Source: Myxococcota bacterium (GTDB lineage: Bacteria > Myxococcota_A > SURF-8 > G963677705). From it: a stretch of DNA of 64,000 bases. The notes beneath the pieces are model-generated. The model was not told where the DNA came from and did not search any database. It worked only from the letters and a program-made list of their open reading frames with translations. Both the position numbers and the translations under genes were made by a program. The stretch spans positions 1,900,774 through 1,964,773 of the forward strand of contig OY782497.1 in the NCBI GenBank assembly GCA_963677705.1. Reading direction: 5' to 3'. Positions 1 through 64,000 of the stretch are shown here, piece by piece. Numbering within the stretch: the first letter of the stretch is position 1; every line of letters starts with the position of its first letter.

Positions 1-2
1 AA

Positions 3-260
3 TCCTGCGGTCAGTGTACGCCCTGCCGTGAGGGAACCCATTTCCTGCATCTCATCATCAAACGTTTGGAAGCCGGTCAAGGCACGATGGAAGACATCGA
101 CAAACTCTATCGACTGGCCAACAATATGGAAGGTGCAACCATCTGCCCCTTGGCCGAAGCCGCCGCGTGGCCGATGAAGTCCTTCATTACGAAGTTCCGT
201 GACGAATTTGAAGCCCATGTCACCCTGGGTCGCTGCCCGATGAATCACGCCATCGGCTGA
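3..260 (+). CDS. nuoF: NADH-quinone oxidoreductase subunit F, C-terminal fragment (5' end lies upstream of window)
   Basis: Frame 3 reads ...SCGQCTPCREGT...ICPLAEAAAWP from position 3 and ends at TGA 258-260. This is the 4Fe-4S-binding C-terminus of NuoF. It lies immediately upstream of nuoG. Confidence 0.85.
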   Translation, partial: SCGQCTPCREGTHFLHLIIKRLEAGQGTMEDIDKLYRLANNMEGATICPLAEAAAWPMKSFITKFRDEFEAHVTLGRCPMNHAIG

Positions 261-299
261 TTTTGAACGGCACGCCTTGGCGTGCGGGAGGTTTTTTTG

Positions 300-2225
300 A
301 TGACCGAAACAGTAAAAGTCACCTTCGACGGCGTGGAGTACGAGGTACCCAAGGGACGGACCGTGCTGGAAACGGCCAAAGACCTGGACATCCCCATCCC
401 GTATTTCTGCTGGCACAAGCACCTTTCCGTTTCCGGCAACTGCCGCATGTGCCTGGTCTACATCAGCCCCGGCCCGCCGAAACCGCAGATTGCCTGCGGC
501 ACCTACGTCGCCGACGGCATGACCATTGACACCAAGAGCGAGAAGGTACGCGCCCAGCGGCAAAACGTGCTGGAATTCCTTCTGCTCAACCACCCGCTGG
601 ATTGCCCCGTCTGCGACAAAGCCTATGAGTGCAAGTTGCAGAACTATACCTATAATTATGGCAACGATGCGGGACGGTTTGTAGACATGCACGACCAGAA
701 GCGGGTCTACAAGCGGGAAAATCTGGGGAAGATTTTCACCGAGATGAACCGCTGCATCCATTGCACCCGCTGCGTGCGTTACCTGCGCGAAGTGGCCGGG
801 GAACCGGAGATGCAACGCCTGGAGCGTGGCCACGAGTTGAAGATCGGCACCTGGAAAGAAGCCTTCGAGAGCGATTTCGCCCTTAACGCCGTGGACATCT
901 GCCCCGTGGGTGCTTTGGGAGATCGTAAATTCAATTTCACCACCCGCGTCTGGAACCTTCAACCCACGCCAAGCGTTTGCGGTTCCTGTTCGGTGGGATG
1001 CAACGTCACGGTGGAAAGCTTTGAAGGCGTGGTGATCGACGAAGAAAAACCGGAGAAAATCGTCCGGCTTCGCCCCCGTGAAAACCCGGTGGTCAATGCC
1101 ACCTGGATGTGCGACTACGGTCGTCATCATTTCGATTGGATCAACCAGGATCGCCTGCGTGACATCCGCGTCAACGGCAAAGCCGCGAGCGCCGACGAGG
1201 CGGTGAAAGCCATTGCCAACAACGTGGAGCAGATCGGCAAGGGAAGCTTTGCGCTATCGCTGAACTCCTGGCTGACCACGGAGGAACTCTGGCTCGGTAA
1301 AAAACTGGCCGCCTTGTGGGAGGGTTCCACGCTGGCCTTCGTGCCCGGTTACAACAAGCAAACCGTTTTTGAAGACGTGACCCAAGATGTGCTGCCTGTG
1401 ACCCTGGTTTCCGACGACAAGTCCCCCAACAGCGAGCTATCGCTGAACTCCTGGCTGACCACGGAGGAACTCTGGCTCGGTAAAAAACTGGCCGCCTTGT
1501 GGGAGGGTTCCACGCTGGCCTTCGTGCCCGGTTACAACAAGCAAACCGTTTTTGAAGACGTGACCCAAGATGTGCTGCCTGTGACCCTGGTTTCCGACGA
1601 CAAGTCCCCCAACAGCGAGGGTGGTCGTTTGCTGGGTTTGCCGGAAGGCTCCCAGGAAACCCCGGCGATCCTCAGTCTTATCGACGCAATGGAAAACGGT
1701 TCGGTGCGCGGTCTGGTTATGGTGGGCGATCCCTGCCTGAGCCATCCGGATCTTGATCGCGACCGCCTGCTTGCCACCGTGAAAAAGCTGAGCTGCTTCG
1801 TGTACCTCGGCCCCAATACCAATGAGTTGTCCGACCTGGCGCATATCGTGCTGCCTAGCGCGGCCTATGTGGAAAAACGGGGAAGCCTCATCAACCGCCT
1901 GCACCGCGTGCAGAAACTCCGCCCGGCGCTGCGTTTGATCGGCGATACCGACACGGAATTATCCTGGCTGTCCAAGCTGGGTGCGCAGTTTGAAGACGGT
2001 TTCGGTTTTGAAGACTACAAACCGGCGCTGAATGCCTTGGCCGAAGAGGAAGCCGCGTTTTCCGGCCTGCGCTATGAAGCCCTGGGGCTTCTGGGTGTCA
2101 AGCTCGTTGACGGCAAGGCGGAAGACAAAGCCGATGATCTGCTGAAACTGGAAGCCAAGATCAAAGCCCAGATGCTGCGTCATGCAGCCAGGGACAGTGA
2201 CAAATCCAGCGGTCACGACGCCTAA
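300..2225 (+). CDS. nuoG: NADH-quinone oxidoreductase subunit G (75-kDa Fe-S subunit)
   Basis: MTETVKVTFDGVEYEVPKGRTVLE... is a 2Fe-2S ferredoxin-type N-terminus. Cys clusters CRMCLV, CPVCDKAYEC and CIHCTRCVRY follow. The ATG at 300 is preceded by GGGAGG. The ORF-track start at 282 is GTG. Confidence 0.9.
   Translation: MTETVKVTFDGVEYEVPKGRTVLETAKDLDIPIPYFCWHKHLSVSGNCRMCLVYISPGPPKPQIACGTYVADGMTIDTKSEKVRAQRQNVLEFLLLNHPLDCPVCDKAYECKLQNYTYNYGNDAGRFVDMHDQKRVYKRENLGKIFTEMNRCIHCTRCVRYLREVAGEPEMQRLERGHELKIGTWKEAFESDFALNAVDICPVGALGDRKFNFTTRVWNLQPTPSVCGSCSVGCNVTVESFEGVVIDEEKPEKIVRLRPRENPVVNATWMCDYGRHHFDWINQDRLRDIRVNGKAASADEAVKAIANNVEQIGKGSFALSLNSWLTTEELWLGKKLAALWEGSTLAFVPGYNKQTVFEDVTQDVLPVTLVSDDKSPNSELSLNSWLTTEELWLGKKLAALWEGSTLAFVPGYNKQTVFEDVTQDVLPVTLVSDDKSPNSEGGRLLGLPEGSQETPAILSLIDAMENGSVRGLVMVGDPCLSHPDLDRDRLLATVKKLSCFVYLGPNTNELSDLAHIVLPSAAYVEKRGSLINRLHRVQKLRPALRLIGDTDTELSWLSKLGAQFEDGFGFEDYKPALNALAEEEAAFSGLRYEALGLLGVKLVDGKAEDKADDLLKLEAKIKAQMLRHAARDSDKSSGHDA
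1254..1619 (+). repeat. Perfect in-frame tandem duplication, 2 x 183 bp (61 codons), inside nuoG
   Basis: nt 1254-1436 is identical base-for-base to 1437-1619. Both encode LSLNSWLTTEELWLGKKLAALWEGSTLAFVPGYNKQTVFEDVTQDVLPVTLVSDDKSPNSE. Confidence 0.85.
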
Positions 2226-2245
2226 GGGGCTGAAAGGAAACGACG

Positions 2246-2743
2246 ATGGAAGCGATTTTCTTCTGGGTATTCGCGCTCATCTCCGTAACAGGCGGGTTGA
2301 TGCTGGTGTTTCATAAGAACCCCATCCATTCCGCGCTGAGTCTGGTGCTGACGCTCATCGCGACGGCAGGGCTGTTTGTGGTGCTGCGTGCCGGATTCGT
2401 CGGCGTGTTGCAGGTTTTGGTGTATGCCGGTGCGATCATGGTGCTGTTTGTCTTTGTCATCATGGTGCTTAACCTGCAACGGGAAGAACTGGGCTTGCGC
2501 CGTCATCGCCTGATTAAAGTGATGGGTATCATCCTTGCCTCCGGCTTTGGTTTGAACCTCGCTGCGATGCTCTTCGAATTGCCCACGAAAAAAGGCATTA
2601 CAGACCCTCAAGCGTTGTTCGGCACGGTGGAAGGCGTCGGCGAGTTGGTGTTCACCACCTACGTCGTTCCCTTCGAGGCGCTGTCTCTGCTTCTGCTGGC
2701 TGCCATTGTGGGCGCGGTGGTGATCGGTAAAAAACGCATTTAA
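2246..2743 (+). CDS. nuoJ: NADH-quinone oxidoreductase subunit J
   Basis: 165-aa polytopic membrane protein. [22 protein letters not shown]...[24 protein letters not shown] matches NuoJ/ND6. It starts 20 nt after the nuoG stop. Confidence 0.85.
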
Positions 2744-2786
2744 CGTTCGTTTTCGGAACGCTTTTTTCAGAAAGGGCCATCCTGAC

Positions 2787-3104
2787 ATGAGCTGGCTGAC
2801 CGACATCGGAATTTCTCATTATCTCGCCCTGGCTGCGCTGCTGTTCACCATCGGCATGATTGGGGTGTTGATCCGCAAAAACGGTTTGATTGTGTTCATG
2901 TGCATCGAATTGATGCTCAACGCCGTCAACCTGACCTTCATCGCCTTTGCCAATCAGGTGGGCAATGAGATGGGACACGCCATCGTGTTCTTCATCATGA
3001 CGGTGGCTGCTGCCGAAGCGGCGGTGGGCCTGGCAATCTTTGTCGCGTTGTACCGTGGCAAGGAAACCGTATACGTGGACGAAGCAGACTCGCTTAAGCA
3101 TTAA
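2787..3104 (+). CDS. nuoK: NADH-quinone oxidoreductase subunit K
   Basis: 105 aa. ...[21 protein letters not shown]... is NuoK/ND4L-like. It lies between nuoJ and nuoL. Confidence 0.85.
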
Positions 3105-3171
3105 CCGGACCTGCGAAGCGTAAGCCAACGCACTTTGCAACCGGCTGGCCTTGTACGAGAGGACGATCATC

Positions 3172-5241
3172 ATGGCGCACAGTGAATCTCACGAACCCCA
3201 CGCCGCCGAGAAAATCAATTGGCTTCAGGCGGCCCTGGCTCTTCTGGCCTTGGGACTACTGCTTCTTTTGCTGTTGTCGAAACTGGCCACGGGGGAAACC
3301 GTCTGCGACATCACCCAATGGGTGTTCCTGATCCCCTTGCTTCCTGGTCTGGGCGCGTTCCTGAACGGGGTCTTCAACCGTCGCCTGCCGAAGTTCGTGG
3401 TAAACATCATTGCCATCGGCAGTGTCTGGTCCAGTTTCTTCATCGGCTTGATGCTGTTCATCCAGCTCAAGATGACCGGCGAACCGGTTCACGCGGTGAT
3501 GTACCACTGGATCTTCTCCGACGCGCTGCATTTGAACATTGCCTTCACGCTGGACCAACTCAGCGGTGTGATGGTGCTGGTAGTAACCTTCGTCGGTGGT
3601 CTGATTCACCTCTACAGTGTGGGCTACATGGCCGACGACGAAAGCTATTCCCGCTACTTCACCTACCTGAACCTCTTCACCTTCAGCATGTTGGTGCTGG
3701 TACTGGGCGATTCCATTCCGCTGATGTTCGTCGGTTGGGAAGGCGTGGGCCTCTGCTCCTACCTGCTGATCGGTTTCTGGTTCGATGATCCGGCCAAGGC
3801 CACAGCGGGTAAGAAAGCGTTCATCGTCAACCGTATCGGTGACATGGGCGTGATGATCGCGATGTTCATTCTGTTCTACGCCACCGGCGCGTTGAGCTTT
3901 GCGGGGATTCAGGAAAACGTAGACAAGATCAGCCCGCTGTTGGCCACCCTGGCCTGCCTGGCGCTGTTCCTGGGAGCCACCGGCAAAAGCGCCCAGCTTC
4001 CCCTATACGTCTGGTTGCCCGATGCAATGGCCGGTCCGACACCGGTGTCCGCACTGATCCACGCTGCGACGATGGTTACCGCCGGCGTGTACATGATCGC
4101 CCGCTTGAGCTTCCTCTTCGTGCTTTCCCCGACGGCCATGCTCGTCGTGGCGACCATCGGTGGGTTGACGGCCCTGTTCGCCGCGACCATCGGCCTGTTC
4201 CAGTATGACATCAAGAAAGTACTGGCCTATTCCACCGTCAGTCAGCTTGGCTACATGTTCCTCGCCGTCGGTGTGGGAGCCTTCTCTGCCGGAGTGTTCC
4301 ACCTGATGACCCATGCCTTCTTCAAGGCCTGCCTGTTCCTCGGTTCCGGTTCGGTGATTATGGGAATGCACCACGAGCAGGACATCCGCAAAATGGGTGG
4401 CCTTGCCAAGAAAATGCCGATCACCCGCTGGACCTTCTTCCTGAGTTGCCTGGCCATTGCGGGAATCTTCCCCTTCGCCGGATTCTTCAGCAAGGACGAG
4501 ATCCTCTGGAAAGCCTTCACCACCCATAACATAGTGATCCCCGGTGCCGAATACGTGTTGTACGGCCTGGGTATGCTGGCCGCTTTCTGTACCGCGTTCT
4601 ACATGTTCCGCCTCTATTTCATCACCTTCAGCGGCGAGAACCGTGCGGACAAACACACCCAGGAACACATCAAGGAAAGCCCCTGGACGATGACCGTCCC
4701 CTTGATCATCCTTGCCGGATTCGCGACCATCATCGGCTTTGTGGGTATGCCCCACGTGATGGGTCCGAACCTCTTTGAACACCACCTGGAGCCCGTTCTT
4801 GGCGAAGCGACGAAGGTCATTGCCAGCGCAGCCGGTCATGGGGCGCATCCTTCCGCGGCTCTGGAATGGGGTATGATGGGTGTCAGCCTCGCCGTGGCGG
4901 GTTTGGGCATCGGTCTGGCCTACATGCTTTACGGTGGCGGCAAATTCGTGTTCAAAGAGAACGCCAATTTCTTCTACAAGCTGCTGCGTGACAAATACTA
5001 CGTGGATGAAGGCTACTTCTATGCCTTCGTGCGTCCCCTGGTGAATTTCAGTCAGTTCCTCTGGAAGTTCGTGGACACCTATCTCATTGATGGCTTGCTG
5101 GTTCACGCCTCCAGTTGGACCGTACGTAGCGTGGGCGAGGGACTGCGGCTCTTGCACACCGGAAACGTGCAGCACTACTTGTTTGCCTTCCTGCTTGGCG
5201 TGGTGGCGATCTTCGTCTACCTGCTGCAAGGAACGTGGTAA
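3172..5241 (+). CDS. nuoL: NADH-quinone oxidoreductase subunit L
   Basis: WLPDAMAGPTPVSALIHAATMVTAGVYMIARL is the antiporter-like NuoL signature. The ATG at 3172 follows GAGAGGA. The ORF-track start at 3151 is TTG. Confidence 0.9.
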   Translation: MAHSESHEPHAAEKINWLQAALALLALGLLLLLLLSKLATGETVCDITQWVFLIPLLPGLGAFLNGVFNRRLPKFVVNIIAIGSVWSSFFIGLMLFIQLKMTGEPVHAVMYHWIFSDALHLNIAFTLDQLSGVMVLVVTFVGGLIHLYSVGYMADDESYSRYFTYLNLFTFSMLVLVLGDSIPLMFVGWEGVGLCSYLLIGFWFDDPAKATAGKKAFIVNRIGDMGVMIAMFILFYATGALSFAGIQENVDKISPLLATLACLALFLGATGKSAQLPLYVWLPDAMAGPTPVSALIHAATMVTAGVYMIARLSFLFVLSPTAMLVVATIGGLTALFAATIGLFQYDIKKVLAYSTVSQLGYMFLAVGVGAFSAGVFHLMTHAFFKACLFLGSGSVIMGMHHEQDIRKMGGLAKKMPITRWTFFLSCLAIAGIFPFAGFFSKDEILWKAFTTHNIVIPGAEYVLYGLGMLAAFCTAFYMFRLYFITFSGENRADKHTQEHIKESPWTMTVPLIILAGFATIIGFVGMPHVMGPNLFEHHLEPVLGEATKVIASAAGHGAHPSAALEWGMMGVSLAVAGLGIGLAYMLYGGGKFVFKENANFFYKLLRDKYYVDEGYFYAFVRPLVNFSQFLWKFVDTYLIDGLLVHASSWTVRSVGEGLRLLHTGNVQHYLFAFLLGVVAIFVYLLQGTW

Positions 5242-5283
5242 GAACTTTCAGGCACTAACCGCTAGCTCGATTGGGAACCGCCT

Positions 5284-6906
5284 ATGGCAATTCAAGATTT
5301 TCCCGTATTGACCCTCATCACGATCCTGCCCTTGGTCGGCGCGGTGATGGTGGCCCTGTTGCCCAAAGGGGAGGACGGCGTCGTCAAGACCTTCGCCTTC
5401 ACCTGGTCCACCCTGGTTTTCCTCACCAGTCTGGTGATTTTCGCCGGATTCAACCCCGCCGTGCCGGGGATGCAACTGGTGGACAACCTGTCCTGGATCG
5501 ACGAATTCGGCATTCGTTTCAGCTTGGGCATTGACGGTATCAGCCTCTGGCTGGTGATTCTCACCACCTTCCTGACCCCGGTGGTGGTGCTGGGAGCCTT
5601 CAAGGCCGTGCCGAAGTACATGAAAGGCTTCATGTTCAGCATCCTGCTGCTGGAAACGGCGATGATCGGCACCTTGTTGGCCACCGACATCTTCCTGTTC
5701 TACGTGTTCTGGGAACTGATGCTGATTCCGATGTATTTCCTCATCGGCATCTGGGGTGGTCAGAAACGCCTCTACGCCGCCGTGAAGTTCTTCATCTTTA
5801 CGATGGTCGGCTCCCTGTTGATGCTTCTGGCCCTGATCTATGTCTACTACCAGCACTTCGTGCAGTTCGGCATCTGGTCTACCGACCTCCACGCCTTGCT
5901 TCAGGTGCAGTTCGGCTTGACGGAACAGGTTCTCCTGTTCATCGCCTTTGCCCTGGCCTTCGCGATCAAAGTCCCGATGTGGCCGCTGCATACCTGGTTG
6001 CCAGACGCCCATACCGAAGCGCCGACCGCCGGTTCGGTCATTCTGGCCGGTGTGCTGTTGAAGATGGGAACCTATGGTTTCCTGCGCTTCGCCATTCCTT
6101 TGTTCCCCGTGGCGGCGGCCAAGGCCATGCCGGTAATCGCCGCGCTGGCCGTGGTGGGCATCATCTACGGTGCGCTGGTGGCCTTCGTGCAGAAAGATGT
6201 CAAACGTCTGGTAGCCTATAGCTCCGTGAGCCACCTGGGCTTCGTCATGCTCGGTATTGCCGGTATGACCTTCACCAGCGTGCAGGGTGGTCTGTATCAG
6301 ATGCTGAACCACGGCATCAGCACCGGCGCCTTGTTCCTCGTGGTAGGCATGATCTACGAACGGCGTCATACGCGCATGATTTCCGACTTCGGCGGGCTGG
6401 CGAAGGTGATTCCGCTGTTCGCCACGATGTTCATGATTACCATGCTTTCCAGCATCGGCGTTCCGGGACTGAACGGCTTCGTCGGCGAGTTCCTCATCCT
6501 CACCGGAACCTTCACCAGCCAGAGCCTGCCTTACGCGCAAGTCTGGGTAGTCCTGGGAACCACGGGGGTTCTGCTGGGTGCCGTCTACATGCTGCACATG
6601 TACCAACGGGTGATGTTCGGTCCGGTAACCAAGGACGAAAACAAGGCCTTGAAGGATCTCTCCGTCCGTGAAGTGGCCGTGCTGCTGCCACTGATTCTGT
6701 TGATGTTCGTGATGGGCCTGTTCCCCAATCTCTTCCTGAAATACACGGAAAGCTCCATCCACGATCTTCTGAAAACTTACAACGCCAAGGTGGAACGCTA
6801 TGAACAGCGTGAAGCCTCGTTGTCCGAGCCGCGTCTGGGCGGGGTTCTGGCCGTGGGGCAGAGCGCCACGGATGACACCGAGAACCAAGCCGTTGTTCTT
6901 CGCTAA
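5284..6906 (+). CDS. nuoM: NADH-quinone oxidoreductase subunit M
   Basis: WLPDAHTEAPTAGSVILAGVLLKMGTYGFLRF is the NuoM/ND4 signature. 540 aa. Confidence 0.9.
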   Translation: MAIQDFPVLTLITILPLVGAVMVALLPKGEDGVVKTFAFTWSTLVFLTSLVIFAGFNPAVPGMQLVDNLSWIDEFGIRFSLGIDGISLWLVILTTFLTPVVVLGAFKAVPKYMKGFMFSILLLETAMIGTLLATDIFLFYVFWELMLIPMYFLIGIWGGQKRLYAAVKFFIFTMVGSLLMLLALIYVYYQHFVQFGIWSTDLHALLQVQFGLTEQVLLFIAFALAFAIKVPMWPLHTWLPDAHTEAPTAGSVILAGVLLKMGTYGFLRFAIPLFPVAAAKAMPVIAALAVVGIIYGALVAFVQKDVKRLVAYSSVSHLGFVMLGIAGMTFTSVQGGLYQMLNHGISTGALFLVVGMIYERRHTRMISDFGGLAKVIPLFATMFMITMLSSIGVPGLNGFVGEFLILTGTFTSQSLPYAQVWVVLGTTGVLLGAVYMLHMYQRVMFGPVTKDENKALKDLSVREVAVLLPLILLMFVMGLFPNLFLKYTESSIHDLLKTYNAKVERYEQREASLSEPRLGGVLAVGQSATDDTENQAVVLR

Positions 6907-6927
6907 TTTAGGCACAGGGTATCCACG

Positions 6928-8442
6928 ATGACAAACGTGAACCTTTCCGAATTCATTCATCTTGCGCCCATCCTGATTCTCAGCGCGTTCGCGTTGGCCG
7001 TGCTTCTGCTGGATGTCTTCAGCGACCACGCGCCGGATCGTAAACGCATGGGCTATCTCACCCTTCTGGGCCTGGGCCTTGCCGTTCCGGTATTGCTCTA
7101 CCAACTGGGCATGGATGGCGCAAAGCCGCTGTTTTCCGGAATGATCGCTTTAGACGGCTTCGGCACCTACTTCAACCTGCTCTTCGTAACGGGTTCAATG
7201 GTCACGGTGCTGTTGGCCATGACCTATTTTGAGGAACACGGCCTGCATCGCGGGGAATTTTACGCGCTGGTGCTCTTCGCCACGGTGGGGATGATGCTCA
7301 TGGGTATGAGTACCGACCTCATCAGCTTCTTCGTAGGTCTGGAATTGATGTCGATCAGCATCTACGTGCTGGCCGGGTTCATGCGCCACGATCCGCAATC
7401 GGTGGAAAGCAGCCTGAAGTACTTCCTGATGGGAGCCTTCGCCACCGGCTTTCTGATGATGGGCGTGGCCTATCTCTACGGACTGGCCGGGAGTACCAAC
7501 CTCGCGATGGTCGCTCAAGCTCTGGCGGGCAAAGTCAGCGTCGCTCAGACTCTGGGTGGAAATGCAGCCAGCCTTTACGGCCATATCGGGATGTTCTTCA
7601 TCGTCATCGGCTTCGGCTTCAAGGTGGCCTCGGTGCCCTTCCACATGTGGACGCCGGATGTCTATCAGGGCGCGCCGACACCGGTGACCGCGTTCATGGC
7701 CGCGCTGGTCAAAGCGGCGGCCTTCGGTGGGTTCGTGCGCATCTTCGCCACCGCGCTTTACAGCCTGAAGAGCGGAAGCTTCGACTGGTATTCCATCCTC
7801 TGGGTGCTGGCCGTGTTGACCATGACCTGGGGTAACGTCGTTGCTCTGACCCAAGACAACATCAAGCGGATGCTGGCCTATAGCTCCATTGCTCACGCCG
7901 GTTACCTGCTCATCGGTTTCCTGGCTATTTCCAAGGCGGGAAGCGCCGTCAGCGCTATTCTGTTCTACCTGGCCGCCTATACGGTGATGAACATGGGTGC
8001 CTTCGCCGTGGTGATCCTCGCCGGGCGTCGCGGGGATGAAAACCAGGATCTCACCGGCAAGGGCTGGGCGGGCTTCGGACGTCGCAATCCCGGTTTGGGG
8101 GCGGCGATGACCCTCTTCATGCTCAGCCTGGCCGGGATTCCCGGAACCATCGGCTTCATGGGTAAATTCTACGTCTTCCGCGCCGCCATTGAGGAACACC
8201 TCTATGTGCTGGCTCTGCTGGGCGTACTGAACAGCCTGATCAGCGTGTTTTACTACCTGCGCGTGATTCTGGTGATGTTCATGAAGGATTCCGAGGCCGA
8301 CAGCGAACCGGCCAGTGCCTTGCGCTTCGCCACACCGGGAACCCTGGCGGTGATCCTGATGACTGTGTTGACCGTGGGCTTGGGCCTTCTGCCCTCCGTC
8401 CTGCTGCAACTGACCGACTCCGCCTCAAAAACCCTGTTCTAA
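6928..8442 (+). CDS. nuoN: NADH-quinone oxidoreductase subunit N
   Basis: 504-aa antiporter-like membrane protein. FHMWTPDVYQGAPTPVTAFMA matches the NuoN/ND2 motif. It is the last gene of the nuo block. Confidence 0.85.
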   Translation: MTNVNLSEFIHLAPILILSAFALAVLLLDVFSDHAPDRKRMGYLTLLGLGLAVPVLLYQLGMDGAKPLFSGMIALDGFGTYFNLLFVTGSMVTVLLAMTYFEEHGLHRGEFYALVLFATVGMMLMGMSTDLISFFVGLELMSISIYVLAGFMRHDPQSVESSLKYFLMGAFATGFLMMGVAYLYGLAGSTNLAMVAQALAGKVSVAQTLGGNAASLYGHIGMFFIVIGFGFKVASVPFHMWTPDVYQGAPTPVTAFMAALVKAAAFGGFVRIFATALYSLKSGSFDWYSILWVLAVLTMTWGNVVALTQDNIKRMLAYSSIAHAGYLLIGFLAISKAGSAVSAILFYLAAYTVMNMGAFAVVILAGRRGDENQDLTGKGWAGFGRRNPGLGAAMTLFMLSLAGIPGTIGFMGKFYVFRAAIEEHLYVLALLGVLNSLISVFYYLRVILVMFMKDSEADSEPASALRFATPGTLAVILMTVLTVGLGLLPSVLLQLTDSASKTLF

Positions 8443-8467
8443 CCGACAGGCTCCTGCTACGTATACG

Positions 8468-8497
8468 AAAACCCGGCCAGATGGCCGGGTTTTCTGC
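8468..8497 (+). terminator. Rho-independent terminator after nuoN
   Basis: aaaCCCGGCCagatGGCCGGGttttctgctg is a GC-rich hairpin followed by a T-run, 26 nt after the nuoN stop. Confidence 0.6.
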
Positions 8498-8982
8498 TGA
8501 GGTATCTTCCACACCAGGAACGGCCTTCCTCTCTCTTCCCCCTTCTTCCTCCCTTTGAATACTCCTATTCTTTCCCTGGAGTGCGATGTTCAATCCGGGA
8601 AGGTTGAGTGATGGAGGGAACATAATCGATGTTTTTGAACCAGCAGCACATCATTCGAACTCAGACAGGGTGCGCTCATGGCGAGTGATTCATCGACGAT
8701 GAATTGGTTCGAGCCACGAGCGATCCTTCGATACACCGCCCTCCGGGCGGCACTCAGGATGAGCGAAGAGAAACAACCAAGCCGAAAATAGCAGTCAGAA
8801 TGAGCAGAGAGAACCTCCCCATGATAACGTCAATGTACCCACATGGAAATTCACACCCTGCCCCTGTGACACGCCGTGCGCCGTTGACAAGAAAGTATCT
8901 CCCCGCTATACTGCCTTTTACTTCTTCACGAAAAACGACTCTTCTTACACAGTCCACCCCTTGACTCTGAAAGGCGGTTGTC

Positions 8983-11358
8983 ATGCGTTGGTCATTTCTG
9001 GCCCTTTTCCTTTTGAGTATTTGCACGTTTCTGCTTTCTTCCTGTGGAGATGATGGCGGCTCGTCCTCTGATTCCTCGGATGGTGACCTCGTTGCCGACG
9101 GGGATGATGAAACAGGGACGGAAGAAGATGGAGACACGGAAGACGACACGGAGCCGGCCAGGGTTTCGGAAAATTACAAGGTGCGCGGCAGCATCGAGCA
9201 GATTTATATCTGGTTGGCCGAGCCGGGGATCACGATGGAAGTCGTTTCCTCCCAGGATGAAGTCATCGCCTCCGGTGAAACGGATGATCTGGGCAGCCTT
9301 GTTTTTCGTACCCTGCCCCCTGCCGAAGACTACCGCGTGCGCCCGGCTGATGACCCGGATGATTACACCGACCAGATCCATGTCATGTCCATTGAAGGCA
9401 GCCAGCCGGACGAGGACTTCTACGCATCGCAGACCCTCCAACCGGGCTATGGCTATCTGACCGCCCGCGATGGAACCACCCTCTCCATCTTCGTTTCCCT
9501 GCCGGGGCCGGTGGAAGACGGGCCGTATCCGACGGTGGTCAACTATTCCGGCTACAGCCCATCGCGACCGGGGCAATCGTTGGGAGAAACCGCCGAGTTG
9601 TTCTGCGACGACTACCCCATCCTCTGTGACGCCCCCAGCGCGCCATCGGCCTTGATTGCCGGGGTGATGGGCTATGCCTCGGTCAGCGTCAACCTGCGGG
9701 GAACCGGCTGTTCCGGTGGAGCCTATGACTACTTCGAGCCGATGCAGATTCTGGATGGCTACGACGTGATTGAAATTGTCGCCCGTCAGTCCTGGGTCAA
9801 GCACCACAAAGTGGGCATGGTCGGCCTCTCCTACCCCGGTATCACGCAGTTGTTCGTCGCCAGTTCCAATCCACCCAGCCTTGCCGCCATTGCACCCTTC
9901 TCCGTCATCGCCGACACGGTCACGTCCACCCTGGTTCCGGGAGGTATCTACAACAACGGGTTTGCCCTGGAATGGATTCAGATGGTCTTGGACAAAGCCA
10001 GCCCGTATGCCCATCAGTGGATTGTCGATCTGGTGGACGCCGGAGACACGATCTGCGAAGAAAACCAGCTTCTGCACGGACAAAAACTGGATGCCATCGC
10101 CAAAGCGCTGGAGAATCCCTACTACACGGATGAGGTCGCCAAACCCTTGGACCCCACCACCTTCGTACAGAAAATCAACGTTCCGGTCTTCATGACCGGT
10201 CAGACCCAGGATGAACAGACCGGCCCCCATTTTCCAGCCTTGTTTGACAAATTCACCCAATCGCCCGTGACGCGGTTCACCGTGACCAACGGGATTCACA
10301 TGGATGGCTTTGCACCGCAGATTCTTGGGGAATGGGCCAACTTCCTTTCCTTCTACGTCAACCGGGAAATCCCCGGCATCGACTCCACCGTTCGCGGGAT
10401 TGTGCCGCTGTTCATGGTGGATGTCTACGGCGCGCAAGGCTTGTCCCTGCCGCCGGAGCGCTTTACAGAGTACACGGATTTCGAACAGGCCAAGGCGGAC
10501 TACGAAGCGGAAGATGCGATCCGGGTGATTTTTGAAACGGGAGCCCAAGAAGGCATCACGCCCGGCGGGCCGGAGGGCGTGTTTGAAGCCGGATTCAGCG
10601 AATGGCCCATTCCGGAACTCGTTCCCACGCGCTACTACTTCCAACCGGGAGGGGCTATGTCCCTCACCACTCCCGATGCCACCGAAAGCGCCTCGTGGTT
10701 CATTCCCGACCCGGAAGCGGGGGACCGGATCACCTTGAACAGCGGCTCGGTGGAAACCCCGCAACCGGATTACATCTATCGGGATCTCGTTTCCGGCAAG
10801 GCGGTCAGCTTCCTCAGCGAAGCCCTTGAAGACGATCTCTTTCTGATCGGTCCGGGGTCGGTGGATCTGTGGATTCAATCGACGGCGGATGATGCCGACC
10901 TGGAAGTACAACTGAGCGACGTGCGGCCCGATGGCAAGGAATCCTTCATTCAGAATGGCTGGTTGCGGGCCAGTCATCGCACCCTGTTACCGGAAAGCAC
11001 CGACCTGCGCCCCGTTTCCTCCCATTACGAAGAGGATGTCTCTCCGCTTCCCGCCGACGAATGGACCCTCGTCCGTGTGGAGCTGATGGCGATCAACCAC
11101 ATTGTCCGGGCCGGATCTCGCCTGCGCCTGAGCATCGACACCCCCGGCGATAGCTGCGCCAGATGGCGGTTTCTGCTCCTGGAAACGGACGACGACACGC
11201 GGCACTACATCGCTCATGACTCCACTCATCCGTCCAGCATGGTGCTACCCGTCGTTCCGGATCTTGTCACCGAGGGCGAGCGGCCCGACTGCACGGCCCT
11301 TCGCGGCCAACCCTGCCGGGACTATCTTGACTTCGTGAACAACGAAGCCCTGCCCTGA
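8983..11358 (+). CDS. Acidic lipoprotein with CocE/NonD (Xaa-Pro dipeptidyl-peptidase, S15) family hydrolase domain
   Basis: The signal peptide plus lipobox LLSSC is followed by a D/E-rich linker (GDDGGSSSDSSDGDLVADGDDETGTEEDGDTEDD). Later comes ...MVGLSYPGITQLF, a GxSYxG nucleophile motif typical of CocE/NonD hydrolases. 791 aa. Confidence 0.65.
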   Translation: MRWSFLALFLLSICTFLLSSCGDDGGSSSDSSDGDLVADGDDETGTEEDGDTEDDTEPARVSENYKVRGSIEQIYIWLAEPGITMEVVSSQDEVIASGETDDLGSLVFRTLPPAEDYRVRPADDPDDYTDQIHVMSIEGSQPDEDFYASQTLQPGYGYLTARDGTTLSIFVSLPGPVEDGPYPTVVNYSGYSPSRPGQSLGETAELFCDDYPILCDAPSAPSALIAGVMGYASVSVNLRGTGCSGGAYDYFEPMQILDGYDVIEIVARQSWVKHHKVGMVGLSYPGITQLFVASSNPPSLAAIAPFSVIADTVTSTLVPGGIYNNGFALEWIQMVLDKASPYAHQWIVDLVDAGDTICEENQLLHGQKLDAIAKALENPYYTDEVAKPLDPTTFVQKINVPVFMTGQTQDEQTGPHFPALFDKFTQSPVTRFTVTNGIHMDGFAPQILGEWANFLSFYVNREIPGIDSTVRGIVPLFMVDVYGAQGLSLPPERFTEYTDFEQAKADYEAEDAIRVIFETGAQEGITPGGPEGVFEAGFSEWPIPELVPTRYYFQPGGAMSLTTPDATESASWFIPDPEAGDRITLNSGSVETPQPDYIYRDLVSGKAVSFLSEALEDDLFLIGPGSVDLWIQSTADDADLEVQLSDVRPDGKESFIQNGWLRASHRTLLPESTDLRPVSSHYEEDVSPLPADEWTLVRVELMAINHIVRAGSRLRLSIDTPGDSCARWRFLLLETDDDTRHYIAHDSTHPSSMVLPVVPDLVTEGERPDCTALRGQPCRDYLDFVNNEALP

Positions 11359-11420
11359 CCGGGGCAGACGCTCACCCGACGCGGCCTACCGTCCGTGTCG
11401 CCACAATGGTGTCATAACAC

Positions 11421-11452
11421 GAAAAAGGAGTTACGAGAAACTCGTAACTCCT
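11421..11452 (-). terminator. Rho-independent terminator downstream of tRNA on minus strand
   Basis: Perfect 12-bp stem AGGAGTTACGAG/CTCGTAACTCCT with a 3-nt loop. On the minus strand it is followed by TTTTTCGTGTT, directly 3' of the tRNA. Confidence 0.55.
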
Positions 11453-11461
11453 TGATCTTAC

Positions 11462-11538
11462 TGGTACCGCCTATCTGATTTGAACAGATGACCTCCTGAT
11501 CCACAGTCAGGCGCTCTAACCAACTGAGCTAAGGCGGC
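11462..11538 (-). tRNA. tRNA-His (anticodon GUG); no encoded G-1, G1.U72 wobble pair, A73, genomically encoded CCA
   Basis: The reverse complement folds as a canonical cloverleaf. Acceptor GCCGCCT/AGGCGGT, D-arm GCTC-AGTTGGTTA-GAGC, anticodon arm CCTGA-CUGUGGA-TCAGG, T-arm ATCTG-TTCAAAT-CAGAT, then ACCA. The base 5' of G1 is C. Confidence 0.75.
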
Positions 11539-11935
11539 GTAAAGCCTTTGCCGAAACGGCAGGTAGGTAACCTAGTGAATACCGCGTGATCTGTCAAGGA
11601 TTTTCTCCGGCAAACCAAAGCGCGGTGATTCGAACGCTGGCAGGGGGAACGACCGGGGCAAGATGCAGGATGGACCTGGAAAGAACCGGAGAAAAGACAG
11701 GCGGGGAAGGGTCATGAGCCGCGAATGTAAATGAAAAGGGAGACCTGCCATCATCGCTCAACCTAGGTACTGCCGTCTGATCGAAGCGGAATCTCCACAT
11801 TGTTGAGCGACGACACCTATATACTTAATCGGGTTTTCTTTTCTTTGCCTGGAATGGTAGCTTGGGCGGCGTACAGATCGTTTGGCTACTCTTCTGCATT
11901 CCTATGGCTCGATCAAGCAACGAGGAGGACATAAT

Positions 11936-12826
11936 ATGAACCTGGCAGATACATTGAAAACCTTGGATCGCCCGATGATTTCCTTTGAGTTCTTCCCACC
12001 GCGGACTGAAAAAGCGGCGGCGGGTTTTGAAGGCACGATCGAGACCCTGGCGAAACTCAAACCCGACGTCGTCAACGTAACCTTCGGGGCGGGTGGCTCA
12101 ACCCGCGAGGGGAGCTACCAGATTGTTGATATGCTGAAGAACCGAAAAGGCTTGAACACGGTGGCTTATGTTGCCGGCTACGGTCTGGGGCCCGACGATA
12201 TTGCTGCGGTCGTCCAAGGCTATGAAACACTGGGAATTGAAACCCTTTTTGTCATCCGTGGCGATGAACCCAAGGGAGACGACAGCTTCCGGCCTCACCC
12301 CGACAGCATGGCCTATGCCTCTGAGATGATCGGCTTCATTGCATCTCAATCTTCTCTTTGCCTCGGTGCAGCCGGATACCCGGAAGGTCATATTGATGCA
12401 ACAAGCAAGGATGAGGATCTCAAGCACCTGAAGGCAAAGGTTGATAAGGGCGCAAAGTACATTGTTGCTCAGTATGTTTATGATGTGAATCTGTTCTTCG
12501 ATTTCGTCCGGCGCGCCCGCGAGATGGGTATTGAAGTTCCGATCCTACCGGGTATCATGCCCATCTATTCAGAGAAGCTGACCCGTAACCTGGCGCGGAT
12601 CTGCGGTGCGTCAATCACCGAAGACATTGAAAAGGGTTTGGCTGCCCTGCCGCCGGACGACAAGCAGGCAGTGCTTGATTACGGGGTTCAGGTAGCAACA
12701 CAGCAGTGTCGTGAATACCTGCGCCGAGGCGTGGACGGGCTGCATTTCTATACGATGAATCGTGCCAATACCGTGGTGCGTGTGATCGAACAGCTCCGGC
12801 AGGAGGGCTTGCTTCCATCCGGTTGA
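11936..12826 (+). CDS. metF: 5,10-methylenetetrahydrofolate reductase
   Basis: MNLADTLKTLDRPMISFEFFPPRTEKAAAG...VNVTFGAGGSTREGS...HFYTMNRA. The SFEFFPPRT MetF signature is present and the protein is collinear with E. coli MetF. GGAGGA sits 8 nt upstream of the ATG at 11936. Confidence 0.9.
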   Translation: MNLADTLKTLDRPMISFEFFPPRTEKAAAGFEGTIETLAKLKPDVVNVTFGAGGSTREGSYQIVDMLKNRKGLNTVAYVAGYGLGPDDIAAVVQGYETLGIETLFVIRGDEPKGDDSFRPHPDSMAYASEMIGFIASQSSLCLGAAGYPEGHIDATSKDEDLKHLKAKVDKGAKYIVAQYVYDVNLFFDFVRRAREMGIEVPILPGIMPIYSEKLTRNLARICGASITEDIEKGLAALPPDDKQAVLDYGVQVATQQCREYLRRGVDGLHFYTMNRANTVVRVIEQLRQEGLLPSG

Positions 12827-13089
12827 TTCCGCGTGGAGTCAGGTGGTGATGAAGCCATAGCCCGTTGCAGGGTTTCCCACCGATGTATCACGAGCGTACT
12901 CTCCGGTAGGCCGGGTTCATTCAGAACCCGGCCTTTGGGATTCCACCATTTTCGTTTGGCGACTGGGGTATCTTTTGATTGCAAGGGACTGATATGACGT
13001 CGCCAGACAAAAAGATGAAAATTCAAACCCTTCGTCAGCCAAGTACCCAGATCAGGGTTCTTTTATTAACCCGGCGATTAGAACCGAGC

Positions 13090-13200
13090 TTAAGAATCGT
13101 CATCCTCCGCGCAGGCGGAGGATCCAGTCAACTGAGTTTACTCTGGATTCCCGCCTTCGCGGGAATGACAAAATGGATGCTTCGTCTAACTTATTGTTGC
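13090..13200. repeat. Pair of REP-like hairpin elements (GTCATYCYCCGCGNAGGCGGRGRATCCAG) in inverted orientation plus shared flank
   Basis: 13099-13127 reads gtcatcctccgcgcaggcggaggatccag. 13143-13169 reads ctggattcccgccttcgcgggaatgac, its reverse complement. About 75 bp (13125-13200) matches the reverse complement of 22630-22705. Confidence 0.6.
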
Positions 13201-13295
13201 TGTGTTAATAAGCCACCTGCTTGCTTAACCCTCCTGCCTTGCTATAATCGGAAGGCCATGTTGTTTCGTCACCTTTCTAGGAAGGAAGAAGCCTG

Positions 13296-14933
13296 ATGCG
13301 TTGTTCTCCGTTTTTACTCGTCATGTATATCGCGCTCTTCATGGGTGTTTTCGTGTCCTGCTCAAACAGCAGCAACCCTTCCAGCGGTGACGAGGATGTT
13401 GAGATCGAGATCGACCCCAAGCTTTCGGCCCTGATCTTTGAAGGAGGTGTTGCCGTAACGAGACCAATACCAAGTACCTTGTCCTGTGATTCCCCTTTGC
13501 GCATCAAAGTGATCCGGCACAGCGAGTTACGGATTGGAGCCCCGTTTGCCTTTACCCTGGAAAGCGAGCAAGATACCCTTGAAGAAGTTACCAGTGTCCT
13601 TGTTGCCCTTAATGATGCAGATGGCTACATTGAGGTACCAGGGCGTTTGTATAACCATGTGTTTGAACTAGCGGGCGAACTGGAGGCGCTGGATTCCATT
13701 CAAGGAGAATCCATCTCGCTTCAATTCGCCTTACGGACCCAAACAGGGGTCATTGGACCATTAGCCCCTCTTGCCATTGCCATTTCGGACAAGGAAGAAA
13801 CCCAGTTTCATTCCGCAACTTATTATGATGGTATCAGATCTCTGTATCTTCGGAACAGCCAAGCAGTCTATTCTCCCCCCCCTGAAGGCGCTCTGGATGA
13901 CGGGTTACCGCAAATCGAGAGTCTATCAGGTATCTCGAAGTTTCCCCCGGAAGGTCCTTTCTCTATCACTATCAAAGCTGAACACTGTGAGGAGAACCTG
14001 TCTGTGGTCGTGAAGAGTCCATTTTCTGATTTCTATTTATCAGTTCCTTTCACATCATGTTCCACATCCTCTGTACATCTTTGCGGTTTTATCTCTGGCT
14101 ATTTTAGAGAGAAAAGGAACGTATCACCACCAACTATTTTTCTTGGCGATACCATGGTATATCAATTCGCCTTGCAAAATAAACAAGGGGTTGGCCTGTA
14201 TCGTAACTGGGCGATTCAACTCGTCTCCCCAAAGGAGGCCAAACTATCAAGGCAAGAATACTATACCAATACCTGGGTCACCATTCCCGCTGGCAGTTTC
14301 ATGATGGGTTGTTCTTCGGGGGATAAAGACTGTGTCGGAAATGAGTCACCCCAACATCGTGTTGACATCCCATCTTTCAAACTTATGAAATATGAAGTAA
14401 CGCAGTTTCAGTATGAGTTCACCATGAGATCAAACCCTAGCCATTTTAGCCCATACGGTGATGGTCAGGATTGTGGCCCGGAATGCCCTGTTGAATCAGT
14501 TTCATATTACGATGCCCAGGACTTCTGTGAAAATATCGGAGCTCGCCTTCCGTCCGAATCGGAATGGGAATATGCAGCCAGAGCGGGATCAACGACCCCA
14601 TTTTCCTGCGGTGATGATCCATCCTGTTTGGATGCTACCGCTTGGTATCGTGACAACAGCAAAGGACATCCTCATCCGGTTGGGCAGAAAGAAGCCAACG
14701 CTTTTGGCCTTCATGATATGACAGGGAACGTCTTTGAAATCGTACAGGATGATTTTTGCAGTTATACCTACGCGCCTACGGATGGGAGTCCACATGAAGA
14801 TTGCCATAGCGATCATGCAATGCGCGGAGGGTCTTGGTATACGCAGCATGTTCGCTATTTGAGAACCTCTCACCGTGAGGCAATCCCCGGCGGTTACTCC
14901 ATCATCGGATTTCGATGTGCGATGGATCTGTAA
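13296..14933 (+). CDS. Lipoprotein with C-terminal FGE-sulfatase (SUMF1/DUF323-like) domain; FGE catalytic Cys pair absent
   Basis: Signal peptide and lipobox FVSCS. The C-terminal ~250 aa read ...PSESEWEYAARAGSTTPF...HDMTGNVFEIVQD...MRGGSWYTQHVRYLRTSHRE...GFRCAMDL, the formylglycine-generating-enzyme fold signature. The CxxxxC active site is missing. Lower GC than flanks. Confidence 0.75.
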   Translation: MRCSPFLLVMYIALFMGVFVSCSNSSNPSSGDEDVEIEIDPKLSALIFEGGVAVTRPIPSTLSCDSPLRIKVIRHSELRIGAPFAFTLESEQDTLEEVTSVLVALNDADGYIEVPGRLYNHVFELAGELEALDSIQGESISLQFALRTQTGVIGPLAPLAIAISDKEETQFHSATYYDGIRSLYLRNSQAVYSPPPEGALDDGLPQIESLSGISKFPPEGPFSITIKAEHCEENLSVVVKSPFSDFYLSVPFTSCSTSSVHLCGFISGYFREKRNVSPPTIFLGDTMVYQFALQNKQGVGLYRNWAIQLVSPKEAKLSRQEYYTNTWVTIPAGSFMMGCSSGDKDCVGNESPQHRVDIPSFKLMKYEVTQFQYEFTMRSNPSHFSPYGDGQDCGPECPVESVSYYDAQDFCENIGARLPSESEWEYAARAGSTTPFSCGDDPSCLDATAWYRDNSKGHPHPVGQKEANAFGLHDMTGNVFEIVQDDFCSYTYAPTDGSPHEDCHSDHAMRGGSWYTQHVRYLRTSHREAIPGGYSIIGFRCAMDL

Positions 14934-14948
14934 GTACTTAAGGAAGTG

Positions 14949-16319
14949 TCAATGGTACATCTCATAGACAGATTCCATTGGCCCTGCAACACCTCGAATT
15001 GCACATTCACTGCGTTCAAGATACAAATAATCTCCGCCATCTGTCGTTGCATCACAAAAGGATGACCCTATGGCTCCTGGTATTGCGGGACTCCCATCTC
15101 CTCCATAATATATGTCGCGTTGATATGGTTCTTCATCTCCAGCAATCTTCCATAGTTTTTGACTCTCTTCATCAATGCTAAAAACATCGGCTTGTGATCC
15201 TTCGTAAAACATCACACCAACATCAGTCATAAAGAACTGGTTAGGGTAGTAATACGCTTTTGTGTCAAATGACATTCCATCATATGGACATCCACGAGAA
15301 TCGTTTCCGAACGGGCAATCGTTCATGGCCCCAGGACCACTTATAGCTTTCATTTTCATAAGCATGTCATCATCACTGTAATCAACATGATAGATATGAC
15401 CGCCAAATCCAGCATAACCGCTATTATCATCAAATATTTGCAGGCTATAAATAAGATCATAATTTCCCACATCAATGCACTCACCAGCATCATCATACAT
15501 GCATATACCTATTTCTTCACGCGAACCATCCAATGTCAGCCTAGATACCCCGCGACCTGTTGTAGCAATAATTTTCTCATCATCGATATAACTAACTATA
15601 TAGTATGACTTAACAGAAGACGGATCGTCTCTCGTATATTTTTCACATACATAGTCATCAACACGCTTACTGTCCAAACCATACAAAACAACACATGTAT
15701 ACAACGAGTCATCGTTATCATAACCATCATCGTTTTCATCGACATAAACATTCAATGGGATGAGCATGTTTCGCTTATATATTTTTGCGATCCCAGCAGT
15801 GAACAACTTGCATCCATTATCAATTCCGAATTGCATTCCATATACGTAGTATTCTTCAAATCCACCATCCTCTGCAAGAAATACCATACGAAACACCACG
15901 TTATCGGAAATAGAAGAAGATAGATCATCCGGCCCCAAGACCATCACTGCGTTGTTCAGATCCGGATCCCAAACCATACTACGGACTGTACAATCCTTTG
16001 TATTATTCTCCACAGGTAGAAAACCATAGGTAAACAACTCTCCCGTCTCTACGTCATCCCTCCATAGAGTCTTTTTCTCCTTGGCCCACCAAGGGTTAAA
16101 AGGACGACCGTCATCAACAATCGTGTAATCACCGTAGTCTTCTGTAGAGTTATCGTATAGGCCAGATTCTCCTTCGCAGATCACAAGCTCTGCGGGTTCC
16201 GGGGTCTGGGAGTTGTCTTCCTGTCGGCATCCGGCAGAAAGCATCAACAGAACAACAAGCGTGATGGTGTGATATGCAAACCGCGTCATGGTCGTGTCAT
16301 CCTTTCCAGACTGATTCAT
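14949..16319 (-). CDS. Hypothetical lipoprotein (markedly AT-rich gene)
   Basis: 456-aa ORF. The N-terminus ...MTRFAYHTITLVVLLMLSAGCRQED has an L-S-A-G-C lipobox. The product is D/Y/N-rich and acidic. GC content is visibly far below neighbouring genes. No recognisable family. Confidence 0.55.
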   Translation of the reverse strand: MNQSGKDDTTMTRFAYHTITLVVLLMLSAGCRQEDNSQTPEPAELVICEGESGLYDNSTEDYGDYTIVDDGRPFNPWWAKEKKTLWRDDVETGELFTYGFLPVENNTKDCTVRSMVWDPDLNNAVMVLGPDDLSSSISDNVVFRMVFLAEDGGFEEYYVYGMQFGIDNGCKLFTAGIAKIYKRNMLIPLNVYVDENDDGYDNDDSLYTCVVLYGLDSKRVDDYVCEKYTRDDPSSVKSYYIVSYIDDEKIIATTGRGVSRLTLDGSREEIGICMYDDAGECIDVGNYDLIYSLQIFDDNSGYAGFGGHIYHVDYSDDDMLMKMKAISGPGAMNDCPFGNDSRGCPYDGMSFDTKAYYYPNQFFMTDVGVMFYEGSQADVFSIDEESQKLWKIAGDEEPYQRDIYYGGDGSPAIPGAIGSSFCDATTDGGDYLYLERSECAIRGVAGPMESVYEMYH

Positions 16320-16326
16320 CCTTCCC

Positions 16327-18522
16327 TTAGCGGGTCAGTTCCAGCACCAGGTGGTAGTCCTTCTGGCTACCGCCGAAACGAATGCGCAGGCTGTGGCTTC
16401 CCTCACGGAGCATCACGCCGGACTTGGGCGTGGTAAAGGGTTCTCTGCCGGGCAGGGTGATGGAAGCCCAGGAGGCACCGCAATTGAAGCCCAGCTTGGC
16501 CTTGGCGGAAAAACGCCCCTGCCCTTCATGGCGCTCATCCACTTCCAGACGCAGGCGAAGCCGCCCTTCCGCCGCGCCGACCGTCACCAACAGCGGCTCC
16601 GTCGGATGACGGAACTCCAGCGTTCCTGTTGCAGGCTTTCCCTTGGAAGCCACGGTCAAGCCGTCCATAGCACGCAGACGAACCCGCAACGGAGCCGCTT
16701 CCAGGTGCAGATTCACCGAGGTTTCCTCTCCCTCCTTCAGCACGACGGGAAGGCTCTGCGCCCGATACCCTTTGGCTCCCACCCGCAACCGGTATTCCTT
16801 GCCGCGAACCAGCTTGTCCACACGGAAAGGGCTGGTTCCCGAAAGACGTCGCCCTTCCAGAAAGACCAGCGCATTCTTCGGTTCGGTATGCAGCACCAGG
16901 GTTCCAAGCAGGCTGTTCAGTGCCACCCGGATGAGATACGGCTCTTCGGAAGCCTCGGTAATCAGAAATTCCTTAGTCACCGGCACGTAGCCCGTGCGGC
17001 GCAGCGTCACCGTCTGGGGTTTGGAAAGCGGAATATCCGGCAGGCTCAACGGGGTCGTCTCGGTCAATCGTTGGCCGTTGAACTGAACTTCGGCCCCCGG
17101 CGGATCGCTTTCAAGAATCAGCTTACGGCTCAAGGCTTTCAGTTCCAAGGCTACATTCTGCGCTTCGTTCTCTTGCAGGGAAAGCTCATGACGAAGGCGC
17201 TGATAGCCCGGCGCGCGAAGCTCCAAGACGGACTCACGGTCCACCCGCAAGCCACGAAGCACCAAAGGCCGTGTCTCGGCTTGAAGGACGCCATTCAAAA
17301 ACACCTGGGCCAACGGGGGAGTGACCGTCACGGTTACCGGCCCCGCCTTGGGCACGCCGGGCCAGGCGATCCAGGCCAGAAACGCCCCAAGAAAGCCAAG
17401 CAGGGAAAGCAACAAGACCCACCGCCGCGAGGAAGCCCCAGCCGTTCCGGTGGTTGCGTCGTGATCCGTGGAAAGAGAGGATACCTCATCCTGGGGAAGA
17501 AAGGGTTTGGCCGCAACCAGGGTTCCCTTCTTCTCCGGACGTTCAATGGGTTTCTCGGCAACAATGGTGCGCTCCGGGATCTCCACGACTCCGGTTTCAC
17601 TTGCCCGATGCACCTGCTGCACATACCAGGAAAGCGGTTGCTCCGGCTTGGGTAGGCGGCCTAGAGCCTCGTTCAAGGCTTGAGCCATCTGCAGGGCGGT
17701 ATCGTAGCGCTCCGCTTTTTCCAGACTCAGACTACGTTCCAGAATCCGTATCACTTCGTCGGGGAGCGTCGGATCATCCGGGCGCGTCCAAGCCCCGGAA
17801 CAGATGCGGGCAAACAGGCTTGCGGAGTCCTCCCCGGCTTTCCGCGGGTCATCGGGTGCAAAGACCTTGCACCCATAGAGCAGTTCAAACAGCACCAGGC
17901 CCAACGAGTAGACATCGCTTCGGCGGTCTTGCGGCTCTCCGCGCACCTGCTCCGGCGAGAGGTAACAAAGCTTTCCCGCCAAACGATCCTCGTGAACCTC
18001 TTCCCCGCGCCGCACTTTGGCCAGACCGAAGTCTGTAAGCTTCACCTCGCCTTCGCGGTCCAAGAGAATGTTTCCGGGACTGATGTCCCCATGAACCAGG
18101 CCAAGCGCCTGGCCCTGCTCGTCACTCAGACGATGGGCGTAGTCCAAGCCCTTGCAGGCATCACGAACGATACGCAGGGCGTGGGCTGCGGGAAAGGGAA
18201 TCGCCTGGGCCTTGAGTTCACCAAGCAGGCGGGAAAGGTCCGGCCCGTCCAGGTATTCCATCGCCAGAAACAGGCTGTCGTCTTCCTGACCGAAATCATA
18301 GATGTGGACGATGTTGGCGTGGTTCAACCTCGCCGCCAGACGGGCTTCCTGTTGGAAACGCCGGACGAAGTCTTCCTTGCGAGCCAAAAAGGGAAGCATA
18401 CGCTTGATCGCCACCAGTTTTTCAAACCCGGCTTTGCGTACCAGCTTCGCTTTATACACTTCCCCCATTCCGCCCTGGGCGATGCGTTCCAGAAGTCTGT
18501 ACTGGCCGATTCGGTCCTGCAT
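16327..18522 (-). CDS. Hanks-type Ser/Thr protein kinase with C-terminal PEGA domains
   Basis: YRLLERIAQGGMGEVYKAKL (Gly loop plus VAIK lysine), VHGDISPGNILL (catalytic loop, HGD variant), LTDFGLAK (DFG) and SPEQ (APE-like). A TM segment and repeated PEGA-like modules (...SDPPGAEVQFNGQRL...) follow. Start chosen at MQDRIGQYRLL, 21 codons inside the ORF-track start. Confidence 0.8.
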   Translation of the reverse strand: MQDRIGQYRLLERIAQGGMGEVYKAKLVRKAGFEKLVAIKRMLPFLARKEDFVRRFQQEARLAARLNHANIVHIYDFGQEDDSLFLAMEYLDGPDLSRLLGELKAQAIPFPAAHALRIVRDACKGLDYAHRLSDEQGQALGLVHGDISPGNILLDREGEVKLTDFGLAKVRRGEEVHEDRLAGKLCYLSPEQVRGEPQDRRSDVYSLGLVLFELLYGCKVFAPDDPRKAGEDSASLFARICSGAWTRPDDPTLPDEVIRILERSLSLEKAERYDTALQMAQALNEALGRLPKPEQPLSWYVQQVHRASETGVVEIPERTIVAEKPIERPEKKGTLVAAKPFLPQDEVSSLSTDHDATTGTAGASSRRWVLLLSLLGFLGAFLAWIAWPGVPKAGPVTVTVTPPLAQVFLNGVLQAETRPLVLRGLRVDRESVLELRAPGYQRLRHELSLQENEAQNVALELKALSRKLILESDPPGAEVQFNGQRLTETTPLSLPDIPLSKPQTVTLRRTGYVPVTKEFLITEASEEPYLIRVALNSLLGTLVLHTEPKNALVFLEGRRLSGTSPFRVDKLVRGKEYRLRVGAKGYRAQSLPVVLKEGEETSVNLHLEAAPLRVRLRAMDGLTVASKGKPATGTLEFRHPTEPLLVTVGAAEGRLRLRLEVDERHEGQGRFSAKAKLGFNCGASWASITLPGREPFTTPKSGVMLREGSHSLRIRFGGSQKDYHLVLELTR

Positions 18523-18768
18523 GGTGATCGTTTGTCCGCCTGATTGATTGCGCTCTTGGGTGAGATATCGAGGAGCGAGAAGCATCCATAGTCATCAAGA
18601 CCAGAGGACAAGCCCCTTCCTTCCTCCAAAACACCGCGTGTAAAAGCGCTCTCACTTTGCCAAAGAAGCAGAACCCTGGCAAGCTATTTGATGCGCGGCA
18701 GAGCGACAAAAACAGGCTCTTTCCTTCAAACCAGGAGAGAGCCTGTGAAACGAGGTCTTCGTCCGTGC

Positions 18769-19542
18769 TTAGATGGTTTCCCCTCCGTCCACGGTCAACA
18801 CGGTTCCGGTAATCAGGCTGGCCGCTTCGGAACAGAGGAAGGCCACGGCCTGGGCTGGTTCGCGTGGTTCCCCGATACGGGGAATGGCGTGGGTTTTCAA
18901 CACTTCATTCAAGACTTCTTCACTGGACCATAAGGCCGCGCTGAAGTCCGTTTTAATCAAGCCCGGCGCGACGGCGTTGACCCGGATACCACGCGGCCCC
19001 AACTCTTTGGCGAACACCTTGGTCAAGTTGATCACCGCCGCCTTGGATACCGAGTACAGGCCAATCAGGGGCATGGGGGTAATCCCCGCCACGCTGGCCA
19101 GGTTGACCACCGCACCACCGCCGTTTTTTTCCATGTGGGGCACGCATTCTTTGATGAAACTGTAGTAACCCACCACGTTGGTGGTCAGGATCTTGGTAAA
19201 GATTTCCTCATTGCTGTCAATGATGAACCCGAACTGCGGATTGGTCGCGGCGTTGTTGACCAAGAAGTCGATGCGCCCCAGTTCGGCGGCCACCTTGGCA
19301 ACGGTTTCCCGAATGGCTTCGGTTTTACCGGCATGGCAGGCCAAGGGAAAGGCCTTGACCCCAAACTCCCCGCGAATCTCTTCCGCCACGGCATCCAAGG
19401 CTTCTTGCTTGCGACTGATCAGAGCGACGTCCGCTCCCAGCCCGGCAAGCTGTCTGGCGATCTCTTTTCCAATACCCCGGCTGGCTCCGGTTACCAGAGC
19501 TACCTTCCCTTGAAGATTCAACTGTTCTTTCATCATCGTCAC
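18769..19542 (-). CDS. SDR-family oxidoreductase (FabG-like 3-oxoacyl-ACP reductase family)
   Basis: GKVALVTGASRGIGKEIA (TGxxxGIG Rossmann motif), NNAA, and the catalytic YSVSKAA (YxxxK). 257 aa. Confidence 0.85.
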   Translation of the reverse strand: MTMMKEQLNLQGKVALVTGASRGIGKEIARQLAGLGADVALISRKQEALDAVAEEIRGEFGVKAFPLACHAGKTEAIRETVAKVAAELGRIDFLVNNAATNPQFGFIIDSNEEIFTKILTTNVVGYYSFIKECVPHMEKNGGGAVVNLASVAGITPMPLIGLYSVSKAAVINLTKVFAKELGPRGIRVNAVAPGLIKTDFSAALWSSEEVLNEVLKTHAIPRIGEPREPAQAVAFLCSEAASLITGTVLTVDGGETI

Positions 19543-20006
19543 CTACATCGAAAAGGGTTTGGTTGATCTCATCTGCGCGAGGCAATGTAGCACGAAAACG
19601 GGGTAGAATCAAAACCCAAGCAAGCCCGGACCAGGAATCGCCCGGCGTATCCGGGTAAGAATGGCAAGCCCCTGCTGAGTCGAGCCGTCCTATCCTGTCA
19701 CGACCGTTAGGATACCTCAAGCTCTTCCCTGTAGCCATCGCCTTGGATGACGATTCACTATCAAGCCCATGCCTACGGAGTCCGGCGTTTTCTCGTTGCG
19801 TCCAGGGTGGATTCATGATACAAAATCTGCGGGAATGTTTGTCCTTGAAGCAACGGCAAAGTGCGCTTTCTTTTTATGCAAATTTGACTTAATTTTAGGT
19901 CGGGTGTATACTCTGCACCGTATTTGCGGAACAGTGTTGACCAAGCCGTATCAGCCCCAAGGCTACGTCTAATTGGTAGACTATCGACATAGGAGACCGG
20001 CTAACG

Positions 20007-22544
20007 ATGGGAACTTTGCTAGTTGTGGATGACAGTCGTACCATCCGTCAAGCGGTACAAATGACCTTTCAGAATACGGGTATCCAGGTTTTGGAGGCGG
20101 ACAACGTTCCGCAAGGCCTGGACATTCTTCGTCAACAGAAACCAGACATGGTGTTGGTGGATCTTGTCATCCAGGGTGACGCGGAAGCCGGCTTTTCCTT
20201 TGCCGAACAAGCCTTGAGCGGAAGCCAGACAGGCCGTATTCCGATCTTCATTCTCTCTGGAAAGAACCGCAACGTAGACAAGAAGCGGGCGAAACTGATC
20301 GGTGCCAAGGTGTTTATCAAGCCCTTCGACACCCAGGATCTCATCGACCTGGCAGAGCTGACCATTGCGGAAAGCGATCAGAAGCAAAGTTCGGCTCCCG
20401 CTCCGGGTTCCCCAACTCAAAACGCGATGGAAGCCGCTTCCGCGCCTCGCATGACCATGCAGATGAGCGCTTTCAACCCCGATGCCATTGCGGCACCGGC
20501 AGACCCCTTCGGTGTTCCTGCGGCCCCAAAACCCACAGCGAGCATCCCAGCAGCAGCTCCGATGCCCGATCCTTTTGCCGCTCCGCCTCAGCAGGCTCCG
20601 GCAGCAGACCCCTTCGCGGCTGCGCCTCAACAGACTCCGGCGGCAGATCCTTTCGCCGCTCCGCCTCAGCAGGCTCCGGCAGCAGACCCCTTCGCGGCTG
20701 CGCCTCAACAGGCTCCGGCAGCAGATCCCTTCGCCGCTGCACCTCAACAGGCTCCGGCGGATGATCCCTTCGCTTCTGCACCTCAACAGGCTCCGGCAGC
20801 AGATCCCTTCGCCGCTGCACCTCAGCAGGCTCCGACAGCAGACCCCTTCGCCGCTGCACCTCAACAGGCTCCGGCGGAAGATCCTTTCGCTGCTGCACCT
20901 CAGCAGGCTCCGGCAGCAGACCCCTTCGCCGCTGCACCTCAACAGGCTCCGGCGGAAGATCCTTTCGCTGCTGCACCTCAGGCCGACCCGGTGGAGATGG
21001 ATGGCGACGATCTGGAGATTATGGATGACTTGGAGGAAATCGAAGAAGTCGAAGCTATCGAACCGGAATTGGAACAAACCAATACCCCGGTGGAATTCGA
21101 CGAAGGCGATTTGGACCTGATCGAAGACGATCTGGAAGAGCCGGATTACCAAGACATGGTCACCACGGATGACGTTGTGGCCGAAGCCGCTCCGGCAGCA
21201 GACCCCTTCGCGGAAGACGACCCCTTCGGCCCTCTACCGGACCCGCCCTCTACGCAGAAAGCGGAACCGATCGCCGATCCCTTCGCCGGATTGGATCAGG
21301 CTCCTATTGAAGAACCCCCTTTGGAGGTTGCTCCCAAAGACAGCCCCAAAGATCCCTTTGCCGGATTGGCCGATCCCGGCTTTGACGACGAGCCGTTGGA
21401 AACCCACGCCAAAGCTCCCAACGATCCCTTCGCCGGACTGAACGAACCGGAACCCGAACCGGAGATTCCGGAGGTAGAGGCCGAGCCGGAGGAATTGGAC
21501 GCCGTCGAGTTGGAAGAGGAACCCGCCGAGGCGATGGAGATTGAACAGATCGACCCGGAACCCATTCCGGACATTGACCTGGAACCCGGCCCAGACGCAG
21601 AGTTGGAGGTCGAAGCACTGCCGGAATTGGAAAGCGTGGATCTGGATGAAGACGCCGCGGAACCCATCCCCACGGAGTCCGAGCAACCCGTTCCCAACGT
21701 CCCTATTCCCACCCCGGAACCGGTTGATGTACCGGAACAATCCGCTCCTCTGGAAGTGGAAAGCCAAAGCATGGCTGAAGCGCAGTTCTTCGCCACCCAG
21801 ACCCAGACGGTTAAGGCTCCCGTGCTGACCGATCCCAAAGCCCAGCCTGTGGAACCGGTTCCGGCAGAACCCATTCAGGAATCCGCAAGCGATGCTCTGG
21901 AGTATGAGAGTCCCGTTCGCATCACCGACGCCAGCCTGGAAGCGCATGGCGATGGTGACAATGGTGACTTTGTGGATGCTGCTCAGATCATGGCCCTGAT
22001 GCGTAAAGTCCTGCGTGAAGAACAAGCCCAGGCTCCGGCAATGGCCGCCCAGGCCGCTTCCGCGCCTTCCGCTGGAGTGGACATGAATGAACTACGCGAT
22101 GTCGTCCGCAGCGTTGTTCGCGACGAAATGAAAGCCAACCAGACGGCTCCTGCCGCGCAGGCTGTGGATACCGTGGCTCTCTCTGCGGCCTTGTCTCAAA
22201 CCGTGAAGGCCGAACTGGCCAAAATGCCTGCACCTCAGGCTGCGGCCCCCGTGGCTTCAGACAAACTCTCGGATGGCCAGATGCGCACCATCGTCAAGGT
22301 GGTGGCTGAAACCGTTCATTCCGTGGTGCAGGGTGAAATGACCAATGCCCTGGCGAAACTGCCTGCCCCCAGTGCCTCTGCCGGTGGCGGCGGCGGCGCG
22401 GATCTGACGACCATCCGTCAAGCCATTCAAGAAGAGATTGGCCAACTGATGAGCCAGAAGATTGAAGCCATTGCCTGGGAGGTGGTTCCCAAGATGGCGG
22501 AAACCATCCTCAAGCGGGTTATCGCCAAGCAACAGCAAGGCTAA
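20007..22544 (+). CDS. Response regulator (N-terminal receiver domain) with long Pro/Ala-rich tandem-repeat and poly-acidic regions
   Basis: MGTLLVVDDSRTIRQAV...DMVLVDLVIQGD...KPF is a CheY-like receiver with phospho-acceptor Asp. Then ~10.8 tandem DPFAAAPQQAPAA repeats, a D/E-rich stretch with further DPF(A/G) motifs, and an Ala-rich C-terminal region. 845 aa. Confidence 0.8.
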   Translation: MGTLLVVDDSRTIRQAVQMTFQNTGIQVLEADNVPQGLDILRQQKPDMVLVDLVIQGDAEAGFSFAEQALSGSQTGRIPIFILSGKNRNVDKKRAKLIGAKVFIKPFDTQDLIDLAELTIAESDQKQSSAPAPGSPTQNAMEAASAPRMTMQMSAFNPDAIAAPADPFGVPAAPKPTASIPAAAPMPDPFAAPPQQAPAADPFAAAPQQTPAADPFAAPPQQAPAADPFAAAPQQAPAADPFAAAPQQAPADDPFASAPQQAPAADPFAAAPQQAPTADPFAAAPQQAPAEDPFAAAPQQAPAADPFAAAPQQAPAEDPFAAAPQADPVEMDGDDLEIMDDLEEIEEVEAIEPELEQTNTPVEFDEGDLDLIEDDLEEPDYQDMVTTDDVVAEAAPAADPFAEDDPFGPLPDPPSTQKAEPIADPFAGLDQAPIEEPPLEVAPKDSPKDPFAGLADPGFDDEPLETHAKAPNDPFAGLNEPEPEPEIPEVEAEPEELDAVELEEEPAEAMEIEQIDPEPIPDIDLEPGPDAELEVEALPELESVDLDEDAAEPIPTESEQPVPNVPIPTPEPVDVPEQSAPLEVESQSMAEAQFFATQTQTVKAPVLTDPKAQPVEPVPAEPIQESASDALEYESPVRITDASLEAHGDGDNGDFVDAAQIMALMRKVLREEQAQAPAMAAQAASAPSAGVDMNELRDVVRSVVRDEMKANQTAPAAQAVDTVALSAALSQTVKAELAKMPAPQAAAPVASDKLSDGQMRTIVKVVAETVHSVVQGEMTNALAKLPAPSASAGGGGGADLTTIRQAIQEEIGQLMSQKIEAIAWEVVPKMAETILKRVIAKQQQG
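20568..20990 (+). repeat. Coding tandem repeat, 39-bp unit x ~10.8 (DPFAAAPQQAPAA) inside response-regulator gene
   Basis: Near-identical 39-nt units (gatcccttcgccgctgcacctcaacaggctccggcagca and variants) are repeated head-to-tail. Individual units differ by single-codon substitutions (A/P, A/T, A/E, A/D). Confidence 0.85.
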
Positions 22545-22570
22545 AGCCTGATCTTTCACGAGCCAATCAA

Positions 22571-22599
22571 GGCCGGGAGTTTTCCCGGCCTTTTTCTTT
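22571..22599 (+). terminator. Rho-independent terminator after response-regulator gene
   Basis: GGCCGGGAgtttTCCCGGCC followed by tttttcttt, 27 nt after the stop at 22544. Confidence 0.6.
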
Positions 22600-22629
22600 G
22601 CCAGCCTACCCGTCTTTGTTATGAACCCG

Positions 22630-22705
22630 GCAACAACAAGTTAGACGAAGCATCAACTTTGTCATTCCCGCGGAGGCGGGAATCCAGATTAAATTCAGTA
22701 GACCG
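22630..22705. repeat. Second copy of the REP-like element (inverted relative to 13125-13200)
   Basis: caacaacaagttagacgaagcatcaactttGTCATTCCCGCGGAGGCGGGAATCCAGattaaattcagtag. An adjacent hairpin gtcgggcaaggaatttgcccgac lies at 22706-22728. Confidence 0.6.
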
Positions 22706-22755
22706 TGTCGGGCAAGGAATTTGCCCGACCTACGATTCTACGATTCCTTGGCCAT

Positions 22756-22783
22756 GAAAAACGGGCGGCTCAAGGCCGCCCGT
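22756..22783 (-). terminator. Rho-independent terminator after the giant ORF (minus strand)
   Basis: Read on the minus strand: ACGGGCGGC-cttga-GCCGCCCGT followed by TTTTTCATGG. It sits about 30 nt downstream of the giant gene stop at 22813. Confidence 0.55.
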
Positions 22784-22812
22784 TGCTTGGGTTATCAGGT
22801 TCAAAGAATGGC

Positions 22813-25800
22813 TTAGGGACGCGGAGAGGTTTTGCCGCAGCGGAAACCAATGTAATCGGCTCCCAAGCCCGGCAGCATGTAACCGCGATAGAAGGCGCGG
22901 GTTTCCGACAAGCCGGAGTTCCACGCACCACCACGGAAGACCTTCCGGTCGCAACCTTCCACGCAGATGGGATCACCACCGCAGCGAGTCAAACAATCCG
23001 ACTTGAGATCCAGCACCGGGTTGTCGGCAGGATCGCCGCTGATGTTGGTCGGATACGGTCCGTAGTAATCTTCCACCCACTCCGCCACGTTGCCGGCGAG
23101 GTTGTAGACCCGGACACCGTTGTAGGTGGCCGTACCATCGGAACCGCCAGAGCCATAACTGCTCACGCTTTCCGGATATCCGACGAGGTTGTTGTAGTTG
23201 AGCCTGTCGTCATCCATCGTGTCGCCCCACGGCCAATTGGTGAAGGTTCCACCGTGGATCGCCCACTCGAATTCGTGTTCCGTCAACAGACGCATCCCGT
23301 TATGGCGACAGTACTGCTTGGCCTGTTCATGGGTAACAAAGACCACCGGAGAATTGGGACTACTTGTATAGTAGTTGTTCACCTGATTGAACGGGTCTTC
23401 GTTCTCCGGGTCACCTTCACAACCAACGGCACAATAGCCACTGGTAGAGCAGAAGGTTCCGAAGCCATCACAGACCGGATCATACGGATTGCTTGCAGTA
23501 CAAGGATGCGCCAGGTCTTCGGCGAAGGCATTGGCACAGGCCCGGTATTCGCTGTTGGATACCTCTTTTTGCAGGATGTAGAAACTATCCACTGTGGCAT
23601 AGTGTTCCAATTCATCATCCTGGTGGTAGGGGTCCGTGCTTTCCGAGCCGAAGCGCTCGTCTTCCGCTCCCGGTACTACCGCAGCGCCATCCGGTGCCAT
23701 ATCCACGCGGATCTTGTAATGGTAGACACTACTCCAGGCGTTGTAACTAACGTTAGACCCGTTAAGGTTGTTGTTCTTCACCCGGATGTGGAAGTACCAC
23801 TCCCCGTTCTCGATGTTGCTATACTTGAACGACGGGTTTCCACCGTGGAGAATCAGACTTTCGGTATTCACCGATGTACCGGGGTCGCCGGTGGGGTTCT
23901 GGTCCAGTGAGAAGCTGTACCCTGCGATACGGCTGGCCACGGTACCACCACCAAGCTGGTCTTCCGCCGGAATCCAGTAGAACTGCGGATCATCGGCATC
24001 ATCGGTGGTGTCTGCGGCATCACCGGCGAAGCTGTACCAGGTATCCGAGTTCGGGTGCGTGTTGGAATAGACCACGCTTCCGTCCAAGCTGGGCGGCGTA
24101 CTGTCAATGCGGATTTCAAAATGGGTCACGTCACCCCAGGTACCAGTACCATCCTGAGCCCTTACGTTGAAGTAATTGATACCCTGAGCCAAGGCTCCCG
24201 CCGGACTGATTGTGGTTCCCGGACTAGAGTAGTCATCGCATGTTTCATCTGGATCATTGGGGTTAACCTGACTCCAGGTATAACTGTAACAGGTGATCCC
24301 TGAACCATCCGTCGCCTCATAGTTCACCGTGGCTGTGGTGGAATGAGAATACCAGTAGCCTTGGGTGGGGTGTGACGACGTCACGGTCGGTCCCGGTGGC
24401 TCCGTAGTATCAATCAGCACGCAGTAGGTTTCAATAGCGCCCCAGGTACCGGCAGCGTTTTGTCCTCTCACTCTGAGGTAGAAGTTACCGTCCGCTCCGG
24501 TATCAATGGTCAAGCTTGCCTGGTCCGTTATCGTGCTGGGAATCGCCGCTGGACTCCCACTGAAGACGTATTGCCAGTGCTCAATGGGGGCCGTATCAGT
24601 CAACGTCCAGGTGAACGTCGCCTCACGATCCGCAACCGGCTGCGGACACTGCACATGATGGGGAGCATCCCCCGCAATCACCGGCGCACCGGGGGCGGTG
24701 GCATCCAAGTTGAATTGGAAGTGAGCAACTTCACCCCAGATTCCCGCACCGTTACGGGCGCGGACATGGAACCAATGCGTCCCATCAGCCAGGTTGGATA
24801 GAGTCACACTGGCCGTATTGGTCAGGGTATCCGTTCCCGGATTGACCGTATCCGTTGCGCCCGCGCTCACTTTGTAGGCATAACGGTTACTCGCATACAA
24901 GCCGGAAATATCGCTGACCGTCCAACTGAATTGAGGGTCGTTGCTGTCATACCAGTTGCTCTGCACCGGATGGGTAGAACTACTCACCGTTGGTGCCACC
25001 GGGCCGGTGGTATCCACATTCACCTGAATGGTTTTCGTATCACCCCAGATACCGGACTGGCTCGCGGCACGGACATGGAAGTACCAAGTGCCATCGGCTT
25101 TGGCGTCCGGGCTGGTCCAGCTACGGATACTGGTGGTTTCTGCGACCTCATCCGGGATGGTTCCCGCAGCCTGATCCAGCACGTAGCTGTAACCGCCGAT
25201 ACCAGAGGTCGAGATCCCTTCGTTCCAGGCGAAGGCCGGGAAGCTGTCATTGTACCACAGGACCGGGTCGGGATGGCTGGTTGACCAGACATCATTCACA
25301 CCCCAGGTCGGCGCGGAAGTATCGATATGCACCAGGAAGGTGGCCGTCGGTCCCCAGAGATTGGCCCCGTTCATCGCCTTGATGCTGAAGCAATATTCAC
25401 CATCCGGCTGAGTGAGGAAATCAACCGAGGTAGACGCGCCCTCTCCCGTGGTGTCCGGCGTCTGACAGGTTGTACCGGAAACCCAGGTGTAGCTGTATTC
25501 AATCACACCGGAGGTATCAGTCAGACCGGACCATTCCAGGTGAACATCCTGGGCGTTGTACCAGTTGCTCTGCACGGGATGGCTACTGGAGATCACTGTC
25601 GGCATACCCGGAGCGGTCCCATCCACACGCAGGCGGTAGTGAGCCGGATCACCCCACATCCCGGCCTTGTTCAAGGCGCGGATATGGAACCAATGTTCAC
25701 CATCCGACAGACCGGTCAGGTATTCCGAAGTCACCGTGGAACCACCATCCATGCTTTCATCCGGCGTGGTGGAAGAATTGGTGTCCAACAGCCAACTATA

Positions 25801-28800
25801 GCCGTCAATCCCACTGTAGGAACTGGCAGACCACATCAGCGTACTGTCACGATGCTCGTACCACTGATCCTGGTCCACATGCGGCGTTGCGGTAAGGCTG
25901 TCTATCGTCGGCGGTTCACCATCGATACGGATGATCCATTCCGCACCCGGCCCGGCCTGCCAACCGTGCTGATCCCGCGTGGTGACACGCCAGTACCAGG
26001 TACCGTTGGGGATATCGAAGGCCGGTGTCCAGGACGCTGACGTCACCCAGCCGCTCTGGTAATGGGTTCCGTTCCCACCCGGCGAGCTGTAGACATCGAA
26101 GTAATAGTATTCGGTATCCCCGCTGTCCACCGTGTTGGATGCGATGTTGGCGTCGGTCACCGGCGTCACCGCCAAAGTGGGCCGGAAGCTGGTAGCCCAG
26201 GAACCCGAAACCGGGCTCAGGTTGTTCGCCACGGGGATTTGGATATTGGTATGGAAGTTCAGATCATAGTCTGCCCAGGCCGTGGTTCCGTTGAAGTCCG
26301 AGGCAGCGGCGGCGATGTCATTGTCTTGAATGTCGCCATAGCTACCCGGCGTCAAGGTCCAGCGGAAGAGCAGGGTCAGTTGGTTGCCGTTATCCGCATA
26401 GCTGGAGGTCGGCGCACTGAGCATCACGCGGTCATTGCCGTTGTCTCCGTTTTCACTAAAGCCGACATCACGCACCCACTTGAAGCTACCGCGAGCATTC
26501 TGCCAGGTTGCACTGTCTTGACTGATACGGATCTCAACATCCTGGATGTTGGTGGAGCCGTTCAAGTCGCTGACCACCACCGTGGCTTCCTGATAGTCAA
26601 TGCCGTCCACCTTGACCACGGTCTTGCTCACCGTGACATCGTCAATTACCGGCGCGGCGTTGATCTTCACTTTGTAGTGAGCGGCACTACCCCACACGCC
26701 GATACCGTTTTGACACTTGACATGGAAGTAATAGATGCCCGGAGCCAGGTCGTTGTAGGTTTCCGAGGTAGACCCATCGGGTGTACTCAGACTGGCCGGG
26801 GTCGTCGTCGCGGTTTGATCCAGCGTGAAGCTATAGCCGTTCACACCGGAGGGCGAACTACAGGACCAGGTGAATTCCGGATCGTTATCATCATACCACT
26901 GGGATTGATCCGGGTGGGTGGGACTGGCAACCACCGGGATGGTTCCGGTATCGATACGGATCTCAAAGTGAGCCGTCGGTCCCCAGGCACCGCTGGGTTG
27001 CGCCGAGTTCAAGCTGCGCACATGCAGGTACCAGGTGCCGTTGGCCACATCCGTATAGCTGGCAGAGGTCACATTGCCCATGCTGCTGGCAGCCGGTTCA
27101 TCCGTGGCGTTCTGGGTGAAGGTCCAACTATACGCAGCCACACCGGACTGAGTCAGCGCATCCGTTCCCGGCGTCCAACTAAAGACCGGATCGTTGTGGT
27201 TACGCCAGCTTGGTGGCGCGGGATGAGTGGAACTGCTGATTACCGGCGCGTCCGGCATATTATCAATGCGCGTGCGGTAATGGGCCGTCGGTCCCCACAC
27301 ACCGGAATTGCTTTGGGCGCGAACGTGGAGCCACCACTCACCGTCAGCCAGAATTCCGCTGGTGTAGCTGGTCACATTGCCTTCGGTGGTTTCATCCGCC
27401 GCTGTGCCGGAACTCTGATCCATATGGAAGCTGTAACCAGCCACACCGGAAACGCTGTTTGCCGTCCAGGTGAATTGCGGCTCGTTGTTCACATACCAGT
27501 TGGCCTGGTTGCCGTGGGTCGCGCTTGTGACCACCGGCGCTTCCGGACCGCTGTCGATATGCACCACAAAGTGCTTCGCCGTTCCCCACATACCGGCTTC
27601 GTTCTTGGCACGGATGTGGAAGTACCAAACCCCATCTGAGGTAGCAGACAAAGATACCGTGGTGTTCACGCCCTGGCTAGTGGTGTTCGGTGTCGTTGTG
27701 GGAGACGTGTTGAACACGTAGCTATACCCGGCAATCGGTGCGGTATCCGTTGCGGACCATTCAAAGTCCACATTCCAGGAGGAATACCAGGTACCGATAT
27801 CCGGATGGCTGGAAGAACCGAGGGTTGCGATCACCGGCGGCGTGCGATCCATGTTCATCTGGAAGTGACTGGTGTCGCTCCAGGTGCCATCGCCGTTCAC
27901 CGCACGGATATGGAAGTACCAGATGCCATCGGTCAAGCTGTCAAAGGCGTGTTCCACACCGGCTTCCATGTTGGTTTCAGTGGGAATGGTGGCGGGAGCC
28001 TGATCCAGCACCCAGCTATAACCATCCACTCCGGTTTCCGCATCGGTGAACTGCCAACTCACGGTACCGGCATTGTAGGGATACCACCTGGCTTCATCCG
28101 CGTGTGGAGTTGCCGTCAAGTCAACCAAGACCGGCGGGGTCATATCCGGGCTGCGCATTTCCACTGCCGTGGTCATGTGGGCCGAGACGTTGCCCGCAGC
28201 ATCCACCGCATCCACCTTGTAGTACCAGGTTTCGCTGTTCCCCACCGTATGGGTGTAGGAGGTGGTCGCCAAGCCATCAGCCAGACGGGAACCGTACATT
28301 TCCACTTCGATAAGGTTGGCCTGATCGTTGTAGCTGTTGATCTGCGTTTCCGTCGAACCATCGAAGCCGATACGGATCTGCTTGGAGGTAACCGGCGTGA
28401 AAATCATGCTGGAATAGCCGTGATCCGCCCTGAACCCACGCAGTTCCGTAAAAGAACCGCCACTGTATATCTCAATATTCTGACGGCGATAGATGCGATC
28501 ATCGCTATCCAGGAAGTGCAAGCTCACTTTGGAGATGTCAGCCTCACTGACCCTGTAGAATGTTACATACTTCAAACTTGACGGGCTGTCACCGGTCCAG
28601 AAGGAGGTGATGCCATGATCGCCATCATAGGCACGGGCGAAGTTGGAACCCCAACCACTACCGCTTGTCACCAGGTTGTCCAGGTCCGAGGCCGTCTGGC
28701 TGGCATACACGTTGTAGCTGACGGCATCGGGAACCGGATCCCAACTTAGGCTGATCTGTCCCGCGGTGGCGCTGGCGGCCAGGTTACCCGGCACGGACGG

Positions 28801-31800
28801 CGGATCACGATCCGGAATGGTCACCGCGTTGACATCGGTAAGGTACGCGCTGGTGTGACCCAGGTTATCGCGAGCCTGAATACGGAAGCGGTAGGTCGTT
28901 CCCACATTCAGGGAGGGATAATAATATTCGGTTGCGGAGCCATCCACGATCTGGCGTTGATAGGCCGCATCCCAGGTACCGTCGTCATCAACATCCACAT
29001 CCAGGAAGATGTCGTTCACACCGGCGTAGGCATCGGTGCAAGCCGGCCAACGCAGGGTGACACCGAAACCGCTGTCACTGTGATGGTTGGTCAGCGGACC
29101 GGCACAATCCGGACCCTGGGTATCCATCGTGATGTGGTCGATCGCCGCTGCGGCAGTGGTGTTACCACCGGCATCGCGGAACCAGGCATAGACCGTCTTC
29201 ACGCCATCGCCGCCACCGGCCAGGGTGTGCGCCATCGTTGATGTGCCACCGGCTCCGAAGTCCTGCCAGTCTCCGCCGCTGGGTGCGCTAGAATCGTTGC
29301 GCACGGCAACCTGGAGGTTCTGCCAGGGATCGTTGGCCGTCAAGGTCAAGGTGACGTTCAGGCTGGTCGTGTAGGGATCGTTGTTGTTAATGACCACCGT
29401 GGCATCGCTTGGCGGAGTGGTATCCACGATCACCTGACCGATCTCGCTTTGAGGACCGAGGTTATTCACGTTATCGTAGGGAACCACCTTGATGTACCAG
29501 GTGCCATCGGCCAGAGCCGCCGTGTGCTGATAGAAGGCATTGTCGCTCCAACCATCAAACACGCCGCTGCCGAAGCCCGCATCCTGGGACCAGAACACAT
29601 GGTAGGCCTGAGCATCACGCACTCCGGAGAGAGCATCCGTCGTGGCCGTCCAGGTCCAGGTTGGTGTGTTGTCCGCCGTGCGCATGGTTCCGGTCGTCGG
29701 GGCGGGAGCCACCTGGTCCGGACCGGTCTGATCGACGTAGGTGAAGTCCGAGGCAAAGAGGGAAATGTTACCCGCGTTGTCACGGACCCAACCATACACG
29801 GTACGCGCTCCCTCACCACCGATCAGAGTGTGGTTCAACAGAGAGCTTCCATCCCACGAACTGAAGGCACCGTAACCCGGCTCCGTCGGATCATTGGACA
29901 GATAGACGTAGTCGCATCCCTGACCGGAAACCGTCAGGCCCACGGTCACGTTGCTGGACGCATTGTAGTTGTTGCCGTTGTAATAATCCGGCGAAATGGC
30001 CAGGGTATCAATGATGCAACCGGAGATGTCGATTTCCACCTCACCATAGGTGCTGCTCATCATCGTATTGCCCACGGCATCGTAAGCTTCCACCTTCAGG
30101 TACCAGGTCCCTTCATCCAGGTCATCCAGGTGGGTGAAGCTGTTGGTATCCGTCCACGCGGAGTAGGTTTCACCCAGCGGGGATTGCGACCAGTAGACAC
30201 GGTAGACGTTGGACAATGGCATACCGCTTTCGGCATCCGTAGAGGGCGTCCAGGTCCAGGACGGTGTCTGATCGTTGGTCGGAGACATCCCCGTTACCGC
30301 GATACCGGACGGTTCCGTCGGCGGCGTTTTGTCGATCCAGAACGGACCGAGGGTCGCCGTCTCATCCGACCAGTTCCCGGCTTCATCCACGGCACGCAAG
30401 TGCGCGTAGTAGTTCTGGCCGGTGGTGGCAAATGTACAATTGGTCGTAATCGCCGAGTCGTTGAGATCCAACTCGGTGCGGGTGATCTCTCCGGCGTCCT
30501 CGTTGCAGACCACGGCGTAACCCAGGAGTCCGGCGTGTGCATCCACCTTGGTGGCGCGACGGAGGCTCAGGTTATCCAGAAGCAACTCGGTTCCGTTGGA
30601 GAACCCGGCATTGTTGAATACACGGAAGTAGAAGCTCGGATCGCCATAGCCATTCTGCACCGTGACATAACCGGTGTAGTGACCATGAGGCAGGCCCAGG
30701 GAGCAATCCAGGTTGTCACTGCGGGTCGGGCGGCTTTCCGCTTCGTTGGCCATCACACCATCGGCGATGAGATCCGGATGCCCATCAACCGAACCGTCAC
30801 GGAAGAGCAGTTTCCATCCCGCGCCTTCCGGCGGGGTATCCATGCAGTAGTAGTCGAACTCGAAGACATAGCTATCACCGGCTTTCAGGTTTTCAACCTG
30901 CTTGACCATCATCAGGTGTTCTTCACCACCGTCAGCATTGAGATACCAGCTATGACCCCCGAAGAAGCCATCGGTGACACTATCCATTCCCACGGCATCG
31001 TTACGGAACGAGCAGAAGCCGTCGGCGCAGTTGGTGTCTTCGGTCCAGCCTTCGGCCATCGCCCCGACACCCTTCTCAAAGCGTCCGTTCTCAAAGCCGT
31101 TGGCGCTGTTGCCGTCAAGATCCGTCGGCGTGGCAGCAACGTAGTAGGAGGTTTCCGCATCAACGGCTGGATTCCAACCGAAGATCACGTTGGTGTCACC
31201 ACTCCACGCGCCGGTCAGATGACCGCTGGTGGTCGCCAGATCCGTTGCCAGACCCGGAGCGCGATGGTCGTCATAGGTCAGGTCGCTGGTCCAGGTGCGG
31301 TTAGCCACGGCAATCTTGAGGTTGCGGGCATCACCCGTACCGGCACTGTAGGTCGCACCAGCCAGGGTATAGGATGTTTCCGCACCGGTACGTTCATCAT
31401 ACAATTCGCCGATCAGGCTGTCGTCGATGAAGCAACGCACGCGGTTACCTTGAGCCTCAAAGCGCATGGAATAAGAAGCCTGCCCGCTTACCAGAGACTT
31501 GAAGCGCTTCAGCGCATCGGACACGCCGGACGGCGTTTCTTCCAAGCCGGTATCCTGGTACATCAGATAGGCCATGCCGGAGTCCTGATCCACCAGGCAG
31601 GAGTAATGGGCGCCGGTGCTGTCTTGACGAAGCGAGAAGCCCAGGCTTCCGCCGTTGATGTTCAGTACGCTTTCCAAGGCTACATCCGGGCTTTCCACCG
31701 TGGTCGTGAATCCAGGCATGGGTTCATACAGACGGAAGTCCACACCGGTATCGTTGCGGCCATCGCCGCCACCAAGCCATTCCATCTGCGCCAAACGATC

Positions 31801-34800
31801 GGCGACCACATCCATGTGGCTTTGCACCACAAGGTGATTGGCGGGCCAACCGAACAGAGCCGAGGCGAAGCCGCTGCTGGCGGTGGGATTGTAGTACGCC
31901 GCCGCCGGGCTGTTCACCACCAGAGCCAAACCTTTGGAGACGAAGGAGATAACAACCTTACCTTCCACCGCTTCATAGGTGTTGACCAGGGTACCATCGG
32001 CCTGGTAGAGGCTGACCGTCGCGTCCTCACGCATCGTGGCCAAGGAAACCCATTCGGCATCCATCGGCAGCATGAAGGTGGAGGACAAGAGGTTGCTCGG
32101 AATGGCCGGAGCCATTTCCGGCGTTTCAAACTCAGAGACGCGAGTCATACCGAAGGCGCTGAAGATCGCACCATCGCGACCGGCCAGACGCAGGGCGTAG
32201 CCGTTACCATACATATCCCCCATGCCTGTGGCCATGCTGACCACCTCACCGGCCACACAGTTCTGGCTGGCGACTTCTGTACCCGAAAGAGCATAGGCGG
32301 CAACCACACCGTCTTTCAGACAGACGGCGCGGACGGCATCCCCTTCAACGGTGAGGAAGTCACGACCGGCAGGAGCCACCGGGCTGCGACTGGAGCCGTC
32401 TTCCGTGCCGGTATAAACCAAGAGCGGCATGTCGGACTTGACGATGATCGCGCTTTCACGGGTCGGAGGAGAACCGGCATTGATGGTCAGACGCAGGTGA
32501 CGATCCGCACCCAGGGCGTGGACTTCATCCGTCGCGATACGACCCATGCCTTCTACGTAACGATCAATCCGAATCTCTTCATCCTCGGCTTGCGGTCCAA
32601 GAGCGAGAATGTCAATCACCGTCGGCAGACCCATCGGGCGAGCATCGGCAGGCACCGCAAAGCGGGTTCCGGCGAAGCTGTCCGGGATGAGTTCCCCTTC
32701 GGTCACACCGCTGTCGGAGTGCAGCGCGAAGGGAGCCGAACCGGCAATGCGTGTCCAGGGGTTCGGTCCAGCGTTCAAGGTCGCGTTTTCACCGCGGTTG
32801 ATCATGAACTGCTGTTCCCCGTTGGAGACGGTGTTGTTGTCCGCCAAGGACACCACCTGAATGGACGAACCGCTGCTCAGATCCTGACTGACATAGTACA
32901 TGGAATAGCCACCATCCAGCGGATAGAGCGCGCCGGTGGTCTCTCCCATGTCCAGATCATAAGCCAGGCTGGCCAGAGCTTCCGAGCCGTTCCAGGATTG
33001 AGACTCAATGTAGCCATCGCTTTGCAGCGGCAGGCTGCGGTCATACCCGGTGGCGGCCAGGACCGGACCGAAGTCGGTGGGTTCCAAGCCCACCAGATAG
33101 GCTTTCACTTGGAAGCGGTACAACTGGTTGTCATCCAAGCCGGTGACCAGGAAGCCTTCGTTATCTGCTCCGTTCCACTCGTCACGGGAACGCCAGTCTT
33201 CCACCGCAGTGTTGAAGGTGCCCGTGAAGTAGTTGAGATACAGACCGGAATCGACATCCTGAATGGCATACGTCACGGCGTTGCTGTTGCCATCGGCACG
33301 GTGGATAAACAGGCGAATTGCCGCTTCACCATCACCGAGGATGGTACCGTCACCGGTGTAAACCGCGATGGGTTCAAACGGTGTAGAGACGGTTTGGACA
33401 TCCACCTGACCAATGCCGCTTTCCACGGTATTGTTGGCCATGTCGCGAGCCATGACTTTGGCGTACCAGATTCCCGTGGTCAACTCCGCCGAGTGGGTGT
33501 ATTCGTTGGAAAGCAGATCCACCGAATAGACATCCGTGATGAAGTTGGAATCTTTGGACCAGAACAGGGTGTAGGGACGAACGGAGTTCAAACCGCTGTC
33601 CGCATCGCCGGAAGCCGTCCAACTCCAATGCGGAGTCTTGCTTCCCGTCTGGGCTTCGTCCGGTACCGGAGTCCCCGGAGCCGGGAAGGGAGCGGTGATA
33701 TCAAGGAAGGTGCCATCGGAAAGCATTTCGCTTTCGTTACCCGCTTCATCACGGAACACGGCGTACACCGTCTTGGGTCCATTGCCACCCACAAAGGTAT
33801 AGCTGGCCGTCGTGGCAAAGGCTTGATAGGCACCCAGCGTTTCACCGAACCTCATTTCCGTGTTAGATTCATCCACCGTAAGATACAAAGTCACAGTCTG
33901 CTGATTGACGTAATCCGGACCCGGAGCCACGGAAGAGGCAACCACAATGCTTCCGAACGGAGGACGGGTATCCACGGTGAAGCTGGTTTCCAGGCTGGTG
34001 TTGTTGCCCGCACCATCATAGGCGGTGACACGGACATACCATAGGCCATCAGCCAGCGCCGTGGGGAAGGTGAAGCTGGTTTCCGTGGTGTACTGGTTGT
34101 TCGGCGTCGTGGTCAGCTCTTCAACCGTTTGCGCCCAGCGCACGCGGTAGGTGTTGGTCGGACGCGGTCCGCAGAGCGCATCCACCATCGCCGGCCAACT
34201 GATTGTCGGAGTGCTGTCATTGGTCGGATCGACCAAGGCGATGGGACCGGCAAAGGTAGGAGCCTGACGGTCAAGAATGATCGTATCACTCACCGAAGCC
34301 GATTCGTTCCCCGCCAGATCGTTCATTTTGAAGAAGACCGTGCGGGTGCCGTCCTGATCGTCCAGGTAGACGCTGCTCATGATCGTCGAGGCTGTACGCC
34401 AAGACTGCCAGGAGGCATCATCTTCCGGGCTGTAGGCCATCCGGTAGGGAGAACCGGTGTAGGTCTGGCGGCTGACATTAGACAACACCGCCGTGCAGGC
34501 TGCCCCATTGTTCAATTCGTAGGAAGTAACCACCGGCGCAGTCGTATCCACCAGCACAGTACCCGTCGAAGACCAGTCACTGACGTTACCCACTTTGTCT
34601 ACGGCACGCACGCGCAGGTAATGGGTGACACCCGGTTCAGGCAGACTGTTCAGAGCCGTGGCATGGGTGAAGCTTCCGTTCTGGGTTTCCGGGCTGGGAG
34701 CATTCACAAAGATCTGCGTTGTACCGCCACCTTGCGGCCACCATTCCACTTCATAGGCATTGGTTTCCGCCAAGCCGCTTCCGGCATCATTGGCGAAGGA

Positions 34801-37800
34801 CCAACTCCAGGTCGGCGTGGTATCGTTGGTCGCAGCCACTCCGCCCACGCTGGGGGTTCCCGGCGCGGCAGGCGGCAAGGTATCAACGATGATGCTATCG
34901 GAGTTAACCGGTCCGGTGTTCAACACCGTATCGCGGCAGCTCACATACACCTCTCGCTCGCCATCCCCGGCATCCAAGTCGAAGTTGGGAACCGATGCGG
35001 CGAAGGGCACCCAGGTGCAAACCCCCATATCCGAAGGTGTCAGCACGCACATTTCGTGGGCGTCGTTTTCCGTATCGGTAATGGTCAGGGTCACGGTGCT
35101 TCCAGCGACATAGGCATCGCCGTTGTTGATTTCCACCGTGCAGTCCGGGGCGTTGGCATCCAGGTAGATGCTATCACAGATTTCTGCGCTGATGTTGCCA
35201 CCACCGTCACGGAAGCGGGCGCAGATCGTCTTCTCGCCTTCCGTATCGTTGGGCGGATTGAAGTTCCAGGTCAGGCTACTCTGGAAGGGCTGCCAGGTGG
35301 TCGTATCTTCGGGAACCGTGTTGTAGTCCAGGGACATTTCCACGGGGTTCCAGCTATCCGTCGCAGCAAGGCTCACTTCCACCGGCACCAGCGCGGTCAC
35401 CGCCGCACCACCGGCGATGGTCAAAGCAAGGCTTTCCGGTGGCGTGGTATCCAGAATAATGGTGTCCGTTACCGCCGCACTCTCAGTCAATCCGGCATCG
35501 CGGAACTTCACGTATACGGTTTTCACACCGTCCGTAACATGCTCCAGCGTCCAGGACAGGGACGCGGCGAAAGGCTGCCAACTCCCGTAGGTGCTGCCAT
35601 CATTGGACAAGGCCATCTCAATGGGCACCCAGGTGTCACTGGCGCTCAAGGCCAGGCTGACATCTTCGCTGTTGGTCCGCGTCGCACCGGCATTGATCAC
35701 CACCGAACCGGACGGACCGGTGCGGTCGAGGAAGATCTGCTGGCTGACGGAACTGGAAATGTTGCCGCCACCATCACGGAAACGCATGTAAAGGGTCTTG
35801 ATTCCGTCCGTGGTGGAAAGCAGGTCGTAGGTCAGGGTCATGCTGTCCGAGTAGTTCGTCCAGTTGGTCGGCGAACTGGATTCACCGAAGGCCACTTGCA
35901 GCGGCGTCCAGGGGTCCACCGCCGCCGGAGTCAAACTCAAGGTGGTGGACGCGGTGCGGGCATCTCCACCGTTGATGGCGAAGGAACCGACCGGGCCGGT
36001 CATGTCCACGGTGATCGAGTCCGTCAACGGGGTAATGGTAATGTTTCCACCACCGTCACGGAACTGCGCGTAGACCGTGCGTTCGCCCTCGCCGGGCAGC
36101 ATGGTGAAGGGATGCACCGGATCAATGGGCGCCCAGGCTTCCCAACTTGCTGCATCAAAGTTGGTGCTGTTGGAGAAGCGCACGGAGAGCGGTCCCCAGG
36201 CGTCCGTCATATCCACGTCCACATCCACGGTGCTGGAAGCACTGTAGGTTTCGTGGGCCGGGAGCTGATTTCTCAACACGATGGAACCCGTCGGGCCTTC
36301 ATCATCATAGGTGATGCAATCGCTGGCCTCACTCATGTTCCCCGCAACATCGAAGAACTGGGCGTAGACACAATGCTCGGCGTTGGAACCATCCAAGGTC
36401 ATGTAGTAGGTCGAGGCGTAGGCTTCTTCAATGCTCGCCGGAGGATTGACGAAGTCCACCTTCATCGTCTGGACATCGGTGACATCCATCGTCACGGTGA
36501 TGTTCACATCGTTGGTGAAGGCATCGTTGTCGTTGACAACAAAGGAGTTCACCACCGGAGGCTGGCTATCCAGCGTCCAGGGACCGTAATGGTAAGGTTC
36601 GCTCCAGTTACCGGCATTATCCGCCAGACGGACGTGGGCATACCATTCACCATCAGCCAGCGATTCACTGACGATGGCTACGTCACCCGCGCTTGCCGCA
36701 AAGTCGATATCCGGGGTGGCGTTGCGCGTATCGGCAACCTGATCCCAGACCACATCGGCACCGGCAACACCGGTATAGATTTGTTCCATACCCATCTGAA
36801 CCAGAGAGACATCATCCACATAATGCTGTCCCGTACTGGCCGTGGTTCCGATGCTCACTTTCAGGCGATCCCCTGCGGAGTTGTCCACCGCGATCGGCGC
36901 GGAGCGATAGAACAACCAGTTACTCCCGGTGTCCGTGCTTTCATCCATCACCGTCTGCACGAAGGTGAATCCGTTGTAGAGGTCTACCTTGACGGTGAAG
37001 TTTCCACCGGTGGTGCTGTTATGACGGAAGCTCAGCTGGTAGGAATCCATTCCGGCTTCATCGTCAGGTTCAATCATCACCGTCTGACTCATCATCCGTG
37101 CGGTGGCCGTGGTCTTGTTGAAGCGACCATAACGTTCACCGAGGTAGGGAACCACAACGTCCCCGCCCTGCTCGGCCACATAGCCTTCACCGGTGAAGGA
37201 CCAAATGCCCACCGCACCTTGCTCGAAGCCCGGATTCTGCAACAGGTTGCCACGGTTTCCGGCCAAGTCCTGCATATCCGGTGCGAAGTGGAAGGTTTCC
37301 GCCGGATCATCCACACCCAAGGTCAGGCTGATGATCGGGTTGTTGGTCATCCCCACCACAGGAGAGATGGTTTCCGTTCCCACCTCTGGCGGGACGAAGT
37401 CCACCTGGTCCACCGCAACCTTGATACCCGCACCACTGTAGAGCGGAGCCACGCGGAAGTGGTCGAAGCGGGCATAGGGTTGGTTGTTGGCCGAGATCAA
37501 CCCGGCTTTACCGGCTTGGATCGGCGCGGAGATATCCACGACATCAAAGACCAGCGCATCGTTGACGAAGGCGCGGATCTGGCTGCCTCGCACGATGACT
37601 TTCAAGCGGTACCAGGTATTCTGGGCGCTGGTGAAGTCCGCTTCATGCCAGGCGGTTCCCGTTCCGGCAAACTGGGTTGCGCTCTTGTTCAAGAAGGCTT
37701 TACCCACTTCCGGACGCAGGGTGAAAGAATAGTATTCGCTGTCATCCACATACCGGAACAACAGACCGAAGGCATCGTCATCCAGGTTGCTGGCTTCCAC

Positions 37801-40800
37801 GCTGACCACCATATCATGGGTGGACATGCCATCGTACACCAGACCGGTGATGGCTCCGGCGGTCAGTTCGTCGGTCAGGATCTGGTTTCCGCTGGCACTG
37901 ACGATACCCCAGGTTTCATCTTGCAGCACCGTGCTGTAATGCACCAGATGATCGGACTCGAAGTCATCTTCATAACCACCCATCGGCTGGCTTTCTCCAC
38001 CACCGGTGAGTTGGTAGCTGACCACATCCGCCTGGTTCATCGCGATCAGGGCTTTTTCCAGGGTTTCATCTTTGGCCAGAAGCACGGCATCCATACGCAT
38101 CGGTTCCTGGCCCTTCAGGGTCAGGGTGTGCCAGCCTTCGGTCAAGGTCACGCCGCTGTAGGCGTTCCCCCAACCCCAACTGTCATAGCCATCTTCAGAG
38201 ACGAAGACCGCCGGGACATCGCTGTTGGAATCAAAGGCGTAGAAGAAATCGTTCTCGTTGCTGTTTCTGGCATTGCCGCGCAGGTAGAGGTAATACAGCC
38301 CGTCTTCGGGAATGTAGAACTCCATGCTGGCCTGGCTGGAGGCATCGCTGAAGGCCAGGTATTGTCCGGCCAGACTGTCTTCGCTGTGGGTCAGGGTGGC
38401 GCCACTGATCGAAGAGAAGCGCTCCACCTCGAAGAACAACTCTCCGGCAGCCAGTTTCATTTCCACCGGATCGGAACTTCCGGGGTTGCCATCCACCGTC
38501 AGGCTAAAGGGCACATCATGGCCAACCATGACTTCCGGTTCGTTGCGGTCCTTGGTAACCAAGGTTGCCGCCGGGCTGTAATCGGATTCACTGGTTCCCA
38601 GCTTGCTCTTGGTACGGATCTCAATCAGGCTGGCACCGGACAAGGCGGTTCCCACCACGCCGTTCGTACCACCCCACTGGGAGTAGAGGCGCCAGACCGG
38701 AGTATCCGAGGTGAAGGCTCCGGCGGTGGTCATGTATTTGCCGCCGTTGGCATTGGTCCAGATGGCGTAGGTGGTGGTGCCGGGGTTCGCGCCGGTTTCC
38801 ACCTTCACGTTAACCCGCCCACGATGACTGGTCAGCGGCACGTCATCCATCGCCGTGACAACAGGGGCAGGCGGCATCTGAGCGGTAACCACTTCTACGA
38901 TACCGTTCTCACTGGTCAAGGAAGCATTGTTTAACGCATCGTAAGCCACCACGCGGAAGTACCAGGTACCACCACTCAAGGGCGTTACGTGAGTATAGGT
39001 GTTGCTGGTCGTGAAGGCCGTACCGGCAATGCCCGTCGGCGTGGTTCCCCACATCACCGCATAAGTCTGCGAAGTACGCAGGCCGGAGTGGGCATCCGTG
39101 CTGGGAGCCCAGGTCCAGGTGGGATACTGGTTATCCGTCGGCGAACCCGTGGAAGGCACCGGCGTACCGGGCTTGGTGGGTGCCTGATGGTCAGACTTGA
39201 TGGTAAAGACGGAGACCGCAGACTCACCACCGGCATCCTGAGTCAGCACACGGAAGTAGTAGGTGCCGTTCCCCAGAGGACTCAAATCTACCGAGCGATC
39301 CGCGTCTTCCGTGGAAGGCGCACAGCCGTTGGCGGTATCCATACAATACAGTTGAGTACCAACGCTCGGACCAGCCGTGTTGGTCCAGGAGCAGACGGTT
39401 CCCGTCGCGGAACCCCAGGTATTATGGGTGAAGTCCGTACAGGAGATCACCGGTTGAGCCGGAGCGCTCAGGTCGACACGGAAGCGGAACACGCCGATGG
39501 GGGACGCGCCACCCTGGTCAATGTTGACCACACGCAGGTAGTGGTTGCCTTCGGTCAAGCCGGAAACCAGCGTGCTGGGCGAAGCCACCACATTGGACGG
39601 CGTACAGAGGTTGGTGGAATCCAGGCAATAGCGATACTGGCCTGGGCTCGGTCCCGTCGTATCCGTCCAGTTACAGGTACTGGCTGTCGCGTTGGTATAG
39701 ACGTTATCCGTATGGTTGGAGCAGGTTACCACCGGTCGAGCCGGAGCACCGCCATCAATGTGATACGGACCGAAATGCAGGCTATCGCTCCAGTTGCCCG
39801 CCACATCGCGAGCCTTGACGTGGGCATACCAGATACCGTCGGCCAGATCGCTGCTGGTCATCATCGCTTCCGCGGTGTCCAGATTGGGACCGGCATTGTC
39901 ACTATCCGCGACATGATCCCACAAGACATCATACCCGGCGATGACGCTATCCATCACCGCAGTCTGCACACGGCGCACGCGCAGTGCGTCAATCATCATG
40001 CTCTGATCGCCGGTCGGCTTATTGCTGTAGATGCGGAACATCTGAGAGCTGTTCGGACCGGTCTGGAAGTGGGCCACCAGGTGACCGCGTTCACCGGAAG
40101 AGCAGACGAAACTTCCCGTGCTGCCTTTATCCACCACGTTGCCATCATCCAGATAGGCTTTGGCCATACCGTAGCGATCATCTCCCGTCGCGTTACGGAA
40201 GAAGATTTGCCAATGCTGGCCGCTGGAGGCGTCCGGGCAGTAGTAATCCATTTCCAGGATCAGGTTTTCATTGGCCACACCCTCCAGAGATTGAGACAAG
40301 AGGTTGACCGCTTTGGAAACTTTACCCGTCATATTCCAGGAGTAACCACCAAACTGGTTGGTGTTCCCACTGATCCGTTCACCACACCCCAAGGTGGAGC
40401 AACTGGTCGTATAGAAGAAGTGGGTGGCATCAGCGCCATCGCCGTATTCAAAGTCGCCGTTCTTCAGGATGTTGCTCTCATTGTCCTGGGCGTCGATCAT
40501 CGCTCCCTGGAAGTACCAGGTGGTCGCGTTGCCGTTGGGCACATTCCAGGCCAGTTCCACGCTGCGATCCGCAGACCAGTCGGCATCTCCGGTGAGGTGG
40601 GATTCGCTGGCGAAAGTCGGAACATCCGGGGCGGCCTGATCTTGCGCGCCGTAATCGGAAACGGCTTCGCCGGACTGACGCACGCGGATGGACACGTTGT
40701 CCCAACGCACCAAGCCTTTGCGGCTGAACAAACCGATGGGGCTGCCCACACCGAAGTCAACATTTTCCAGACTACCCACCAATTGACCGTTGATGTAGCC

Positions 40801-43800
40801 TCGGACGCTCATCCCGGAAAGCACCAGTTTCAGGTGAATCCAGCTATTCTGGGTCACTGTGGGTTCTTCACGAACGTCCAATTCCTTGAAGGGGTTGGCG
40901 TCGGTATAGCTGTACAGACCACTCTTACCATCCAGATAGCTGATTCCCGATGTAGCCAGCGCTTTGAAGTTCCGATACGTTACCGTACCAAAGGTCAAGC
41001 CGAAGGCTTCTCCGTTGTTGGTCGCGTAGGCATCCGCTTCAAAGATCACGCTCCCCCCGCTGGGCACCGTATCGTTGGTGACAAACACCTCGTTCCCATC
41101 GGTTACCAGACGACCACCAACCAGGTTGGCCCCGGCGGCTCCGATAATCACATTCCAGGAGTCATCCAGTTCGGCAGCCTCGAAGCGATCCGTGAAACCA
41201 CCGGCAGGCACATAGGAACCCAGAAGGTCGTCTTCAGCACGAGACAGAAGCATCGCTTCCGGTAAGGTGCGATACACCGGGCTCGTCTGACCGTTCTCGT
41301 GGCCAATCAGGTATTGACCGTTGCTGGTCATGCAGGAAACACCCAGGCTCCCGGCGGCCCCGCTGGCCGCGTGAGTACCACGGGCGGTTTCAGACCATTC
41401 CCCCGTAGAGGCCGACCAGTCACGCAGGTTGTAATAAGTAATGGGATAGTTCGCCGCGCCGTTACCACCGACGAAAAGCAGACCGTTCTGAACCGCCACA
41501 CCGGCAGCAGTCAACGTGGCACTGGTTTCAAAGTATCCCAAGGCACTGAAGCCGGAGATGGGATCGCCGGTCAGTCTGTAGCGATAGACCCTCGGCTCGC
41601 CAGCCGCAACGCAATAGAGATAGCGTCCATCGGCAGCCAGACCGTGGCAAGCGGCCATGCCGCCACCCAGCTCCGTTTTCACCCACGTTGCGCCATCATC
41701 GGTCACGGTGAACAGGTTCAGGTTACCCGACGCGCCATCCTGGGTGAAGAAGACGTTGTTGCGAGCATCATAGGCCAAGCCCTGATCTGCATCGGAACCC
41801 AGAGCAATGCTACGCACATGACGCCAATCCGAAGTGTGCTGGCAAACTTCACCGGCATTCAGACTGAAAATGTAATCCTGGCTGAAGCCCGTATCCCGCG
41901 AGGAGGCAAAGGCCATATCGCCAGACATCGGAGCATCACCATCGTAGGTATAAGCACCGGTCAACACCTGGGCGGTGTTGTTGCTCCAGGAGATATCCAC
42001 CTGGTTGTTGGCCGTATCGGCGCTGACCATCATCGCCGGAGCCAGAGGCGCAGTGCGGTCGAAGGAACGCACGCTGGCCGGGTCGCTGGCATCGGAAATG
42101 TCTCCTTCAAACCCGGCGAACACGACGAAGCGATGAAGCTCCGCACTACCGACACGGTTGATCTGGGTGTACCCATTCAAACCCTGCCAGGCGTTGAGCG
42201 TATGCCAGTCCGGAGAGCCGGAGCCGATCATGCCCGTTGTGGCATTGACATAGGTCGATGTGGTTTCATCATAGATGGCGTATTCGGTGCTGCTGCTGTT
42301 GGTTCCAGGATTCAGCACGATACGATACGCGCCTTCATCCACACCCAACGGCAAGGAATTAACCGCATACACGACCGGTTGATCAGGCTTGGAAACCTGA
42401 ATCACTTCCACCTGCCCGTTGGCCCAATCGCTGGCCCACCCGGCATTGTCATAAGCACGAACGCGGAAGTACCAGTTGCCACCGGTCAAGTCTACGGTGT
42501 GGGTGTAGGTGGTGGAGGAACTGAACGCGGACTGAATACCCGTCGCCCAACTTGCATCCAAGGTCCACTCGACTTCATAGGTATTGCTGCTGCGCAGACC
42601 GCTGGTCGCATCACTGGCCGCCGTCCAGGTCCAGAGAGGACGCTGGTTACCGGTCGGTGTGGAAGTCATCGGGATGCCCGGTGCTTCCGGCTTGATGCGG
42701 TCCAAAACAATGTCATCGGTAAGAACGGTGGCGGAAATATTTTCGCCGCCATCTCGGAACCAGGCCGTAACAGTCTTCAGGCCATCAGAACCTTCCAGTG
42801 CGAAGGTTCCACCATAAGGCAGATTTTGCCAGTTTCCGGTCTGGCTGCCATCATTACTCAGGGACATGGCCACGGGTTGCCAGGCGTCGGTGGCATCGGC
42901 ATCCACCGTTACGTTGAGGCTTTGAGTGTATTGAGCCCCACCCGCCAGGGAGAAGCTTGGAGCCGTTGGGCCGGTGCGGTCCAGAATGATGTCATCCGCA
43001 TTGGAGACTTCACCCATATCCGTCCAGTTACCCACGGAATCACGCAGACGGACGTAAACCGTGCGGGAACCGTCACTTCCACCGGACAAGGTCCAGGCGT
43101 AGGGATTCTGTGCGGGATCACTGGGGTTGAAGTCTTGAGACAAGCCATCGACTTCGCCGTCAGAGATCGGCGCATCGTTTTTCACCGCAATCTTCACAAC
43201 ATCGTTGGTTGCTCCGACATTCAGGTTGACGTTCAGGCTGTTGGTGCGATCTTCATCATAGTTGATAACCATGTTGGTCCCGGTCGGAGCCCCACAATCC
43301 AGGTTGTAGGTACCGGTCGTCGACCAATCACTCCAATGCCCGGCTTTATCCTGTGCGCGGGCCTGGAAATACCAGGTTTCTTCATCCCCGGTGGAAATAT
43401 CCGAGGTGTGCAGGTAGTTGGCCGCAGCGCTGGAATCCGTCAAGACTCCGGTGCTAAACCCGCTATTCTGACTCCAGCGGACTTCGTAGGGTTGGGTTTC
43501 ATGCAGGCCGACGCCCTGAGCGGCATCGGAACTAGCCGACCAGGTCCAGTAGGGTTGACGGTTGCAGGCTGGTGTAAGAGTCATTGGTCGACCCGGCACC
43601 GAAGGCGGCGTCGTGTCGTAGATGATGGTATCGGAAACCATCACGCTCTCGTTACCCAGAGGATCACGGAACCAGACATAGACGGCGCGGACTCCATCCC
43701 CGGAATTCAAGGTCCAGTTGTTGTGAATCGTCGAATAGGGCCGCCATACACATTCCGGGAGGCTACCGGGACTGGTGGCATTACAGATACGCATTTCGGA

Positions 43801-46800
43801 CACGCTGGTTTCGTTGTCTACAGCGGAAAGTACCAGATCCACGCTGTCCGAGGTAGTCCATTCATCGCCGCTGTTGATGCTTACCGTCCCATTGACCGGG
43901 GAGGCCGTATCCAGACGAATCTGGCCAGTGGAGCTCCAGGCGGAGACGTTGCCCATCGCATCGTATGCACGGACGTGTACGTAGTAGGTCGTGTCGTTGG
44001 CCCAGGTGTCGCTCACCGTCCAGGCATCACTGTTAACATACAAAGTGGTTGCCCCGACAAACGTATTCACCGTGGCCCACTCAACCTGATAGCTGTTACC
44101 ACCTCGAATACCACTACCCGGCGCGGGGTCGGAACTGGCCGACCAGGTCCAGCCGGGGTGACTTGTGCCGGTCCAGTCGGTCGAGCCGTCGTTCCAGCTT
44201 GCCGTCTGCGGCATCCCCGGCGTAGTGGGGGATGTGGTATCCAACTTGATGGTGTCCGAGTTGGCCGGGCTTTGCACGTTGTTCAACGCATCATAGCAAC
44301 GCACATAGACGGTCTTGACACCGTCACTACCGGTCAATCCCCATGATGGAATGCCCGTATGAGTACCATTGATTGTGTACGTAGACCACGTTGTCTGGTC
44401 GTTGCTTACATCCACCGTATTCGCATCGCCACCGGCATCGGTTACGGTCAAATTTACCAAAGTGCTTCCCGTCCATTCATTCCCACTGTTGATCTGTACC
44501 GTACACTCTGGCGGTTCGGTATCAAGAATGATGGTGTCGCTGTAAGGCGATCCAACCGGGCGGGCGTTGCCACCTGCATCACGGGTCCAGTAGTAAATGG
44601 TTTTCAGACCATTGGATGAGGTCATCGTGAAGTTGCGGGTGAAGTATTCCACGGTCTGAGAGTTGCCGTCGTTCCAGGCTTCCCAAGTACAACCGCTACG
44701 ATCCGCATTGGCGCAAACCATGTACTCATACGGTGCCCAGGCACTGGGGGCATCACTCATCTGGAGTTTGATGGAAACCACCGGGTTGCTGGTGGATGCC
44801 GCTCCGTTGTTGATGACAATGCTACCAACCGGTGCAACCTGATCCAACATGATGGTGTCCGTTACCGACGTCACGTTGATTCCGTTTCCGGTTCCGGCAC
44901 AGGTGCTGCTATCCACACAACCGGCACCGTCGGCGAACTGCATACTCACCGAACGGGTTCCACTCACCGAGTTCAGGACATGAGCCGTCGAGCTACCCGT
45001 CACGGTATGCCAGGCACTCCAGGAAGAAGCTCCATCGTTGGCCACACGGTAGTAAATCGGTGTCCAGGGATCGCTGGCGCTATAATTCAACGTTACCGCC
45101 GTGGTGTTGGTATGAGTCGCACCGTTGTTGATGGACATCGTCACCGTCGGGCCACCGACATCCAAAATCACGCTGTCGGCATTGTAGACAGGGCTGGAGG
45201 TGGGAGACGGGTTGGTATTGTTTCCACCATCGCGGAACTGCACATAAACCCACTTCGTTCCAGGCGTATTAATCAAAGCCCAGTTGGAAACCGTCGGGGT
45301 GAAGTTGGTCCATCCCGTTCCGGAACTGAAGTTGGCATAGTTAGAAACCCGCATCTGCAAGGGCTCGCTGGGCGGGAAGTTCCACGGATCGCTGGCCGTG
45401 ATTTTCAGGTTGACGATATTGGTTGAAGTCGCGGTCAAGGTCGTGCCGGAACCATCCACGATGGTTACACCCGTTCCGGTGGGAGCGGCGGTATCCAGAA
45501 TCACCTGATCCGTCGCCGCCGTCGTGGTTCCGTTACCACCGGCATCCGTAGCCCAAACATAGACGTTCTTCGTTCCGTCCCCGCTACCCAGATCCCAGAC
45601 AATAGGTGTGGTAGTACCGGTCAAAGTGTAGTTGTTACAACTGGAGTCGGTCTGGTTATTCACTGCACAGACACGAGCCGTAACCGGGGTCCAGGCTTCG
45701 TTGGCATAGGAAATCTTCAGTTCAATGTTTCGTGTCGCCGAGCGCTTGGTGCCTCCAGCCGCAGAGGCTGTGAACGCCGCCGCGACACTCTGAGGCGCGT
45801 GCTGATCTACCACAATGCTATCGGATGCGGCGGAAGATTGTAGACTGGTTGCATCTTCAACCTGCAAATAGACAGTGCGGGTACAGCCGGGGCTGGCACA
45901 AGCGGAAAGGCTGATTGAGCCGGAAAGCGTCCAGTTGGGCACCCCAGGCGTTGCCGTTGAAACCGTGGTCCAGGTGGTCGGCCAACTGGCATCGGTATCC
46001 CTGCGCAGACGGTATTTGATCGGCGAGGTATATTCCGTCACCGAAGCCGTCCAGGAAACCGTGGTACTGTTGGTTCTGGCCGCATCATTGTTCAGCTTGA
46101 AGGCGGTAATCACCGGGGCGCTGGTGTCCACATAGGTACAGGAACTCAGCACCGCCGCCGTGGTATTACCACCCCCATCGCGGAATTTGGCATACACGCA
46201 ACGGTTGCCGTTACCTGACGTCAGGGTCCAGAAATGACTCTGCCAATAATCCAGAGCTTTCCAGCCGGTCGTAGAGAAACTGGTGGAACTATTGCTCAGG
46301 TTGACTTCAACATTCGTCCAGGTATCGCTAGCCGCACAAGAAACGGTTACGTTGCTGCTGTTGGTGTACGGACGCTGATCGATGGACATGCTGGTCGAGG
46401 TCGGAGCCGTGGTATCCACACGGAAAGCAAACCAAGAGGACCAACCGGAGACATTGGCCGGGCTGGCTTTGTCCACAGCTTGCACACGAATGTTGTAATT
46501 GCCATCAGCCAGGTCTGAGGAGAAGGTATAAGCCTGCGCGGAGCCGTTGTTGTAGCTCACCGTGCTGGGGCAGTTGAAAATCGTTCCGCTGGCATTCTGA
46601 TATTGACATTTGTAGTAGCTGGTACCGGAACCCGTCACCGGGGAGGCCGTCGCGCCTGGATCGTTTCCACCACTGAAATACACGGTGGGACGTTTGGTCG
46701 CATAGGTCAGGCGGCTTTGAGCCGGACTGTTGGTGATAATTGCAAAAGGCGTAGCCGGAGTGGCCGGAGGCGTATTGTCGATACGGATACGGCGCTTTTC

Positions 46801-49374
46801 ATTGCTTGCCGTTCCCGTACTCCAGTTGCCTACGCAGTCCACCGCACGGGTATGGAACCACCATTCACCATCAGCCAGGTTGCTATAGGTTCTCGCCGAA
46901 GCGGGCGCACCGCTGGCACCACCAACGCCGACATATTCGGTCGCGGTATCGGGCACGGAACTGGAACTGTGGTCAATGGACACGGAGTAACCGCAGATCG
47001 TGGTGTAGGAATCCGTATACCCCCAGTCGAAGAAGGGATCGTCGTTGTTGTACCAGGTGGTGTCACTGGAGTGTGACGAGGTCAAGGTTCCCGGTACGGG
47101 GCGAACCTGATCCATGTGATACGTGTAGTTGGCCGTTGCCGAGTTCCCCGCCGTATCATACATGTTCATGTAGATGGTCCGGGCGCCGGAACTGTCTTGT
47201 TTGACATAGCGATAGGCCGAGGTAGAGAAGGAAGAATAGGAACCGCCCCCCCACATATAACGCTGCTGATAGAAACTCAGGTTATCCGCCACTTGAATTT
47301 TATGGTAGTCGTTCTGACTCCACCACCAGATTCCGGTATCAGGATGTTTCCAGCAGGAAGACTTGTTCGGACCGGAATCCGAACAGAAGGGATCCCAATT
47401 GGCCAAAGGGCTAGCCGTCGTATACCGGCTGGGGGTGATATACGGCGGCGTGGTGTCCATGCAGTAGGTTTTACCGATATAATCGGTGGAAGCACTGCCG
47501 GCACCATCATAGTTGGCCCAACTGTTGGCGTAGCTGCTCCAACCCAGGTTTCCGCCATCACGGCCACGAATAGCAATCTTACGACACCCTTCGCCACCAG
47601 GCCAGTTCAAGGTAAAGGTACCCGCTGAGTTGGTTTGACGACAGGCAATGGTTCCCAAAGAACCAAGGGTTACACTACCGCCAAGGCTGCTCCAATCACT
47701 GTAATCAATGCAGGGACTCCCATAGGAGCCGCCAAATTCACCACCGGTGACTCTCACCTTCACCGAGGGCGCAGTATTCACGTAGACATTCTCGGTTGTC
47801 GAACCGTTGTTCACCACACGAACCGGCTGCGGATAGGGACGGATGGTTGTAGACCATTCATTGGCTAGCTTATACACATTGTTGGTGTGGGAATACGCAG
47901 CAAACTTGATCGTTCCCGACGTGTCGGGTGTACAGGTGAAGTACTGCGTTGTACTGGTTTCCGAGCCCATCGTCGGACCGGAGGTACAACCAACCGCAGA
48001 ACTGGACGCTTTGCGAACAATCAGTGAACTAGGCAGGTTTTGACCATTGGTCTGGAACGTCACACTGGTTCCGGCCCAGGGCAAGGTGGTGGAAGTCACT
48101 CCACTCCAGGTAGGGGTATAGACCAAAAGCATGTTCTCTGAAGGAGTGGAACCGATCAACTGACTGTTGGTCCATCCACCCGACGACGGCCACAAGAGAT
48201 ACCACAGAGCATAGCCACCTCGACGCGGTGGTTTGTCATACATCTTTGCCGTAGTATCTGTATTGTAAGTCGTGGCATTGATTTCGGGACTTAGATAGGT
48301 GTAATCCGTACCACTGGAAAGACCTTGAATCTGCGGCCTACCATACCAGGTTCCGTTGATGTTCGGTCGAGGCAGATGAGTACCGGAAACCCACCAATCA
48401 TGGGGATACCCGGCGATTTTCCTACCGGTCAAGGATTCATTATCCGCGTCCAGACCGGAAATGGTCGGTCCGTAGATGGGAAAAATCACCGAGTCGCCAC
48501 CATCGATGACACGATAACCGGCCCCGCTGGAACAATAACGCAGGCGGAAGCGGATCCACCCCGGCTTGGTGGGCCAGCAACTGAAGGAATAATATGGGTA
48601 GCTTGTTCCTGAAATATCCTGAATGGAGGTATGACTGGCAAAGTTCTGACACCCCGTGGTACCTTCGTAATCTACGACCAGATCATGGGGAACGTTGGAG
48701 CCGGAAAACGAGACGGAAAGCTGTTGGTCCCAGTATTTGGTTGCAGGCGTCGCACTGAGAAGGCTGATGTATTCACCCTTGTTGTTCGTATAGGTGATAC
48801 GCCAGGGCATACGGTATTCGTAGGTAGAGGAGTAGTGGTTGTTGTAGTTGGCAATCACCCAGATCCACTGCCGGGTTTGGGGCATTTTCAGAACACCGCT
48901 ATCTTCATCTTTTCCCTCTCTGGGGCCGCTGACATTGTCCTTGTCCACTACGTCGGTGGAGATGTAACTTCCAGCATCCTGATAAGCCATGTAGAGTTGG
49001 GTGTCGGCATAATGGGTACCCAGGGCAATACCACAAAGCGTGTTGGGAACCCAACCCTCATTGAAATAGAAGGGGCCACCACAGAAATCACTGCTATGGA
49101 AGGTGGAGTGATTACTGGTCTGAATACGCACATCATCATTTAACGTGGCATAGTGACTGACACCCAACCAGCCGTTTTTGCCGTTGATGTTGCTGGTTAC
49201 CCGCCAATCATAATGGAAGGCTCCATCATAGTTGACTTGGGCCAGGGCCGTCTGGGAAAACATGCCGACAACCAAAGCCAGCAACGCCAGCCCGATCCAC
49301 CGCCGAAACAGGCGCGTCTTTCCCCAGGAGGTCCAAGATTTTCCACCGTCTGAGTTTGTATTCTGGCCGTTCAT
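22813..49374 (-). CDS. Giant secreted multidomain surface protein (~8,853 aa). Sec signal peptide, ~45 Ig-like/FN3-like modules, 3 LamG/ConA-like and several CBM/discoidin-like jelly-rolls, C-terminal FGE-sulfatase-like domain
   Basis: Single uninterrupted 26.6-kb ORF. Start placed at M81 of the ORF-track protein (MNGQNTNSDGG...RLFRRWIGLALLALVVGMFSQTALAQ, a signal peptide), preceded by GGGGAG. The track start at 49614 would overlap the upstream gene. Recurrent ~95-105-aa modules bounded by D(T/R)T(A/G/P)P: Ig-like (...WxPxxMSLSNDGS...W...L...GxKTVYxxFRDxxGN) and FN3-like (...PxWxW...D..SG...Y.V.W...WYFRVxAxDxAGNxS). LamG signature AFGLLFRYVDDSEYYSF...WYRLKVIVRGSQIRAFVND. The C-terminus is FGE-like. 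Confidence 0.85.
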   Translation of the reverse strand: MNGQNTNSDGGKSWTSWGKTRLFRRWIGLALLALVVGMFSQTALAQVNYDGAFHYDWRVTSNINGKNGWLGVSHYATLNDDVRIQTSNHSTFHSSDFCGGPFYFNEGWVPNTLCGIALGTHYADTQLYMAYQDAGSYISTDVVDKDNVSGPREGKDEDSGVLKMPQTRQWIWVIANYNNHYSSTYEYRMPWRITYTNNKGEYISLLSATPATKYWDQQLSVSFSGSNVPHDLVVDYEGTTGCQNFASHTSIQDISGTSYPYYSFSCWPTKPGWIRFRLRYCSSGAGYRVIDGGDSVIFPIYGPTISGLDADNESLTGRKIAGYPHDWWVSGTHLPRPNINGTWYGRPQIQGLSSGTDYTYLSPEINATTYNTDTTAKMYDKPPRRGGYALWYLLWPSSGGWTNSQLIGSTPSENMLLVYTPTWSGVTSTTLPWAGTSVTFQTNGQNLPSSLIVRKASSSAVGCTSGPTMGSETSTTQYFTCTPDTSGTIKFAAYSHTNNVYKLANEWSTTIRPYPQPVRVVNNGSTTENVYVNTAPSVKVRVTGGEFGGSYGSPCIDYSDWSSLGGSVTLGSLGTIACRQTNSAGTFTLNWPGGEGCRKIAIRGRDGGNLGWSSYANSWANYDGAGSASTDYIGKTYCMDTTPPYITPSRYTTASPLANWDPFCSDSGPNKSSCWKHPDTGIWWWSQNDYHKIQVADNLSFYQQRYMWGGGSYSSFSTSAYRYVKQDSSGARTIYMNMYDTAGNSATANYTYHMDQVRPVPGTLTSSHSSDTTWYNNDDPFFDWGYTDSYTTICGYSVSIDHSSSSVPDTATEYVGVGGASGAPASARTYSNLADGEWWFHTRAVDCVGNWSTGTASNEKRRIRIDNTPPATPATPFAIITNSPAQSRLTYATKRPTVYFSGGNDPGATASPVTGSGTSYYKCQYQNASGTIFNCPSTVSYNNGSAQAYTFSSDLADGNYNIRVQAVDKASPANVSGWSSWFAFRVDTTAPTSTSMSIDQRPYTNSSNVTVSCAASDTWTNVEVNLSNSSTSFSTTGWKALDYWQSHFWTLTSGNGNRCVYAKFRDGGGNTTAAVLSSCTYVDTSAPVITAFKLNNDAARTNSTTVSWTASVTEYTSPIKYRLRRDTDASWPTTWTTVSTATPGVPNWTLSGSISLSACASPGCTRTVYLQVEDATSLQSSAASDSIVVDQHAPQSVAAAFTASAAGGTKRSATRNIELKISYANEAWTPVTARVCAVNNQTDSSCNNYTLTGTTTPIVWDLGSGDGTKNVYVWATDAGGNGTTTAATDQVILDTAAPTGTGVTIVDGSGTTLTATSTNIVNLKITASDPWNFPPSEPLQMRVSNYANFSSGTGWTNFTPTVSNWALINTPGTKWVYVQFRDGGNNTNPSPTSSPVYNADSVILDVGGPTVTMSINNGATHTNTTAVTLNYSASDPWTPIYYRVANDGASSWSAWHTVTGSSTAHVLNSVSGTRSVSMQFADGAGCVDSSTCAGTGNGINVTSVTDTIMLDQVAPVGSIVINNGAASTSNPVVSIKLQMSDAPSAWAPYEYMVCANADRSGCTWEAWNDGNSQTVEYFTRNFTMTSSNGLKTIYYWTRDAGGNARPVGSPYSDTIILDTEPPECTVQINSGNEWTGSTLVNLTVTDAGGDANTVDVSNDQTTWSTYTINGTHTGIPSWGLTGSDGVKTVYVRCYDALNNVQSPANSDTIKLDTTSPTTPGMPQTASWNDGSTDWTGTSHPGWTWSASSDPAPGSGIRGGNSYQVEWATVNTFVGATTLYVNSDAWTVSDTWANDTTYYVHVRAYDAMGNVSAWSSTGQIRLDTASPVNGTVSINSGDEWTTSDSVDLVLSAVDNETSVSEMRICNATSPGSLPECVWRPYSTIHNNWTLNSGDGVRAVYVWFRDPLGNESVMVSDTIIYDTTPPSVPGRPMTLTPACNRQPYWTWSASSDAAQGVGLHETQPYEVRWSQNSGFSTGVLTDSSAAANYLHTSDISTGDEETWYFQARAQDKAGHWSDWSTTGTYNLDCGAPTGTNMVINYDEDRTNSLNVNLNVGATNDVVKIAVKNDAPISDGEVDGLSQDFNPSDPAQNPYAWTLSGGSDGSRTVYVRLRDSVGNWTDMGEVSNADDIILDRTGPTAPSFSLAGGAQYTQSLNVTVDADATDAWQPVAMSLSNDGSQTGNWQNLPYGGTFALEGSDGLKTVTAWFRDGGENISATVLTDDIVLDRIKPEAPGIPMTSTPTGNQRPLWTWTAASDATSGLRSSNTYEVEWTLDASWATGIQSAFSSSTTYTHTVDLTGGNWYFRVRAYDNAGWASDWANGQVEVIQVSKPDQPVVYAVNSLPLGVDEGAYRIVLNPGTNSSSTEYAIYDETTSTYVNATTGMIGSGSPDWHTLNAWQGLNGYTQINRVGSAELHRFVVFAGFEGDISDASDPASVRSFDRTAPLAPAMMVSADTANNQVDISWSNNTAQVLTGAYTYDGDAPMSGDMAFASSRDTGFSQDYIFSLNAGEVCQHTSDWRHVRSIALGSDADQGLAYDARNNVFFTQDGASGNLNLFTVTDDGATWVKTELGGGMAACHGLAADGRYLYCVAAGEPRVYRYRLTGDPISGFSALGYFETSATLTAAGVAVQNGLLFVGGNGAANYPITYYNLRDWSASTGEWSETARGTHAASGAAGSLGVSCMTSNGQYLIGHENGQTSPVYRTLPEAMLLSRAEDDLLGSYVPAGGFTDRFEAAELDDSWNVIIGAAGANLVGGRLVTDGNEVFVTNDTVPSGGSVIFEADAYATNNGEAFGLTFGTVTYRNFKALATSGISYLDGKSGLYSYTDANPFKELDVREEPTVTQNSWIHLKLVLSGMSVRGYINGQLVGSLENVDFGVGSPIGLFSRKGLVRWDNVSIRVRQSGEAVSDYGAQDQAAPDVPTFASESHLTGDADWSADRSVELAWNVPNGNATTWYFQGAMIDAQDNESNILKNGDFEYGDGADATHFFYTTSCSTLGCGERISGNTNQFGGYSWNMTGKVSKAVNLLSQSLEGVANENLILEMDYYCPDASSGQHWQIFFRNATGDDRYGMAKAYLDDGNVVDKGSTGSFVCSSGERGHLVAHFQTGPNSSQMFRIYSNKPTGDQSMMIDALRVRRVQTAVMDSVIAGYDVLWDHVADSDNAGPNLDTAEAMMTSSDLADGIWYAHVKARDVAGNWSDSLHFGPYHIDGGAPARPVVTCSNHTDNVYTNATASTCNWTDTTGPSPGQYRYCLDSTNLCTPSNVVASPSTLVSGLTEGNHYLRVVNIDQGGASPIGVFRFRVDLSAPAQPVISCTDFTHNTWGSATGTVCSWTNTAGPSVGTQLYCMDTANGCAPSTEDADRSVDLSPLGNGTYYFRVLTQDAGGESAVSVFTIKSDHQAPTKPGTPVPSTGSPTDNQYPTWTWAPSTDAHSGLRTSQTYAVMWGTTPTGIAGTAFTTSNTYTHVTPLSGGTWYFRVVAYDALNNASLTSENGIVEVVTAQMPPAPVVTAMDDVPLTSHRGRVNVKVETGANPGTTTYAIWTNANGGKYMTTAGAFTSDTPVWRLYSQWGGTNGVVGTALSGASLIEIRTKSKLGTSESDYSPAATLVTKDRNEPEVMVGHDVPFSLTVDGNPGSSDPVEMKLAAGELFFEVERFSSISGATLTHSEDSLAGQYLAFSDASSQASMEFYIPEDGLYYLYLRGNARNSNENDFFYAFDSNSDVPAVFVSEDGYDSWGWGNAYSGVTLTEGWHTLTLKGQEPMRMDAVLLAKDETLEKALIAMNQADVVSYQLTGGGESQPMGGYEDDFESDHLVHYSTVLQDETWGIVSASGNQILTDELTAGAITGLVYDGMSTHDMVVSVEASNLDDDAFGLLFRYVDDSEYYSFTLRPEVGKAFLNKSATQFAGTGTAWHEADFTSAQNTWYRLKVIVRGSQIRAFVNDALVFDVVDISAPIQAGKAGLISANNQPYARFDHFRVAPLYSGAGIKVAVDQVDFVPPEVGTETISPVVGMTNNPIISLTLGVDDPAETFHFAPDMQDLAGNRGNLLQNPGFEQGAVGIWSFTGEGYVAEQGGDVVVPYLGERYGRFNKTTATARMMSQTVMIEPDDEAGMDSYQLSFRHNSTTGGNFTVKVDLYNGFTFVQTVMDESTDTGSNWLFYRSAPIAVDNSAGDRLKVSIGTTASTGQHYVDDVSLVQMGMEQIYTGVAGADVVWDQVADTRNATPDIDFAASAGDVAIVSESLADGEWYAHVRLADNAGNWSEPYHYGPWTLDSQPPVVNSFVVNDNDAFTNDVNITVTMDVTDVQTMKVDFVNPPASIEEAYASTYYMTLDGSNAEHCVYAQFFDVAGNMSEASDCITYDDEGPTGSIVLRNQLPAHETYSASSTVDVDVDMTDAWGPLSVRFSNSTNFDAASWEAWAPIDPVHPFTMLPGEGERTVYAQFRDGGGNITITPLTDSITVDMTGPVGSFAINGGDARTASTTLSLTPAAVDPWTPLQVAFGESSSPTNWTNYSDSMTLTYDLLSTTDGIKTLYMRFRDGGGNISSSVSQQIFLDRTGPSGSVVINAGATRTNSEDVSLALSASDTWVPIEMALSNDGSTYGSWQPFAASLSWTLEHVTDGVKTVYVKFRDAGLTESAAVTDTIILDTTPPESLALTIAGGAAVTALVPVEVSLAATDSWNPVEMSLDYNTVPEDTTTWQPFQSSLTWNFNPPNDTEGEKTICARFRDGGGNISAEICDSIYLDANAPDCTVEINNGDAYVAGSTVTLTITDTENDAHEMCVLTPSDMGVCTWVPFAASVPNFDLDAGDGEREVYVSCRDTVLNTGPVNSDSIIVDTLPPAAPGTPSVGGVAATNDTTPTWSWSFANDAGSGLAETNAYEVEWWPQGGGTTQIFVNAPSPETQNGSFTHATALNSLPEPGVTHYLRVRAVDKVGNVSDWSSTGTVLVDTTAPVVTSYELNNGAACTAVLSNVSRQTYTGSPYRMAYSPEDDASWQSWRTASTIMSSVYLDDQDGTRTVFFKMNDLAGNESASVSDTIILDRQAPTFAGPIALVDPTNDSTPTISWPAMVDALCGPRPTNTYRVRWAQTVEELTTTPNNQYTTETSFTFPTALADGLWYVRVTAYDGAGNNTSLETSFTVDTRPPFGSIVVASSVAPGPDYVNQQTVTLYLTVDESNTEMRFGETLGAYQAFATTASYTFVGGNGPKTVYAVFRDEAGNESEMLSDGTFLDITAPFPAPGTPVPDEAQTGSKTPHWSWTASGDADSGLNSVRPYTLFWSKDSNFITDVYSVDLLSNEYTHSAELTTGIWYAKVMARDMANNTVESGIGQVDVQTVSTPFEPIAVYTGDGTILGDGEAAIRLFIHRADGNSNAVTYAIQDVDSGLYLNYFTGTFNTAVEDWRSRDEWNGADNEGFLVTGLDDNQLYRFQVKAYLVGLEPTDFGPVLAATGYDRSLPLQSDGYIESQSWNGSEALASLAYDLDMGETTGALYPLDGGYSMYYVSQDLSSGSSIQVVSLADNNTVSNGEQQFMINRGENATLNAGPNPWTRIAGSAPFALHSDSGVTEGELIPDSFAGTRFAVPADARPMGLPTVIDILALGPQAEDEEIRIDRYVEGMGRIATDEVHALGADRHLRLTINAGSPPTRESAIIVKSDMPLLVYTGTEDGSSRSPVAPAGRDFLTVEGDAVRAVCLKDGVVAAYALSGTEVASQNCVAGEVVSMATGMGDMYGNGYALRLAGRDGAIFSAFGMTRVSEFETPEMAPAIPSNLLSSTFMLPMDAEWVSLATMREDATVSLYQADGTLVNTYEAVEGKVVISFVSKGLALVVNSPAAAYYNPTASSGFASALFGWPANHLVVQSHMDVVADRLAQMEWLGGGDGRNDTGVDFRLYEPMPGFTTTVESPDVALESVLNINGGSLGFSLRQDSTGAHYSCLVDQDSGMAYLMYQDTGLEETPSGVSDALKRFKSLVSGQASYSMRFEAQGNRVRCFIDDSLIGELYDERTGAETSYTLAGATYSAGTGDARNLKIAVANRTWTSDLTYDDHRAPGLATDLATTSGHLTGAWSGDTNVIFGWNPAVDAETSYYVAATPTDLDGNSANGFENGRFEKGVGAMAEGWTEDTNCADGFCSFRNDAVGMDSVTDGFFGGHSWYLNADGGEEHLMMVKQVENLKAGDSYVFEFDYYCMDTPPEGAGWKLLFRDGSVDGHPDLIADGVMANEAESRPTRSDNLDCSLGLPHGHYTGYVTVQNGYGDPSFYFRVFNNAGFSNGTELLLDNLSLRRATKVDAHAGLLGYAVVCNEDAGEITRTELDLNDSAITTNCTFATTGQNYYAHLRAVDEAGNWSDETATLGPFWIDKTPPTEPSGIAVTGMSPTNDQTPSWTWTPSTDAESGMPLSNVYRVYWSQSPLGETYSAWTDTNSFTHLDDLDEGTWYLKVEAYDAVGNTMMSSTYGEVEIDISGCIIDTLAISPDYYNGNNYNASSNVTVGLTVSGQGCDYVYLSNDPTEPGYGAFSSWDGSSLLNHTLIGGEGARTVYGWVRDNAGNISLFASDFTYVDQTGPDQVAPAPTTGTMRTADNTPTWTWTATTDALSGVRDAQAYHVFWSQDAGFGSGVFDGWSDNAFYQHTAALADGTWYIKVVPYDNVNNLGPQSEIGQVIVDTTPPSDATVVINNNDPYTTSLNVTLTLTANDPWQNLQVAVRNDSSAPSGGDWQDFGAGGTSTMAHTLAGGGDGVKTVYAWFRDAGGNTTAAAAIDHITMDTQGPDCAGPLTNHHSDSGFGVTLRWPACTDAYAGVNDIFLDVDVDDDGTWDAAYQRQIVDGSATEYYYPSLNVGTTYRFRIQARDNLGHTSAYLTDVNAVTIPDRDPPSVPGNLAASATAGQISLSWDPVPDAVSYNVYASQTASDLDNLVTSGSGWGSNFARAYDGDHGITSFWTGDSPSSLKYVTFYRVSEADISKVSLHFLDSDDRIYRRQNIEIYSGGSFTELRGFRADHGYSSMIFTPVTSKQIRIGFDGSTETQINSYNDQANLIEVEMYGSRLADGLATTSYTHTVGNSETWYYKVDAVDAAGNVSAHMTTAVEMRSPDMTPPVLVDLTATPHADEARWYPYNAGTVSWQFTDAETGVDGYSWVLDQAPATIPTETNMEAGVEHAFDSLTDGIWYFHIRAVNGDGTWSDTSHFQMNMDRTPPVIATLGSSSHPDIGTWYSSWNVDFEWSATDTAPIAGYSYVFNTSPTTTPNTTSQGVNTTVSLSATSDGVWYFHIRAKNEAGMWGTAKHFVVHIDSGPEAPVVTSATHGNQANWYVNNEPQFTWTANSVSGVAGYSFHMDQSSGTAADETTEGNVTSYTSGILADGEWWLHVRAQSNSGVWGPTAHYRTRIDNMPDAPVISSSTHPAPPSWRNHNDPVFSWTPGTDALTQSGVAAYSWTFTQNATDEPAASSMGNVTSASYTDVANGTWYLHVRSLNSAQPSGAWGPTAHFEIRIDTGTIPVVASPTHPDQSQWYDDNDPEFTWSCSSPSGVNGYSFTLDQTATTTPASLSTPDGSTSETYNDLAPGIYYFHVKCQNGIGVWGSAAHYKVKINAAPVIDDVTVSKTVVKVDGIDYQEATVVVSDLNGSTNIQDVEIRISQDSATWQNARGSFKWVRDVGFSENGDNGNDRVMLSAPTSSYADNGNQLTLLFRWTLTPGSYGDIQDNDIAAAASDFNGTTAWADYDLNFHTNIQIPVANNLSPVSGSWATSFRPTLAVTPVTDANIASNTVDSGDTEYYYFDVYSSPGGNGTHYQSGWVTSASWTPAFDIPNGTWYWRVTTRDQHGWQAGPGAEWIIRIDGEPPTIDSLTATPHVDQDQWYEHRDSTLMWSASSYSGIDGYSWLLDTNSSTTPDESMDGGSTVTSEYLTGLSDGEHWFHIRALNKAGMWGDPAHYRLRVDGTAPGMPTVISSSHPVQSNWYNAQDVHLEWSGLTDTSGVIEYSYTWVSGTTCQTPDTTGEGASTSVDFLTQPDGEYCFSIKAMNGANLWGPTATFLVHIDTSAPTWGVNDVWSTSHPDPVLWYNDSFPAFAWNEGISTSGIGGYSYVLDQAAGTIPDEVAETTSIRSWTSPDAKADGTWYFHVRAASQSGIWGDTKTIQVNVDTTGPVAPTVSSSTHPVQSNWYDSNDPQFSWTVSDISGLYASNRYAYKVSAGATDTVNPGTDTLTNTASVTLSNLADGTHWFHVRARNGAGIWGEVAHFQFNLDATAPGAPVIAGDAPHHVQCPQPVADREATFTWTLTDTAPIEHWQYVFSGSPAAIPSTITDQASLTIDTGADGNFYLRVRGQNAAGTWGAIETYCVLIDTTEPPGPTVTSSHPTQGYWYSHSTTATVNYEATDGSGITCYSYTWSQVNPNDPDETCDDYSSPGTTISPAGALAQGINYFNVRAQDGTGTWGDVTHFEIRIDSTPPSLDGSVVYSNTHPNSDTWYSFAGDAADTTDDADDPQFYWIPAEDQLGGGTVASRIAGYSFSLDQNPTGDPGTSVNTESLILHGGNPSFKYSNIENGEWYFHIRVKNNNLNGSNVSYNAWSSVYHYKIRVDMAPDGAAVVPGAEDERFGSESTDPYHQDDELEHYATVDSFYILQKEVSNSEYRACANAFAEDLAHPCTASNPYDPVCDGFGTFCSTSGYCAVGCEGDPENEDPFNQVNNYYTSSPNSPVVFVTHEQAKQYCRHNGMRLLTEHEFEWAIHGGTFTNWPWGDTMDDDRLNYNNLVGYPESVSSYGSGGSDGTATYNGVRVYNLAGNVAEWVEDYYGPYPTNISGDPADNPVLDLKSDCLTRCGGDPICVEGCDRKVFRGGAWNSGLSETRAFYRGYMLPGLGADYIGFRCGKTSPRP
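22816..23604 (-). other. C-terminal FGE-sulfatase (SUMF1-like) domain of giant protein, ~263 aa, lacking FGE catalytic cysteines
   Basis: ...HEQAKQYCRHNGMRLLTEHEFEWAIHGGT...YNLAGNVAEWVEDYYGPYP...KVFRGGAWNSGLSETRAFYRGYMLPGLGADYIGFRCGKTSPRP. The xRGGxW and GFRC motifs are present. No Cys-x4-Cys follows the GG(A/S)W motif. Confidence 0.7.
23695..28137 (-). repeat. Array of 12 divergent ~100-aa FN3-like tandem modules in giant protein (residues ~7160-8640)
   Basis: Consensus (T/S)HPxxxxWYxxxxPxFxWxxxxxxG(V/I)xGYSYxLDQxxxTxPxxxxxxxxTxxxxxxLxDGxWYFHVRAxNxAGxWGxxxHxxIxID. One 247-aa insertion follows copy 5. A 13th, isolated copy sits near the N-terminus (residues ~845-950, nt ~46765-47082). Confidence 0.7.
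40681..41172 (-). other. LamG/ConA-like jelly-roll domain 1 of giant protein (residues ~2815-2978); two further copies at nt ~37435-37932 and ~31315-31647
   Basis: NVIIGAAGANLVGGRLVTDGNEVFV...GEAFGLTFGTVTYRNFKALA...NSWIHLKLVLSGMSVRGYINGQLVGSLENV...WDNVSI. Copy 2 reads GLLFRYVDDSEYYSFTLRP...NTWYRLKVIVRGSQIRAFVNDALVFDV. Copy 3 reads GFSLRQDSTGAHYSCLVDQ...SYSMRFEAQGNRVRCFIDD. Confidence 0.5.
44239..46416 (-). other. Block of 7 consecutive Ig-like ~100-aa modules in giant protein (residues ~1067-1792). Similar blocks recur at ~4350-4912
   Basis: Boundaries fall at DTTAPTS, DTSAPVIT, DQHAPQS, DTAAPTGT, DVGGPTVT, DQVAPVGS, DTEPPECT and DTTSPTTPG. Positions come from a manual residue count, +/-30 nt. 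Confidence 0.5.
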
Positions 49375-49604
49375 GACGAACTCCCCATACCGTGTATAAA
49401 AGGTCTTTGATTCCTTACTTGTATAGTCTGGCTTCCGATCTCGTGAACGAAGGAAAGCTCCCCCGTTGAACGTGTCGCCTTGCCCATGCGGCGTTGACTT
49501 CCACGGACCTTGCGGCAAAAGCATCTGCCGTTTTTCTTTGTGTTGTCCGTTCATGGCCGTTTTCCTTTCGTTCACAAGATCGTTCTTTCTCGTCGATTCC
49601 ATCT

Positions 49605-52600
49605 CTACTGGCAACGCCCCCAGGTCAGATCACAGCTTGTATCCGACGGCTCGCAGCCGCGCAGGGTACTCAGATCATCTCCCATGTCACAACCAACGGT
49701 GCAGAACCCTCCTTCACAATGGGCTCCCTTCGTGATCTGGGCTTCCGTCTCAACAAAGCAATCGCTATCATTGACACAGGTGGGATAGGCATGGGGCAGA
49801 CTGCTATCGCCGCAGATACCGCGATCCTCATCGCAGGTATCTCCATTGGTACAATCCGCGTTGCTGAAGCAATCCACACGGCAGATTCCGGTCTGGTAGC
49901 CGTCTTCCACATCCCCATCGGCTTCCCCGACAAGCACGCAATAGCTACCACGCGGGCAATCCTGATGCACGGCCCCGGATTCACCTCCGCTACAGCGGGA
50001 GCGACACTCATCCGCCGGATTGGGCAGATCGCTCGCATCGCACTTTCCACGCTCCAAAGAGCAGCTCAGACAGGGACCGCAACCACGCGGCCCTTCCATC
50101 TGGACACCATGATCACAGCTTGTCTGGCAGGTTCCACCGTCACACCAACTTAGGAAGGGGCAATCCTCATCCGTGGCACAGGAGGGGAATTGATCCGGGT
50201 AGCTTCCCGTTCCACAGACACCACGATCGGTGTTACAGCTTTGCCCATCCGAACACTCGGAGTCTTCAAAACATTCAATCAGACAGCTTCCCGTCTCCGC
50301 ATCGCAATAACTGCCTCTAGCGCAGTCCGTATGGTCGGCACAAGGAGGTCGGTAATAGATGCAGCGACCATAGTCATTGCAGTATTCGTTGTTGCCGCAA
50401 TCACTGTTGTTGTCACAGTCTTTGCTACAGAAAGAGGGGCAATGGTTGCCTTCCGGACATTCCTGAGTACGGCAATAGCCGATAATCACGTCCACACCCT
50501 CTTGCGTAACCTTGCAGTCATCATCTACCTGACACCCTGTCTCGCAGCGATCCCCGACACAGACCATCGTGGGATTAATGGCCTTACAGTCGGCGTCCGG
50601 GTCAGCCTGGTCTGTATCACACAGAGCGAGGAACTTACATTCGCGGGTTTCGATTTCACAGTAGTGATTATCCGGGCAGTCTTCGTTGGTCGCACATTCG
50701 GCACAACGCCCCGCTGCACAGACCGATTCTCCCGAACAGGTTCCACCAAAGCTTCCGTATTCGGTACAATCATAGGTGCATTTTGCGGCGTCAAGGTCAC
50801 AGTAGGTGATAATACCACCGCCCAAGGGATAATCATGCTCGGCAGGCGGCGGATTCAAAGGCAGAACCGGTTGGCAATACGTCGCCGCATCACAATCATG
50901 GGTCTGCTGACAGATTCCATTGTAATCACAGAGCGAACCGCTGGGGCAGTCGGCATTGGTCTGACACTCGAAGGTACAGATACGCCCACCTTCCGCCAGT
51001 TCCTGGCAGTATTCATGAGTGGAACAACTTGGATCCTGACCATGACTGCAGGCGCATTCCCAATCCGCTTCACACTCGTTAGGCACGCAACGCCCTTCAA
51101 GTGTACACATCTCACCTTCCAGGCAATTGTCCAATACATTTTCGGCATTGCACTCGGACTGGCAGAGATTGAAGCCGGTTTCATCATCCATCGCGCAGTG
51201 ATAGTAAGACCCCATATCCTCAGCGCATTCGTTGTCATCCACACAGGTAAACACCGGATTGCAACGTCCAAGGGATTCGTCACAAACAAAGACCAGAGAA
51301 TCATCCGGGTTATCATCTTCACAGGGCGTCTCGGCATTGCAATCCTGAACGCAAAGCGTGGTTTGCAGGTCACAGTGGTAACCGGCGTCGCATTCCTCAT
51401 CGGTTTCATTGGGACAGGTATCGGCTTCCTCACAGATACCGATCTCATTGCAACGCTCGGTTTCCGCATCGCACCCGCTGGCATTGCCATAACAATCGAA
51501 GACGCATTGCCCATACTGGGCTTCGGTGCAGGTGGTTCCGTAGGTCAAGCCCTCACGGCAGCAGTACATATGACCTTGGCCGGCGCAATCTTCATCCGTC
51601 TGGCAACCGTCTTCCACACAGACCTGCTCTTCCATTGCACACTGGCTCTGTCCCGGCGGGCAGCCGCAGAACTGACCCTCCGGGCAGTCGCCGAAGTCGG
51701 AGCAGATGCCGCATTTTCCATTAAGCAGACACTGCTCTCCATCGGGACAGGAGGTCGGCTCGTCAGGATCGCAATCCTGAGTGCAGAAGCCGTAATCAGG
51801 ATGGCTTTCCTCATCCGGACAATAATGATACACGGGGCATTCACTCGTGCTTTCGCAGGGAACAGGATCATCCCCGGCTTCGGGATTGTAGGCACAGACA
51901 TGGCCATTGCAGACATACATACCTTCGCAGACATCCACGGTGGGACAACCGGGTACACACTCAAAGGTCGGGTTATCCCCTTCCATATCGCACTTGAACC
52001 CGACATTACACATCTCGTGTTCCACACAGCCGAGTTCCTCGGTTACACATTCACCATAGACGCAGTCCTGACCTTCAAAACAATCGTCCTCGTCCTCGCA
52101 GTCCATCACACAGATAAGAAGCTGAGGATCACAGTATTTCCCTTGAGGATGACAGAGCGAGGCTTCCGTCTGTTCCGTACAGGTGGTGACATCACCGTCG
52201 GGAACATCTCCTTCTTCACATTGGCCACGACTGTTGCAGAAGTAACCTTCCGAACAGCACGTATCGCCACTGCAGACGGTGTCGTTCAGGCAATCGTAGG
52301 CGCAACTGTTGTTGCCGCAATACTGCCCTTGAGGGCAATCCGTATCTTTGTTGCAACAAGGCGGAGAACTCTGACCGATACACATATCAAGCTGGCAGCG
52401 GCCACGGTCATCACAAAAGGCCATTGATGCGCAATTCAACTCCGGCGGGTTGCAGTCATAACCGCAGGTGGTGTTTTTGCAATACAGACCCATCTGGCAC
52501 TCATCATCCAGAGAACAAGCCTCCCCAAAGGGCAGTCCGTCCTGCTCTTCTTCCTCTTCAATATCGCCATCTTCCTGGCTCAACACGCAACGACCGTGAT

Positions 52601-53768
52601 CGTCGCAGACGGAACCTTCATCACAAAGAACATTTCCGCAAGCGGCGCCACACTGACAACGGCATTCATTGGGATCGGTGATGATCCAGCAATAGCGGCC
52701 AGGGCCGCAGTCATCATCGAACACACAAGGCGTATCGGCATTGTCTTCATCTTCATCACCGTCGATGTCGCCGTCCGTGTCATCCTCTTCATCCACATCA
52801 AGATCACCATCAGAGTCATCTTCTGGATCACTATCTTCATCCACATCCACATCCCCATCCGAGGGAAGCGAACAGGCCACATCGGGATCTCCGGAATAAC
52901 CCGGATCACAGAAGCAATCACCGCCTTCACAATGCGCATGAGTACCACACACCACATTCAGGCAAGCCGGATCGTCTTCCTGGTCCACCTCTTCATCTCC
53001 ATCCGTGGCGACATCACAGGGCGCATAGTCTTTGCTGAAGCGATAAACATTGTCGCCACAAGTCAACACCAATAGTTCCTGCGCCTCACGATAACTCAAC
53101 AGGCAGGCTCCGTTGGCGATGGAGACTTCTCCGTTTTCATCGCAGGTAAACTCACCGCCGAAGGCTTCTTCACCCAAACCATTCAACATGGAAATACTGA
53201 CGTTGCAGCCACTCTGGGAACCGGGACCGAAACGAACAGAGCGATACCCCGCCGAACCGGCGTCATCGGGATGAATACAATAGGTCGCTTGCGGGGGCGC
53301 CGGGCAGGTACAGGGATTTTCTGCATCCGTGTCGCCATCGGTTGCATCCTGGGTACAGGCAGCATTCGGATCACCGGAGAAACCATCATCACAGACACAT
53401 GTCCCGTTTTCGCAATGGGCGTTGGTTCCGCAGATCGTATCCCCGCAGACATCATCGTCGTCGTCCGTCGATCCGTCACCATCGGTCTGGTTATCATCAT
53501 CGTCGTCGGTTACATCGGCATCGGTGACATCATCATCGTCGTCGTCATCATCGCTACCACGGGTACATGTGCCATCCGGCTGGAGGGTGTAAAAAGGCTC
53601 ACAGACACAATTTCCACTGGCATCGTACACCTTGTGTTCACCACATGATTTTACATCACCGTCCCCACCAGAAATACCCCCATCATCACTACAGGCCGAA
53701 GCCATCAGCAGGGTTCCCAAGACGAGGACGCCAAGGGCCAGTCGTTGCATGTTCAGATAAGTCTTCAT
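49605..53768 (-). CDS. Acidic cysteine-rich repeat lipoprotein (EGF-like modules, poly-Asp tracts), ~1,388 aa
   Basis: Start at MKTYLNMQRLALGVLVLGTLLMASAC (lipobox M-A-S-A-C, GGGAG RBS), then SDDGG... The rest is >1,300 aa of Cys-dense modules such as CVCDDGFSGDPNAAC and CFCDPGYSGDPDVAC (EGF-like signature C-x-C-x2-G-[FY]-x-G...C), many C..G.YC..G.C units, and DDDDDDDDVTDADVTDDDDD / DGDLDVDEEDDTDGDIDGDEDED tracts. Confidence 0.7.
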   Translation of the reverse strand: MKTYLNMQRLALGVLVLGTLLMASACSDDGGISGGDGDVKSCGEHKVYDASGNCVCEPFYTLQPDGTCTRGSDDDDDDDDVTDADVTDDDDDNQTDGDGSTDDDDDVCGDTICGTNAHCENGTCVCDDGFSGDPNAACTQDATDGDTDAENPCTCPAPPQATYCIHPDDAGSAGYRSVRFGPGSQSGCNVSISMLNGLGEEAFGGEFTCDENGEVSIANGACLLSYREAQELLVLTCGDNVYRFSKDYAPCDVATDGDEEVDQEDDPACLNVVCGTHAHCEGGDCFCDPGYSGDPDVACSLPSDGDVDVDEDSDPEDDSDGDLDVDEEDDTDGDIDGDEDEDNADTPCVFDDDCGPGRYCWIITDPNECRCQCGAACGNVLCDEGSVCDDHGRCVLSQEDGDIEEEEEQDGLPFGEACSLDDECQMGLYCKNTTCGYDCNPPELNCASMAFCDDRGRCQLDMCIGQSSPPCCNKDTDCPQGQYCGNNSCAYDCLNDTVCSGDTCCSEGYFCNSRGQCEEGDVPDGDVTTCTEQTEASLCHPQGKYCDPQLLICVMDCEDEDDCFEGQDCVYGECVTEELGCVEHEMCNVGFKCDMEGDNPTFECVPGCPTVDVCEGMYVCNGHVCAYNPEAGDDPVPCESTSECPVYHYCPDEESHPDYGFCTQDCDPDEPTSCPDGEQCLLNGKCGICSDFGDCPEGQFCGCPPGQSQCAMEEQVCVEDGCQTDEDCAGQGHMYCCREGLTYGTTCTEAQYGQCVFDCYGNASGCDAETERCNEIGICEEADTCPNETDEECDAGYHCDLQTTLCVQDCNAETPCEDDNPDDSLVFVCDESLGRCNPVFTCVDDNECAEDMGSYYHCAMDDETGFNLCQSECNAENVLDNCLEGEMCTLEGRCVPNECEADWECACSHGQDPSCSTHEYCQELAEGGRICTFECQTNADCPSGSLCDYNGICQQTHDCDAATYCQPVLPLNPPPAEHDYPLGGGIITYCDLDAAKCTYDCTEYGSFGGTCSGESVCAAGRCAECATNEDCPDNHYCEIETRECKFLALCDTDQADPDADCKAINPTMVCVGDRCETGCQVDDDCKVTQEGVDVIIGYCRTQECPEGNHCPSFCSKDCDNNSDCGNNEYCNDYGRCIYYRPPCADHTDCARGSYCDAETGSCLIECFEDSECSDGQSCNTDRGVCGTGSYPDQFPSCATDEDCPFLSWCDGGTCQTSCDHGVQMEGPRGCGPCLSCSLERGKCDASDLPNPADECRSRCSGGESGAVHQDCPRGSYCVLVGEADGDVEDGYQTGICRVDCFSNADCTNGDTCDEDRGICGDSSLPHAYPTCVNDSDCFVETEAQITKGAHCEGGFCTVGCDMGDDLSTLRGCEPSDTSCDLTWGRCQ

Positions 53769-53827
53769 GATCCGGCTCCCGCCTGAAAAGTTGGTTCCAC
53801 AGGGTTTGTGATGGAACATCATCGTCT

Positions 53828-54259
53828 CTACTTCCTATGCAACTTGGGTTTGTTGGCTCGCACCGCTTCTTCCCGGACCTGATACTGCTGATCCAGAGTG
53901 AGAACAGTAATCGTCTCGGCAATCACACCCTTTTCCGGGATGTGCTTGACCTTCACTTCAACCGGTTTGCCCTTCAACAAGGCCGCCGTGGTCATGGTGA
54001 TGGCCAGCTTGGACGAGGCCTGGTTGACAAACTGAGTGGCTTCATCCACAAAAATCAACAAGGGGTATTTGTTCACTTTGAAATACACCTTACCGAATTT
54101 GTTCTCGGTACTGACCTTGGTTACTTCACCCCGAAAGGTCAGCTCTTCCACCACCTTGTCCTGAGTATCTTCCTTGTCCCCTGCCAGAGCGAAGCCCGGC
54201 ACGAGCCCACAGAGAAAAACCAGAACCAAACCGATTGCCACACGTTGATAGGTCATCAC
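53828..54259 (-). CDS. Small secreted protein of unknown function (143 aa)
   Basis: MMTYQRVAIGLVLVFLCGLVPGFALA|GDKED is a signal peptide with an AxA cleavage site. The product is Lys-rich. It lies 6 nt downstream of pilY1 and 5 nt upstream of the Cys-rich ORF. Confidence 0.55.
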   Translation of the reverse strand: MMTYQRVAIGLVLVFLCGLVPGFALAGDKEDTQDKVVEELTFRGEVTKVSTENKFGKVYFKVNKYPLLIFVDEATQFVNQASSKLAITMTTAALLKGKPVEVKVKHIPEKGVIAETITVLTLDQQYQVREEAVRANKPKLHRK

Positions 54260-54265
54260 ACTCCC

Positions 54266-57200
54266 CTATTTCACGCGATAAAACGACGTTTGAGCCCCAC
54301 TGATCGTCGGCGTTCCCGCCACCTCAATCAGAATCGGACTGACATCGGAGGCGGCCTTGACCATCGCCCCCATTTGCGTCACAACCACCTTAGACAACAC
54401 CGCACCGGTAATCTGTTGACCAGCGTATCCGGTGAAAACCGCAGTTGCATCATTGGAAAGATCCCGGTCATGATTGACATCCTGGACCACAAAGGACGGG
54501 TTGGTTCCCGTCTCGGCGCGGACGGTCATGAAAAAGCCACCGCCCTCTTTGTCTACGTTACGCAGATCACAGGTACCCTTCATGTTCGGGGTAAACGTTG
54601 TAAAGAAGTAGATCCATTCTTCCTTGGTCGAGCAACCCGTGGGATCACCCGCCCGGCAATTCTGCTGCATCACCACGCCATCGGTAATCACGCGCTCACC
54701 TTCCAGGCCGGCATTGCTATCCAGTTCGATATGCCAACCTTTGGCAATTTTGGTCGAATCGGAGGTACTGATCGTGCGCCACAGGTTGCCCGTTGTACCC
54801 AGACTATCCGAAACAGAGTTGCTGCGCAGATCGCCTTCGGTGACCATCACACCATCATCACGGTCCACGATACCGAAAACCTGCTGGTGATAAACCGCAC
54901 TGGTAGTATCCGAAGGATCTTCCAGGTGCTTGTCGAAGCTGTCGTAGAAGCTGTCATATTTTCCGGTACCGAAAAATACCATCAAACGGTTGTTGTTGGA
55001 CGAAGAGCCCAGAATATCATCCGTAGGAGTTTCGTCCGTGCGCCAGATTTCCGGCATCACGGTAATGGAACGGGGGTATTTCAGGAATTCATAATCCTGA
55101 TCGGTCGTTCCCACACGATCGTTTTCCACCTTCTGAGTGAAGTCACCGAGGGTTTTCCCACCCATACGGTAGGTGGCAAACAACACCTCACCGCTGACGG
55201 TGGCCATTCCTGCAGCACTCCCGATACTGAAACGGAGCAGGTGTCCTGCCAGGTCGCCGACATAAACGACATCTTCATAGCCGTCGTAATCCTGATCGCC
55301 AACGATAGGGTTGGACAAGACATTGTTGGTCGGCGTCGGGTTGGCATCAATGCCGGAAATATCCGCACTGGTAATGGCCAGTTTTTCAACCAGATCCGCT
55401 TTGTAGTCACCTCCGACACCGTTGAACAAATCCACAGCATAGAAGTAGCCCACTTTTCCAGCCTGCACGGCACTGCTTGAGGCATAACCGGAGCCGAAGA
55501 AAACCAGCCAACTTTCCGGAGGAGGATCTCCCGCACCCAACCTCACACGCCCCGTTGTGGGAACCGAGTAGGTCAGACCAAGATCATCATCGCTGTACCA
55601 CCACATGTATTCTGGGTTCAAATGACCGGAGGGAGCCTGAATTTCAAAGGCATAGTAGGTGTTTCCACCGCCACGGGAACCAACAAGCAACACGGTGGTC
55701 CATTCCGAGGCACCATCATTCCATACATCATGAACCACCGGAGTAAGGTTCATCATCGGTTGACGAAGTTGGGTGTAGAAGGGGCGGGCCAATTCCTTGA
55801 CCTTGGGAAGCACATCCCAGGGGACAAAGGCCCACAGTTCTTGTCCGTTGGTGGCATCGAAACAGTGCAACATACCATCGTTGGCGGAAACCAACAGCAC
55901 CGGATGGCGTTGCTGGAAATCATCGGAGTTGGTGTATTCGGAATACTTCTCCGGCCCCGCGCTGTCTTTCCATCCATTGGCCGGAGCACCACCGACATAC
56001 ACAGGCTCGGCATGGGTCGTATCCCCAAGCAACCACTCCTGATTATCATCGGCGTCGTAGCGGGAACGCATCATGTCCGTCGCAACGAGATTGACCGAGT
56101 AATCTTCATTGGTATCCATCACGACTTTGCGTGAGGGGCTTCCGCCCGTGTTATCGGTATTGTTCTTTTCGCCAAGGAACCATTCTAAAAGTAATTGTGC
56201 TTCTTCTTCGGTATCCACGCCAAGCTGATCTTTCAAAGACGCAGCAGCCGCAGCATTAATCGCCGTCTTGCCTCCGTTGGAAGCCGCCGGACTGTCAGGG
56301 ATTACGGTAAACACGGTACGACTTCCGGAACTGACCAACTCCGGCTCATCTTCGGTGTACCAGTCTTCGGTGCCATCATCCGCAGAGGTGCTGGAACTCC
56401 GGGAAATACACATCCCCAACACACAGACATCGCTTCCACTACAAGAGGAATCCACGCTGGAACAGGCGTTAATGAAGCAATACTTGGTACAGTCGGTGTC
56501 CGACGGACTGCAATCCGGGTGATACTGACAGGAGTCGCCTTGATCGCTGTGCGGGCATTCTTCGGTCTTTTCACACGTGATGGGAAGTCTGGCGGCATGG
56601 ACTTTCCCGCGCCAGTCGCGAGGGTCAAACATGATGTCGAAGATCATCGGCTCGTTGTCTTTCAACGTACCGCCACCAGAGGTTGTGGTGAACGAATCGT
56701 CATCACTGGATACAACAAACAGGGAGCGCGTCGTTCCGTAAGTGGATTCGCGGATCGGGTCGTTGAAGGTCCACCGCATGGGAATGTAAATCGGTTCCTG
56801 ACCTATGGTCAGGTCTGTCCATTGCAACGCAACCGCGTTATCCACCAACTCTTCCAACGGAGCAGGTACGGTGAGATTCAAAGGATTCGTCAGATCCACA
56901 GCGGGGAAGTCATCTTTTTTGAAGCGATAGAACAGCATCGCCCACCAATCTTCCCACAGCGTGGCCGGTTTCTGCAAACCGATGAACCCTTGGAAGAAGC
57001 TGGTTCCACCGGTACCGCCGATCAAGTGGGTCACATCACAGATATAGCCATACCCAAAATCATTTCCGGCGGTATAGGTATCCACGACGAAATTGAAGTC
57101 CACCTGATTGTAGGTTCCACGGAAGGTACTGATCTCCCAGACGACATCGAAATACGGCGTATCATCCGGTTTGTAGACATACTGAACGATGGTGATCTGA

Positions 57201-57796
57201 TCATCTTCCCCCCTCGCCGCGCCTTCCAAGTCAATGCTGAATTGGGTGCGGATGGGATCCCCGGAACTCTGGGAGACATAATCCATCGACTCCACGGCGG
57301 ATTCGGGGAAAATGGTCAAAGGTTCGCTGGAGGGGTCCGGAGCCGAGCCGCTAGTCAGAGCCGGTCCGGCATACTGGGTAGACCATTGGCAGGTGCCGCC
57401 GGTGGCCGCGCATACACTGGGGATCTTCAGACCGATCACCGTGTTGGAGAAACCGGGAATGGCCCGCCCTGTCCGCGAGGTCAAGGAATAAACCTGCTGC
57501 TTGCGCTCGCAGAGGTAGTTACCGGAGCTATCCAGCAGGCCGGGGTCGAACAAAGGCTGGATCGTACCGGCCATTTTCAACTGCTTATCCGCCAGACGCA
57601 GGGAACTGACACCAACCTCACCGCTGGAGTCGTTGGTATTCACCGGCGGGTTGGTGGTGTAGCTACCGGAGCAGATCCCCGTTCCGAGGCCTTCCAGAAC
57701 ATGATATTTGGTTCGATCCAAGGGCTCATCCGCCGCATACACGACCTGGCAGCCAAGCAAGAGAACCAACCAAAGGATAAATCCTGTATGCTTCAT
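54266..57796 (-). CDS. pilY1: Type IV pilus tip-associated adhesin PilY1 (C-terminal beta-propeller)
   Basis: 1,176 aa with a signal peptide. The hallmark PilY1/PilC motif is ...LLVSANDGMLHCFDATNGQELWAFVPWDVLPK... Propeller-type YYAFEI... repeats follow. An EF-hand-like D-x-D-x-D-G-x-x-D loop (GDQDYDGYED) is present, as in the Pseudomonas PilY1 Ca site. It lies directly after pilX. Confidence 0.8.
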   Translation of the reverse strand: MKHTGFILWLVLLLGCQVVYAADEPLDRTKYHVLEGLGTGICSGSYTTNPPVNTNDSSGEVGVSSLRLADKQLKMAGTIQPLFDPGLLDSSGNYLCERKQQVYSLTSRTGRAIPGFSNTVIGLKIPSVCAATGGTCQWSTQYAGPALTSGSAPDPSSEPLTIFPESAVESMDYVSQSSGDPIRTQFSIDLEGAARGEDDQITIVQYVYKPDDTPYFDVVWEISTFRGTYNQVDFNFVVDTYTAGNDFGYGYICDVTHLIGGTGGTSFFQGFIGLQKPATLWEDWWAMLFYRFKKDDFPAVDLTNPLNLTVPAPLEELVDNAVALQWTDLTIGQEPIYIPMRWTFNDPIRESTYGTTRSLFVVSSDDDSFTTTSGGGTLKDNEPMIFDIMFDPRDWRGKVHAARLPITCEKTEECPHSDQGDSCQYHPDCSPSDTDCTKYCFINACSSVDSSCSGSDVCVLGMCISRSSSTSADDGTEDWYTEDEPELVSSGSRTVFTVIPDSPAASNGGKTAINAAAAASLKDQLGVDTEEEAQLLLEWFLGEKNNTDNTGGSPSRKVVMDTNEDYSVNLVATDMMRSRYDADDNQEWLLGDTTHAEPVYVGGAPANGWKDSAGPEKYSEYTNSDDFQQRHPVLLVSANDGMLHCFDATNGQELWAFVPWDVLPKVKELARPFYTQLRQPMMNLTPVVHDVWNDGASEWTTVLLVGSRGGGNTYYAFEIQAPSGHLNPEYMWWYSDDDLGLTYSVPTTGRVRLGAGDPPPESWLVFFGSGYASSSAVQAGKVGYFYAVDLFNGVGGDYKADLVEKLAITSADISGIDANPTPTNNVLSNPIVGDQDYDGYEDVVYVGDLAGHLLRFSIGSAAGMATVSGEVLFATYRMGGKTLGDFTQKVENDRVGTTDQDYEFLKYPRSITVMPEIWRTDETPTDDILGSSSNNNRLMVFFGTGKYDSFYDSFDKHLEDPSDTTSAVYHQQVFGIVDRDDGVMVTEGDLRSNSVSDSLGTTGNLWRTISTSDSTKIAKGWHIELDSNAGLEGERVITDGVVMQQNCRAGDPTGCSTKEEWIYFFTTFTPNMKGTCDLRNVDKEGGGFFMTVRAETGTNPSFVVQDVNHDRDLSNDATAVFTGYAGQQITGAVLSKVVVTQMGAMVKAASDVSPILIEVAGTPTISGAQTSFYRVK

Positions 57797-57813
57797 GATC
57801 TCCTCGCTCCCAC

Positions 57814-58323
57814 CTAGTCCGAAATCCGCGTCAATTGCTCAACCGTCTGCACCCACTTGACCACAGGTCCTGGCGTGCCATCAGACTGCAAAGGCCGATA
57901 CATGGAATCAATCTTGTACACAAAAATCCGCTTACGCTTCTGGGCGCGTTGCCCGGAGCCTCGGTTGTCGGTTACGGTATTGTCCACACGGGCGTCAATA
58001 GTATCAATACAATACATCGTATTCTGGTCACCGGGTGGGTAGTAATGCGTCGTCGCCGCATCCTGGCAATTGTAGCCCTCAAGGTTGGGGTTCGTAGACC
58101 CTGCAACGATGGTACGCGCCATTTCCGCCCCCGCTTCCGCCAAGGCCAAGCCGCGCACGCTATCCCGAAAAGCCATCGCGATACGCTGCTCCTGCACCGA
58201 GGTATTCATCGCCGCAACTCCCAGGAGCGAGAGCATAATCATCAACACCATCGACATAATCAGAGCCGCCCCACGGTTGGTAGCATAAAACCACAAGGAG
58301 GATCGCTTTGTATTGGACGCCAT
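57814..58323 (-). CDS. pilX: Type IV pilus minor pilin PilX
   Basis: ...NRGAALIMSMVLMIMLSLLGVAAMNTSVQEQRIAMAFRDS...LALAEAGAE matches the PilX N-terminal domain pattern (QRGAALIVALxLLxVLTLLGxAAM...E). 169 aa. Confidence 0.65.
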   Translation of the reverse strand: MASNTKRSSLWFYATNRGAALIMSMVLMIMLSLLGVAAMNTSVQEQRIAMAFRDSVRGLALAEAGAEMARTIVAGSTNPNLEGYNCQDAATTHYYPPGDQNTMYCIDTIDARVDNTVTDNRGSGQRAQKRKRIFVYKIDSMYRPLQSDGTPGPVVKWVQTVEQLTRISD

Positions 58324-58334
58324 ATCCTTCTCCC

Positions 58335-59387
58335 TTAGGGAACCAGGTTATTCAAAGACGCATTGGGCAAACTCACAATGGTGGACATCTGCGTGTAATG
58401 AAACTTTTCACTCCCCGTCACGTCCACGACATTGCCGCCTAAATAGAACTTCAACTTGACATCGTCTCCCGCTTCAATGGAGGCATCTTCATACTTACTA
58501 CGCACGAGCAGTTCAATTTTCACCCCCAGGACCAGTTGGCGATTGGCCTGAGAGGAGGGATCATACGCCGGATCAAACACCGCCCCGGCAGAATTCACAA
58601 TATAGGAATACTGAATATCCTGCACATCCTCAACCACTACAAAGTCCGTTTCCGGGTTGGCCGGGCTGGGGATGGTGTTTTCCAGGCTACCATCACAGGC
58701 ATCCGTTGGCACATCACGAACACAGCGGAACAAACGGGTTCCAATCGCTTGGTAGGTGATCCACACCGGCTGCTGGACGATCATCGTTCCCGGCCAAAGC
58801 GTGGACTCCGTAACATTGGAAAAGCTATTAAGCATCAACTGACTTTCAGGGGTCAGCACGGAACCAAGATCCCCCACAATAGCTTGGGCGACACGGGTAC
58901 GATTAATGTCCAAAAGATCCACGGCCATGCCCTGTTGAAAATAATCCTGTCCATCACCAAGAATTGCAGGAATCTCATGAACATCCACCATAAGCCCCGT
59001 TGCCCCATTACTGACAGACAGCTCCTGAGTCGTCACACTGACCGCACCCATGCCGGAACGAAACTGAATCACATCCGGCGACCCACTGTTGTTCAGACAA
59101 TTCGGACCCAAGGCCATTTCAAGCTCCGGGTTGCTGGCACCATTGACTTCGGAACGATTCTGCCCACCCAGGCCCGCCATCTGCAATTCACCGGCAATAA
59201 TATCCAAAGCGGCACGAACCGACTGCTGAGCCTGGCTCATCCGCCCACTGGTCTGATAGGCCTGGTGGCTAGATGCAAAAATCGTGACCGCCGCACCAAT
59301 CACGATGGTGGACAGCAAACCCGACACCAGTAACTCAACCAAGGTAAACCCGGAACGATGCATTCGACCCTCCATCAACACACTCAT
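58335..59387 (-). CDS. pilW: Type IV pilus minor pilin PilW
   Basis: ...MHRSGFTLVELLVSGLLSTIVIGAAVTIFASSHQAYQ...LQMAG is a prepilin leader plus G|FTLVE methylation motif, with PilW-like length. Its ATG overlaps the pilV stop (ATGA). Confidence 0.7.
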   Translation of the reverse strand: MSVLMEGRMHRSGFTLVELLVSGLLSTIVIGAAVTIFASSHQAYQTSGRMSQAQQSVRAALDIIAGELQMAGLGGQNRSEVNGASNPELEMALGPNCLNNSGSPDVIQFRSGMGAVSVTTQELSVSNGATGLMVDVHEIPAILGDGQDYFQQGMAVDLLDINRTRVAQAIVGDLGSVLTPESQLMLNSFSNVTESTLWPGTMIVQQPVWITYQAIGTRLFRCVRDVPTDACDGSLENTIPSPANPETDFVVVEDVQDIQYSYIVNSAGAVFDPAYDPSSQANRQLVLGVKIELLVRSKYEDASIEAGDDVKLKFYLGGNVVDVTGSEKFHYTQMSTIVSLPNASLNNLVP

Positions 59388-59866
59388 GGCCTGACCTGCA
59401 TGATAATGGGCACACGACCGGACGTAATCACCGGACGATCTGACCCCGCATCACTCGTATCTTCCCAACTGACCTGAACCTCTACAAAACGATAGGCTCC
59501 CGGCAGGTTGGGATCGACACCAATAGGACTGGTGATAATGGTACGCACGCTGTACTTGACCTGCTCAACGACATCCCCAGGGAGAGCCCCAGATTGATAA
59601 TCCATCGCATTCACATCCACCGTAGTATCGGAGTCTGCCAGACGAGGATCTGTCGTCATCGTTCCTGCCGCCATCTGGTAGAAATAGGGATAGCTTTTCA
59701 ATTCATTCAGCCGGGCGTTCATCAAGTTGGCACCGATACTGATATCCGCACCCAACACGTTTCCCTTGATTGCACTGACCTGCATCCCCGCCAAAGCAAA
59801 CATGCCGATGGAAACCAGCAGCACACTCATCAAAATTTCAACAATGGTAAAGCCTCGATACATCAT
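59384..59866 (-). CDS. pilV: Type IV pilus minor pilin PilV
   Basis: MMYRG|FTIVEILMSVLLVSIGMFALAGMQ is a class III signal peptide with a PilV-like N-terminal helix. 160 aa. Confidence 0.7.
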   Translation of the reverse strand: MMYRGFTIVEILMSVLLVSIGMFALAGMQVSAIKGNVLGADISIGANLMNARLNELKSYPYFYQMAAGTMTTDPRLADSDTTVDVNAMDYQSGALPGDVVEQVKYSVRTIITSPIGVDPNLPGAYRFVEVQVSWEDTSDAGSDRPVITSGRVPIIMQVRP

Positions 59867-59877
59867 CCAAGCCCTCC

Positions 59878-60402
59878 CTACAACACGCCATTTGCAGACG
59901 TGACAACGCCCACAGGATTCACAGTGTATGTCACATAGCTGGAACCGGCACCACAGCCACCCCCATCAAGACTTTCGCAAATGGAAAAACTCAACACGGA
60001 AACCATTCCCGTGGTTGCAATCAACTGTCCACGAGGATTGAAGGCATGGGCATCAATAGCTGCCTGCAACTCTGCAGCTCTGGGAAATGTAACCCGCACC
60101 ACCATCACATCTGTGCCATCCGTAAAGGTCCAGTTGTCATCCACGTCACGAAACACGACAACCTGGGTCGCGCCATCACCGTTTACAGAATCATCCACCA
60201 CGACATTGCGCCCGGAACTAATTGCCTCAGAGCGCCCGGAATTCAAGGCTGTCAACACCTCACGCGCAGCAGCCGAGAACTGACGCGCATCCCTGTCTTT
60301 GCCCATGCTGGTGATCGCCATCGAGGCGAGAATCCCGATAATCACGACCACGGTCAGGAGCTCAATCAACGTAAGACCTTGTCTGTTTGACATTCGTACC
60401 AT
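59878..60402 (-). CDS. fimT: Type IV pilus minor pilin, FimT/FimU/GspH family
   Basis: MVRMSNRQG|LTLIELLTVVVIIGILASMAITSMGKDRDARQFSAAAREVLTALNSGRSEAI is GspH/FimT-like. Start set at the ATG 7 nt after GGAGA; the ORF-track start lies further upstream. First gene of the minor-pilin operon. Confidence 0.65.
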   Translation of the reverse strand: MVRMSNRQGLTLIELLTVVVIIGILASMAITSMGKDRDARQFSAAAREVLTALNSGRSEAISSGRNVVVDDSVNGDGATQVVVFRDVDDNWTFTDGTDVMVVRVTFPRAAELQAAIDAHAFNPRGQLIATTGMVSVLSFSICESLDGGGCGAGSSYVTYTVNPVGVVTSANGVL

Positions 60403-60619
60403 TGGACATTCTCCATGCAATCCAACCCGCACTTTTGACATGCAATTTTCATTCCACGAAGAGGGGCAACTTTGAAAAGCGTTGTGATTTTCAAACGATA
60501 CTACAAAGCACCGAGAACTCAAAGTATATTTCTCTGTGAGGAAAAGCCTTGGCGGATCACCCCTTGCAGTTTCTGAAAAAGCCATCGATTTTCCAGGAAA
60601 AACCTGCAAGGTTTGCAGC

Positions 60620-60653
60620 AAAAAAAGAAAAAGCTATGCATGTTTTGCATAGC
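60620..60653 (-). terminator. Rho-independent terminator immediately downstream of pilA
   Basis: Minus strand: GCTATGCA-aaaca-TGCATAGC, a perfect 8-bp stem, followed by TTTTTCTTTTTTT. Confidence 0.6.
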
Positions 60654-60733
60654 TCCTGAATCACACAGATATCAACAGCAAATCATACTGGACACCAACA
60701 GATCCGTGTCCTCGAAAAACAAACCGCGATCTA

Positions 60734-61159
60734 TCAAGAAGTCAAGTCATTTACAACCGCTGTTAACTCTCCCAGTTGGTTCATCTGCCATGTATCGGCT
60801 GTTGCATCATCATCTATATTGCAAGTTCCACTGCAATCAGCTTGAATCACAAAAGTATTTGCATCAGAGGAAACGATCGACAAGGTGTATTGTTGCTTTG
60901 GAGGGGCTTCCAGCGTTTTCTCACTCTGAATCCCTGGAAGAGAAGCCACACTAGAACCAGAAGCTGGATAAGCTCCTGTTTTAGCACGATAGTTCTCCAT
61001 CGCCATACGCACACTATGCATCGCTGAAAACGCGACTTCCTGGCGCGCCCGCGTAATATAGCCCGAATAACTGGTCAAGGCCACGGATGCCAAAATGCCG
61101 ATAATGGCGACTACAACCAGCATTTCAATCAAAGTAAATCCGTCTGAATTCTTCCTCAT
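60734..61159 (-). CDS. pilA: Type IV major pilin (PilA-like prepilin)
   Basis: MRKNSDG|FTLIEMLVVVAIIGILASVALTSYSGYITRARQ has the canonical G|FTLIE prepilin peptidase site with Glu+5. Mature length ~134 aa. A Cys pair near the C-terminus forms the D-region (CSGTC). AAGGAG lies 8 nt upstream. Lower GC than surroundings. Confidence 0.8.
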   Translation of the reverse strand: MRKNSDGFTLIEMLVVVAIIGILASVALTSYSGYITRARQEVAFSAMHSVRMAMENYRAKTGAYPASGSSVASLPGIQSEKTLEAPPKQQYTLSIVSSDANTFVIQADCSGTCNIDDDATADTWQMNQLGELTAVVNDLTS

Positions 61160-61200
61160 CGCTCTCTCTCCTTCTTCCATCCAAACGGTTGTATCGTTTT

Positions 61201-61216
61201 GCAAAAAACGATCCAG
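61201..61216 (-). promoter_or_regulatory. Candidate sigma-54 (-24/-12) promoter of pilA
   Basis: Minus strand reads cTGGatcgttttTTGCAaa, giving GG-N10-GC spacing and a TTGCA -12 element. It sits 25-40 nt upstream of the pilA RBS, in the 60-nt pilC-pilA gap. Confidence 0.45.
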
Positions 61217-61219
61217 GAT

Positions 61220-62428
61220 TTACATATTCTGACCCATCGTAAAGATAGGCATGTAAAGTGAAATCAACACGTACCCAACGATACCTGCCAAGAAGACCAT
61301 CATAACCGGTTCCATAATGGCAATCAAAGCGTTGATTGCCGCATCCACCTCTTCATCATAAAAGTCTGCAATTTTCGCCAACATCGCATCCAAAGCACCG
61401 GTACTCTCACCCACGGCGATCATCTGCACCACCATCGCCGGAAAAACCCCCACCTGCATCAAAGGTTCCGCGATGTTTTTACCTTCCGTAACCTTCTCTT
61501 TGACGTAACGGATGCCTTCTTCAATGATGATGTTACCGGCTGTTTTTTCTACCGTCTCCATCGCTTGCACGACAGGGATACCTGCACCGATCATCGTTCC
61601 CATCGTTCGAGTAAAACGAGACACCGCCACCTTACGGATGGCATCGCCAACCACGGGAACTTTTAGAGCAAGCATATCAATGTATCGACGGCTTGTTTTC
61701 CAAGCAAACAACGCTTTTGCAGTCATATAGGTTATCGTTATCACAACTCCCATATGCAAGTAGTAGGCAACAAAGAAATCTGACATTTCAACCAGCAGTT
61801 GAGTCGGCCCAGGGAGTGTCCCACCCATACCAGCAAACATCTCGGCGAAGGTGGGAACAACCTTAATCATCAGCACGGCAATAACGATAATGGCCACGAC
61901 GAGAATGCCGATGGGGTAGGTCATGGCCCCTTTGACTTTTTTCTTCAAACGCTCAGAGTTTTCAATATAACCGGCGAGACGGTCAAGAATCGTGTCCAGA
62001 ATACCACCCATTTCACCGGCACTGACCAAGGCGATGTACAAGGCATCAAACACACCGGGATGTTTTTCCAACGCACTGGAAAAGGTACTTCCCGATTCAA
62101 CGTCGTTTTTCACCATGAACAGGGTTTTCTGCAAAACCGGGTCATCGGTCTGGGCGGCAAGAATCTCCAGCCCCTGCACCAAGGGCAGACCGGCGTCGAT
62201 CATCGTTGCAAACTGACGGGTAAAGATAATCAGCGACTTAGGCCCAAGCTTTGGAGCAAAGATCGGAATGAAGCTCAGGTCAAGCTGTCCCGGCGCTTTG
62301 GCTACCGAGGAAGGAACGATTCCCTGCTGCTTGAGACGAAGCTCGACCACCTGCTCATCAATGGCGTTCATCGTCCCTTTTTTCATCTGCCCGCCACGGG
62401 TCTTGCCTTCCCAACGAAATACCGGCAT
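61220..62428 (-). CDS. pilC: Type IV pilus inner-membrane platform protein PilC (GspF family)
   Basis: MPVFRWEGKTRGGQMKKGTMNAIDEQVVELRLKQQGIVP...FTRQFATMIDAGLPLVQGLEIL...ALVSAGEMGGILDTILDRLA. The tandem GspF-domain architecture is present. 402 aa. Confidence 0.9.
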   Translation of the reverse strand: MPVFRWEGKTRGGQMKKGTMNAIDEQVVELRLKQQGIVPSSVAKAPGQLDLSFIPIFAPKLGPKSLIIFTRQFATMIDAGLPLVQGLEILAAQTDDPVLQKTLFMVKNDVESGSTFSSALEKHPGVFDALYIALVSAGEMGGILDTILDRLAGYIENSERLKKKVKGAMTYPIGILVVAIIVIAVLMIKVVPTFAEMFAGMGGTLPGPTQLLVEMSDFFVAYYLHMGVVITITYMTAKALFAWKTSRRYIDMLALKVPVVGDAIRKVAVSRFTRTMGTMIGAGIPVVQAMETVEKTAGNIIIEEGIRYVKEKVTEGKNIAEPLMQVGVFPAMVVQMIAVGESTGALDAMLAKIADFYDEEVDAAINALIAIMEPVMMVFLAGIVGYVLISLYMPIFTMGQNM

Positions 62429-62486
62429 GAAAATCCTCGTCTTGTTTCAAATCTGTTCGATTCGTTACCCGTATCGATATGTCGAT

Positions 62487-63593
62487 CTATCTGCTTTTCA
62501 GTTTGGCAACCATCGTGCGGAATTCTTCCTGGTCTGAGCTATAGGCCAAGGCGTCTTCCAGGGTAATCACCCCTTGACTATACAACGCAAACAGAGATTG
62601 ATTCAAGGTCTGCATTCCGTATTTATCTTGTCCGGTCTGCATGGAACCATACACCTGATGCAATTTCCGTTCCCGAATCATCGCCCGGATTCCGCTATGT
62701 GGAATCAGAACCTCCAAGGCCAAAGCGCGCCCAACCCCGACAGCTCGCGGAATCAGACATTGGGAGAAGACACCGGTCAGAGTGAAGGACAACTGGGCGG
62801 AAACCTGGTTCTGCTGGTGGGGCGGGAACATGTCTACAATACGGTTGATGGTTTGTACAGCGCTGTTGGTATGCAGCGTTGCAAACACCAAGTGGCCCGT
62901 TTCAGCAATGGCCAAGGTGGCCTCAATGGTTTCCATATCCCGGATTTCACCGATCAGCACCACATCCGGATCTTGCCGCAAAATGTATTTCAAGGCTTTG
63001 ACAAAGGATGCGGTATCCGCACCGATCTCACGCTGATTGACCAGGCTGTTCTTATGGGGATGAAGGTATTCGATCGGATCTTCAATGGTCAGAATATGAC
63101 TGTTCTGTTCCGTGTTGATCAGATCGATCATTGATGCGATGGTCGTGGTTTTACCGCTTCCCGTCGGACCGGTAACCAGAACCAGACCACGAGGACGCCG
63201 GGCGACTTCCGCCGCAATGGCGGGTAGCCCCAATTCACGGAAACTCATCACCTTGAACGGGATGGTACGAAATGCTCCGGCGATGGCTCCACGCTGCATG
63301 AAAACGTTCGCACGAAATCGCGACAAGCCCTTCACTCCGAAGGAGAGATCCAGTTCGTTGTCCGCTTCAAAACGGGCCTTCTGACTCTCCGTCAGAATAC
63401 TGTAACACAAGGCTTTGGTATCCGCAGGAGTCAACGGCGGATGTTTCACCGGAACCAGACGACCATCAATACGCAGTTGAGGCGGCGCCCCGGTGGTGAT
63501 ATGCAAATCACTTGCCCCCCGCTCCGCCATCGTTTTCAGCAATTGGTGCAGGGTAATGGTTCGTCTCGGTTGCGGGCTTTGAGCTTGTTCCAT
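62487..63593 (-). CDS. pilT: Type IV pilus retraction ATPase PilT (PilT/PilU family)
   Basis: ...AERGASDLHITTGAPPQLRIDG...Walker A GPTGSGKTTT...Asp box...His box. 368 aa, the typical PilT length. Positioned between pilB and pilC. Confidence 0.85.
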   Translation of the reverse strand: MEQAQSPQPRRTITLHQLLKTMAERGASDLHITTGAPPQLRIDGRLVPVKHPPLTPADTKALCYSILTESQKARFEADNELDLSFGVKGLSRFRANVFMQRGAIAGAFRTIPFKVMSFRELGLPAIAAEVARRPRGLVLVTGPTGSGKTTTIASMIDLINTEQNSHILTIEDPIEYLHPHKNSLVNQREIGADTASFVKALKYILRQDPDVVLIGEIRDMETIEATLAIAETGHLVFATLHTNSAVQTINRIVDMFPPHQQNQVSAQLSFTLTGVFSQCLIPRAVGVGRALALEVLIPHSGIRAMIRERKLHQVYGSMQTGQDKYGMQTLNQSLFALYSQGVITLEDALAYSSDQEEFRTMVAKLKSR

Positions 63594-63673
63594 GAATCTG
63601 AAACCTTATCCGTGAAGAAGAGTAACCCGGCGGTCACGGCAACCACAGGGAGAGACACAATTCCAAGTCAGTA

Positions 63674-64000
63674 CTAATCCAGGCTGGTGTTACGCAACAC
63701 CTCTTCGATGGTTGTAACCCCTTCAATATGCTTGATCAATCCAGACATACGCAAAGTCTGCATACCCAAACGTATGGCCTCACGTTTCAGTTCCACCGCA
63801 CTGGCCCCATTCAACACGAAGTCTTTCAACTCATCGTGGAACAGCATGACTTCGTACAGGGCGACACGACCCTTGTAGCCGGTGTTAGAGCAGACTTTGC
63901 AGCCTTTGCCTTCTTTCGGGGTGAATGTCCCCAGAAGTTCCGGGTTCAATTGCGCATCCAGATAGACCTGTTCGGCAACTTCGGTATCTCCAACACATTC
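63674..64000 (-). CDS. pilB: Type IV pilus extension ATPase PilB, C-terminal part (5' end beyond window)
   Basis: ...GCKVCSNTGYKGRVALYEVMLFHDELKDFVLNGASAVELKREAIRLGMQTLRMSGLIKHIEGVTTIEEVLRNT is the GspE/PilB C-terminal zinc-finger-like region. The ORF is open to the window edge. Confidence 0.8.
   Translation of the reverse strand, partial: ECVGDTEVAEQVYLDAQLNPELLGTFTPKEGKGCKVCSNTGYKGRVALYEVMLFHDELKDFVLNGASAVELKREAIRLGMQTLRMSGLIKHIEGVTTIEEVLRNTSLD

Follow-up and report, generated by a model that had tools for sequence, protein, structure and literature searches.

An in-frame tandem duplication of 61 codons in a short-form nuoG gene, known from a single assembly

The DNA analysed here is a stretch of 64 kb (the window) that opens with a run of complex I genes on the forward strand. 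Its start cuts nuoF, the gene for the 51-kDa subunit, of which the 3' end is present (1–260, +; TGA at 258–260). Window positions 1–1436 align to positions 5702–7137 of a contig from a conspecific strain (L001), on which the gene at 4687–5961 carries the Complex1_51K and NADH_4Fe-4S domains and ends at the base that maps to window 260. A nuoG-like gene follows at 300–2224 (+), and behind it lie nuoJ (2246–2743), nuoK (2787–3104), nuoL (3172–5241), nuoM (5284–6906) and nuoN (6928–8442), all on the forward strand, intact and colinear with the conspecific strain, with matches to Oxidored_q3, Oxidored_q2 and Proton_antipo_M across 2246–8442. The gene order nuoE-nuoF-nuoG-nuoJ-nuoK-nuoL-nuoM-nuoN is the same in the window, on the conspecific contig (including L007) and in a relative from the Sedimentisphaerales (L002). 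In all of these (for the window, 1–8442) the cluster lacks nuoH and nuoI between nuoG and nuoJ, and it also lacks nuoA-D upstream; the remaining complex I subunits must be encoded elsewhere.

The ORF at 300–2224 is read without a stop into a protein of 641 amino acids, which shortens to 580 when the duplication described below is taken out. Its Pfam matches are Fer2_4, NADH-G_4Fe-4S_3, Fer4_Nqo3, Molybdop_Fe4S4 and a partial Molybdopterin match confined to profile positions 244–340. The N-terminal [2Fe-2S] ferredoxin-like domain, which holds cluster N1b, is present (Fer2_4, 4e-15; Fer2, 1.7e-08), as are the [4Fe-4S] sites N5 and N4 (PF10588 NADH-G_4Fe-4S_3, 2e-16; PF22117 Fer4_Nqo3, 1e-22). 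The ligands of N1b (C37, C48, C51 and C66), of the His-Cys3 site N5 (H98, C102, C105 and C111) and of the Cys4 site N4 (C152, C155, C158 and C201) are invariant in 116 homologues, and all Fe-S ligands are in place in the window protein. The C-terminal part matches PF04879 and PF00384, giving the molybdopterin-oxidoreductase-like domain and the overall fold of NuoG in a form shorter than in the solved NuoG proteins. Among NCBIfam models the best is TIGR01973 (NuoG), whose alignment extends through residue 347; it scores 403.4 bits with the duplicated protein and 405.5 bits with the single-copy protein of the conspecific strain, and neither reaches the equivalog cut-off of 470.05 bits. As the single-copy protein falls short as well, the low score belongs to the short-form clade and is not an effect of the duplication. 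An AlphaFold2 model of the single-copy protein (pLDDT 90.8, pTM 0.91) was compared with the PDB by Foldseek, and the top matches were all complex I 75-kDa/Nqo3/NuoG chains, with E-values of 1e-33 to 1e-39 and query-normalised TM-scores of 0.67–0.77.

We conclude from the domain models, the Fe-S ligands, the fold and the gene cluster that the gene encodes a short-form NuoG (580 amino acids without the duplication); the initial annotation had named the gene nuoG, a reading upheld by the Pfam and NCBIfam matches, by Foldseek and by the position between nuoF and nuoJ. The protein shares with NuoG, Nqo3 and NDUFS1 the N1b 2Fe-2S cluster, the His-Cys3 site N5, N4, an extra Cys4 site of the N7 type and a molybdopterin-like domain without cofactor, and its gene is likewise placed after nuoE-nuoF and before nuoJKLMN. 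It departs from them in its length (580 residues, against 666–905 in solved bacterial chains), in scoring below the TIGR01973 cut-off (403–406 bits against 470) and in the 61 duplicated residues, which are found in the window allele alone.

Within this gene, Tandem Repeats Finder reports one array at 1253–1619, with a period of 183, 2.0 copies, 100% matches, 0% indels and a score of 734. A repeat search and direct string comparison agree that 1253–1435 and 1436–1618 are the same 183 bp without a mismatch. The array is 367 nt long, that is, 2 x 183 + 1, and the extra base is a G that stands at 1253, 1436 and 1619 and is the sole microhomology (1 nt). In codon register the copies lie at 1254–1436 (+; codons L319–E379) and 1437–1619 (+; codons L380–E440). 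The first is identical to the single copy of the conspecific strain, and the second is the one that MAFFT aligns with the homologues and that takes the native position in the AlphaFold2 model. The novel junction at 1435–1437 (+) has one shared G between AGCGA and CTATCG and joins PNSE to LSLN in the protein; its sequence occurs once in the 64-kb window, against none expected from shuffled sequences, and the junction-specific tryptic peptide of the duplicated protein is SPNSELSLNSWLTTEELWLGK. The pair is the only perfect repeat of at least 50 nt within the 64-kb window, and a perfect repeat of 183 nt cannot have arisen by chance. With a unit of 3 x 61 nt, copies placed head to tail and an uninterrupted ORF, this is an in-frame internal tandem duplication. 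The initial annotation had described just such a perfect 183-bp duplication at 1254–1619, adding 61 residues; its coordinates are exact in codon register, the identity is indeed 100%, and L319–E379 recurs as L380–E440 in the 641-residue translation.

To place the two-copy state among relatives, the 641-residue protein was compared with the public record, in which an identical protein (P0001) has one member on one contig of 5.18 Mb, evidently from the genome of the window itself. Because this record carries the same 641 residues, the duplication is not an artefact of window extraction. The next protein, P0002, has 580 amino acids and a single copy of the unit and is encoded on the 4.08-Mb contig of the conspecific strain (ENA ERZ21831104 ctg97512l). 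This contig is 99.2–99.9% identical to the window at the nucleotide level over 13.1 kb, and all differences in that span amount to 89 substitutions, one 1-bp indel directly after the nuoN stop, and the 183 bp. In nuoG itself the two strains differ by two substitutions only (window 388 and 564), both non-synonymous, and there is no mismatch across 565–2237. As both substitutions fall outside the duplicated unit, each window copy equals the conspecific single copy. NuoJ and NuoK are identical between the strains, and NuoL and NuoM have one change each.

Codon 30 of nuoG (387–389) encodes Asp in the window and Gly in the conspecific strain and in 100 of the 116 homologues, so the window carries a derived G30D. 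The divergence of nuoG between the two strains (2 differences in 1.7 kb) is far below that of nuoL (about 0.9%), which suggests, from this contrast in sequence, mosaic recombination between them.

The next relative, P0003, has 80% amino acid identity and 580 residues with a single copy, and comes from a Sedimentisphaerales MAG of the phylum Planctomycetota; this MAG was also the nearest entry (80% amino acid identity) in a scan of GTDB species representatives, a set that does not contain the window's species. The remaining 114 aligned homologues are all single-copy, and adding the window protein to the 116-homologue alignment opens exactly 61 more columns. A scan of JGI metagenome contigs yielded no relatives and no instance of the exact junction; no second independent sample in that scan carries it. 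Given that the conspecific strain, P0003 and the 114 other homologues are single-copy, the two-copy state is derived and private to one assembly. The initial annotation had left the choice between a very recent duplication or an artefact and an older, tolerated insertion common to relatives, to be decided by the length of NuoG in close relatives. At 641 residues in the window against 580 in P0002 and P0003, that comparison fits the former, as do all other aligned homologues, and refutes the latter, all relatives examined being single-copy.

The position of the unit in the protein was read from the single-copy AlphaFold2 model and the homologue alignment. L319–E379 comprises the second half of a strand (317–322), a helix (327–339), a strand (344–348), a loop with a short helix (365–368) and the start of a helix (378–383), so that one breakpoint interrupts a beta-strand and the other coincides with a helix start. 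The 10-residue blocks across 311–400 have pLDDT values of 94–98, as in ordered core. Near-invariant columns in the unit are 322 (97% S; N in the window's clade), T326 (96%), E328 (100%), L369 (91%), D373 (97%), P376 (97%) and N377 (100%), and G380 (99%) comes directly after it; the columns in the unit rank among the best conserved in the C-terminal half. From what is known of the molybdopterin-oxidoreductase fold, we take the unit to be the first beta-alpha-beta in the Rossmann-like subdomain, which comes after the Fe4S4 domain. The extra residues had been thought to lie in a linker between the Fe-S N-terminal domain and the molybdopterin-like domain; the pLDDT values, the near-invariant columns and a TIGR01973 alignment running through 347 place them in ordered core instead. 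Positions 350–359 in the unit are gaps in 59–98% of homologues, and on this alignment they are a clade-specific, indel-tolerant surface loop.

The duplicated protein would thus carry two copies of a core beta-alpha-beta-loop element. This element belongs to the first Rossmann-like subdomain in the molybdopterin-like domain, which lacks a cofactor. A tandem duplication of the form A-B-B-C may equally be viewed as a circular permutation of B inserted anywhere within B. Because the insertion can be assigned to any point in the unit, the chain can form a single native element and loop out the 61 surplus residues; one permissive site would suffice for the native core to be kept, and the loop at 350–359 is the likely one. 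Since this likely extrusion site is indel-tolerant, NuoG with the duplication probably still folds. In the AlphaFold2 model of the duplicated protein the remaining fold is kept, with copy 2 native and residues 322–380 looped out below pLDDT 50, and pTM is 0.84 compared to 0.91 for the single-copy model. This is a weak and biased indication of tolerance, since it is copy 2 to which the homologues are matched in the input alignment. The Fe-S relay, within the N-terminal ~280–300 residues, would be unaffected. We expect the two-copy allele to be neutral to mildly deleterious or destabilising, and unstable; there is no evidence of an adaptive role or gain of function.

In order to consider how the duplication could have formed, the breakpoints were located in the ancestral sequence, as represented by the conspecific contig. 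There we found no direct repeat at 183-nt spacing and no convincing hairpin, only weak matches at chance level. Given this lack of repeats and hairpin, a one-step template switch or illegitimate join is indicated: a single replication template-switch or slippage, or an end-joining-like event, would have re-copied 183 bp at 1 nt (G) of microhomology. Slippage between pre-existing repeats was rejected, since the ancestral sequence holds no 183-nt-spaced direct repeat. A target-site duplication would be far shorter than 183 bp, a phase-variation repeat array would have more than two copies, and a repeat-protein module does not fit a unit that is core enzyme sequence and single-copy in all relatives; these were also rejected. 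In E. coli, template switching that does not depend on RecA precisely excises perfect tandem repeats of 101–787 bp located within a gene (PMC7145654). Recombination or template switching between the perfect 183-bp repeats of nuoG would likewise restore the 580-residue wild type exactly, and because copy loss does so, the two-copy allele is expected to be unstable. By our reasoning it should, without selection, be short-lived. Perfect identity alone limits the age only loosely, and this instability is the stronger argument for youth.

On balance, the sequence comparisons lead us to favour, with some reserve, a genuine, very young and strain-private internal tandem duplication of 61 codons in a short-form nuoG, made in one step and unstable. 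A real allele is modestly favoured because the unit is in frame, for which the chance is 1/3, as for a variant that passed selection. The chief competing explanation, to which we give somewhat less than an even chance, is that the unit is single in the organism and was written twice by the assembler or in post-processing, for example through a false duplication in the graph of a long-read metagenome, through failure to trim an overlap where contigs were joined or at a circularisation point that was later rotated, or through a minority path in the consensus. An error of this kind would account for copies that differ neither from each other nor from the conspecific single copy, and for the presence of the allele in exactly one public record (P0001, one member on one contig). 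It would also account for breakpoints that interrupt a beta-strand and a helix in a conserved domain, as from a process blind to structure; an artefact would give such a placement, in packed core with breakpoints in a strand and at a helix start, as readily as a mutation would. The name of the conspecific contig, ctg97512l, is presumably in the naming style of metaMDBG, and this counts in the same direction; it concerns that contig and not the window's own. False duplications are a documented error class: long-read metagenome assemblers emit direct-repeat duplications that no read supports, and metaFlye and metaMDBG were the most error-prone of them, with the most clipping errors (bioRxiv 10.1101/2025.04.22.649783). 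Against such an error, the 366-bp region lies within every long read, and because any long read spans it, copy number is normally read directly. The surroundings are clean, with one 1-bp indel and no other structural difference from the conspecific contig over 13.1 kb, there is no further perfect repeat of at least 50 nt in the 64 kb, and the unit length is a multiple of 3, which an artefact would give by chance in one case out of three.

Further explanations accept the allele as real and ascribe more to it. That it prevails in a natural population with complex I still functional, as a natural case in which a respiratory enzyme has absorbed the duplication of a packed beta-alpha-beta core element of 61 residues, we regard as very unlikely. 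More doubtful still is a selected, reversible modulation of complex I, in which the function of NuoG or of complex I would be reduced or changed, for instance in fermentative or anaerobic growth, and in which copy loss at high frequency serves as a genetic switch. Perfect tandem repeats do revert precisely and frequently (PMC7145654), the two-copy allele reached the consensus of the assembled population, and the window NuoG also carries the derived G30D, all of which is circumstantial; but the duplication recurs in no relative, the site has no repeat architecture that would predispose it to recurrent duplication, and drift, hitch-hiking or an artefact better explain a single occurrence. The least probable of all, in our estimate, is an older, tolerated or useful insertion whose identity was kept by gene conversion and which relatives lost secondarily. 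Precise loss by recombination is easy, so a single copy in one conspecific strain is no strict guide to when the event took place, and the in-frame status and intact downstream operon are compatible with retention. Yet only one copy is present in the conspecific strain, in the relative at 80% identity and in the other 114 aligned homologues, and the two window copies lack any difference in 183 bp. For this history the extra copy would have to be lost independently several times, or the copies homogenised continuously, within one lineage.

In-frame internal tandem duplications are known from FLT3-ITD in human leukaemia, from short examples in bacterial PBP3 and OmpK36, and from engineered T4 lysozyme. 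The nuoG case resembles this class in being head-to-tail, a multiple of three in length and frame-keeping, with minimal microhomology at the junction, and in that close relatives lack it and that it can be reversed when one copy is lost. It differs in that the known functional duplications are recurrent and selected, and most bacterial ones are of a few codons, whereas that in nuoG is a single occurrence of 61 codons in a packed core. It also resembles the false duplications of long-read assemblies (bioRxiv 10.1101/2025.04.22.649783), as a perfect direct repeat in one assembly only, the conspecific assembly being single-copy. Those were described as 'long direct repeats' and found via read clipping and coverage drops, whereas the nuoG case is known from the assembly alone and the region around it has no other assembly anomalies. 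In either event, the nuoG duplication is a mutation of an ordinary kind, or else an error, in a protein family that is already known, and it reveals no new system or mechanism. If real, it would be a protein-length polymorphism caught extremely young on the evolutionary clock, and would add modestly to what natural cases show about the tolerance of a conserved Rossmann-like core to duplicated segments; with a working complex I, it might further supply material from which the domain could be elaborated, or gain and loss of the copy might act as a reversible switch that tunes complex I in an anaerobic planctomycete. If an artefact, a false duplication now stands in public protein databases as a 641-residue 'NuoG' (P0001), which calls for caution among users of the MAG and offers a test case for assembly-validation tools. 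The main practical value lies in a flag on the public 641-residue protein and in a test case for read-level validation.

Several other features were observed in the window. A giant ORF at 22813–49614 (-) encodes 8,933 amino acids with diverged internal repeats and Pfam matches to Big_13, Y_Y_Y, Ig_J, 3-keto-disaccharide-hydrolase (LamG-like) and a C-terminal FGE-sulfatase; the long opposite-strand ORFs inside it, at 29449–34044 and 34129–38934, have no Pfam matches and look like antisense shadows. The ORF at 20007–22544 encodes an 845-residue protein whose sole Pfam domain is an N-terminal response-regulator receiver. It contains, at 20568–20981 (+), an imperfect 39/78-bp tandem array of about 10.6 copies with 85–91% identity, encoding Pro/Ala/Gln-rich repeats of roughly 13 residues.

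An 85-nt inverted repeat pair, 88% complementary, lies at 13127–13211 and 22619–22703, 9.4 kb apart, and contains the hairpin motif ATTCCC-N8-GGGAAT (CTGGATTCCCGCCTTCGCGGGAATGACAAA). It has no Rfam match and may represent an intergenic repeat that is dispersed, or a MITE-like element. It brackets an FGE-sulfatase-domain gene, a low-GC ORF, a Ser/Thr kinase and the repeat-bearing response regulator. A low-GC patch at 14949–16319 (-), with 43% GC compared to about 57% elsewhere, coincides with an ORF of 456 amino acids that has no Pfam match, and this patch may have been horizontally acquired. A tRNA-His (GTG) at 11462–11538 (-) is the only Rfam/ARAGORN match in the 64-kb window.

What the first reader, a model, noticed from the sequence alone, without database searches (positions are those of the whole stretch)
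11462..11538. Atypical tRNA-His: no encoded G-1, G1.U72 pair and A73 discriminator
Bacterial tRNA-His genes almost universally encode an extra 5' G(-1) pairing with C73, a key HisRS identity element. Here position -1 is C and the discriminator is A. The acceptor closes with a G1.U72 wobble. A G-1-less, A73 tRNA-His is known from a subgroup of Alphaproteobacteria with co-adapted HisRS. Finding it next to Myxococcota-like genes (PEGA kinases, pilB-T-C-A order) is taxonomically informative. It also predicts a non-canonical HisRS.
Basis: partly seen in the sequence, partly recalled or inferred. Interest (0 to 1): 0.5.

Follow-up and report, generated by a model that had tools for sequence, protein, structure and literature searches.

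The report
G-1-less tRNA-His outside Alphaproteobacteria
A real histidine tRNA gene that lacks the near-universal extra 5' G, of the type so far described among bacteria only in some Alphaproteobacteria, sits in the genome of an uncultured Myxococcota-like bacterium, which suggests that this alternative way of recognising tRNA-His has crossed phylum borders.

Summary
ARAGORN and Rfam find one tRNA in the window, tRNA-His(GUG), on the minus strand at 11538->11462. It has C at -1, a G1.U72 wobble, A73 and an encoded CCA. No other register gives a G-1:C73 pair.

It also has C3-G70 and a 9-nt D loop with U20a, so it carries every tRNA-side hallmark of the G-1-less class characterised in Caulobacter. 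It is 78-86.5% identical to tRNA-His of Pseudorhodobacter, Methylobacterium and a Pelagibacterium contig, and 67% to E. coli hisR.

The host is not an alphaproteobacterium. For NuoG/L/M/N, MetF and the S15 peptidase, almost all nearest named relatives are Myxococcota or "Deltaproteobacteria" MAGs. No alphaproteobacterium is among the best 80 NuoM loci. A second assembly, 99% identical, carries the same gene in the same place.

The most likely reading is a functional tRNA-His charged by a G-1-independent HisRS, with the tRNA or the whole pair acquired horizontally. The genome's hisS, any Thg1-like gene and other tRNA-His copies could not be reached, so the mechanism is inferred.

This is a new member of a known kind, of moderate interest.

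The parts
11462..11538 (-). tRNA-His(GUG) gene, 77 nt including the encoded CCA. It has C at -1 (11539), G1.U72, A73, C3-G70, a 9-nt D loop (AGUUGGUUA, U20a) and G37.
   Evidence: ARAGORN; Rfam RF00005 at 71.5 bits; sequence; identical in L002.
11569..11597 (-). Promoter-like site: TTGACA (11597-11592), a 17-nt spacer, then TAGGTT (11574-11569). It ends 30 nt upstream of G1, which would give a short 5' leader for RNase P.
   Evidence: Read directly from the sequence. The automatic scan did not list it because the -10 hexamer matches only 3 of 6. This is a consensus match only.
11425..11453 (-). Intrinsic-terminator-like hairpin with a 13-bp stem and 3-nt loop, followed by TTTTCGTG. It starts 9 nt after the CCA.
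   Evidence: scan_promoters_terminators.

Best explanation
This is a functional, separately transcribed tRNA-His(GUG) gene of the G-1-less class.

Shown: it has the fold, the anticodon, no encoded G-1, G1.U72, A73, C3-G70 and U20a. It has a promoter-like site and a terminator. It is embedded in a Myxococcota-like chromosome in two assemblies.

Inferred, step 1: C-1 cannot pair with A73, so RNase P should cut at the normal +1 site and the mature tRNA should start at G1.

Inferred, step 2: the tRNA is charged by a histidyl-tRNA synthetase that does not need G-1. That enzyme would read the anticodon, U72 and A73, as shown biochemically for Caulobacter crescentus HisRS.

Inferred, step 3: all neighbouring genes tested point to an uncultured Myxococcota-affiliated host, while the tRNA is of the type so far described only in Alphaproteobacteria. 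The tRNA, and probably the matching synthetase, therefore entered this lineage by horizontal transfer. The alternative is that the class is more widespread than the literature says.
For: Class features: against the definition in PMC3064791.

Similarity to verified alphaproteobacterial tRNA-His:
- Pseudorhodobacter turbinis 83%, with an identical 5' acceptor strand, D arm, G26 and variable loop.
- Methylobacterium bullatum 78%.
- 56 distinct tRNA-His sequences of this type differ from ours at only 3-11 of 60 positions outside the T arm. One of them lies on a contig whose HisRS is 100% identical to a Pelagibacterium sp. protein.
- E. coli hisR is only 67% identical.

The divergence is concentrated in the T arm (5-9 of 17 positions, against 3-5 of 60 elsewhere, in the closest sequences), which has not been reported as a HisRS identity element. 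This fits selection by a synthetase of the Caulobacter type.

Host is non-alphaproteobacterial:
- NuoM's best 80 loci contain no alphaproteobacterium. After one MAG at 92%, the nearest are 'Myxococcota bacterium' MAGs at 66-70%. NuoG, NuoL and NuoN agree.
- MetF and the S15 peptidase have nearest named hits in Deltaproteobacteria, Myxococcota, Myxococcales and Polyangia.
- A PEGA Ser/Thr kinase and a type IV pilus cluster are present.

The same gene sits in the same place on a 4.08 Mb contig of another sample. It has a terminator and a promoter-like site. No integrase or transposase domain was found in the flanking ORFs scanned, and the tRNA 3' end is not duplicated.

The HisRS class with Gly in place of the C73-contacting Gln of the motif-2 loop occurs in proteins labelled Planctomycetota and Zixibacteria as well as in Alphaproteobacteria. 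A related Saprospiraceae cluster has Ser at that position. Such a synthetase outside Alphaproteobacteria is therefore plausible.
Against: The genome's hisS was never seen, so the key partner is only predicted. I could not count the tRNA-His genes in the genome or look for a Thg1-like gene.

No relative with a tRNA-His at this locus was found. The closest relative found (L126, 82% nt identity over the nuo operon) loses synteny exactly at the nuoN stop. In relatives the same position after the S15 peptidase holds tRNA-Ala or tRNA-Glu plus tRNA-Gln. This position therefore changes its tRNA content, and the gene could be a recent addition.

Overall identity is a weak guide to ancestry: a Proteus tRNA-Thr is 79.5% identical. 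39 of the 60 positions outside the T arm were fixed by my own search pattern in the metagenome set, so only the BLAST-found sequences are unbiased comparators.

Host taxonomy rests on NCBI labels of MAGs. The closest one is labelled Sedimentisphaerales (Planctomycetota).
Confidence: 0.55

Rival explanations
1. Passenger copy. The gene is an extra, horizontally acquired tRNA-His that coexists with a canonical G-1:C73 tRNA-His and a canonical HisRS. It is charged poorly or not at all and contributes little to translation.
For: The locus is not syntenic in the closest relative found. The position after the S15 peptidase carries different tRNAs in different relatives. A 43% GC orphan ORF lies 3.4 kb away. 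In IMG/VR, tRNA-His genes of this type often lie at provirus ends, which shows they take part in mobile-element traffic.
Against: The cloverleaf is intact at 71.5 bits, with its own terminator and promoter-like site. No integrase, transposase or att-like repeat was found nearby. The T arm has diverged strongly while every reported identity position is kept. That looks like long residence under selection, not a fresh or decaying import.
Confidence: 0.2
2. Eukaryote-style maturation. G-1 is added after transcription opposite A73 by a Thg1-like 3'-5' polymerase, and a conventional G-1-dependent HisRS then charges the tRNA.
For: A73 with no encoded G-1 is the eukaryotic arrangement. Thg1-like proteins exist in some bacteria including Myxococcus xanthus, and the Bacillus thuringiensis and M. 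xanthus enzymes guanylylate tRNA-His in vitro (PMC3245924).
Against: Bacterial Thg1-like proteins strongly prefer templated addition opposite C73. The gene also has U72 and U20a, which matter for the Caulobacter-type HisRS and are not explained by a Thg1 route. No Thg1 domain was found in the ORFs scanned with Pfam, which cover most but not all of the window's coding sequence.
Confidence: 0.1
3. Independent origin in this lineage. The host's own tRNA-His, or a recruited tRNA-Thr-like gene, and its HisRS converged on the same G-1-independent solution without transfer from Alphaproteobacteria.
For: The tRNA is 79.5% identical to a gammaproteobacterial tRNA-Thr, so much of the shared sequence is generic. 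HisRS with the Gly loop occurs in several phyla. C32 and the AU-rich T stem are absent or rare among the 56 tRNA-His sequences of this type.
Against: The 7-bp acceptor stem is identical to the commonest variant in the set collected with my pattern. The D arm, G26, variable loop AGGUC and G37 also match verified alphaproteobacterial sequences. Convergence on all of these is unlikely.
Confidence: 0.1
4. Contamination or chimeric assembly. An alphaproteobacterial fragment was joined to a Myxococcota-like contig.
For: The tRNA type disagrees with the taxonomy of the flanking genes.
Against: The same junctions are present in a second assembly from another sample on a 4.08 Mb contig, at 99.0% identity across 20.8 kb. 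The tRNA lies 104 nt from the S15 peptidase stop and 394 nt from the metF start, and both genes are Myxococcota-like. Local GC is ordinary.
Confidence: 0.02

Closest known systems
G-1-less tRNA-His / HisRS pair of Caulobacterales, Rhizobiales, Rhodobacterales, Parvularculales and most SAR11 (characterised in Caulobacter crescentus: Yuan et al. 2011, PMC3064791; Wang et al. 2007; Ardell and Andersson 2006)
   Same: No encoded G-1, A73, G1.U72, C3-G70, a 9-nt D loop with U20a, GUG anticodon, G37 and an encoded CCA. It is 78-86.5% identical to members of the class, with the acceptor stem identical to the commonest variant in the set I collected.
   Different: The host is Myxococcota-like, not alphaproteobacterial. 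It has C32 where 54 of 56 members have U, G4-C69 instead of the G4.U69 of the two cultured examples, and an AU-rich T stem AUCUG/CAGAU. The partner HisRS was not seen.
Canonical bacterial tRNA-His (E. coli hisR type: encoded G-1 paired with C73, kept by an unusual RNase P cleavage)
   Same: GUG anticodon, cloverleaf, encoded CCA.
   Different: E. coli hisR has G at -1, G1-C72, C73 and an 8-nt D loop, and is only 67% identical. None of these features is present here.
Eukaryotic cytosolic tRNA-His matured by Thg1
   Same: A73, and no G-1 in the gene (PMC3245924).
   Different: Eukaryotes add G-1 after transcription. Here U72 and U20a point to the Caulobacter-type recognition instead, and no Thg1 gene was seen in the window.
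G-1-independent histidine identity of Acanthamoeba castellanii and Trypanosoma brucei (PMC3561963, PMC4338351)
   Same: The same functional outcome: tRNA-His without G-1, charged by a non-canonical HisRS.
   Different: These are eukaryotes that lost G-1 independently. No sequence relationship was tested.

Membership tests
G-1-less tRNA-His class (Caulobacter type) | tRNA fold with GUG anticodon | tested here: met
   ARAGORN; Rfam at 71.5 bits.
G-1-less tRNA-His class (Caulobacter type) | No genome-encoded G at -1 able to pair with position 73 | tested here: met
   Position -1 is C (11539) and 73 is A. No alternative register works.
G-1-less tRNA-His class (Caulobacter type) | A73 discriminator | tested here: met
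   A at 11465, followed by CCA.
G-1-less tRNA-His class (Caulobacter type) | G1.U72 wobble pair (U72 is a major identity element for C. crescentus HisRS) | tested here: met
   G at 11538, U at 11466. Definition from PMC3064791.
G-1-less tRNA-His class (Caulobacter type) | Conserved C3-G70 pair. The paper prints 'C3-G71'; I read this as position 70, the pairing partner of C3. | tested here: met
   C3 at 11536, G70 at 11468.
G-1-less tRNA-His class (Caulobacter type) | 9-nt D loop with the extra U20a | tested here: met
   The D loop is AGUUGGUUA. E. coli has the 8-nt AGUUGGUA.
G-1-less tRNA-His class (Caulobacter type) | Co-occurring divergent HisRS: about 470-550 aa with insertions, and Gly instead of Gln in the motif-2 loop (FRNEKPGPGRFRQF against E. 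coli FRHERPQKGRYRQF) | not testable with these tools
   hisS is not in the window. The source genome could not be retrieved.
G-1-less tRNA-His class (Caulobacter type) | Carrier belongs to the alphaproteobacterial clade that carries this pair (treated in the literature as a shared derived trait of that clade) | tested here: not met
   There is no alphaproteobacterium among the best 80 NuoM loci, and the nearest named are Myxococcota MAGs. MetF and the S15 peptidase agree.
Canonical bacterial tRNA-His | Encoded G-1 pairing with C73, and G1-C72 | tested here: not met
   C-1, A73 and G1.U72. The E. coli control shows G-1, C73 and G1-C72.
Thg1-dependent tRNA-His (eukaryote type) | A73 with no encoded G-1 | tested here: met
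Thg1-dependent tRNA-His (eukaryote type) | Thg1 or Thg1-like 3'-5' polymerase encoded in the genome | not testable with these tools
   None was found among the window ORFs scanned with Pfam. The rest of the genome was not available.

The most novel reading that the evidence does not exclude
An uncultured Myxococcota-affiliated lineage has given up the G-1:C73 rule and now uses a G-1-independent HisRS/tRNA-His pair of the Caulobacter type as its only histidine system, obtained by transfer across phyla. Together with the Gly-loop HisRS seen in Planctomycetota- and Zixibacteria-labelled genomes, this would mean that loss of G-1 is not a one-off trait unique to Alphaproteobacteria. It would instead be a transferable orthogonal identity module that has replaced the resident system more than once.
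Probability: 0.4. Interest if true: 0.7.

Novelty: new member of a known kind. Interest (0 to 1): 0.5.

Why it matters
G-1 of tRNA-His is one of the most conserved tRNA identity elements. Its loss in bacteria is described, in every paper and review I could read, as confined to one alphaproteobacterial clade. This includes the 2023 review PMC9976931. Amrine et al. [quoted passage not shown]

A member of the same class in a Myxococcota-like genome would show three things. First, an orthogonal synthetase/tRNA pair can move between phyla and take hold, which is usually thought to be blocked by identity rules. Second, the trait should be used with caution as a clade marker. Third, it would offer a naturally diverged pair for genetic-code engineering.

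The case is directly testable from the complete genome.

Tried and rejected
1. Retrieving the source contig by exact protein look-up failed. Only a 99%-identical sister contig, L002, could be read.

2. A strict tRNA pattern found nothing in the GTDB species genomes.

3. A relaxed pattern in JGI metagenomes gave 120 or more loci of this tRNA-His type. None is syntenic with the window.

4. A NuoM-based scan of species genomes gave the taxonomic neighbourhood. No tRNA-His lies within 10 kb in any of the 80 loci.

5. I looked for a tRNA-His next to MetF or S15-peptidase orthologues in ten relatives' loci (L001, L206-L212, L221-L225). None had one; only other tRNAs were found.

6. I tried to reach the genome's HisRS. 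A tblastn probe of all 2.2 Mb of fetched loci found only a Pelagibacterium hisS. A homologue search with it returned only Devosiaceae. A representative search plus cluster look-ups found Gly-loop HisRS in other phyla, but none on the 5.18 or 4.08 Mb contigs.

7. An IMG/VR scan gave 6 hits, no closer than 85% and mostly at contig ends. There is no evidence for a phage vector.

8. An att-like duplicate of the tRNA 3' end was not found.

9. I considered building a covariance model of the class. I dropped it because the training set had been selected with a pattern derived from this very tRNA, which would make the test circular.

10. The minimum-free-energy fold does not give the cloverleaf. This is usual for single tRNA sequences, and the covariance-model match is the relevant test.

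Full report

ARAGORN reports a single tRNA in the 64 kb window: tRNA-His with anticodon GTG at 11462-11538 on the minus strand. The Rfam tRNA model matches 11538-11465 full length at 71.5 bits against a gathering score of 29, E = 1.2e-13.

Read 5'->3' on the minus strand the gene is: c(-1) GCCGCCU UA GCUC AGUUGGUUA GAGC G CCUGA CUGUGGA UCAGG AGGUC AUCUG UUCAAAU CAGAU AGGCGGU A CCA.

- Position -1 is C, 1:72 is a G.U wobble, the discriminator is A73 and CCA is encoded.
- If G11538 is treated as G-1, it faces no C at position 73, and U8 and A14 move out of place.
- E. coli hisR, read the same way, shows G-1, G1-C72, C73 and an 8-nt D loop.
- The gene is not an artefact. A 4.08 Mb contig from another sample (ENA ERZ21831104 ctg97512l, locus L002) is 99.0% identical over 20.8 kb and carries the identical tRNA in the same place.

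**2. What kind of tRNA-His is it?**

Yuan et al. [quoted passage not shown] They show that C. crescentus HisRS uses the anticodon, U72 and A73 as identity elements (PMC3064791). All five tRNA-side features are present here.

A BLAST of the 77 nt against the plasmid/chromid collection puts the tRNA-His of Pseudorhodobacter turbinis (Rhodobacterales) first, at 83% over the full length. Methylobacterium bullatum (Hyphomicrobiales) has the same type.

A relaxed pattern found at least 120 loci in JGI metagenomes and 6 in IMG/VR. Together with the two cultured examples these give 56 distinct sequences, 73-86.5% identical to ours. One of these contigs (L105) also encodes a 511-aa HisRS that is 100% identical to a Pelagibacterium sp. 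protein, which confirms that at least that contig is alphaproteobacterial.

Outside the T arm our tRNA differs from these sequences at only 3-11 of 60 positions, and 34 of the 56 differ at 5 or fewer. Typical differences are one compensated anticodon-stem pair plus C32. Inside the 17-nt T arm, the closest sequences differ at 5-9 positions.

Two cautions apply:
- 39 of the 60 positions outside the T arm were fixed by my own pattern, so the two BLAST-found cultured species are the unbiased comparators.
- A Proteus tRNA-Thr(UGU) is 79.5% identical, so overall identity alone says little about ancestry.

E. coli hisR is 67% identical.

**3. Is it expressed as a normal gene?**

A 13-bp hairpin followed by a T-run starts 9 nt after the CCA. 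On the same strand, TTGACA, a 17-nt spacer and TAGGTT end 30 nt before G1. This is a consensus match only, below the scan's threshold for the -10 hexamer.

There is no integrase or transposase domain in the flanking ORFs scanned and no second copy of the tRNA 3' end in the window.

**4. Whose genome is it?**

The gene order is:
- nuoG to nuoN (282-8442)
- S15-family peptidase (8983-11358)
- tRNA-His
- metF (11933-12826)
- FGE-sulfatase-domain protein
- an orphan ORF with 43% GC
- a PEGA-domain Ser/Thr kinase
- an SDR
- a response regulator
- an 8933-aa ORF
- a type IV pilus cluster: pilY1, pilX, pilW, an unassigned ORF, a GspH/FimT-like pilin, pilC, pilT

Scanning one genome per GTDB species with NuoM returned 569 relatives. 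The best 80 contain no alphaproteobacterium:
- The top hit, at 92%, is a MAG labelled Sedimentisphaerales.
- The next three, at 66-70%, are labelled Myxococcota or Myxococcales.
- All others are at 59% or less. They are labelled Deltaproteobacteria, Thermodesulfobacteriota, Polyangia, Bdellovibrionota, Acidobacteriota and others.

NuoG, NuoL and NuoN give the same order. MetF's nearest named hits are Deltaproteobacteria (67%) and Myxococcota. The S15 peptidase belongs to a large family whose named members are Myxococcales, Myxococcota, Polyangia and Deltaproteobacteria. One member lies on the same 'Myxococcota bacterium' chromosome (OZ223209.1) as the NuoM hit.

I conclude that the host is an uncultured Myxococcota-affiliated bacterium. 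The single Planctomycetota label on the closest MAG disagrees with every other marker and is probably a binning or labelling error, but I could not check it.

**5. How does it most likely work?**

C-1 and A73 cannot pair, so the feature that makes bacterial RNase P cut one position early is absent (PMC3245924). The mature 5' end should be G1.

A canonical HisRS loses more than 100-fold in efficiency without G-1. A working tRNA of this kind therefore needs a G-1-independent HisRS of the Caulobacter type. The pattern of conservation fits that: the acceptor stem, D arm, anticodon arm and variable loop are kept, while the T arm is free to drift.

I could not see the synthetase:
- hisS is not in the window.
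- The source contig is not retrievable.
- A search seeded with the Pelagibacterium enzyme returned only Devosiaceae.
- The 50%-identity representative search could not be tied to this genome.

That last search did show something relevant. The motif-2 loop has Gly at the position of the Gln of E. coli HisRS (FRHERPQKGRYRQF against FRNEKPGPGRFRQF). Amrine et al. report that this Gln interacts with the G-1:C73 pair. The Gly form is also found in full-length HisRS clusters whose named members are Planctomycetes/Planctomycetota and Zixibacteria. A related Saprospiraceae cluster has Ser at that position. A G-1-independent-looking HisRS outside Alphaproteobacteria is thus not far-fetched.

**6. Rival explanations**

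(a) Passenger copy beside a canonical system.
- For: synteny with the closest relative found ends exactly at the nuoN stop. The position after the S15 peptidase holds tRNA-Ala(CGC) in one relative and tRNA-Glu plus tRNA-Gln in another.
- Against: the gene is intact, has its own terminator and promoter-like site, and has no mobile-element genes nearby. Its T arm has diverged while the identity positions have not.

(b) Addition of G-1 by a Thg1-like enzyme. Myxococcus xanthus has such a protein with activity in vitro. However, bacterial enzymes prefer templated addition opposite C73, and U72 and U20a are not explained.

(c) Independent convergence. This is made unlikely by the identical 7-bp acceptor stem, D arm, G26, variable loop and G37.

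(d) Chimeric assembly. This is refuted by the second assembly.

**7. Comparison with what is known, and novelty**

By every tRNA-side criterion this is a member of the G-1-less class. It fails only the taxonomic criterion, and the synthetase criterion is untested.

In the literature I could search, the bacterial cases are confined to Alphaproteobacteria. [quoted passage not shown] The same restriction appears in PMC3245924, PMC5370408, PMC5389517 and the 2023 review PMC9976931. Searches combining tRNAHis with Myxococc*, Planctomycet* or metagenom* found no report of a non-alphaproteobacterial case. Wang et al. 2007 is not held in the library, so I cannot exclude that exceptions are mentioned there.

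I rate it a new member of a known kind, found in an unexpected phylum. The interest is moderate and would rise if the genome proves to have switched entirely to this system.

Noticed in passing
window 22813-49614 (-): A single ORF of 8933 aa (TTG start as listed). Pfam finds only Big_13, Y_Y_Y, Ig_J, a 3-keto-disaccharide-hydrolase-like stretch and a C-terminal FGE-sulfatase domain. It lies next to the type IV pilus minor-pilin/PilY1 cluster (54266-63593) and may be a giant surface protein.
   Followed up: partly
window 14949-16319 (-): An orphan ORF of 456 aa in a 43% GC stretch, against about 57% elsewhere. It has no Pfam hit and is conserved in the sister assembly L002.
   Followed up: no
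window 11462-11538; L212 12522-12597; L225 12504-12660: In three relatives the S15 peptidase gene is followed, within 100-200 nt and on the opposite strand, by one or more tRNA genes of different identity. These are His (window), Ala-CGC (L212), and Glu-CTC plus Gln-CTG (L225). L211, L221 and L224 have none there. The tRNA content of this position changes between relatives.
   Followed up: partly
L126 (CAXXXG010000043.1) 4903-13172 against window 1-8443: The closest relative found (82% nt, about 90% aa over nuoG-N) is labelled 'Sedimentisphaerales bacterium' (Planctomycetota). Every other marker points to Myxococcota. Synteny stops exactly at the nuoN stop codon. This is likely a mis-binned or mislabelled contig.
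   Followed up: partly
proteins P0431, P0465, P0434 and their clusters: HisRS of the long form found in these Alphaproteobacteria, whose best structural matches are eukaryotic, occurs in genomes labelled Planctomycetota and Zixibacteria with Gly in place of the C73-contacting Gln in the motif-2 loop, and in Saprospiraceae with Ser there. Whether their tRNA-His also lacks G-1 was not testable here.
   Followed up: partly
L105 1648-3183 (hisS), 554-1651 (hisZ-like), 6111-6184 (tRNA-His), all on the minus strand: In a Pelagibacterium contig the G-1-less tRNA-His lies 2.9 kb from hisS and a hisZ-like ORF. In some Alphaproteobacteria the pair is therefore close enough to move together. This was seen in 1 of 120 loci.
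   Followed up: partly
L213-L218 (IMG/VR): Five of the six viral-contig matches to this tRNA-His type lie within about 460 nt of a contig end. This is the pattern expected for proviruses integrated at tRNA-His.
   Followed up: no
window 20568-20981 (+), inside ORF 20007-22544: An array of 39-nt (13-aa) tandem repeats inside the 845-aa response-regulator ORF. It appeared as staggered matches in the window-against-L002 BLAST.
   Followed up: no
L220 61-136 against window 11462-11538: This class of tRNA-His resembles bacterial tRNA-Thr: a GCCG.. acceptor start, A73 and variable loop AGGUC. Proteus tRNA-Thr(UGU) is 79.5% identical, more than E. coli tRNA-His at 67%.
   Followed up: no

Follow-up and report, generated by a model that had tools for sequence, protein, structure and literature searches.

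The window analyzed here is a 64,000-nucleotide stretch of a Myxococcota contig, in which one ORF encodes an 845-residue response regulator of the RomR family (Table 1). The gene appears to be monocistronic, with an SDR gene that diverges from it on one side and a giant gene that converges on it on the other. Its promoter candidate is weak taken alone because one such site was found against 0.8 expected. Two public contigs that belong to different assemblies, one of 5.18 Mb and the other of 4.08 Mb, encode the exact 845-aa protein.

Table 1. Features of the romR-type gene and its flanks (window coordinates)
Feature	Coordinates	Strand	Basis or remark
Sigma-70-like promoter candidate, TTGACT-17-TATACT, ~95 nt 5' of the start codon	19884..19912	+	10/12 matches
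Shine-Dalgarno-like AGGAG, 11 nt 5' of ATG	19991..19995	+	Sequence reading
Whole gene, RomR-family response regulator, 845 aa	20007..22544 (stop codon included)	+	ATG start
Receiver (REC), aa 1-128, with KPFD motif	20007..20390	+	Pfam PF00072, E 1e-14; AF2
Spacer rich in Ala, Pro, and Ser, aa 129-187; contains the first isolated DPF (aa 166)	20391..20567	+	AF2
Tandem array, 11 x 13 aa DPFAAAPQQAPAA, 39-bp units, last unit degenerate, aa 188-330	20568..20996	+	
Acidic disordered tract, aa 331-655, with five further DPF motifs	20997..21971	+	
Ala-rich alpha-helical extension, aa 656-794	21972..22388	+	AF2; common to long-form relatives
RomR-C, aa 795-845 (…IEAIAWEVVPKMAETILKRVIAKQQQG)	22389..22541	+	Profile without the window protein: 47.5 bits, E 7e-14
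Intrinsic-terminator-like hairpin, 10-bp stem, 7 GC pairs, T-run, 25 nt 3' of the stop codon	22569..22592	+	

The initial annotation had read the start of the protein as a receiver domain, and a Pfam scan agreed: Response_reg (aa 5-115; E 1e-14) was the sole domain detected. When the full-length protein was searched against 5.8 billion proteins, the identical protein was recovered and otherwise only low-complexity or REC-only matches. DPF-rich AAA+ proteins (P0002 to P0004) were rejected as homologues, as their alignment covered the repeat only, and so were a Streptomyces PP2C, a Kitasatospora protein, and a Blastopirellula PQQ protein, for which the alignment was likewise confined to the repeat.

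On reading the sequence of the receiver, we found D8, D9, the phospho-acceptor D52, S84, and K105 in place; D8, D9, D52, and K105 were invariant across alignment A4. AlphaFold2 (AF2) gave a confident (beta-alpha)5 fold, with a pLDDT mostly of 70 to 86 (59 to 86 per block). The domain is apparently phosphorylatable. Judged by bit score, it is closest to the receivers of RomR proteins (59 to 74 bits, with 64 to 74 bits for the long forms described below), the best receiver from the PDB scoring 43 bits; no PDB chain named RomR was found in these sequence searches, in which all matches were generic receivers. Among 4,514 ORFs from 80 romR loci, 65 of the 77 ORFs matched by the receiver carried the RomR-C domain, all of the 19 top scorers (up to 59 bits) among them. 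Of 111 full-length ORFs of the family, 110 showed the KPF motif, and the residue that follows it was Glu in 92 of these and Asp in 10. In RomR of Myxococcus xanthus, this residue, E108, forms a salt bridge to RomX (bioRxiv 10.1101/2024.02.20.581209). An acidic residue is kept at this position as the Asp of KPFD, and docking of RomX is predicted. The position equivalent to Val17 of RomR is Ala in the window protein, as in only 3 of the 110 family members.

In myxobacteria and Bdellovibrio, response regulators of the RomR family label the cell pole and direct movement based on pili. Within the myxobacterial polarity module, RomR is, to our knowledge, the only protein that locates the pole unaided. 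A RomR-C profile was built from the RomRs of Myxococcaceae, Anaeromyxobacter, Geobacteraceae, Bacteriovoracaceae, and Acidobacteriota, with the window protein excluded. When it was run against the 1,099 ORFs of the window, the only match was the ORF at 20007-22544 (E 7e-14). The core motif of RomR-C reads IAWEVVPxMAE, with an invariant Trp and Pro and a conserved Glu, and residues W824, E825, V826, and P828 were invariant in alignments A1 and A4. A RomR-C with these invariant Trp and Pro residues and the conserved Glu was described by Keilberg et al. in 2012 (PMC3441718); its reported roles are oligomerization, MglC binding, and polar localization (PMC10329633). In two independent AF2 runs, RomR-C formed a single long helix (aa 800-844) with a moderate pLDDT of 55 to 74. 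The confidence of the models was low (pLDDT of 58.6 for the C-terminal region and 43.5 for the full protein), and they were used for secondary structure and disorder only. Unlike most of the family, the window protein does not have a negatively charged, Glu-rich RomR-C: the net charge of the 50-residue segment was 0, whereas the family averages -3.2 (range, -7 to 0; 0 or above in only 1 of 78). The Glu pair of the core (WE, AE) is retained, and the one that normally comes after the motif is missing. The negative charge of RomR-C is supposed to be important for the binding of MglC.

To place the ORF within the family, we relied on a genome scan and on published primers because, among the 120 matches listed from a search of proteins with the RomR-C profile, all were short fragments and none was a named Myxococcus entry. 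A motif scan of 185,579 species genomes recovered proteins with a REC, a linker, and this C terminus in Geobacter and other Geobacteraceae, Acidobacteriota, Myxococcaceae, Anaeromyxobacter, Nannocystaceae, Bdellovibrionota, Bacteriovorax, and Nitrospirota, taxa that overlap the published distribution of RomR. The Myxococcaceae ORFs begin with MPKTLLVADDS or VPKNVLVADDS, and two end in ...LIKDRE..., in agreement with the cloning primers of M. xanthus romR, which translate to MPKNLLV... and ...KDRETQH*. By these sequence comparisons, the ORF is a true RomR homologue consisting of REC, a disordered linker, and RomR-C. The RomR-like layout noted initially thus reflects homology, established through the RomR-C domain and the grouping of the receiver with RomR receivers. 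That earlier call was made from composition alone, and the diagnostic RomR-C motif was missed. The alternative fit to FrzS-type regulators was not borne out. In FrzS of M. xanthus, a long coiled coil comes after a receiver-like domain, whereas here about 530 disordered residues follow the receiver, AF2 predicts short, interrupted helices in the C-terminal region, and the C terminus matches RomR-C.

By both its REC and its RomR-C, the window protein is placed in a small clade of long forms (808 to 966 aa) with an extra helical region of about 140 aa N-terminal to RomR-C. The nearest receivers were those of four such RomR homologues from metagenomes, namely, P0025 (911 aa), P0028 (808 aa), P0030 (864 aa), and L086 (966 aa), none of which has a single DPF. 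Like the window protein, they carry KPFDTQ, an acidic linker with D/E-I/L-D/E runs, an extension with EExHTW...ELP, and RomR-C. The genes for P0025, P0028, and L086 adjoin valS directly downstream, whereas the window gene does not; the contig of P0030 stops within an unidentified gene downstream. In the window protein, the extension was modeled as helices at aa 658-684, 693-713, 717-737, and 756-782, followed by a Gly-rich hinge, and its E-x-x-H-(T/S)-(W/V)...L-P motif is common to the long-form relatives. The Ala-rich character ascribed to the C-terminal region was confirmed (20% Ala over aa 641-845). The VVRxVVRDEM-like repeats reported in the same region amount to no more than weak internal similarities (E 0.07 to 0.5), not significant as duplications of RomR-C within the protein, although relatives have the same [LI]Rxx[IV]R[DE]E helices. 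An exhaustive search with aa 641-845 gave 11 matches; two of these, P0027 (a eukaryote-like coiled-coil repeat protein) and P0033, were judged to be chance matches.

The region between REC and RomR-C (aa 121 to about 795) contains 16% Pro and 20% Asp plus Glu and could not be aligned with relatives. RomR linkers are known to be lineage specific and not conserved, and the linker is a pole-targeting determinant in its own right (PMC3441718). AF2 predicted no secondary structure from aa 129 to 655 (pLDDT of 30 to 54 per 10-residue block, mostly below 45), including the spacer at aa 129-187 (33 to 54, mostly below 45). The near-perfect 13-aa, 39-bp tandem repeat claimed for the linker is real. Tandem Repeats Finder reported 10.6 copies at period 39 (20568-20980; 85% matches, 0 indels), corresponding to 11 units in register. 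A period of 78 fitted better (91% matches), indicating that the array grew by two-unit blocks. The whole protein contains 17 DPF motifs, against 0.37 expected by shuffling (maximum, 3). The scattered motifs mentioned initially held up as well, since six DPF motifs lie outside the array (aa 166, 399, 405, 424, 449, and 473) where 0.18 would be expected; the last three are DPFAGL, spaced 24 to 25 aa apart. A strongly acidic segment was also present, with 31% Asp plus Glu and a net charge of -89 over aa 331-640, but it is an internal tract, not the poly-acidic tail that had been described.

Type IV pilus genes, whose presence in the genome is a mark of the RomR family, lie in the window at 54266-63593 on the minus strand. 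This cluster encodes a PilT-like ATPase, PilC, a pilin, a GspH/FimU-like protein, PilW, PilX, and PilY1. Neither PilT nor PilC was found near any of the 164 other romR loci, and pilus-gene proximity was therefore rejected as a conserved link of romR; a Ser/Thr kinase was rejected as a conserved neighbor as well, being nearby at only 5 of the 164 loci. No gene for MglA, MglB, MglC, RomX, or Frz proteins was found within the 64-kb window, nor was a Ras-like or Roadblock domain found among the window ORFs scanned.

By analogy with characterized RomRs, the protein probably acts as a hub at the pole that serves MglA-type polarity and the polarity of type IV filaments, and its DPF array would be a multivalent element of the linker. 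Such a cytoplasmic scaffold would cluster at the cell pole and organize the small-GTPase module (MglA, MglB, MglC, and RomX) together with polar type IV filament machines. Extrapolating from work on M. xanthus and Bdellovibrio, D52 would receive the phosphorylation input, and the Asp that follows KPF would be the acidic contact through which REC docks a RomX-like adaptor. Through RomR-C, the protein would oligomerize, bind an MglC-like roadblock protein, and be targeted to the pole, with the linker as a second determinant of pole targeting. Tandem duplication of a 13-residue DPF unit enlarged the linker in this lineage, yielding 17 evenly spaced Asp-Pro-Phe "stickers" with a Pro/Ala/Gln spacer, beside a very acidic tract. 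The stickers could raise the valency of weak interactions, through either self-association or the binding of polar partners, that hold the hub at the pole.

A different possibility is that the protein derives from RomR but works outside the MglA module, as the hub of another polar structure, such as the system of pilus and giant surface protein encoded next to it. New partners would then account for both the neutral RomR-C and the linker motifs that are new. The charge of RomR-C and the loss of the Glu residues after its motif would fit such a shift, as would the convergent arrangement of the gene with a giant ORF from the T4P minor-pilin/PilY1 operon. Bdellovibrio RomR, in addition, organizes Tad/T4P machines and predation, not reversals (bioRxiv 10.64898/2026.07.08.737194). 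The synteny with valS, found at 66 of 123 romR loci, is missing here; however, it is also missing at 46% of the romR loci. Both REC and RomR-C group with long forms that occupy the usual romR-valS position, and this shared clade favors orthology over a stray paralogue. Since the acidic residue of KPFD for RomX docking is retained too, we consider a departure from the MglA module unlikely.

Other alternatives concern the array itself. Short-read assemblers can collapse or expand tandem repeats, and the initial annotation had flagged the array as a hotspot of copy-number variation and misassembly. This was unsupported: a second assembly, 98.9% identical overall over the upstream flank (window 10016-22731; 1.1% divergence), also has 11 units, and the only difference in the whole gene, array included, is a synonymous one at 20774. 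DNA identity among the units is only about 85%. Therefore, the array is neither an artifact nor visibly unstable, as its copy number is the same in an independent assembly. The 845 codons form an intact frame with an RBS and promoter-like and terminator-like signals, so that an assembly artifact or a decaying gene is extremely improbable. A neutral or length-setting expansion of a fast-evolving disordered linker, in which the array would have no specific binding role, deserves more weight, but we regard it as rather doubtful. RomR linkers vary by lineage and are not conserved (PMC3441718), and those of other RomRs bear unrelated tandem repeats (SEVEETT x6, VADEPLELTEE x4, and GETRAFPRMSFEE x4-5). 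The DPF array is unique to the window protein among about 120 RomR linkers examined, being wholly absent from its closest relatives and from all other RomR relatives examined, and its role can therefore not be deduced from conservation. A degenerate DNA pattern for DPFAAAPQQAPA gave no match in JGI metagenomes. DP[FY] tracts also occur in unrelated proteins, a further point in favor of a neutral array. However, the peptide was kept despite synonymous divergence: comparison of the array units gave a pS of 0.35 and a pN of 0.05 (pN/pS, 0.14), with differences mainly synonymous and D-P-F invariant in 11 of 11 units. Six dispersed copies are retained in a different sequence context, and the motif class [DEST]PF[AGST] was enriched 2.4-fold across 85 other RomR linkers, as measured with whole-linker shuffles that are blind to local composition. 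The low pN/pS, the invariant D-P-F, and the dispersed copies suggest that the peptide of the array is under selection, as would be expected for the multivalent linker element of a polar hub.

Spaced DPF motifs in disorder, as in Eps15 and epsin, form a classic multivalent, low-affinity docking array and condensate scaffold. The DPF/DPW regions of these proteins resemble the window protein in having many evenly spaced Asp-Pro-Phe motifs, by analogy only, as there is no homology, the resemblance is compositional, and the best array matches were of low complexity. We know of no AP-2 appendage domain from bacteria. Membership among Eps15-like AP-2-binding proteins, which have EH domains and UIMs outside their repeats, was rejected, no domain other than REC having been found and the DPF-rich matches being restricted to the repeat. 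A rather improbable idea is that the array corresponds, in a bacterium, to the multivalent DPF/FG-type arrays of eukaryotes, its 17 spaced stickers either binding many copies of a folded domain of a polar partner or driving condensate-like clustering of the RomR hub. If it were true, RomR linkers would gain lineage-specific pole targeting when short linear motifs are amplified in tandem, and the modest [DEST]PF[AGST] enrichment would mark an old linker motif that was amplified here. Comparable DP[FY] repeat tracts were seen in both bacterial and eukaryote-like proteins.

Apart from the array and the long form, the protein is unremarkable within an already described family, which it extends to a deep, uncultured Myxococcota-like lineage; the DPF array is a curiosity inside this known family and not a new system. 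It provides a natural variant in which the linker is largely a regular, selectively maintained motif array and, in combination with the long-form helices, a convenient test case for short aromatic-acidic motifs and valency in pole targeting. In common with M. xanthus RomR (MXAN_4461; 420 aa), it has a REC with a phospho-acceptor Asp, a disordered Pro-rich and acidic linker, a helical RomR-C with an AWEVVPxLAE core, and an acidic residue at the RomX docking position that follows KPF. Unlike that protein, it is twice as long, with a 143-aa DPF array and the -89 tract in its linker, and it has about 140 extra helical residues before a RomR-C that is neutral, whereas that of M. xanthus is Glu rich. 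RomR of Bdellovibrio bacteriovorus (Bd2761), the hub of the invasive pole, belongs to the same family and is the hub of polar Tad/T4P machines (bioRxiv 10.64898/2026.07.08.737194); a role in the placement of type IV filaments, as for Bd2761, would suit the pilus cluster of the window. The RomR forms retrieved from Bacteriovoracaceae are short (379 to 504 aa), and their linkers differ from that of the window protein.

The response regulator (RR) gene was the sole uncontested long frame on its stretch and encoded a product of 845 residues. In this protein, Pfam and NCBIfam recognized only a receiver domain (REC). The receiver carried, as read from the sequence, the acidic pair D8/D9, the phospho-acceptor D52, S84 and K105; all except S84 were invariant in our alignment A4. 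Searching 5.8 billion proteins with the full-length sequence gave no close homologue, and its REC-containing matches had the query's C-terminal motif ...IAWEV(I/V)PxLAE.... An exhaustive search with residues 641 to 845 found closer relatives, P0025 (911 aa), P0028 (808 aa) and P0030 (864 aa), plus fragments. These long-form proteins were built like the 845-aa protein, with REC followed by a long acidic linker, then several helices and the terminal motif. W, E, V and P were invariant across 14 aligned C termini. RomR is defined by a REC, an unstructured, nonconserved linker and an alpha-helical, Glu-enriched C-terminal domain, RomR-C, with invariant Trp and Pro (Keilberg et al. 2012, PMC3441718).

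A motif scan with one genome per species (185,579 species) gave 251 confirmed loci. The best 80 of the 251 were kept; they came from Geobacter/Geobacteraceae, Acidobacteriota, Myxococcota (Myxococcaceae, Anaeromyxobacter and Nannocystaceae), Bdellovibrionota/Bacteriovorax, Nitrospirota and others, and their ORFs encoded REC-linker-C-terminus proteins of 304 to 672 aa. The Myxococcaceae ORFs started with MPKTLLVADDS... or VPKNVLVADDS...; L042 and L073 ended in ...LIKDRE.... The Myxococcus xanthus romR cloning primers translate to MPKNLLV... and ...KDRETQH (stop). Given this agreement, these loci are romR. A RomR-C profile made solely from reference taxa, with the window protein left out, matched a single one of the 1099 six-frame ORFs in the window, namely, the C terminus of the 845-aa protein (47.5 bits, E 7e-14). 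Among the 4514 ORFs of the best 80 romR loci, the best matches of its receiver were RomR receivers (up to 59 bits); the score reached 64 to 74 bits against long-form RomRs, versus 43 bits against the best PDB receiver. Receivers of RomRs from Myxococcota MAGs were among the closest. In M. xanthus RomR, Glu108 of KPF-E108 forms a salt bridge to RomX (bioRxiv 10.1101/2024.02.20.581209). Among 111 full-length ORFs, the motif was found in 110, as KPFE in 92 and KPFD in 10, and KPFDTQ was common to the window protein and the long forms. Together, the RomR-C match, the receiver similarity and KPFDTQ identify the protein as a RomR homologue of the long-form clade. The initial annotation had proposed only a RomR-like layout, which is thereby raised to family membership.

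AlphaFold2 (AF2) models made with the long-form alignment had low overall confidence and were therefore used for disorder and helix content only. Residues 1 to 128 had a receiver fold (pLDDT mostly 70 to 86), residues 129 to 655 were without secondary structure (pLDDT 30 to 54, mostly <45), and helices were predicted at 658-684, 693-713, 717-737, 756-782 and 800-844. A helical extension motif read EExHTWIxSAxxELP in the long forms and ETVHSVVQGEMTNALAKLP in the 845-aa protein. The predicted 13-aa tandem repeat, D/E-rich segment with further DPF motifs and Ala-rich C-terminal region were all recovered. The in-register array consisted of 11 copies of DPFAAAPQQAPAA (residues 188 to 330), the last one degenerate; residues 331 to 640 had a net charge of -89, and residues 641 to 845 were Ala rich. 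DPF occurred 17 times, versus 0.37 expected from shuffling. Six copies lay outside the array, including three DPFAGL (aa 424, 449 and 473) spaced by 24 to 25 residues.

A 78-bp period fitted the array better (91% matches) than the 39-bp unit, so the array grew by duplicating two-unit blocks. In the relatives, acidic D/E-I/L-D/E runs came straight after the receiver, whereas in the 845-aa protein the array separated the receiver from the acidic D/E block; the array thus looks like an insertion by tandem amplification. The initial annotation had regarded the repeat as a likely site of misassembly and copy number variation. Two public contigs, one of 5.18 Mb and the other of 4.08 Mb, carried the identical 845-aa protein and differed in the proteins encoded nearby. 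Both assemblies had the same number of units, and the RR gene differed at one synonymous position only (20774, in unit 6). The ten full units gave a pS of 0.35, a pN of 0.05 and a pN/pS of 0.14, block-duplicated units not being independent of one another. The units are not fresh copies. Given the equal unit number and the low pN/pS, the array is neither an assembly artifact nor a product of recent slippage, and its peptide sequence is maintained.

Across the aligned 12.7 kb (window 10016-22731, upstream genes plus the RR gene), the assemblies were 98.9% identical. Low divergence extended into the downstream giant gene and was therefore regional rather than specific to the RR gene. An IS110-family element (DEDD_Tnp_IS110, ~1.17 kb) lay between these two genes in the second assembly (L001) and was missing from the window; two very close strains are thus polymorphic for this insertion. 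The most divergent stretch was a Ser/Thr kinase gene with PEGA domains, oriented divergently 1.4 kb upstream of the RR gene; of the 144 alignment columns that differed by substitution or gap, 70 fell in one kb. A comparable divergent kinase gene lay near romR in locus L064; few other loci had one.

We compared the linker with those of other RomRs. The 17 DPF copies stood against at most 2 in 111 full-length RomRs and database relatives, and the 845 aa against 304 to 672 aa in 50 full-length RomRs of the genome scan, with long-form relatives reaching 808 to 966 aa. A degenerate DNA pattern for the array unit had 0 matches in JGI metagenomes. Tandem repeats were common in RomR linkers (SEVEETT, 6 copies; VADEPLELTEE, 4 copies; GETRAFPRMSFEE, 4 to 5 copies). 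In 85 nonredundant other linkers, DPFA, EPFA, SPFA and SPFG were among the commonest Phe contexts, and [DEST]PF[AGST] was enriched 2.4-fold over shuffles that ignore local composition (40 observed versus 16.7 expected; z = 6), so the array may amplify a motif class already present in RomR linkers. Tails of DPF repeats were also present in other proteins (P0002 to P0004 and P0020): those of eukaryote-like CDC48/AAA+ proteins had 36 to 46 repeats of the DPFAAAPxKK type, and that of a PQQ-repeat protein from Blastopirellula was DPFAAPGGG/DPFGG. Among the matches listed for a RomR-C profile search were proteins of 50 to 95 aa consisting of RomR-C alone (P0110, P0111 and others), on long contigs reaching 3.5 Mb; these are genuine free-standing RomR-C proteins or else come from split gene calls.

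RomX binds to the RomR receiver and links it to MglA-GTP. RomR-C mediates oligomerization and MglC binding and is required for polar localization (PMC10329633), and the linker by itself goes to the poles (PMC3441718). RomR is reported to sequester MglB (PMC13408092). In Bdellovibrio, RomR is the hub that places the Tad machinery at the invasive cell pole (bioRxiv 10.64898/2026.07.08.737194). By homology, the 845-aa protein would be a scaffold with the role of RomR, in which the DPF array and acidic tract would give the pole-targeting interactions of the linker a higher valency; the homology is shown, whereas its partners, phosphorylation input and array function are inferred. RomR-C had a net charge of 0, versus a mean of -3.2 in the other RomRs examined, and Ala occupied the Val17-equivalent position of the receiver; such departures could reduce the affinity for MglC or RomX. 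The protein is a variant of the long-form RomRs whose DPF array is unique and maintained by selection; it does not represent a new kind of system, and its modest interest lies in offering a natural experiment on the workings of RomR's disordered linker.

Features of the RR gene and its surroundings
Feature	Sequence	Position	Strand	Remark
Low-GC island	window	13700-16100		GC 0.39-0.47 vs ~0.57
456-aa lipoprotein-like ORF	window	14949-16319	-	no Pfam match
Ser/Thr kinase, PEGA domains	window	16327-18585	-	
Promoter-like site	window	19884-19912		upstream of RR gene
AGGAG	window			11 nt before RR-gene ATG
RR gene	window	20007-22544	+	845 aa
DPF array	window	20568-20980		Tandem Repeats Finder, 39 bp x 10.6, 85% matches, 0 indels
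Terminator-like hairpin, strong	window	22569-22592		3' of RR gene
IS110-family element	L001	12726-13897		corresponds to window ~22731; not in window
Giant 8933-aa ORF	window	22813-49614	-	
1405-aa ORF	window	49605-53822	-	3' end (stop region) overlapped by giant ORF by 10 nt
pilY1, pilX, pilW, fimU/gspH-like, pilin, pilC, pilT-like ATPase	window	54266-63593	-	precede 1405-aa ORF
PilZ-domain gene	L082	16772-17110		
PilZ-domain gene	L084	2676-4013		

With a divergent SDR gene on one side and the convergent giant gene on the other, the RR gene is predicted from its flanking signals to be a monocistronic unit. No mglA, mglB, mglC, romX or frz gene was found in the 64-kb window. The giant and 1405-aa ORFs and the pil genes appear to form a single type IV pilus minor-pilin operon whose last gene encodes a giant surface protein; in this protein, Pfam recognized only Big_13, Y_Y_Y, Ig_J, a lectin-like 3-keto-disaccharide-hydrolase domain and a C-terminal FGE-sulfatase domain. 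This pilus cluster is suggestive; no pilus genes were found near romR in 164 other loci. PilZ-domain genes lay within a few kb of long-form romR in two relatives, and none was near the window RR gene. Of the 123 loci with enough downstream sequence, 66 had valS as the next gene after romR, in the same orientation (median gap, ~116 nt), across Geobacteraceae, Acidobacteriota, Myxococcota and Bdellovibrionota, and romR-valS is thus a widely conserved gene pair. This also held for three of four long-form genes (P0025, P0028 and L086) but not for the RR gene.

The GC content was ~57%. NuoN was at most 55 to 57% identical to any database protein; its best named match was "Myxococcales bacterium," followed by Thermodesulfobacteriota and "Deltaproteobacteria" (~50%). 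The DNA probably comes from an uncultured, deep lineage of Myxococcota-like bacteria. The low-GC island, which holds the lipoprotein-like ORF adjoining an FGE-sulfatase gene, may have been horizontally acquired.

What the first reader, a model, noticed from the sequence alone, without database searches (positions are those of the whole stretch)
22813..49374. 26.6-kb single ORF encoding an ~8,850-aa secreted giant protein with unusual modular content and an FGE-like C-terminus
A single uninterrupted frame of ~8,853 codons begins with a Sec signal peptide and combines four kinds of module. The first is about 45 Ig-like/FN3-like modules. The second is three LamG/ConA-like jelly-rolls. The third is CBM/discoidin-like modules, with motifs such as FYIPEDGLYYLYLRGN and SLHFLDSDDRIYRRQNIEIY. 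The fourth is a C-terminal formylglycine-generating-enzyme (SUMF1) fold. Giant adhesins normally end in anchoring, sorting or T1SS/T5SS signals. Here there is no RTX, LPXTG or autotransporter beta-barrel. Ending instead in an FGE-type domain is, to my knowledge, not a described architecture. The FGE-like domain lacks the Cys-x4-Cys pair that FGEs use for Cu-dependent Cys-to-formylglycine conversion (human C336/C341). It is therefore probably a binding or non-canonical module rather than a sulfatase-maturing enzyme.
Basis: partly seen in the sequence, partly recalled or inferred. Interest (0 to 1): 0.9.

Follow-up and report, generated by a model that had tools for sequence, protein, structure and literature searches.

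The report
Giant lectin-like protein ending pilus operon
A real 26.6-kb gene in an uncultured Myxococcota genome encodes a ~950-kDa secreted, sugar-binding-looking fibre protein that belongs to a conserved family always encoded as the last gene of a type IV pilus operon, which suggests a so far undescribed giant partner of these pili.

Summary
The ORF is on the minus strand (22813-49374 from the ATG) and encodes 8,853 aa. It has a Sec signal peptide and about 53 (not 45) copies of one ~100-aa Y_Y_Y/FN3-like module. It also has three homologous LamG-plus-CBM-like inserts and a C-terminal FGE-sulfatase-fold domain without the catalytic Cys pair.

It is not an assembly artefact. There is no near-identical internal DNA, codon usage is native, and the gene lies on a 4.08-Mb contig.

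The claimed uniqueness does not hold. Collinear homologues exist (P0061, 7,853 aa, 34% identity over 6,670 positions, and others) and end in the same FGE-like domain, which is the best-conserved part.

In all 8 related lineages examined, the gene order is pilin, FimU, PilV, PilW, PilX, PilY1, a small secreted protein and (in 7 of 8) a Cys-rich lipoprotein, followed by a giant gene. pilT and pilC lie upstream in 7 of 8 lineages.

Best reading: a non-enzymatic, multivalent glycan-binding fibre functionally coupled to type IVa pili. Physical attachment to the pilus, or export by it, is inferred and not shown. I found no paper describing this family. Verdict: new variant of a known kind, interest about 0.6.

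The parts
22813..49374 (-). Giant CDS: 8,853 codons from ATG 49374. The frame stays open up to TTG 49614, and the public call is 8,913 aa. The mature protein is about 948 kDa, pI 4.3.
49240..49374 (-). Sec (SPI) signal peptide, aa 1-45, with a long n-region and ALA|Q cleavage site. Long n-regions are shared by the homologous giants.
   Evidence: only strongly hydrophobic segment in the protein
47194..49239 (-). N-terminal domain, aa 46-727. No Pfam or NCBIfam hit. No homologue in 5.8e9 proteins or in the GTDB representative genomes. Only short motifs are shared with the N-termini of other giants (Y-x7-9-[YW][WR][IV][ST]; GARIVAHTC versus VRIQTSNHS here).
42253..47193 (-). Repeat block 1, aa 728-2374: 16 copies of the ~100-aa Y_Y_Y/FN3-like Ig module.
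   Evidence: Pfam Y_Y_Y, Big_13, fn3, Ig_J hits on sister copies
39844..42252 (-). Insert U1, aa 2375-3177: a segment that reads like a beta-propeller (by eye only, untested), a LamG-like jelly roll and a CBM4_9-like 'NGDFEYG' module.
   Evidence: Laminin_G_3 E=5e-4, 3keto-disac_hyd E=2e-3; collinear with P0061 983-1685
38737..39843 (-). Repeat block 2, aa 3178-3546 (4 copies).
36658..38736 (-). Insert U2, aa 3547-4239: a CBM6/35-like module (FYIPEDGLYYLYLRGN), a LamG/DUF1080-like module and a CBM4_9-like module.
   Evidence: 3keto-disac_hyd 29.2 bits, above cutoff; 7ehg E=0.003; collinear with P0061 2091-2768
33343..36657 (-). Repeat block 3, aa 4240-5344 (12 copies).
30421..33342 (-). Insert U3, aa 5345-6318: a ~600-aa all-beta region of unknown fold, then LamG-like and CBM-like modules homologous to those of U1.
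   Evidence: the AF2 model has low confidence (pLDDT 46) and gives only weak CBM16/CBM4-type local matches
28678..30420 (-). Repeat block 4, aa 6319-6899 (6 copies).
28237..28677 (-). Insert U4, aa 6900-7046 (SLHFLDSDDRIYRRQNIEIY). It is conserved in P0061 and P0085 (31-34% identity). The fold is unassigned and 'discoidin-like' is not supported.
26503..28236 (-). Repeat block 5, aa 7047-7624 (6 copies).
26011..26502 (-). Insert U5, aa 7625-7788 (QNARGSFKWVRDVGFSE...). It is the best-conserved internal insert (39-43% identity to P0061, P0064 and P0042).
23611..26010 (-). Repeat block 6, aa 7789-8588 (8 copies, the last one partial).
22816..23610 (-). C-terminal FGE-sulfatase-fold (C-type-lectin-like) domain, aa 8589-8853. 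It is non-catalytic and the most conserved part of the family.
22897..22935 (-). RGGAWNSGLSETR: the position of the FGE catalytic Cys pair. No Cys is present here, nor in any family member.
22951..22995 (-). Invariant twin Cx3C...Cx3C insert (CLTRCGGDPICVEGC; Cys 8794, 8798, 8804, 8808), predicted as a helical hairpin just before the RGG motif.
22757..22784 (-). Intrinsic terminator: a 10-bp GC-rich stem followed by a U run, about 30 nt after the stop codon. The giant is therefore the last gene of the transcription unit.
   Evidence: dG -22.9 kcal/mol, z = -3.2. The consensus scan did not flag it.
49605..53822 (-). Cys-rich acidic lipoprotein (1,405 aa; public,385 aa). It has 182 Cys, 22% D+E and a poly-Asp linker. 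It is conserved between pilY1 and the giant in 7 of 8 lineages.
53828..54256 (-). Small secreted protein (142 aa), conserved immediately after pilY1 in all 8 lineages.
54266..57796 (-). PilY1 (1,176 aa; beta-propeller domain PF05567).
57814..61204 (-). Pilin genes: PilX (57814-58323), PilW (58335-59387), PilV-like (59384-59866), FimU/GspH (59878-60621) and the major pilin (60734-61204).
61220..64000 (-). PilC platform protein (61220-62428), PilT-type ATPase (62487-63593) and the start of PilB (from 63674, running off the window).

Best explanation
What it is. The gene encodes a ~948-kDa acidic protein exported by Sec. It is built as beads on a string:
- a fast-evolving N-terminal head (aa 46-727);
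- 53 Y_Y_Y/FN3-type Ig modules that act as spacers;
- three homologous LamG-plus-CBM-like cassettes and two smaller conserved inserts, which are the probable glycan-binding sites;
- a C-terminal FGE-fold (C-type-lectin-like) domain that has lost the catalytic cysteines. This domain is the best-conserved part of the family, so it is either a conserved ligand-binding domain or a docking domain.

Context. It is the last gene of a type IVa pilus unit: pilB-pilT-pilC-pilA-fimU-pilV-pilW-pilX-pilY1, a 142-aa secreted protein, a Cys-rich lipoprotein, then the giant. It belongs to a family of collinear 9-10.5-kaa proteins that occupy this position in a clade of uncultured Myxococcota.

Proposed mechanism.
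1. The giant is made together with the pilus tip module (minor pilins plus PilY1).
2. It crosses the inner membrane by Sec.
3. It reaches the cell surface with the help of the pilus machine and/or the two conserved accessory proteins.
4. It works as a long (about 0.25-0.3 um if extended), multivalent polysaccharide-binding tether that gives the pilus system its grip on matrix, surfaces or other cells.

Shown: the ORF, the modules, the loss of the FGE active site, the family and the conserved gene order.
Inferred: glycan binding, surface location, and any physical link to the pilus or export through it.
For: Gene order.
- PilY1 relatives at 31-42% identity were found. All 8 lineages examined carry the same tail end. 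They are the window, L014, L015, L016, L017, L019/L020, L103 and L104.
- The giant genes there are called as 10,058, 10,500 and 10,470 aa, or are cut by contig ends.
- All these giants have a signal peptide and the same repeat module.

One transcription unit.
- All genes are on the same strand.
- The gap before the giant is 29-230 nt across lineages.
- No minus-strand terminator or sigma-70-like promoter lies in the window's 230-nt gap.
- A strong terminator follows the giant.

Family.
- The unique modules map in the same order on P0061 and P0085.
- The global alignment with P0061 gives 34% identity over 6,670 positions, rising to 49.5% in the last 100 aa.

Non-catalytic FGE fold.

Lectin-type modules.

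Precedent for non-catalytic FGE-fold binding domains: TvpA and DGR target proteins (PMC5758913); PorK in the T9SS ring is among the structural matches.

Precedent for giant genes next to type IV filament loci: Omnitrophota (bioRxiv 10.1101/2023.11.21.568195).
Against: - The link to pili rests on synteny alone. There are no expression, localisation or interaction data.
- The giant has no pilin-type (class III) signal and no PilY1 propeller.
- No known outer-membrane translocation or anchoring signal was found, so the export route is unknown.
- The window has a 230-nt gap before the giant that could hold an unrecognised promoter.
- I could not obtain the C-termini of the other operon-linked giants, so I could not link the FGE-ended fragments other than the window's own gene to pilus operons.
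- Evidence for glycan binding is weak: mostly sub-threshold or marginal family hits, plus a low-confidence model.
Confidence: 0.55

Rival explanations
1. It is a stand-alone cell-surface or matrix fibrillar adhesin. It would be exported by a route unrelated to the pilus (for example a general T2SS or an unknown pathway). It would sit next to the pilus genes only for co-regulation or by historical accident, with no physical or mechanistic link.
For: It has a Sec signal peptide and Ig-repeat plus lectin-like architecture typical of fibrillar adhesins. It has no pilin motif. The window has a 230-nt gap upstream. In L017 the pilB, pilT, pilC and pilin genes and the Cys-rich lipoprotein are absent from the locus. 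The same FGE subtype occurs in unrelated large lipoproteins elsewhere in a related genome (P0035 in L102).
Against: The position directly downstream of pilY1 and the small secreted protein is kept in 8 of 8 lineages although PilY1 identity is only 31-42% and the giants have diverged to 24-34%. Gene order rarely survives that much divergence without functional coupling (inference from general knowledge).
Confidence: 0.3
2. The C-terminal domain is an active formylglycine-generating enzyme (or another oxidase of that superfamily, such as the EgtB or PvdO type) tethered to a giant scaffold.
For: PF03781 hit. Human and bacterial FGEs are the best sequence and structure matches.
Against: Both catalytic Cys positions are non-Cys in this protein and in every family member. 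Scores against the EgtB, SenA and PvdO equivalog models are far below their cutoffs. There is no DinB-like partner domain and no sulfatase gene among the window genes scanned.
Confidence: 0.03
3. The FGE/C-type-lectin-fold end is the variable region of a diversity-generating retroelement target, so the giant would be a hypervariable receptor.
For: C-terminal FGE-sulfatase domains are the largest class of DGR targets (PMC5758913). TvpA is among the structural matches.
Against: The last 1,088 nt of the gene have no template-repeat-like match anywhere in the 64-kb window. No reverse-transcriptase family was found among the window ORFs scanned. The C-terminal 100 aa are the most conserved part of the family, not the most variable.
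Confidence: 0.03
4. The ORF is an assembly chimera or a decaying pseudogene.
For: One orthologue on a 21-kb contig (L021) is split into six called genes.
Against: The frame is intact over 8,853 codons (P about 1e-145). There are no near-identical internal repeats. GC3 is native. The contig is 4.08 Mb. The protein is collinear with independent homologues from other samples.
Confidence: 0.01

Closest known systems
Giant fibrillar adhesins of Gram-negative bacteria (RTX/T1SS type: SiiE, LapA, MpIBP, the Aeromonas RTX adhesin) and the 7,651-aa Mobiluncus Ig-repeat adhesin
   Same: Megadalton size, about 50 tandem Ig-like extender domains, and ligand- or sugar-binding modules interspersed (abstracts of PMC5466336, PMC12077191 and PMC10619420).
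   Different: This protein has an N-terminal Sec signal. It has no RTX repeats or T1SS signal and no T1SS genes nearby. It has no LPXTG. It ends in an FGE-fold domain and is encoded in a type IVa pilus operon.
Omnitrophota giant proteins encoded downstream of a conserved T2SS/type IV filament-like locus (bioRxiv 10.1101/2023.11.21.568195)
   Same: A giant gene consistently follows a type IV filament-system locus. Attachment and carbohydrate-related domains are predicted. A role in cell-cell contact or predation is proposed.
   Different: Those proteins have many transmembrane regions and SecA DEAD domains, are up to 85 kaa long, and occur in a different phylum. Their locus has gspD, gspE, gspF and rcpC genes and not a pilT-pilY1 T4aP set. 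Here the only TM-like segment is the signal peptide.
PilY1/PilC pilus-tip adhesins with minor pilins
   Same: Encoded in the same operon. Large, non-pilin, Sec-exported and fast-evolving at the N-terminus. PilY1 is held at the pilus tip by beta-strand complementation with a minor pilin (PMC12918778).
   Different: The giant has no PilY1 propeller (PF05567) and no detectable similarity to PilY1. It is 7-8 times larger. The operon has its own canonical PilY1.
Type IVb pilus-secreted factors TcpF and CofJ (from memory, not checked here)
   Same: Non-pilin, Sec-signal proteins encoded inside a pilus operon, exported by or docked to the pilus through the tip minor pilin.
   Different: They are small (about 35-40 kDa) soluble proteins of T4b systems in enteric pathogens, with no sequence or domain resemblance to the giant.
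Non-catalytic FGE-sulfatase-fold (C-type lectin-like) domains: Treponema TvpA and other DGR targets; T9SS ring lipoprotein PorK/GldK
   Same: The FGE fold is used for binding or structural roles without the formylglycine-generating cysteines (PMC5758913). PorK is a significant sequence and structure match.
   Different: No DGR was found in the window. The giant is not a lipoprotein, the organism is not in Bacteroidota, and the GldK score of 70 bits is far below the 350-bit cutoff. The domain carries a family-specific twin Cx3C insert.
Formylglycine-generating enzyme (SUMF1 and bacterial FGE)
   Same: Fold and several conserved motifs (RLPTE.EWE, GNV.EW, RGG, GFRC).
   Different: It lacks the Cys pair that binds Cu(I) and the substrate. 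It is fused to an 8.6-kaa extracellular scaffold.

Membership tests
Formylglycine-generating enzyme (catalytic FGE) | FGE-sulfatase (PF03781) fold | tested here: met
   Pfam E=1.3e-25. Foldseek hits FGE structures at E about 1e-15, TM 0.6-0.66.
Formylglycine-generating enzyme (catalytic FGE) | Two catalytic, Cu(I)-binding cysteines (human C336 and C341) | tested here: not met
   RGGAWNSGLSETRAFYRGY aligns to GGSYMCHRSYCYRYR. No Cys is present here or in 5 family members.
Formylglycine-generating enzyme (catalytic FGE) | A sulfatase substrate gene in the neighbourhood | tested here: not met
   No sulfatase family among the window genes scanned. The rest of the genome was not examined.
RTX / T1SS giant adhesin | C-terminal RTX nonapeptide repeats and a T1SS secretion signal, with no N-terminal Sec signal | tested here: not met
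   No HemolysinCabind or related hit. The C-terminus is the FGE fold. A Sec signal peptide is present.
RTX / T1SS giant adhesin | Adjacent ABC transporter, MFP and TolC genes | tested here: not met
   The neighbours are pilus genes and a response regulator.
Autotransporter / two-partner secretion (T5SS) | C-terminal beta-barrel translocator, or an N-terminal TPS domain with a TpsB partner | tested here: not met
   No such Pfam family in the protein or its neighbours.
Type IV pilin / minor pilin | Class III signal peptide with the N-methylation motif (PF07963) | tested here: not met
   The motif is found in the pilin, FimU and PilW genes but not in the giant. The giant's N-terminus is a type I Sec signal.
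PilY1/PilC tip adhesin | C-terminal PilY1 beta-propeller (PF05567) | tested here: not met
   Present in the 54266-57796 gene and absent from the giant.
DGR variable protein | C-terminal C-type-lectin/FGE fold | tested here: met
   definition from PMC5758913
DGR variable protein | A cognate template repeat and reverse transcriptase | tested here: not met
   No TR-like repeat in the 64-kb window. No RT family among the ORFs scanned. The remaining ~4 Mb of the genome was not searched.
T9SS PorK/GldK | Lipoprotein of the PorK/GldK equivalog with T9SS partners | tested here: not met
   TIGR03525 scores 70.5 bits against a cutoff of 350. There is no lipobox and no T9SS genes are present.
Omnitrophota-type giant proteins | Numerous transmembrane regions and a SecA DEAD helicase domain | tested here: not met
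   One N-terminal hydrophobic segment only. No SecA hit. Definition.
Omnitrophota-type giant proteins | Giant gene preceded by a conserved type IV filament / T2SS-like locus | tested here: met
T4aP-operon giant family defined here (window giant, P0061, P0085, P0064, P0042, P0051) | Collinear order U1-U2-U3-U4-U5 separated by Y_Y_Y-type repeats, ending in an FGE-like domain with a twin Cx3C insert | tested here: met
T4aP-operon giant family defined here | Encoded downstream of pilY1, the small secreted protein and the Cys-rich lipoprotein | tested here: inconclusive
   Met for the window and for 7 other giants whose C-termini could not be read. The FGE-ended fragments P0061, P0085 and the others lack upstream context.
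Lectin / carbohydrate-binding protein | Demonstrated or confidently predicted glycan-binding modules | tested here: inconclusive
   One LamG-type hit above cutoff. The other hits are sub-threshold or weak. Binding cannot be tested with these tools.

The most novel reading that the evidence does not exclude
The giant, the Cys-rich lipoprotein and the 142-aa protein together form a previously unrecognised accessory module of type IVa pili in a Myxococcota clade. In this reading the megadalton fibre is either carried at, or handed over by, the PilY1/minor-pilin tip, or is pushed out through the secretin by the pilus acting as a piston. That would make it the largest known cargo or tip adhesin of a type IV filament. 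Its hypervariable N-terminal head, co-inherited with a fast-evolving PilY1, would then set target specificity (prey or kin).
Probability: 0.3. Interest if true: 0.85.

Novelty: new variant of a known kind. Interest (0 to 1): 0.62.

Why it matters
Type IVa pili are among the best-studied bacterial machines. Their known operon-encoded non-pilin partner is PilY1 (about 1-1.5 kaa). A conserved 9-10.5-kaa secreted protein plus two conserved accessory proteins at the end of the minor-pilin/pilY1 operon would extend the parts list of the system. It would also raise a concrete, testable question about how a ~1-MDa protein crosses the outer membrane without any known signal. These Myxococcota are uncultured and their lifestyle is unknown. 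The protein also gives a defined context in which to study what non-catalytic FGE-fold domains bind. If the link is only co-regulation, this is simply another family of giant fibrillar adhesins.

Tried and rejected
1. DGR hypothesis. Sensitive blastn of the last 1,088 nt of the gene (and of the second FGE gene's 3' end) against the whole window found no template repeat. Rejected for the window.
2. N-terminal domain (aa 46-727) homology. No relative in the GTDB representative genomes and none in 5.8e9 proteins. A profile built from four other giants' N-termini did not score it significantly. The giant itself gives no self-hit in either protein library, so very long proteins may be under-represented there and 'no homologue' is a weak statement.
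3. Pfam and NCBIfam on the unique inserts, on the neighbours p1405 and p142, and on the first 2-3 kaa of four other giants: almost nothing.
4. Metagenome scan with the family FGE alignment, meant to recover the C-terminus of the JGI giant in L016. Only a P0035-like 1.9-kaa lipoprotein combined repeats with the FGE domain.
6. AF2 of insert U3 with 4 sequences gave pLDDT 46. Its Foldseek matches are treated as weak hints only.
7. A PDB profile search for the 'discoidin-like' U4 module found nothing.
8. P0085's contig gave no pilus context, because the giant there is fragmented and the contig is short.
9. Similarity between the FGE Cys-rich inserts and the Cys-rich lipoprotein is not significant.
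10. Literature searches for pilY1-linked giants and for FGE-ended adhesins found no description.


Full report
**1. The observation**

ORF listing shows one uninterrupted frame on the minus strand from 49614 (TTG) to 22813. The ATG at 49374 has a GGGGAG Shine-Dalgarno sequence upstream. It opens a typical Sec signal: KTRLFRRW, then IGLALLALVVGMF, then the cleavage site TALA|QV.

The public gene call on the source contig uses an earlier ATG (8,913 aa). That would bury the signal peptide about 100 residues in, so I prefer 49374.

- At the window's base composition, the probability of 8,853 codons without a stop is about 1e-145.
- The longest internal DNA self-match is 68% over 180 nt, so the repeats are too diverged to cause assembly collapse.
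- GC3 is 0.68, like the neighbouring genes.
- The window is part of a 4.08-Mb contig, ena:ERZ21831104:ctg97512l.
- The mature protein is about 948 kDa with pI 4.3.

The ORF is real.

**2. Anatomy**

An HMM built iteratively from one repeat finds 53 copies of a single ~100-aa module. The consensus reads ...DGTWYVYVRARDAAGNWS...IRVDTTAP...SSHP...W.... Pfam matches it weakly to Y_Y_Y, Big_13, fn3 and Ig_J. The copies lie in six blocks.

Between the blocks lie unique segments:

| Segment | aa range |
|---|---|
| N | 1-727 |
| U1 | 2375-3177 |
| U2 | 3547-4239 |
| U3 | 5345-6318 |
| U4 | 6900-7046 |
| U5 | 7625-7788 |
| FGE-like end | 8589-8853 |

U1, U2 and U3 are mutually homologous at 22-25% identity. 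Each holds a LamG/DUF1080-like jelly roll followed by a module that starts with the CBM4_9-like motif NGxFExG. Pfam support is marginal:
- 3keto-disac_hyd in U2 scores 29.2 bits, against a cutoff of 26.8.
- Laminin_G_3 in U1 has E=5e-4.

The 'FYIPEDGLYYLYLRGN' module gives a weak profile hit to a xylan-binding module (7ehg, E=0.003) and to 2wz8.

The 'SLHFLDSDDRIYRRQNIEIY' module (U4) has no family or PDB match, so 'discoidin-like' is unsupported.

An AF2 model of U3 was poor (pLDDT 46). Its only plausible Foldseek matches are local CBM16/CBM4-type jelly rolls. I treat these as hints.

The N-terminal 680 aa have no detectable relative.

**3. The C-terminal domain**

- PF03781 FGE-sulfatase: E=1.3e-25.
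- Sequence hits to human FGE (E=4e-11) and to PorK.
- AF2 model with 26 sequences: pLDDT 79.8, pTM 0.82.
- Foldseek to FGE structures: E about 1e-15, TM 0.6-0.66. PorK, EgtB, PvdO and TvpA follow.

Where FGE has the two Cu-binding cysteines, this protein reads RGGAWNSGLSETRAFYRGY. All NCBIfam equivalog scores (GldK, EgtB, SenA, PvdO) are far below their cutoffs.

Non-catalytic FGE-fold domains used for binding are well documented, for example TvpA and the largest class of DGR targets (PMC5758913).

I tested the DGR idea directly and found no template repeat in the window.

**4.

On the same strand upstream lie:
- PilB (partial, running off the window);
- PilT (62487-63593);
- PilC (61220-62428);
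- a pilin (60734-61204);
- FimU/GspH;
- a PilV-like gene;
- PilW;
- PilX;
- PilY1 (54266-57796);
- a 142-aa secreted protein (53828-54256);
- a 1,405-aa lipoprotein with 182 cysteines and 22% acidic residues (49605-53822);
- then the giant.

The 230-nt gap before the giant holds no minus-strand terminator and no sigma-70-like promoter. A strong terminator hairpin follows the giant's stop codon (dG -22.9 kcal/mol, z = -3.2). Downstream, a convergent response-regulator gene begins.

PilC's nearest relatives in the GTDB representative genomes are Myxococcota MAGs at 60-62% identity.

**5. Conservation of the arrangement**

PilY1 relatives at 31-42% identity were found. I examined seven of them: P0026, P0033, P0032, P0034, P0031, P0030 and P0029. 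Together with the window that makes eight lineages.

Every one shows minor pilins, PilY1, a small secreted protein and (except L017) a Cys-rich lipoprotein, followed by a very long gene. L017 also has no pilB, pilT, pilC or pilin gene in the locus.
- Complete genes are called as 10,058 aa (L014), 10,500 aa (L015) and 10,470 aa (L016).
- The others are cut by contig ends: at least 5,634, 4,769, 2,685 and 2,057 aa.

The small protein and the lipoprotein are homologous to the window's. All these giants start with a signal peptide and carry the same repeat module. Their N-terminal domains are related to one another at 23-58% identity. They share only short motifs with the window's N-terminus.

Gene order held across this much divergence argues for functional coupling. 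That last step is inference.

**6. The FGE-like end is a family trait**

An exhaustive HMMER search with the FGE domain found 24,117 cluster representatives. Among the best are:

| Protein | Length (aa) |
|---|---|
| P0061 | 7,853 |
| P0085 | 3,707 |
| P0064 | 1,943 |
| P0042 | 1,363 |
| P0051 | 1,164 |

All five are N-terminally truncated fragments that end in the same domain.

The window's U1, U2, U3, U4, U5 and FGE segments map onto P0061 in the same order. A global alignment gives 34% identity over 6,670 positions. Identity peaks at 49.5% in the last 100 residues.

The family's FGE-like domain has an invariant twin Cx3C...Cx3C insert. It is predicted as a helical hairpin immediately before the RGG motif. 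No member has Cys at the catalytic positions.

Hence the architecture is not unique. It defines a family, and the FGE-like domain is its most constrained part.

I could not read the C-termini of the other operon-linked giants. The window's own gene is therefore the only direct bridge between 'pilus-operon giant' and 'FGE-ended giant'.

**7. Mechanism**

Shown:
- Sec signal;
- beads-on-a-string build;
- lectin-type folds (weakly supported);
- a dead FGE active site;
- terminal position in a T4aP unit;
- a conserved family.

Inferred:
- The protein is extracellular.
- It binds polysaccharides multivalently.
- It works with the pilus system, as a tether whose conserved C-terminal part docks to a conserved partner and whose variable N-terminal head meets the target.

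How a ~1-MDa protein crosses the outer membrane is unknown. Export through, or with the help of, the pilus secretin is a hypothesis. The known analogues are T2SS piston secretion and the T4b-secreted factors TcpF and CofJ (from memory). PilY1 retention at the tip by beta-strand complementation (PMC12918778) shows how non-pilins can be held on such fibres. I found no such strand in the giant.

The main rival is a stand-alone surface or matrix adhesin that is only co-regulated with pili.

**8. Comparison with known systems, and novelty**

The nearest functional analogues are the giant Ig-repeat adhesins (SiiE, RTX adhesins, the Mobiluncus adhesin). This protein fails their defining secretion and anchor features.

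The nearest contextual analogue is the Omnitrophota giant genes that follow a T2SS/type IV filament-like locus. Those proteins are multi-TM and carry SecA domains.

A 2026 survey of myxobacterial PilY1 clusters mentions TfcP and MXAN_1370 as extra cluster genes and contains no occurrence of 'giant', 'FGE' or 'sulfatase' (PMC13190605). Targeted literature searches found no description of this family.

I rate it a new variant of a known kind. For pilus biology it is interesting mainly because of the conserved operon position, and much less because of the FGE-like end that prompted the finding.

Noticed in passing
window 13296-16319: A low-GC island (42-48% against 57% for the window). It holds a second FGE-sulfatase-domain lipoprotein (13296-14933, +, Pfam E=1e-43, also lacking the Cys pair). 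It also holds a 456-aa lipoprotein-like ORF (14949-16319, -) with no family hit.
   Followed up: partly
window 20007-22544 (+): An 845-aa response regulator convergent with the giant. It has a receiver domain, then 10.6 tandem copies of a 39-nt unit (20568-20980, encoding ADPFAAAPQQAPA), then a long acidic region. The layout recalls the Myxococcus polarity regulator RomR (from memory, untested).
   Followed up: partly
window 49605-53822 (-): A 1,405-aa lipoprotein with 182 Cys (13%), 22% D+E and a poly-Asp linker. It matches no Pfam or NCBIfam family. It is conserved between pilY1 and the giant in 7 of 8 lineages, so it is a candidate anchor or partner.
   Followed up: partly
window 53828-54256 (-): A 142-aa secreted protein directly after pilY1, conserved in all 8 lineages. 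It has no CxxCH motif and no family hit. It occupies the slot where M. xanthus cluster 1 has TfcP.
   Followed up: partly
window 22951-22995 (-); alignment A2: An invariant twin Cx3C...Cx3C motif inserted in the FGE-like domain just before the RGG motif. It is predicted as a helical hairpin and is shared by the giants and by P0035-type lipoproteins.
   Followed up: partly
L102 10001-15712 (ERZ21869602:ctg94814l): The closest FGE-domain relative, P0035 (1,903 aa), combines DUF4382, PA14, two Y_Y_Y-type repeats, the FGE-like domain, acidic repeats and a propeller. It lies about 1 Mb from the pilus-giant locus in the same genome as L015. The FGE subtype therefore also occurs outside the giants.
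   Followed up: partly
L021 1-16012: An orthologous giant on a 21-kb contig is split into six called genes. This could be frameshift errors or gene decay.
   Followed up: no
window 49375-49614 (-): The frame stays open 240 nt upstream of the preferred ATG. 'MNGQ' occurs at both the 49554 and the 49374 starts. The public annotation uses the upstream start. All family members have unusually long signal-peptide n-regions.
   Followed up: partly
window 282-8442 (+): Genes for NADH:quinone oxidoreductase subunits (NuoG-like, then three Proton_antipo_M subunits). They are followed by an S15 X-Pro dipeptidyl peptidase (8983-11358), MTHFR (11882-12826), a Ser/Thr kinase with PEGA domains (16327-18585, -) and an SDR (18769-19542, -). 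This is ordinary chromosomal context.
   Followed up: no
L017 (GCA_964400725.1): In this lineage the minor-pilin/pilY1/giant unit stands alone. It has no pilB, pilT, pilC or pilin gene and no Cys-rich lipoprotein. The minimal conserved unit is therefore the minor pilins, PilY1, the small protein and the giant.
   Followed up: no
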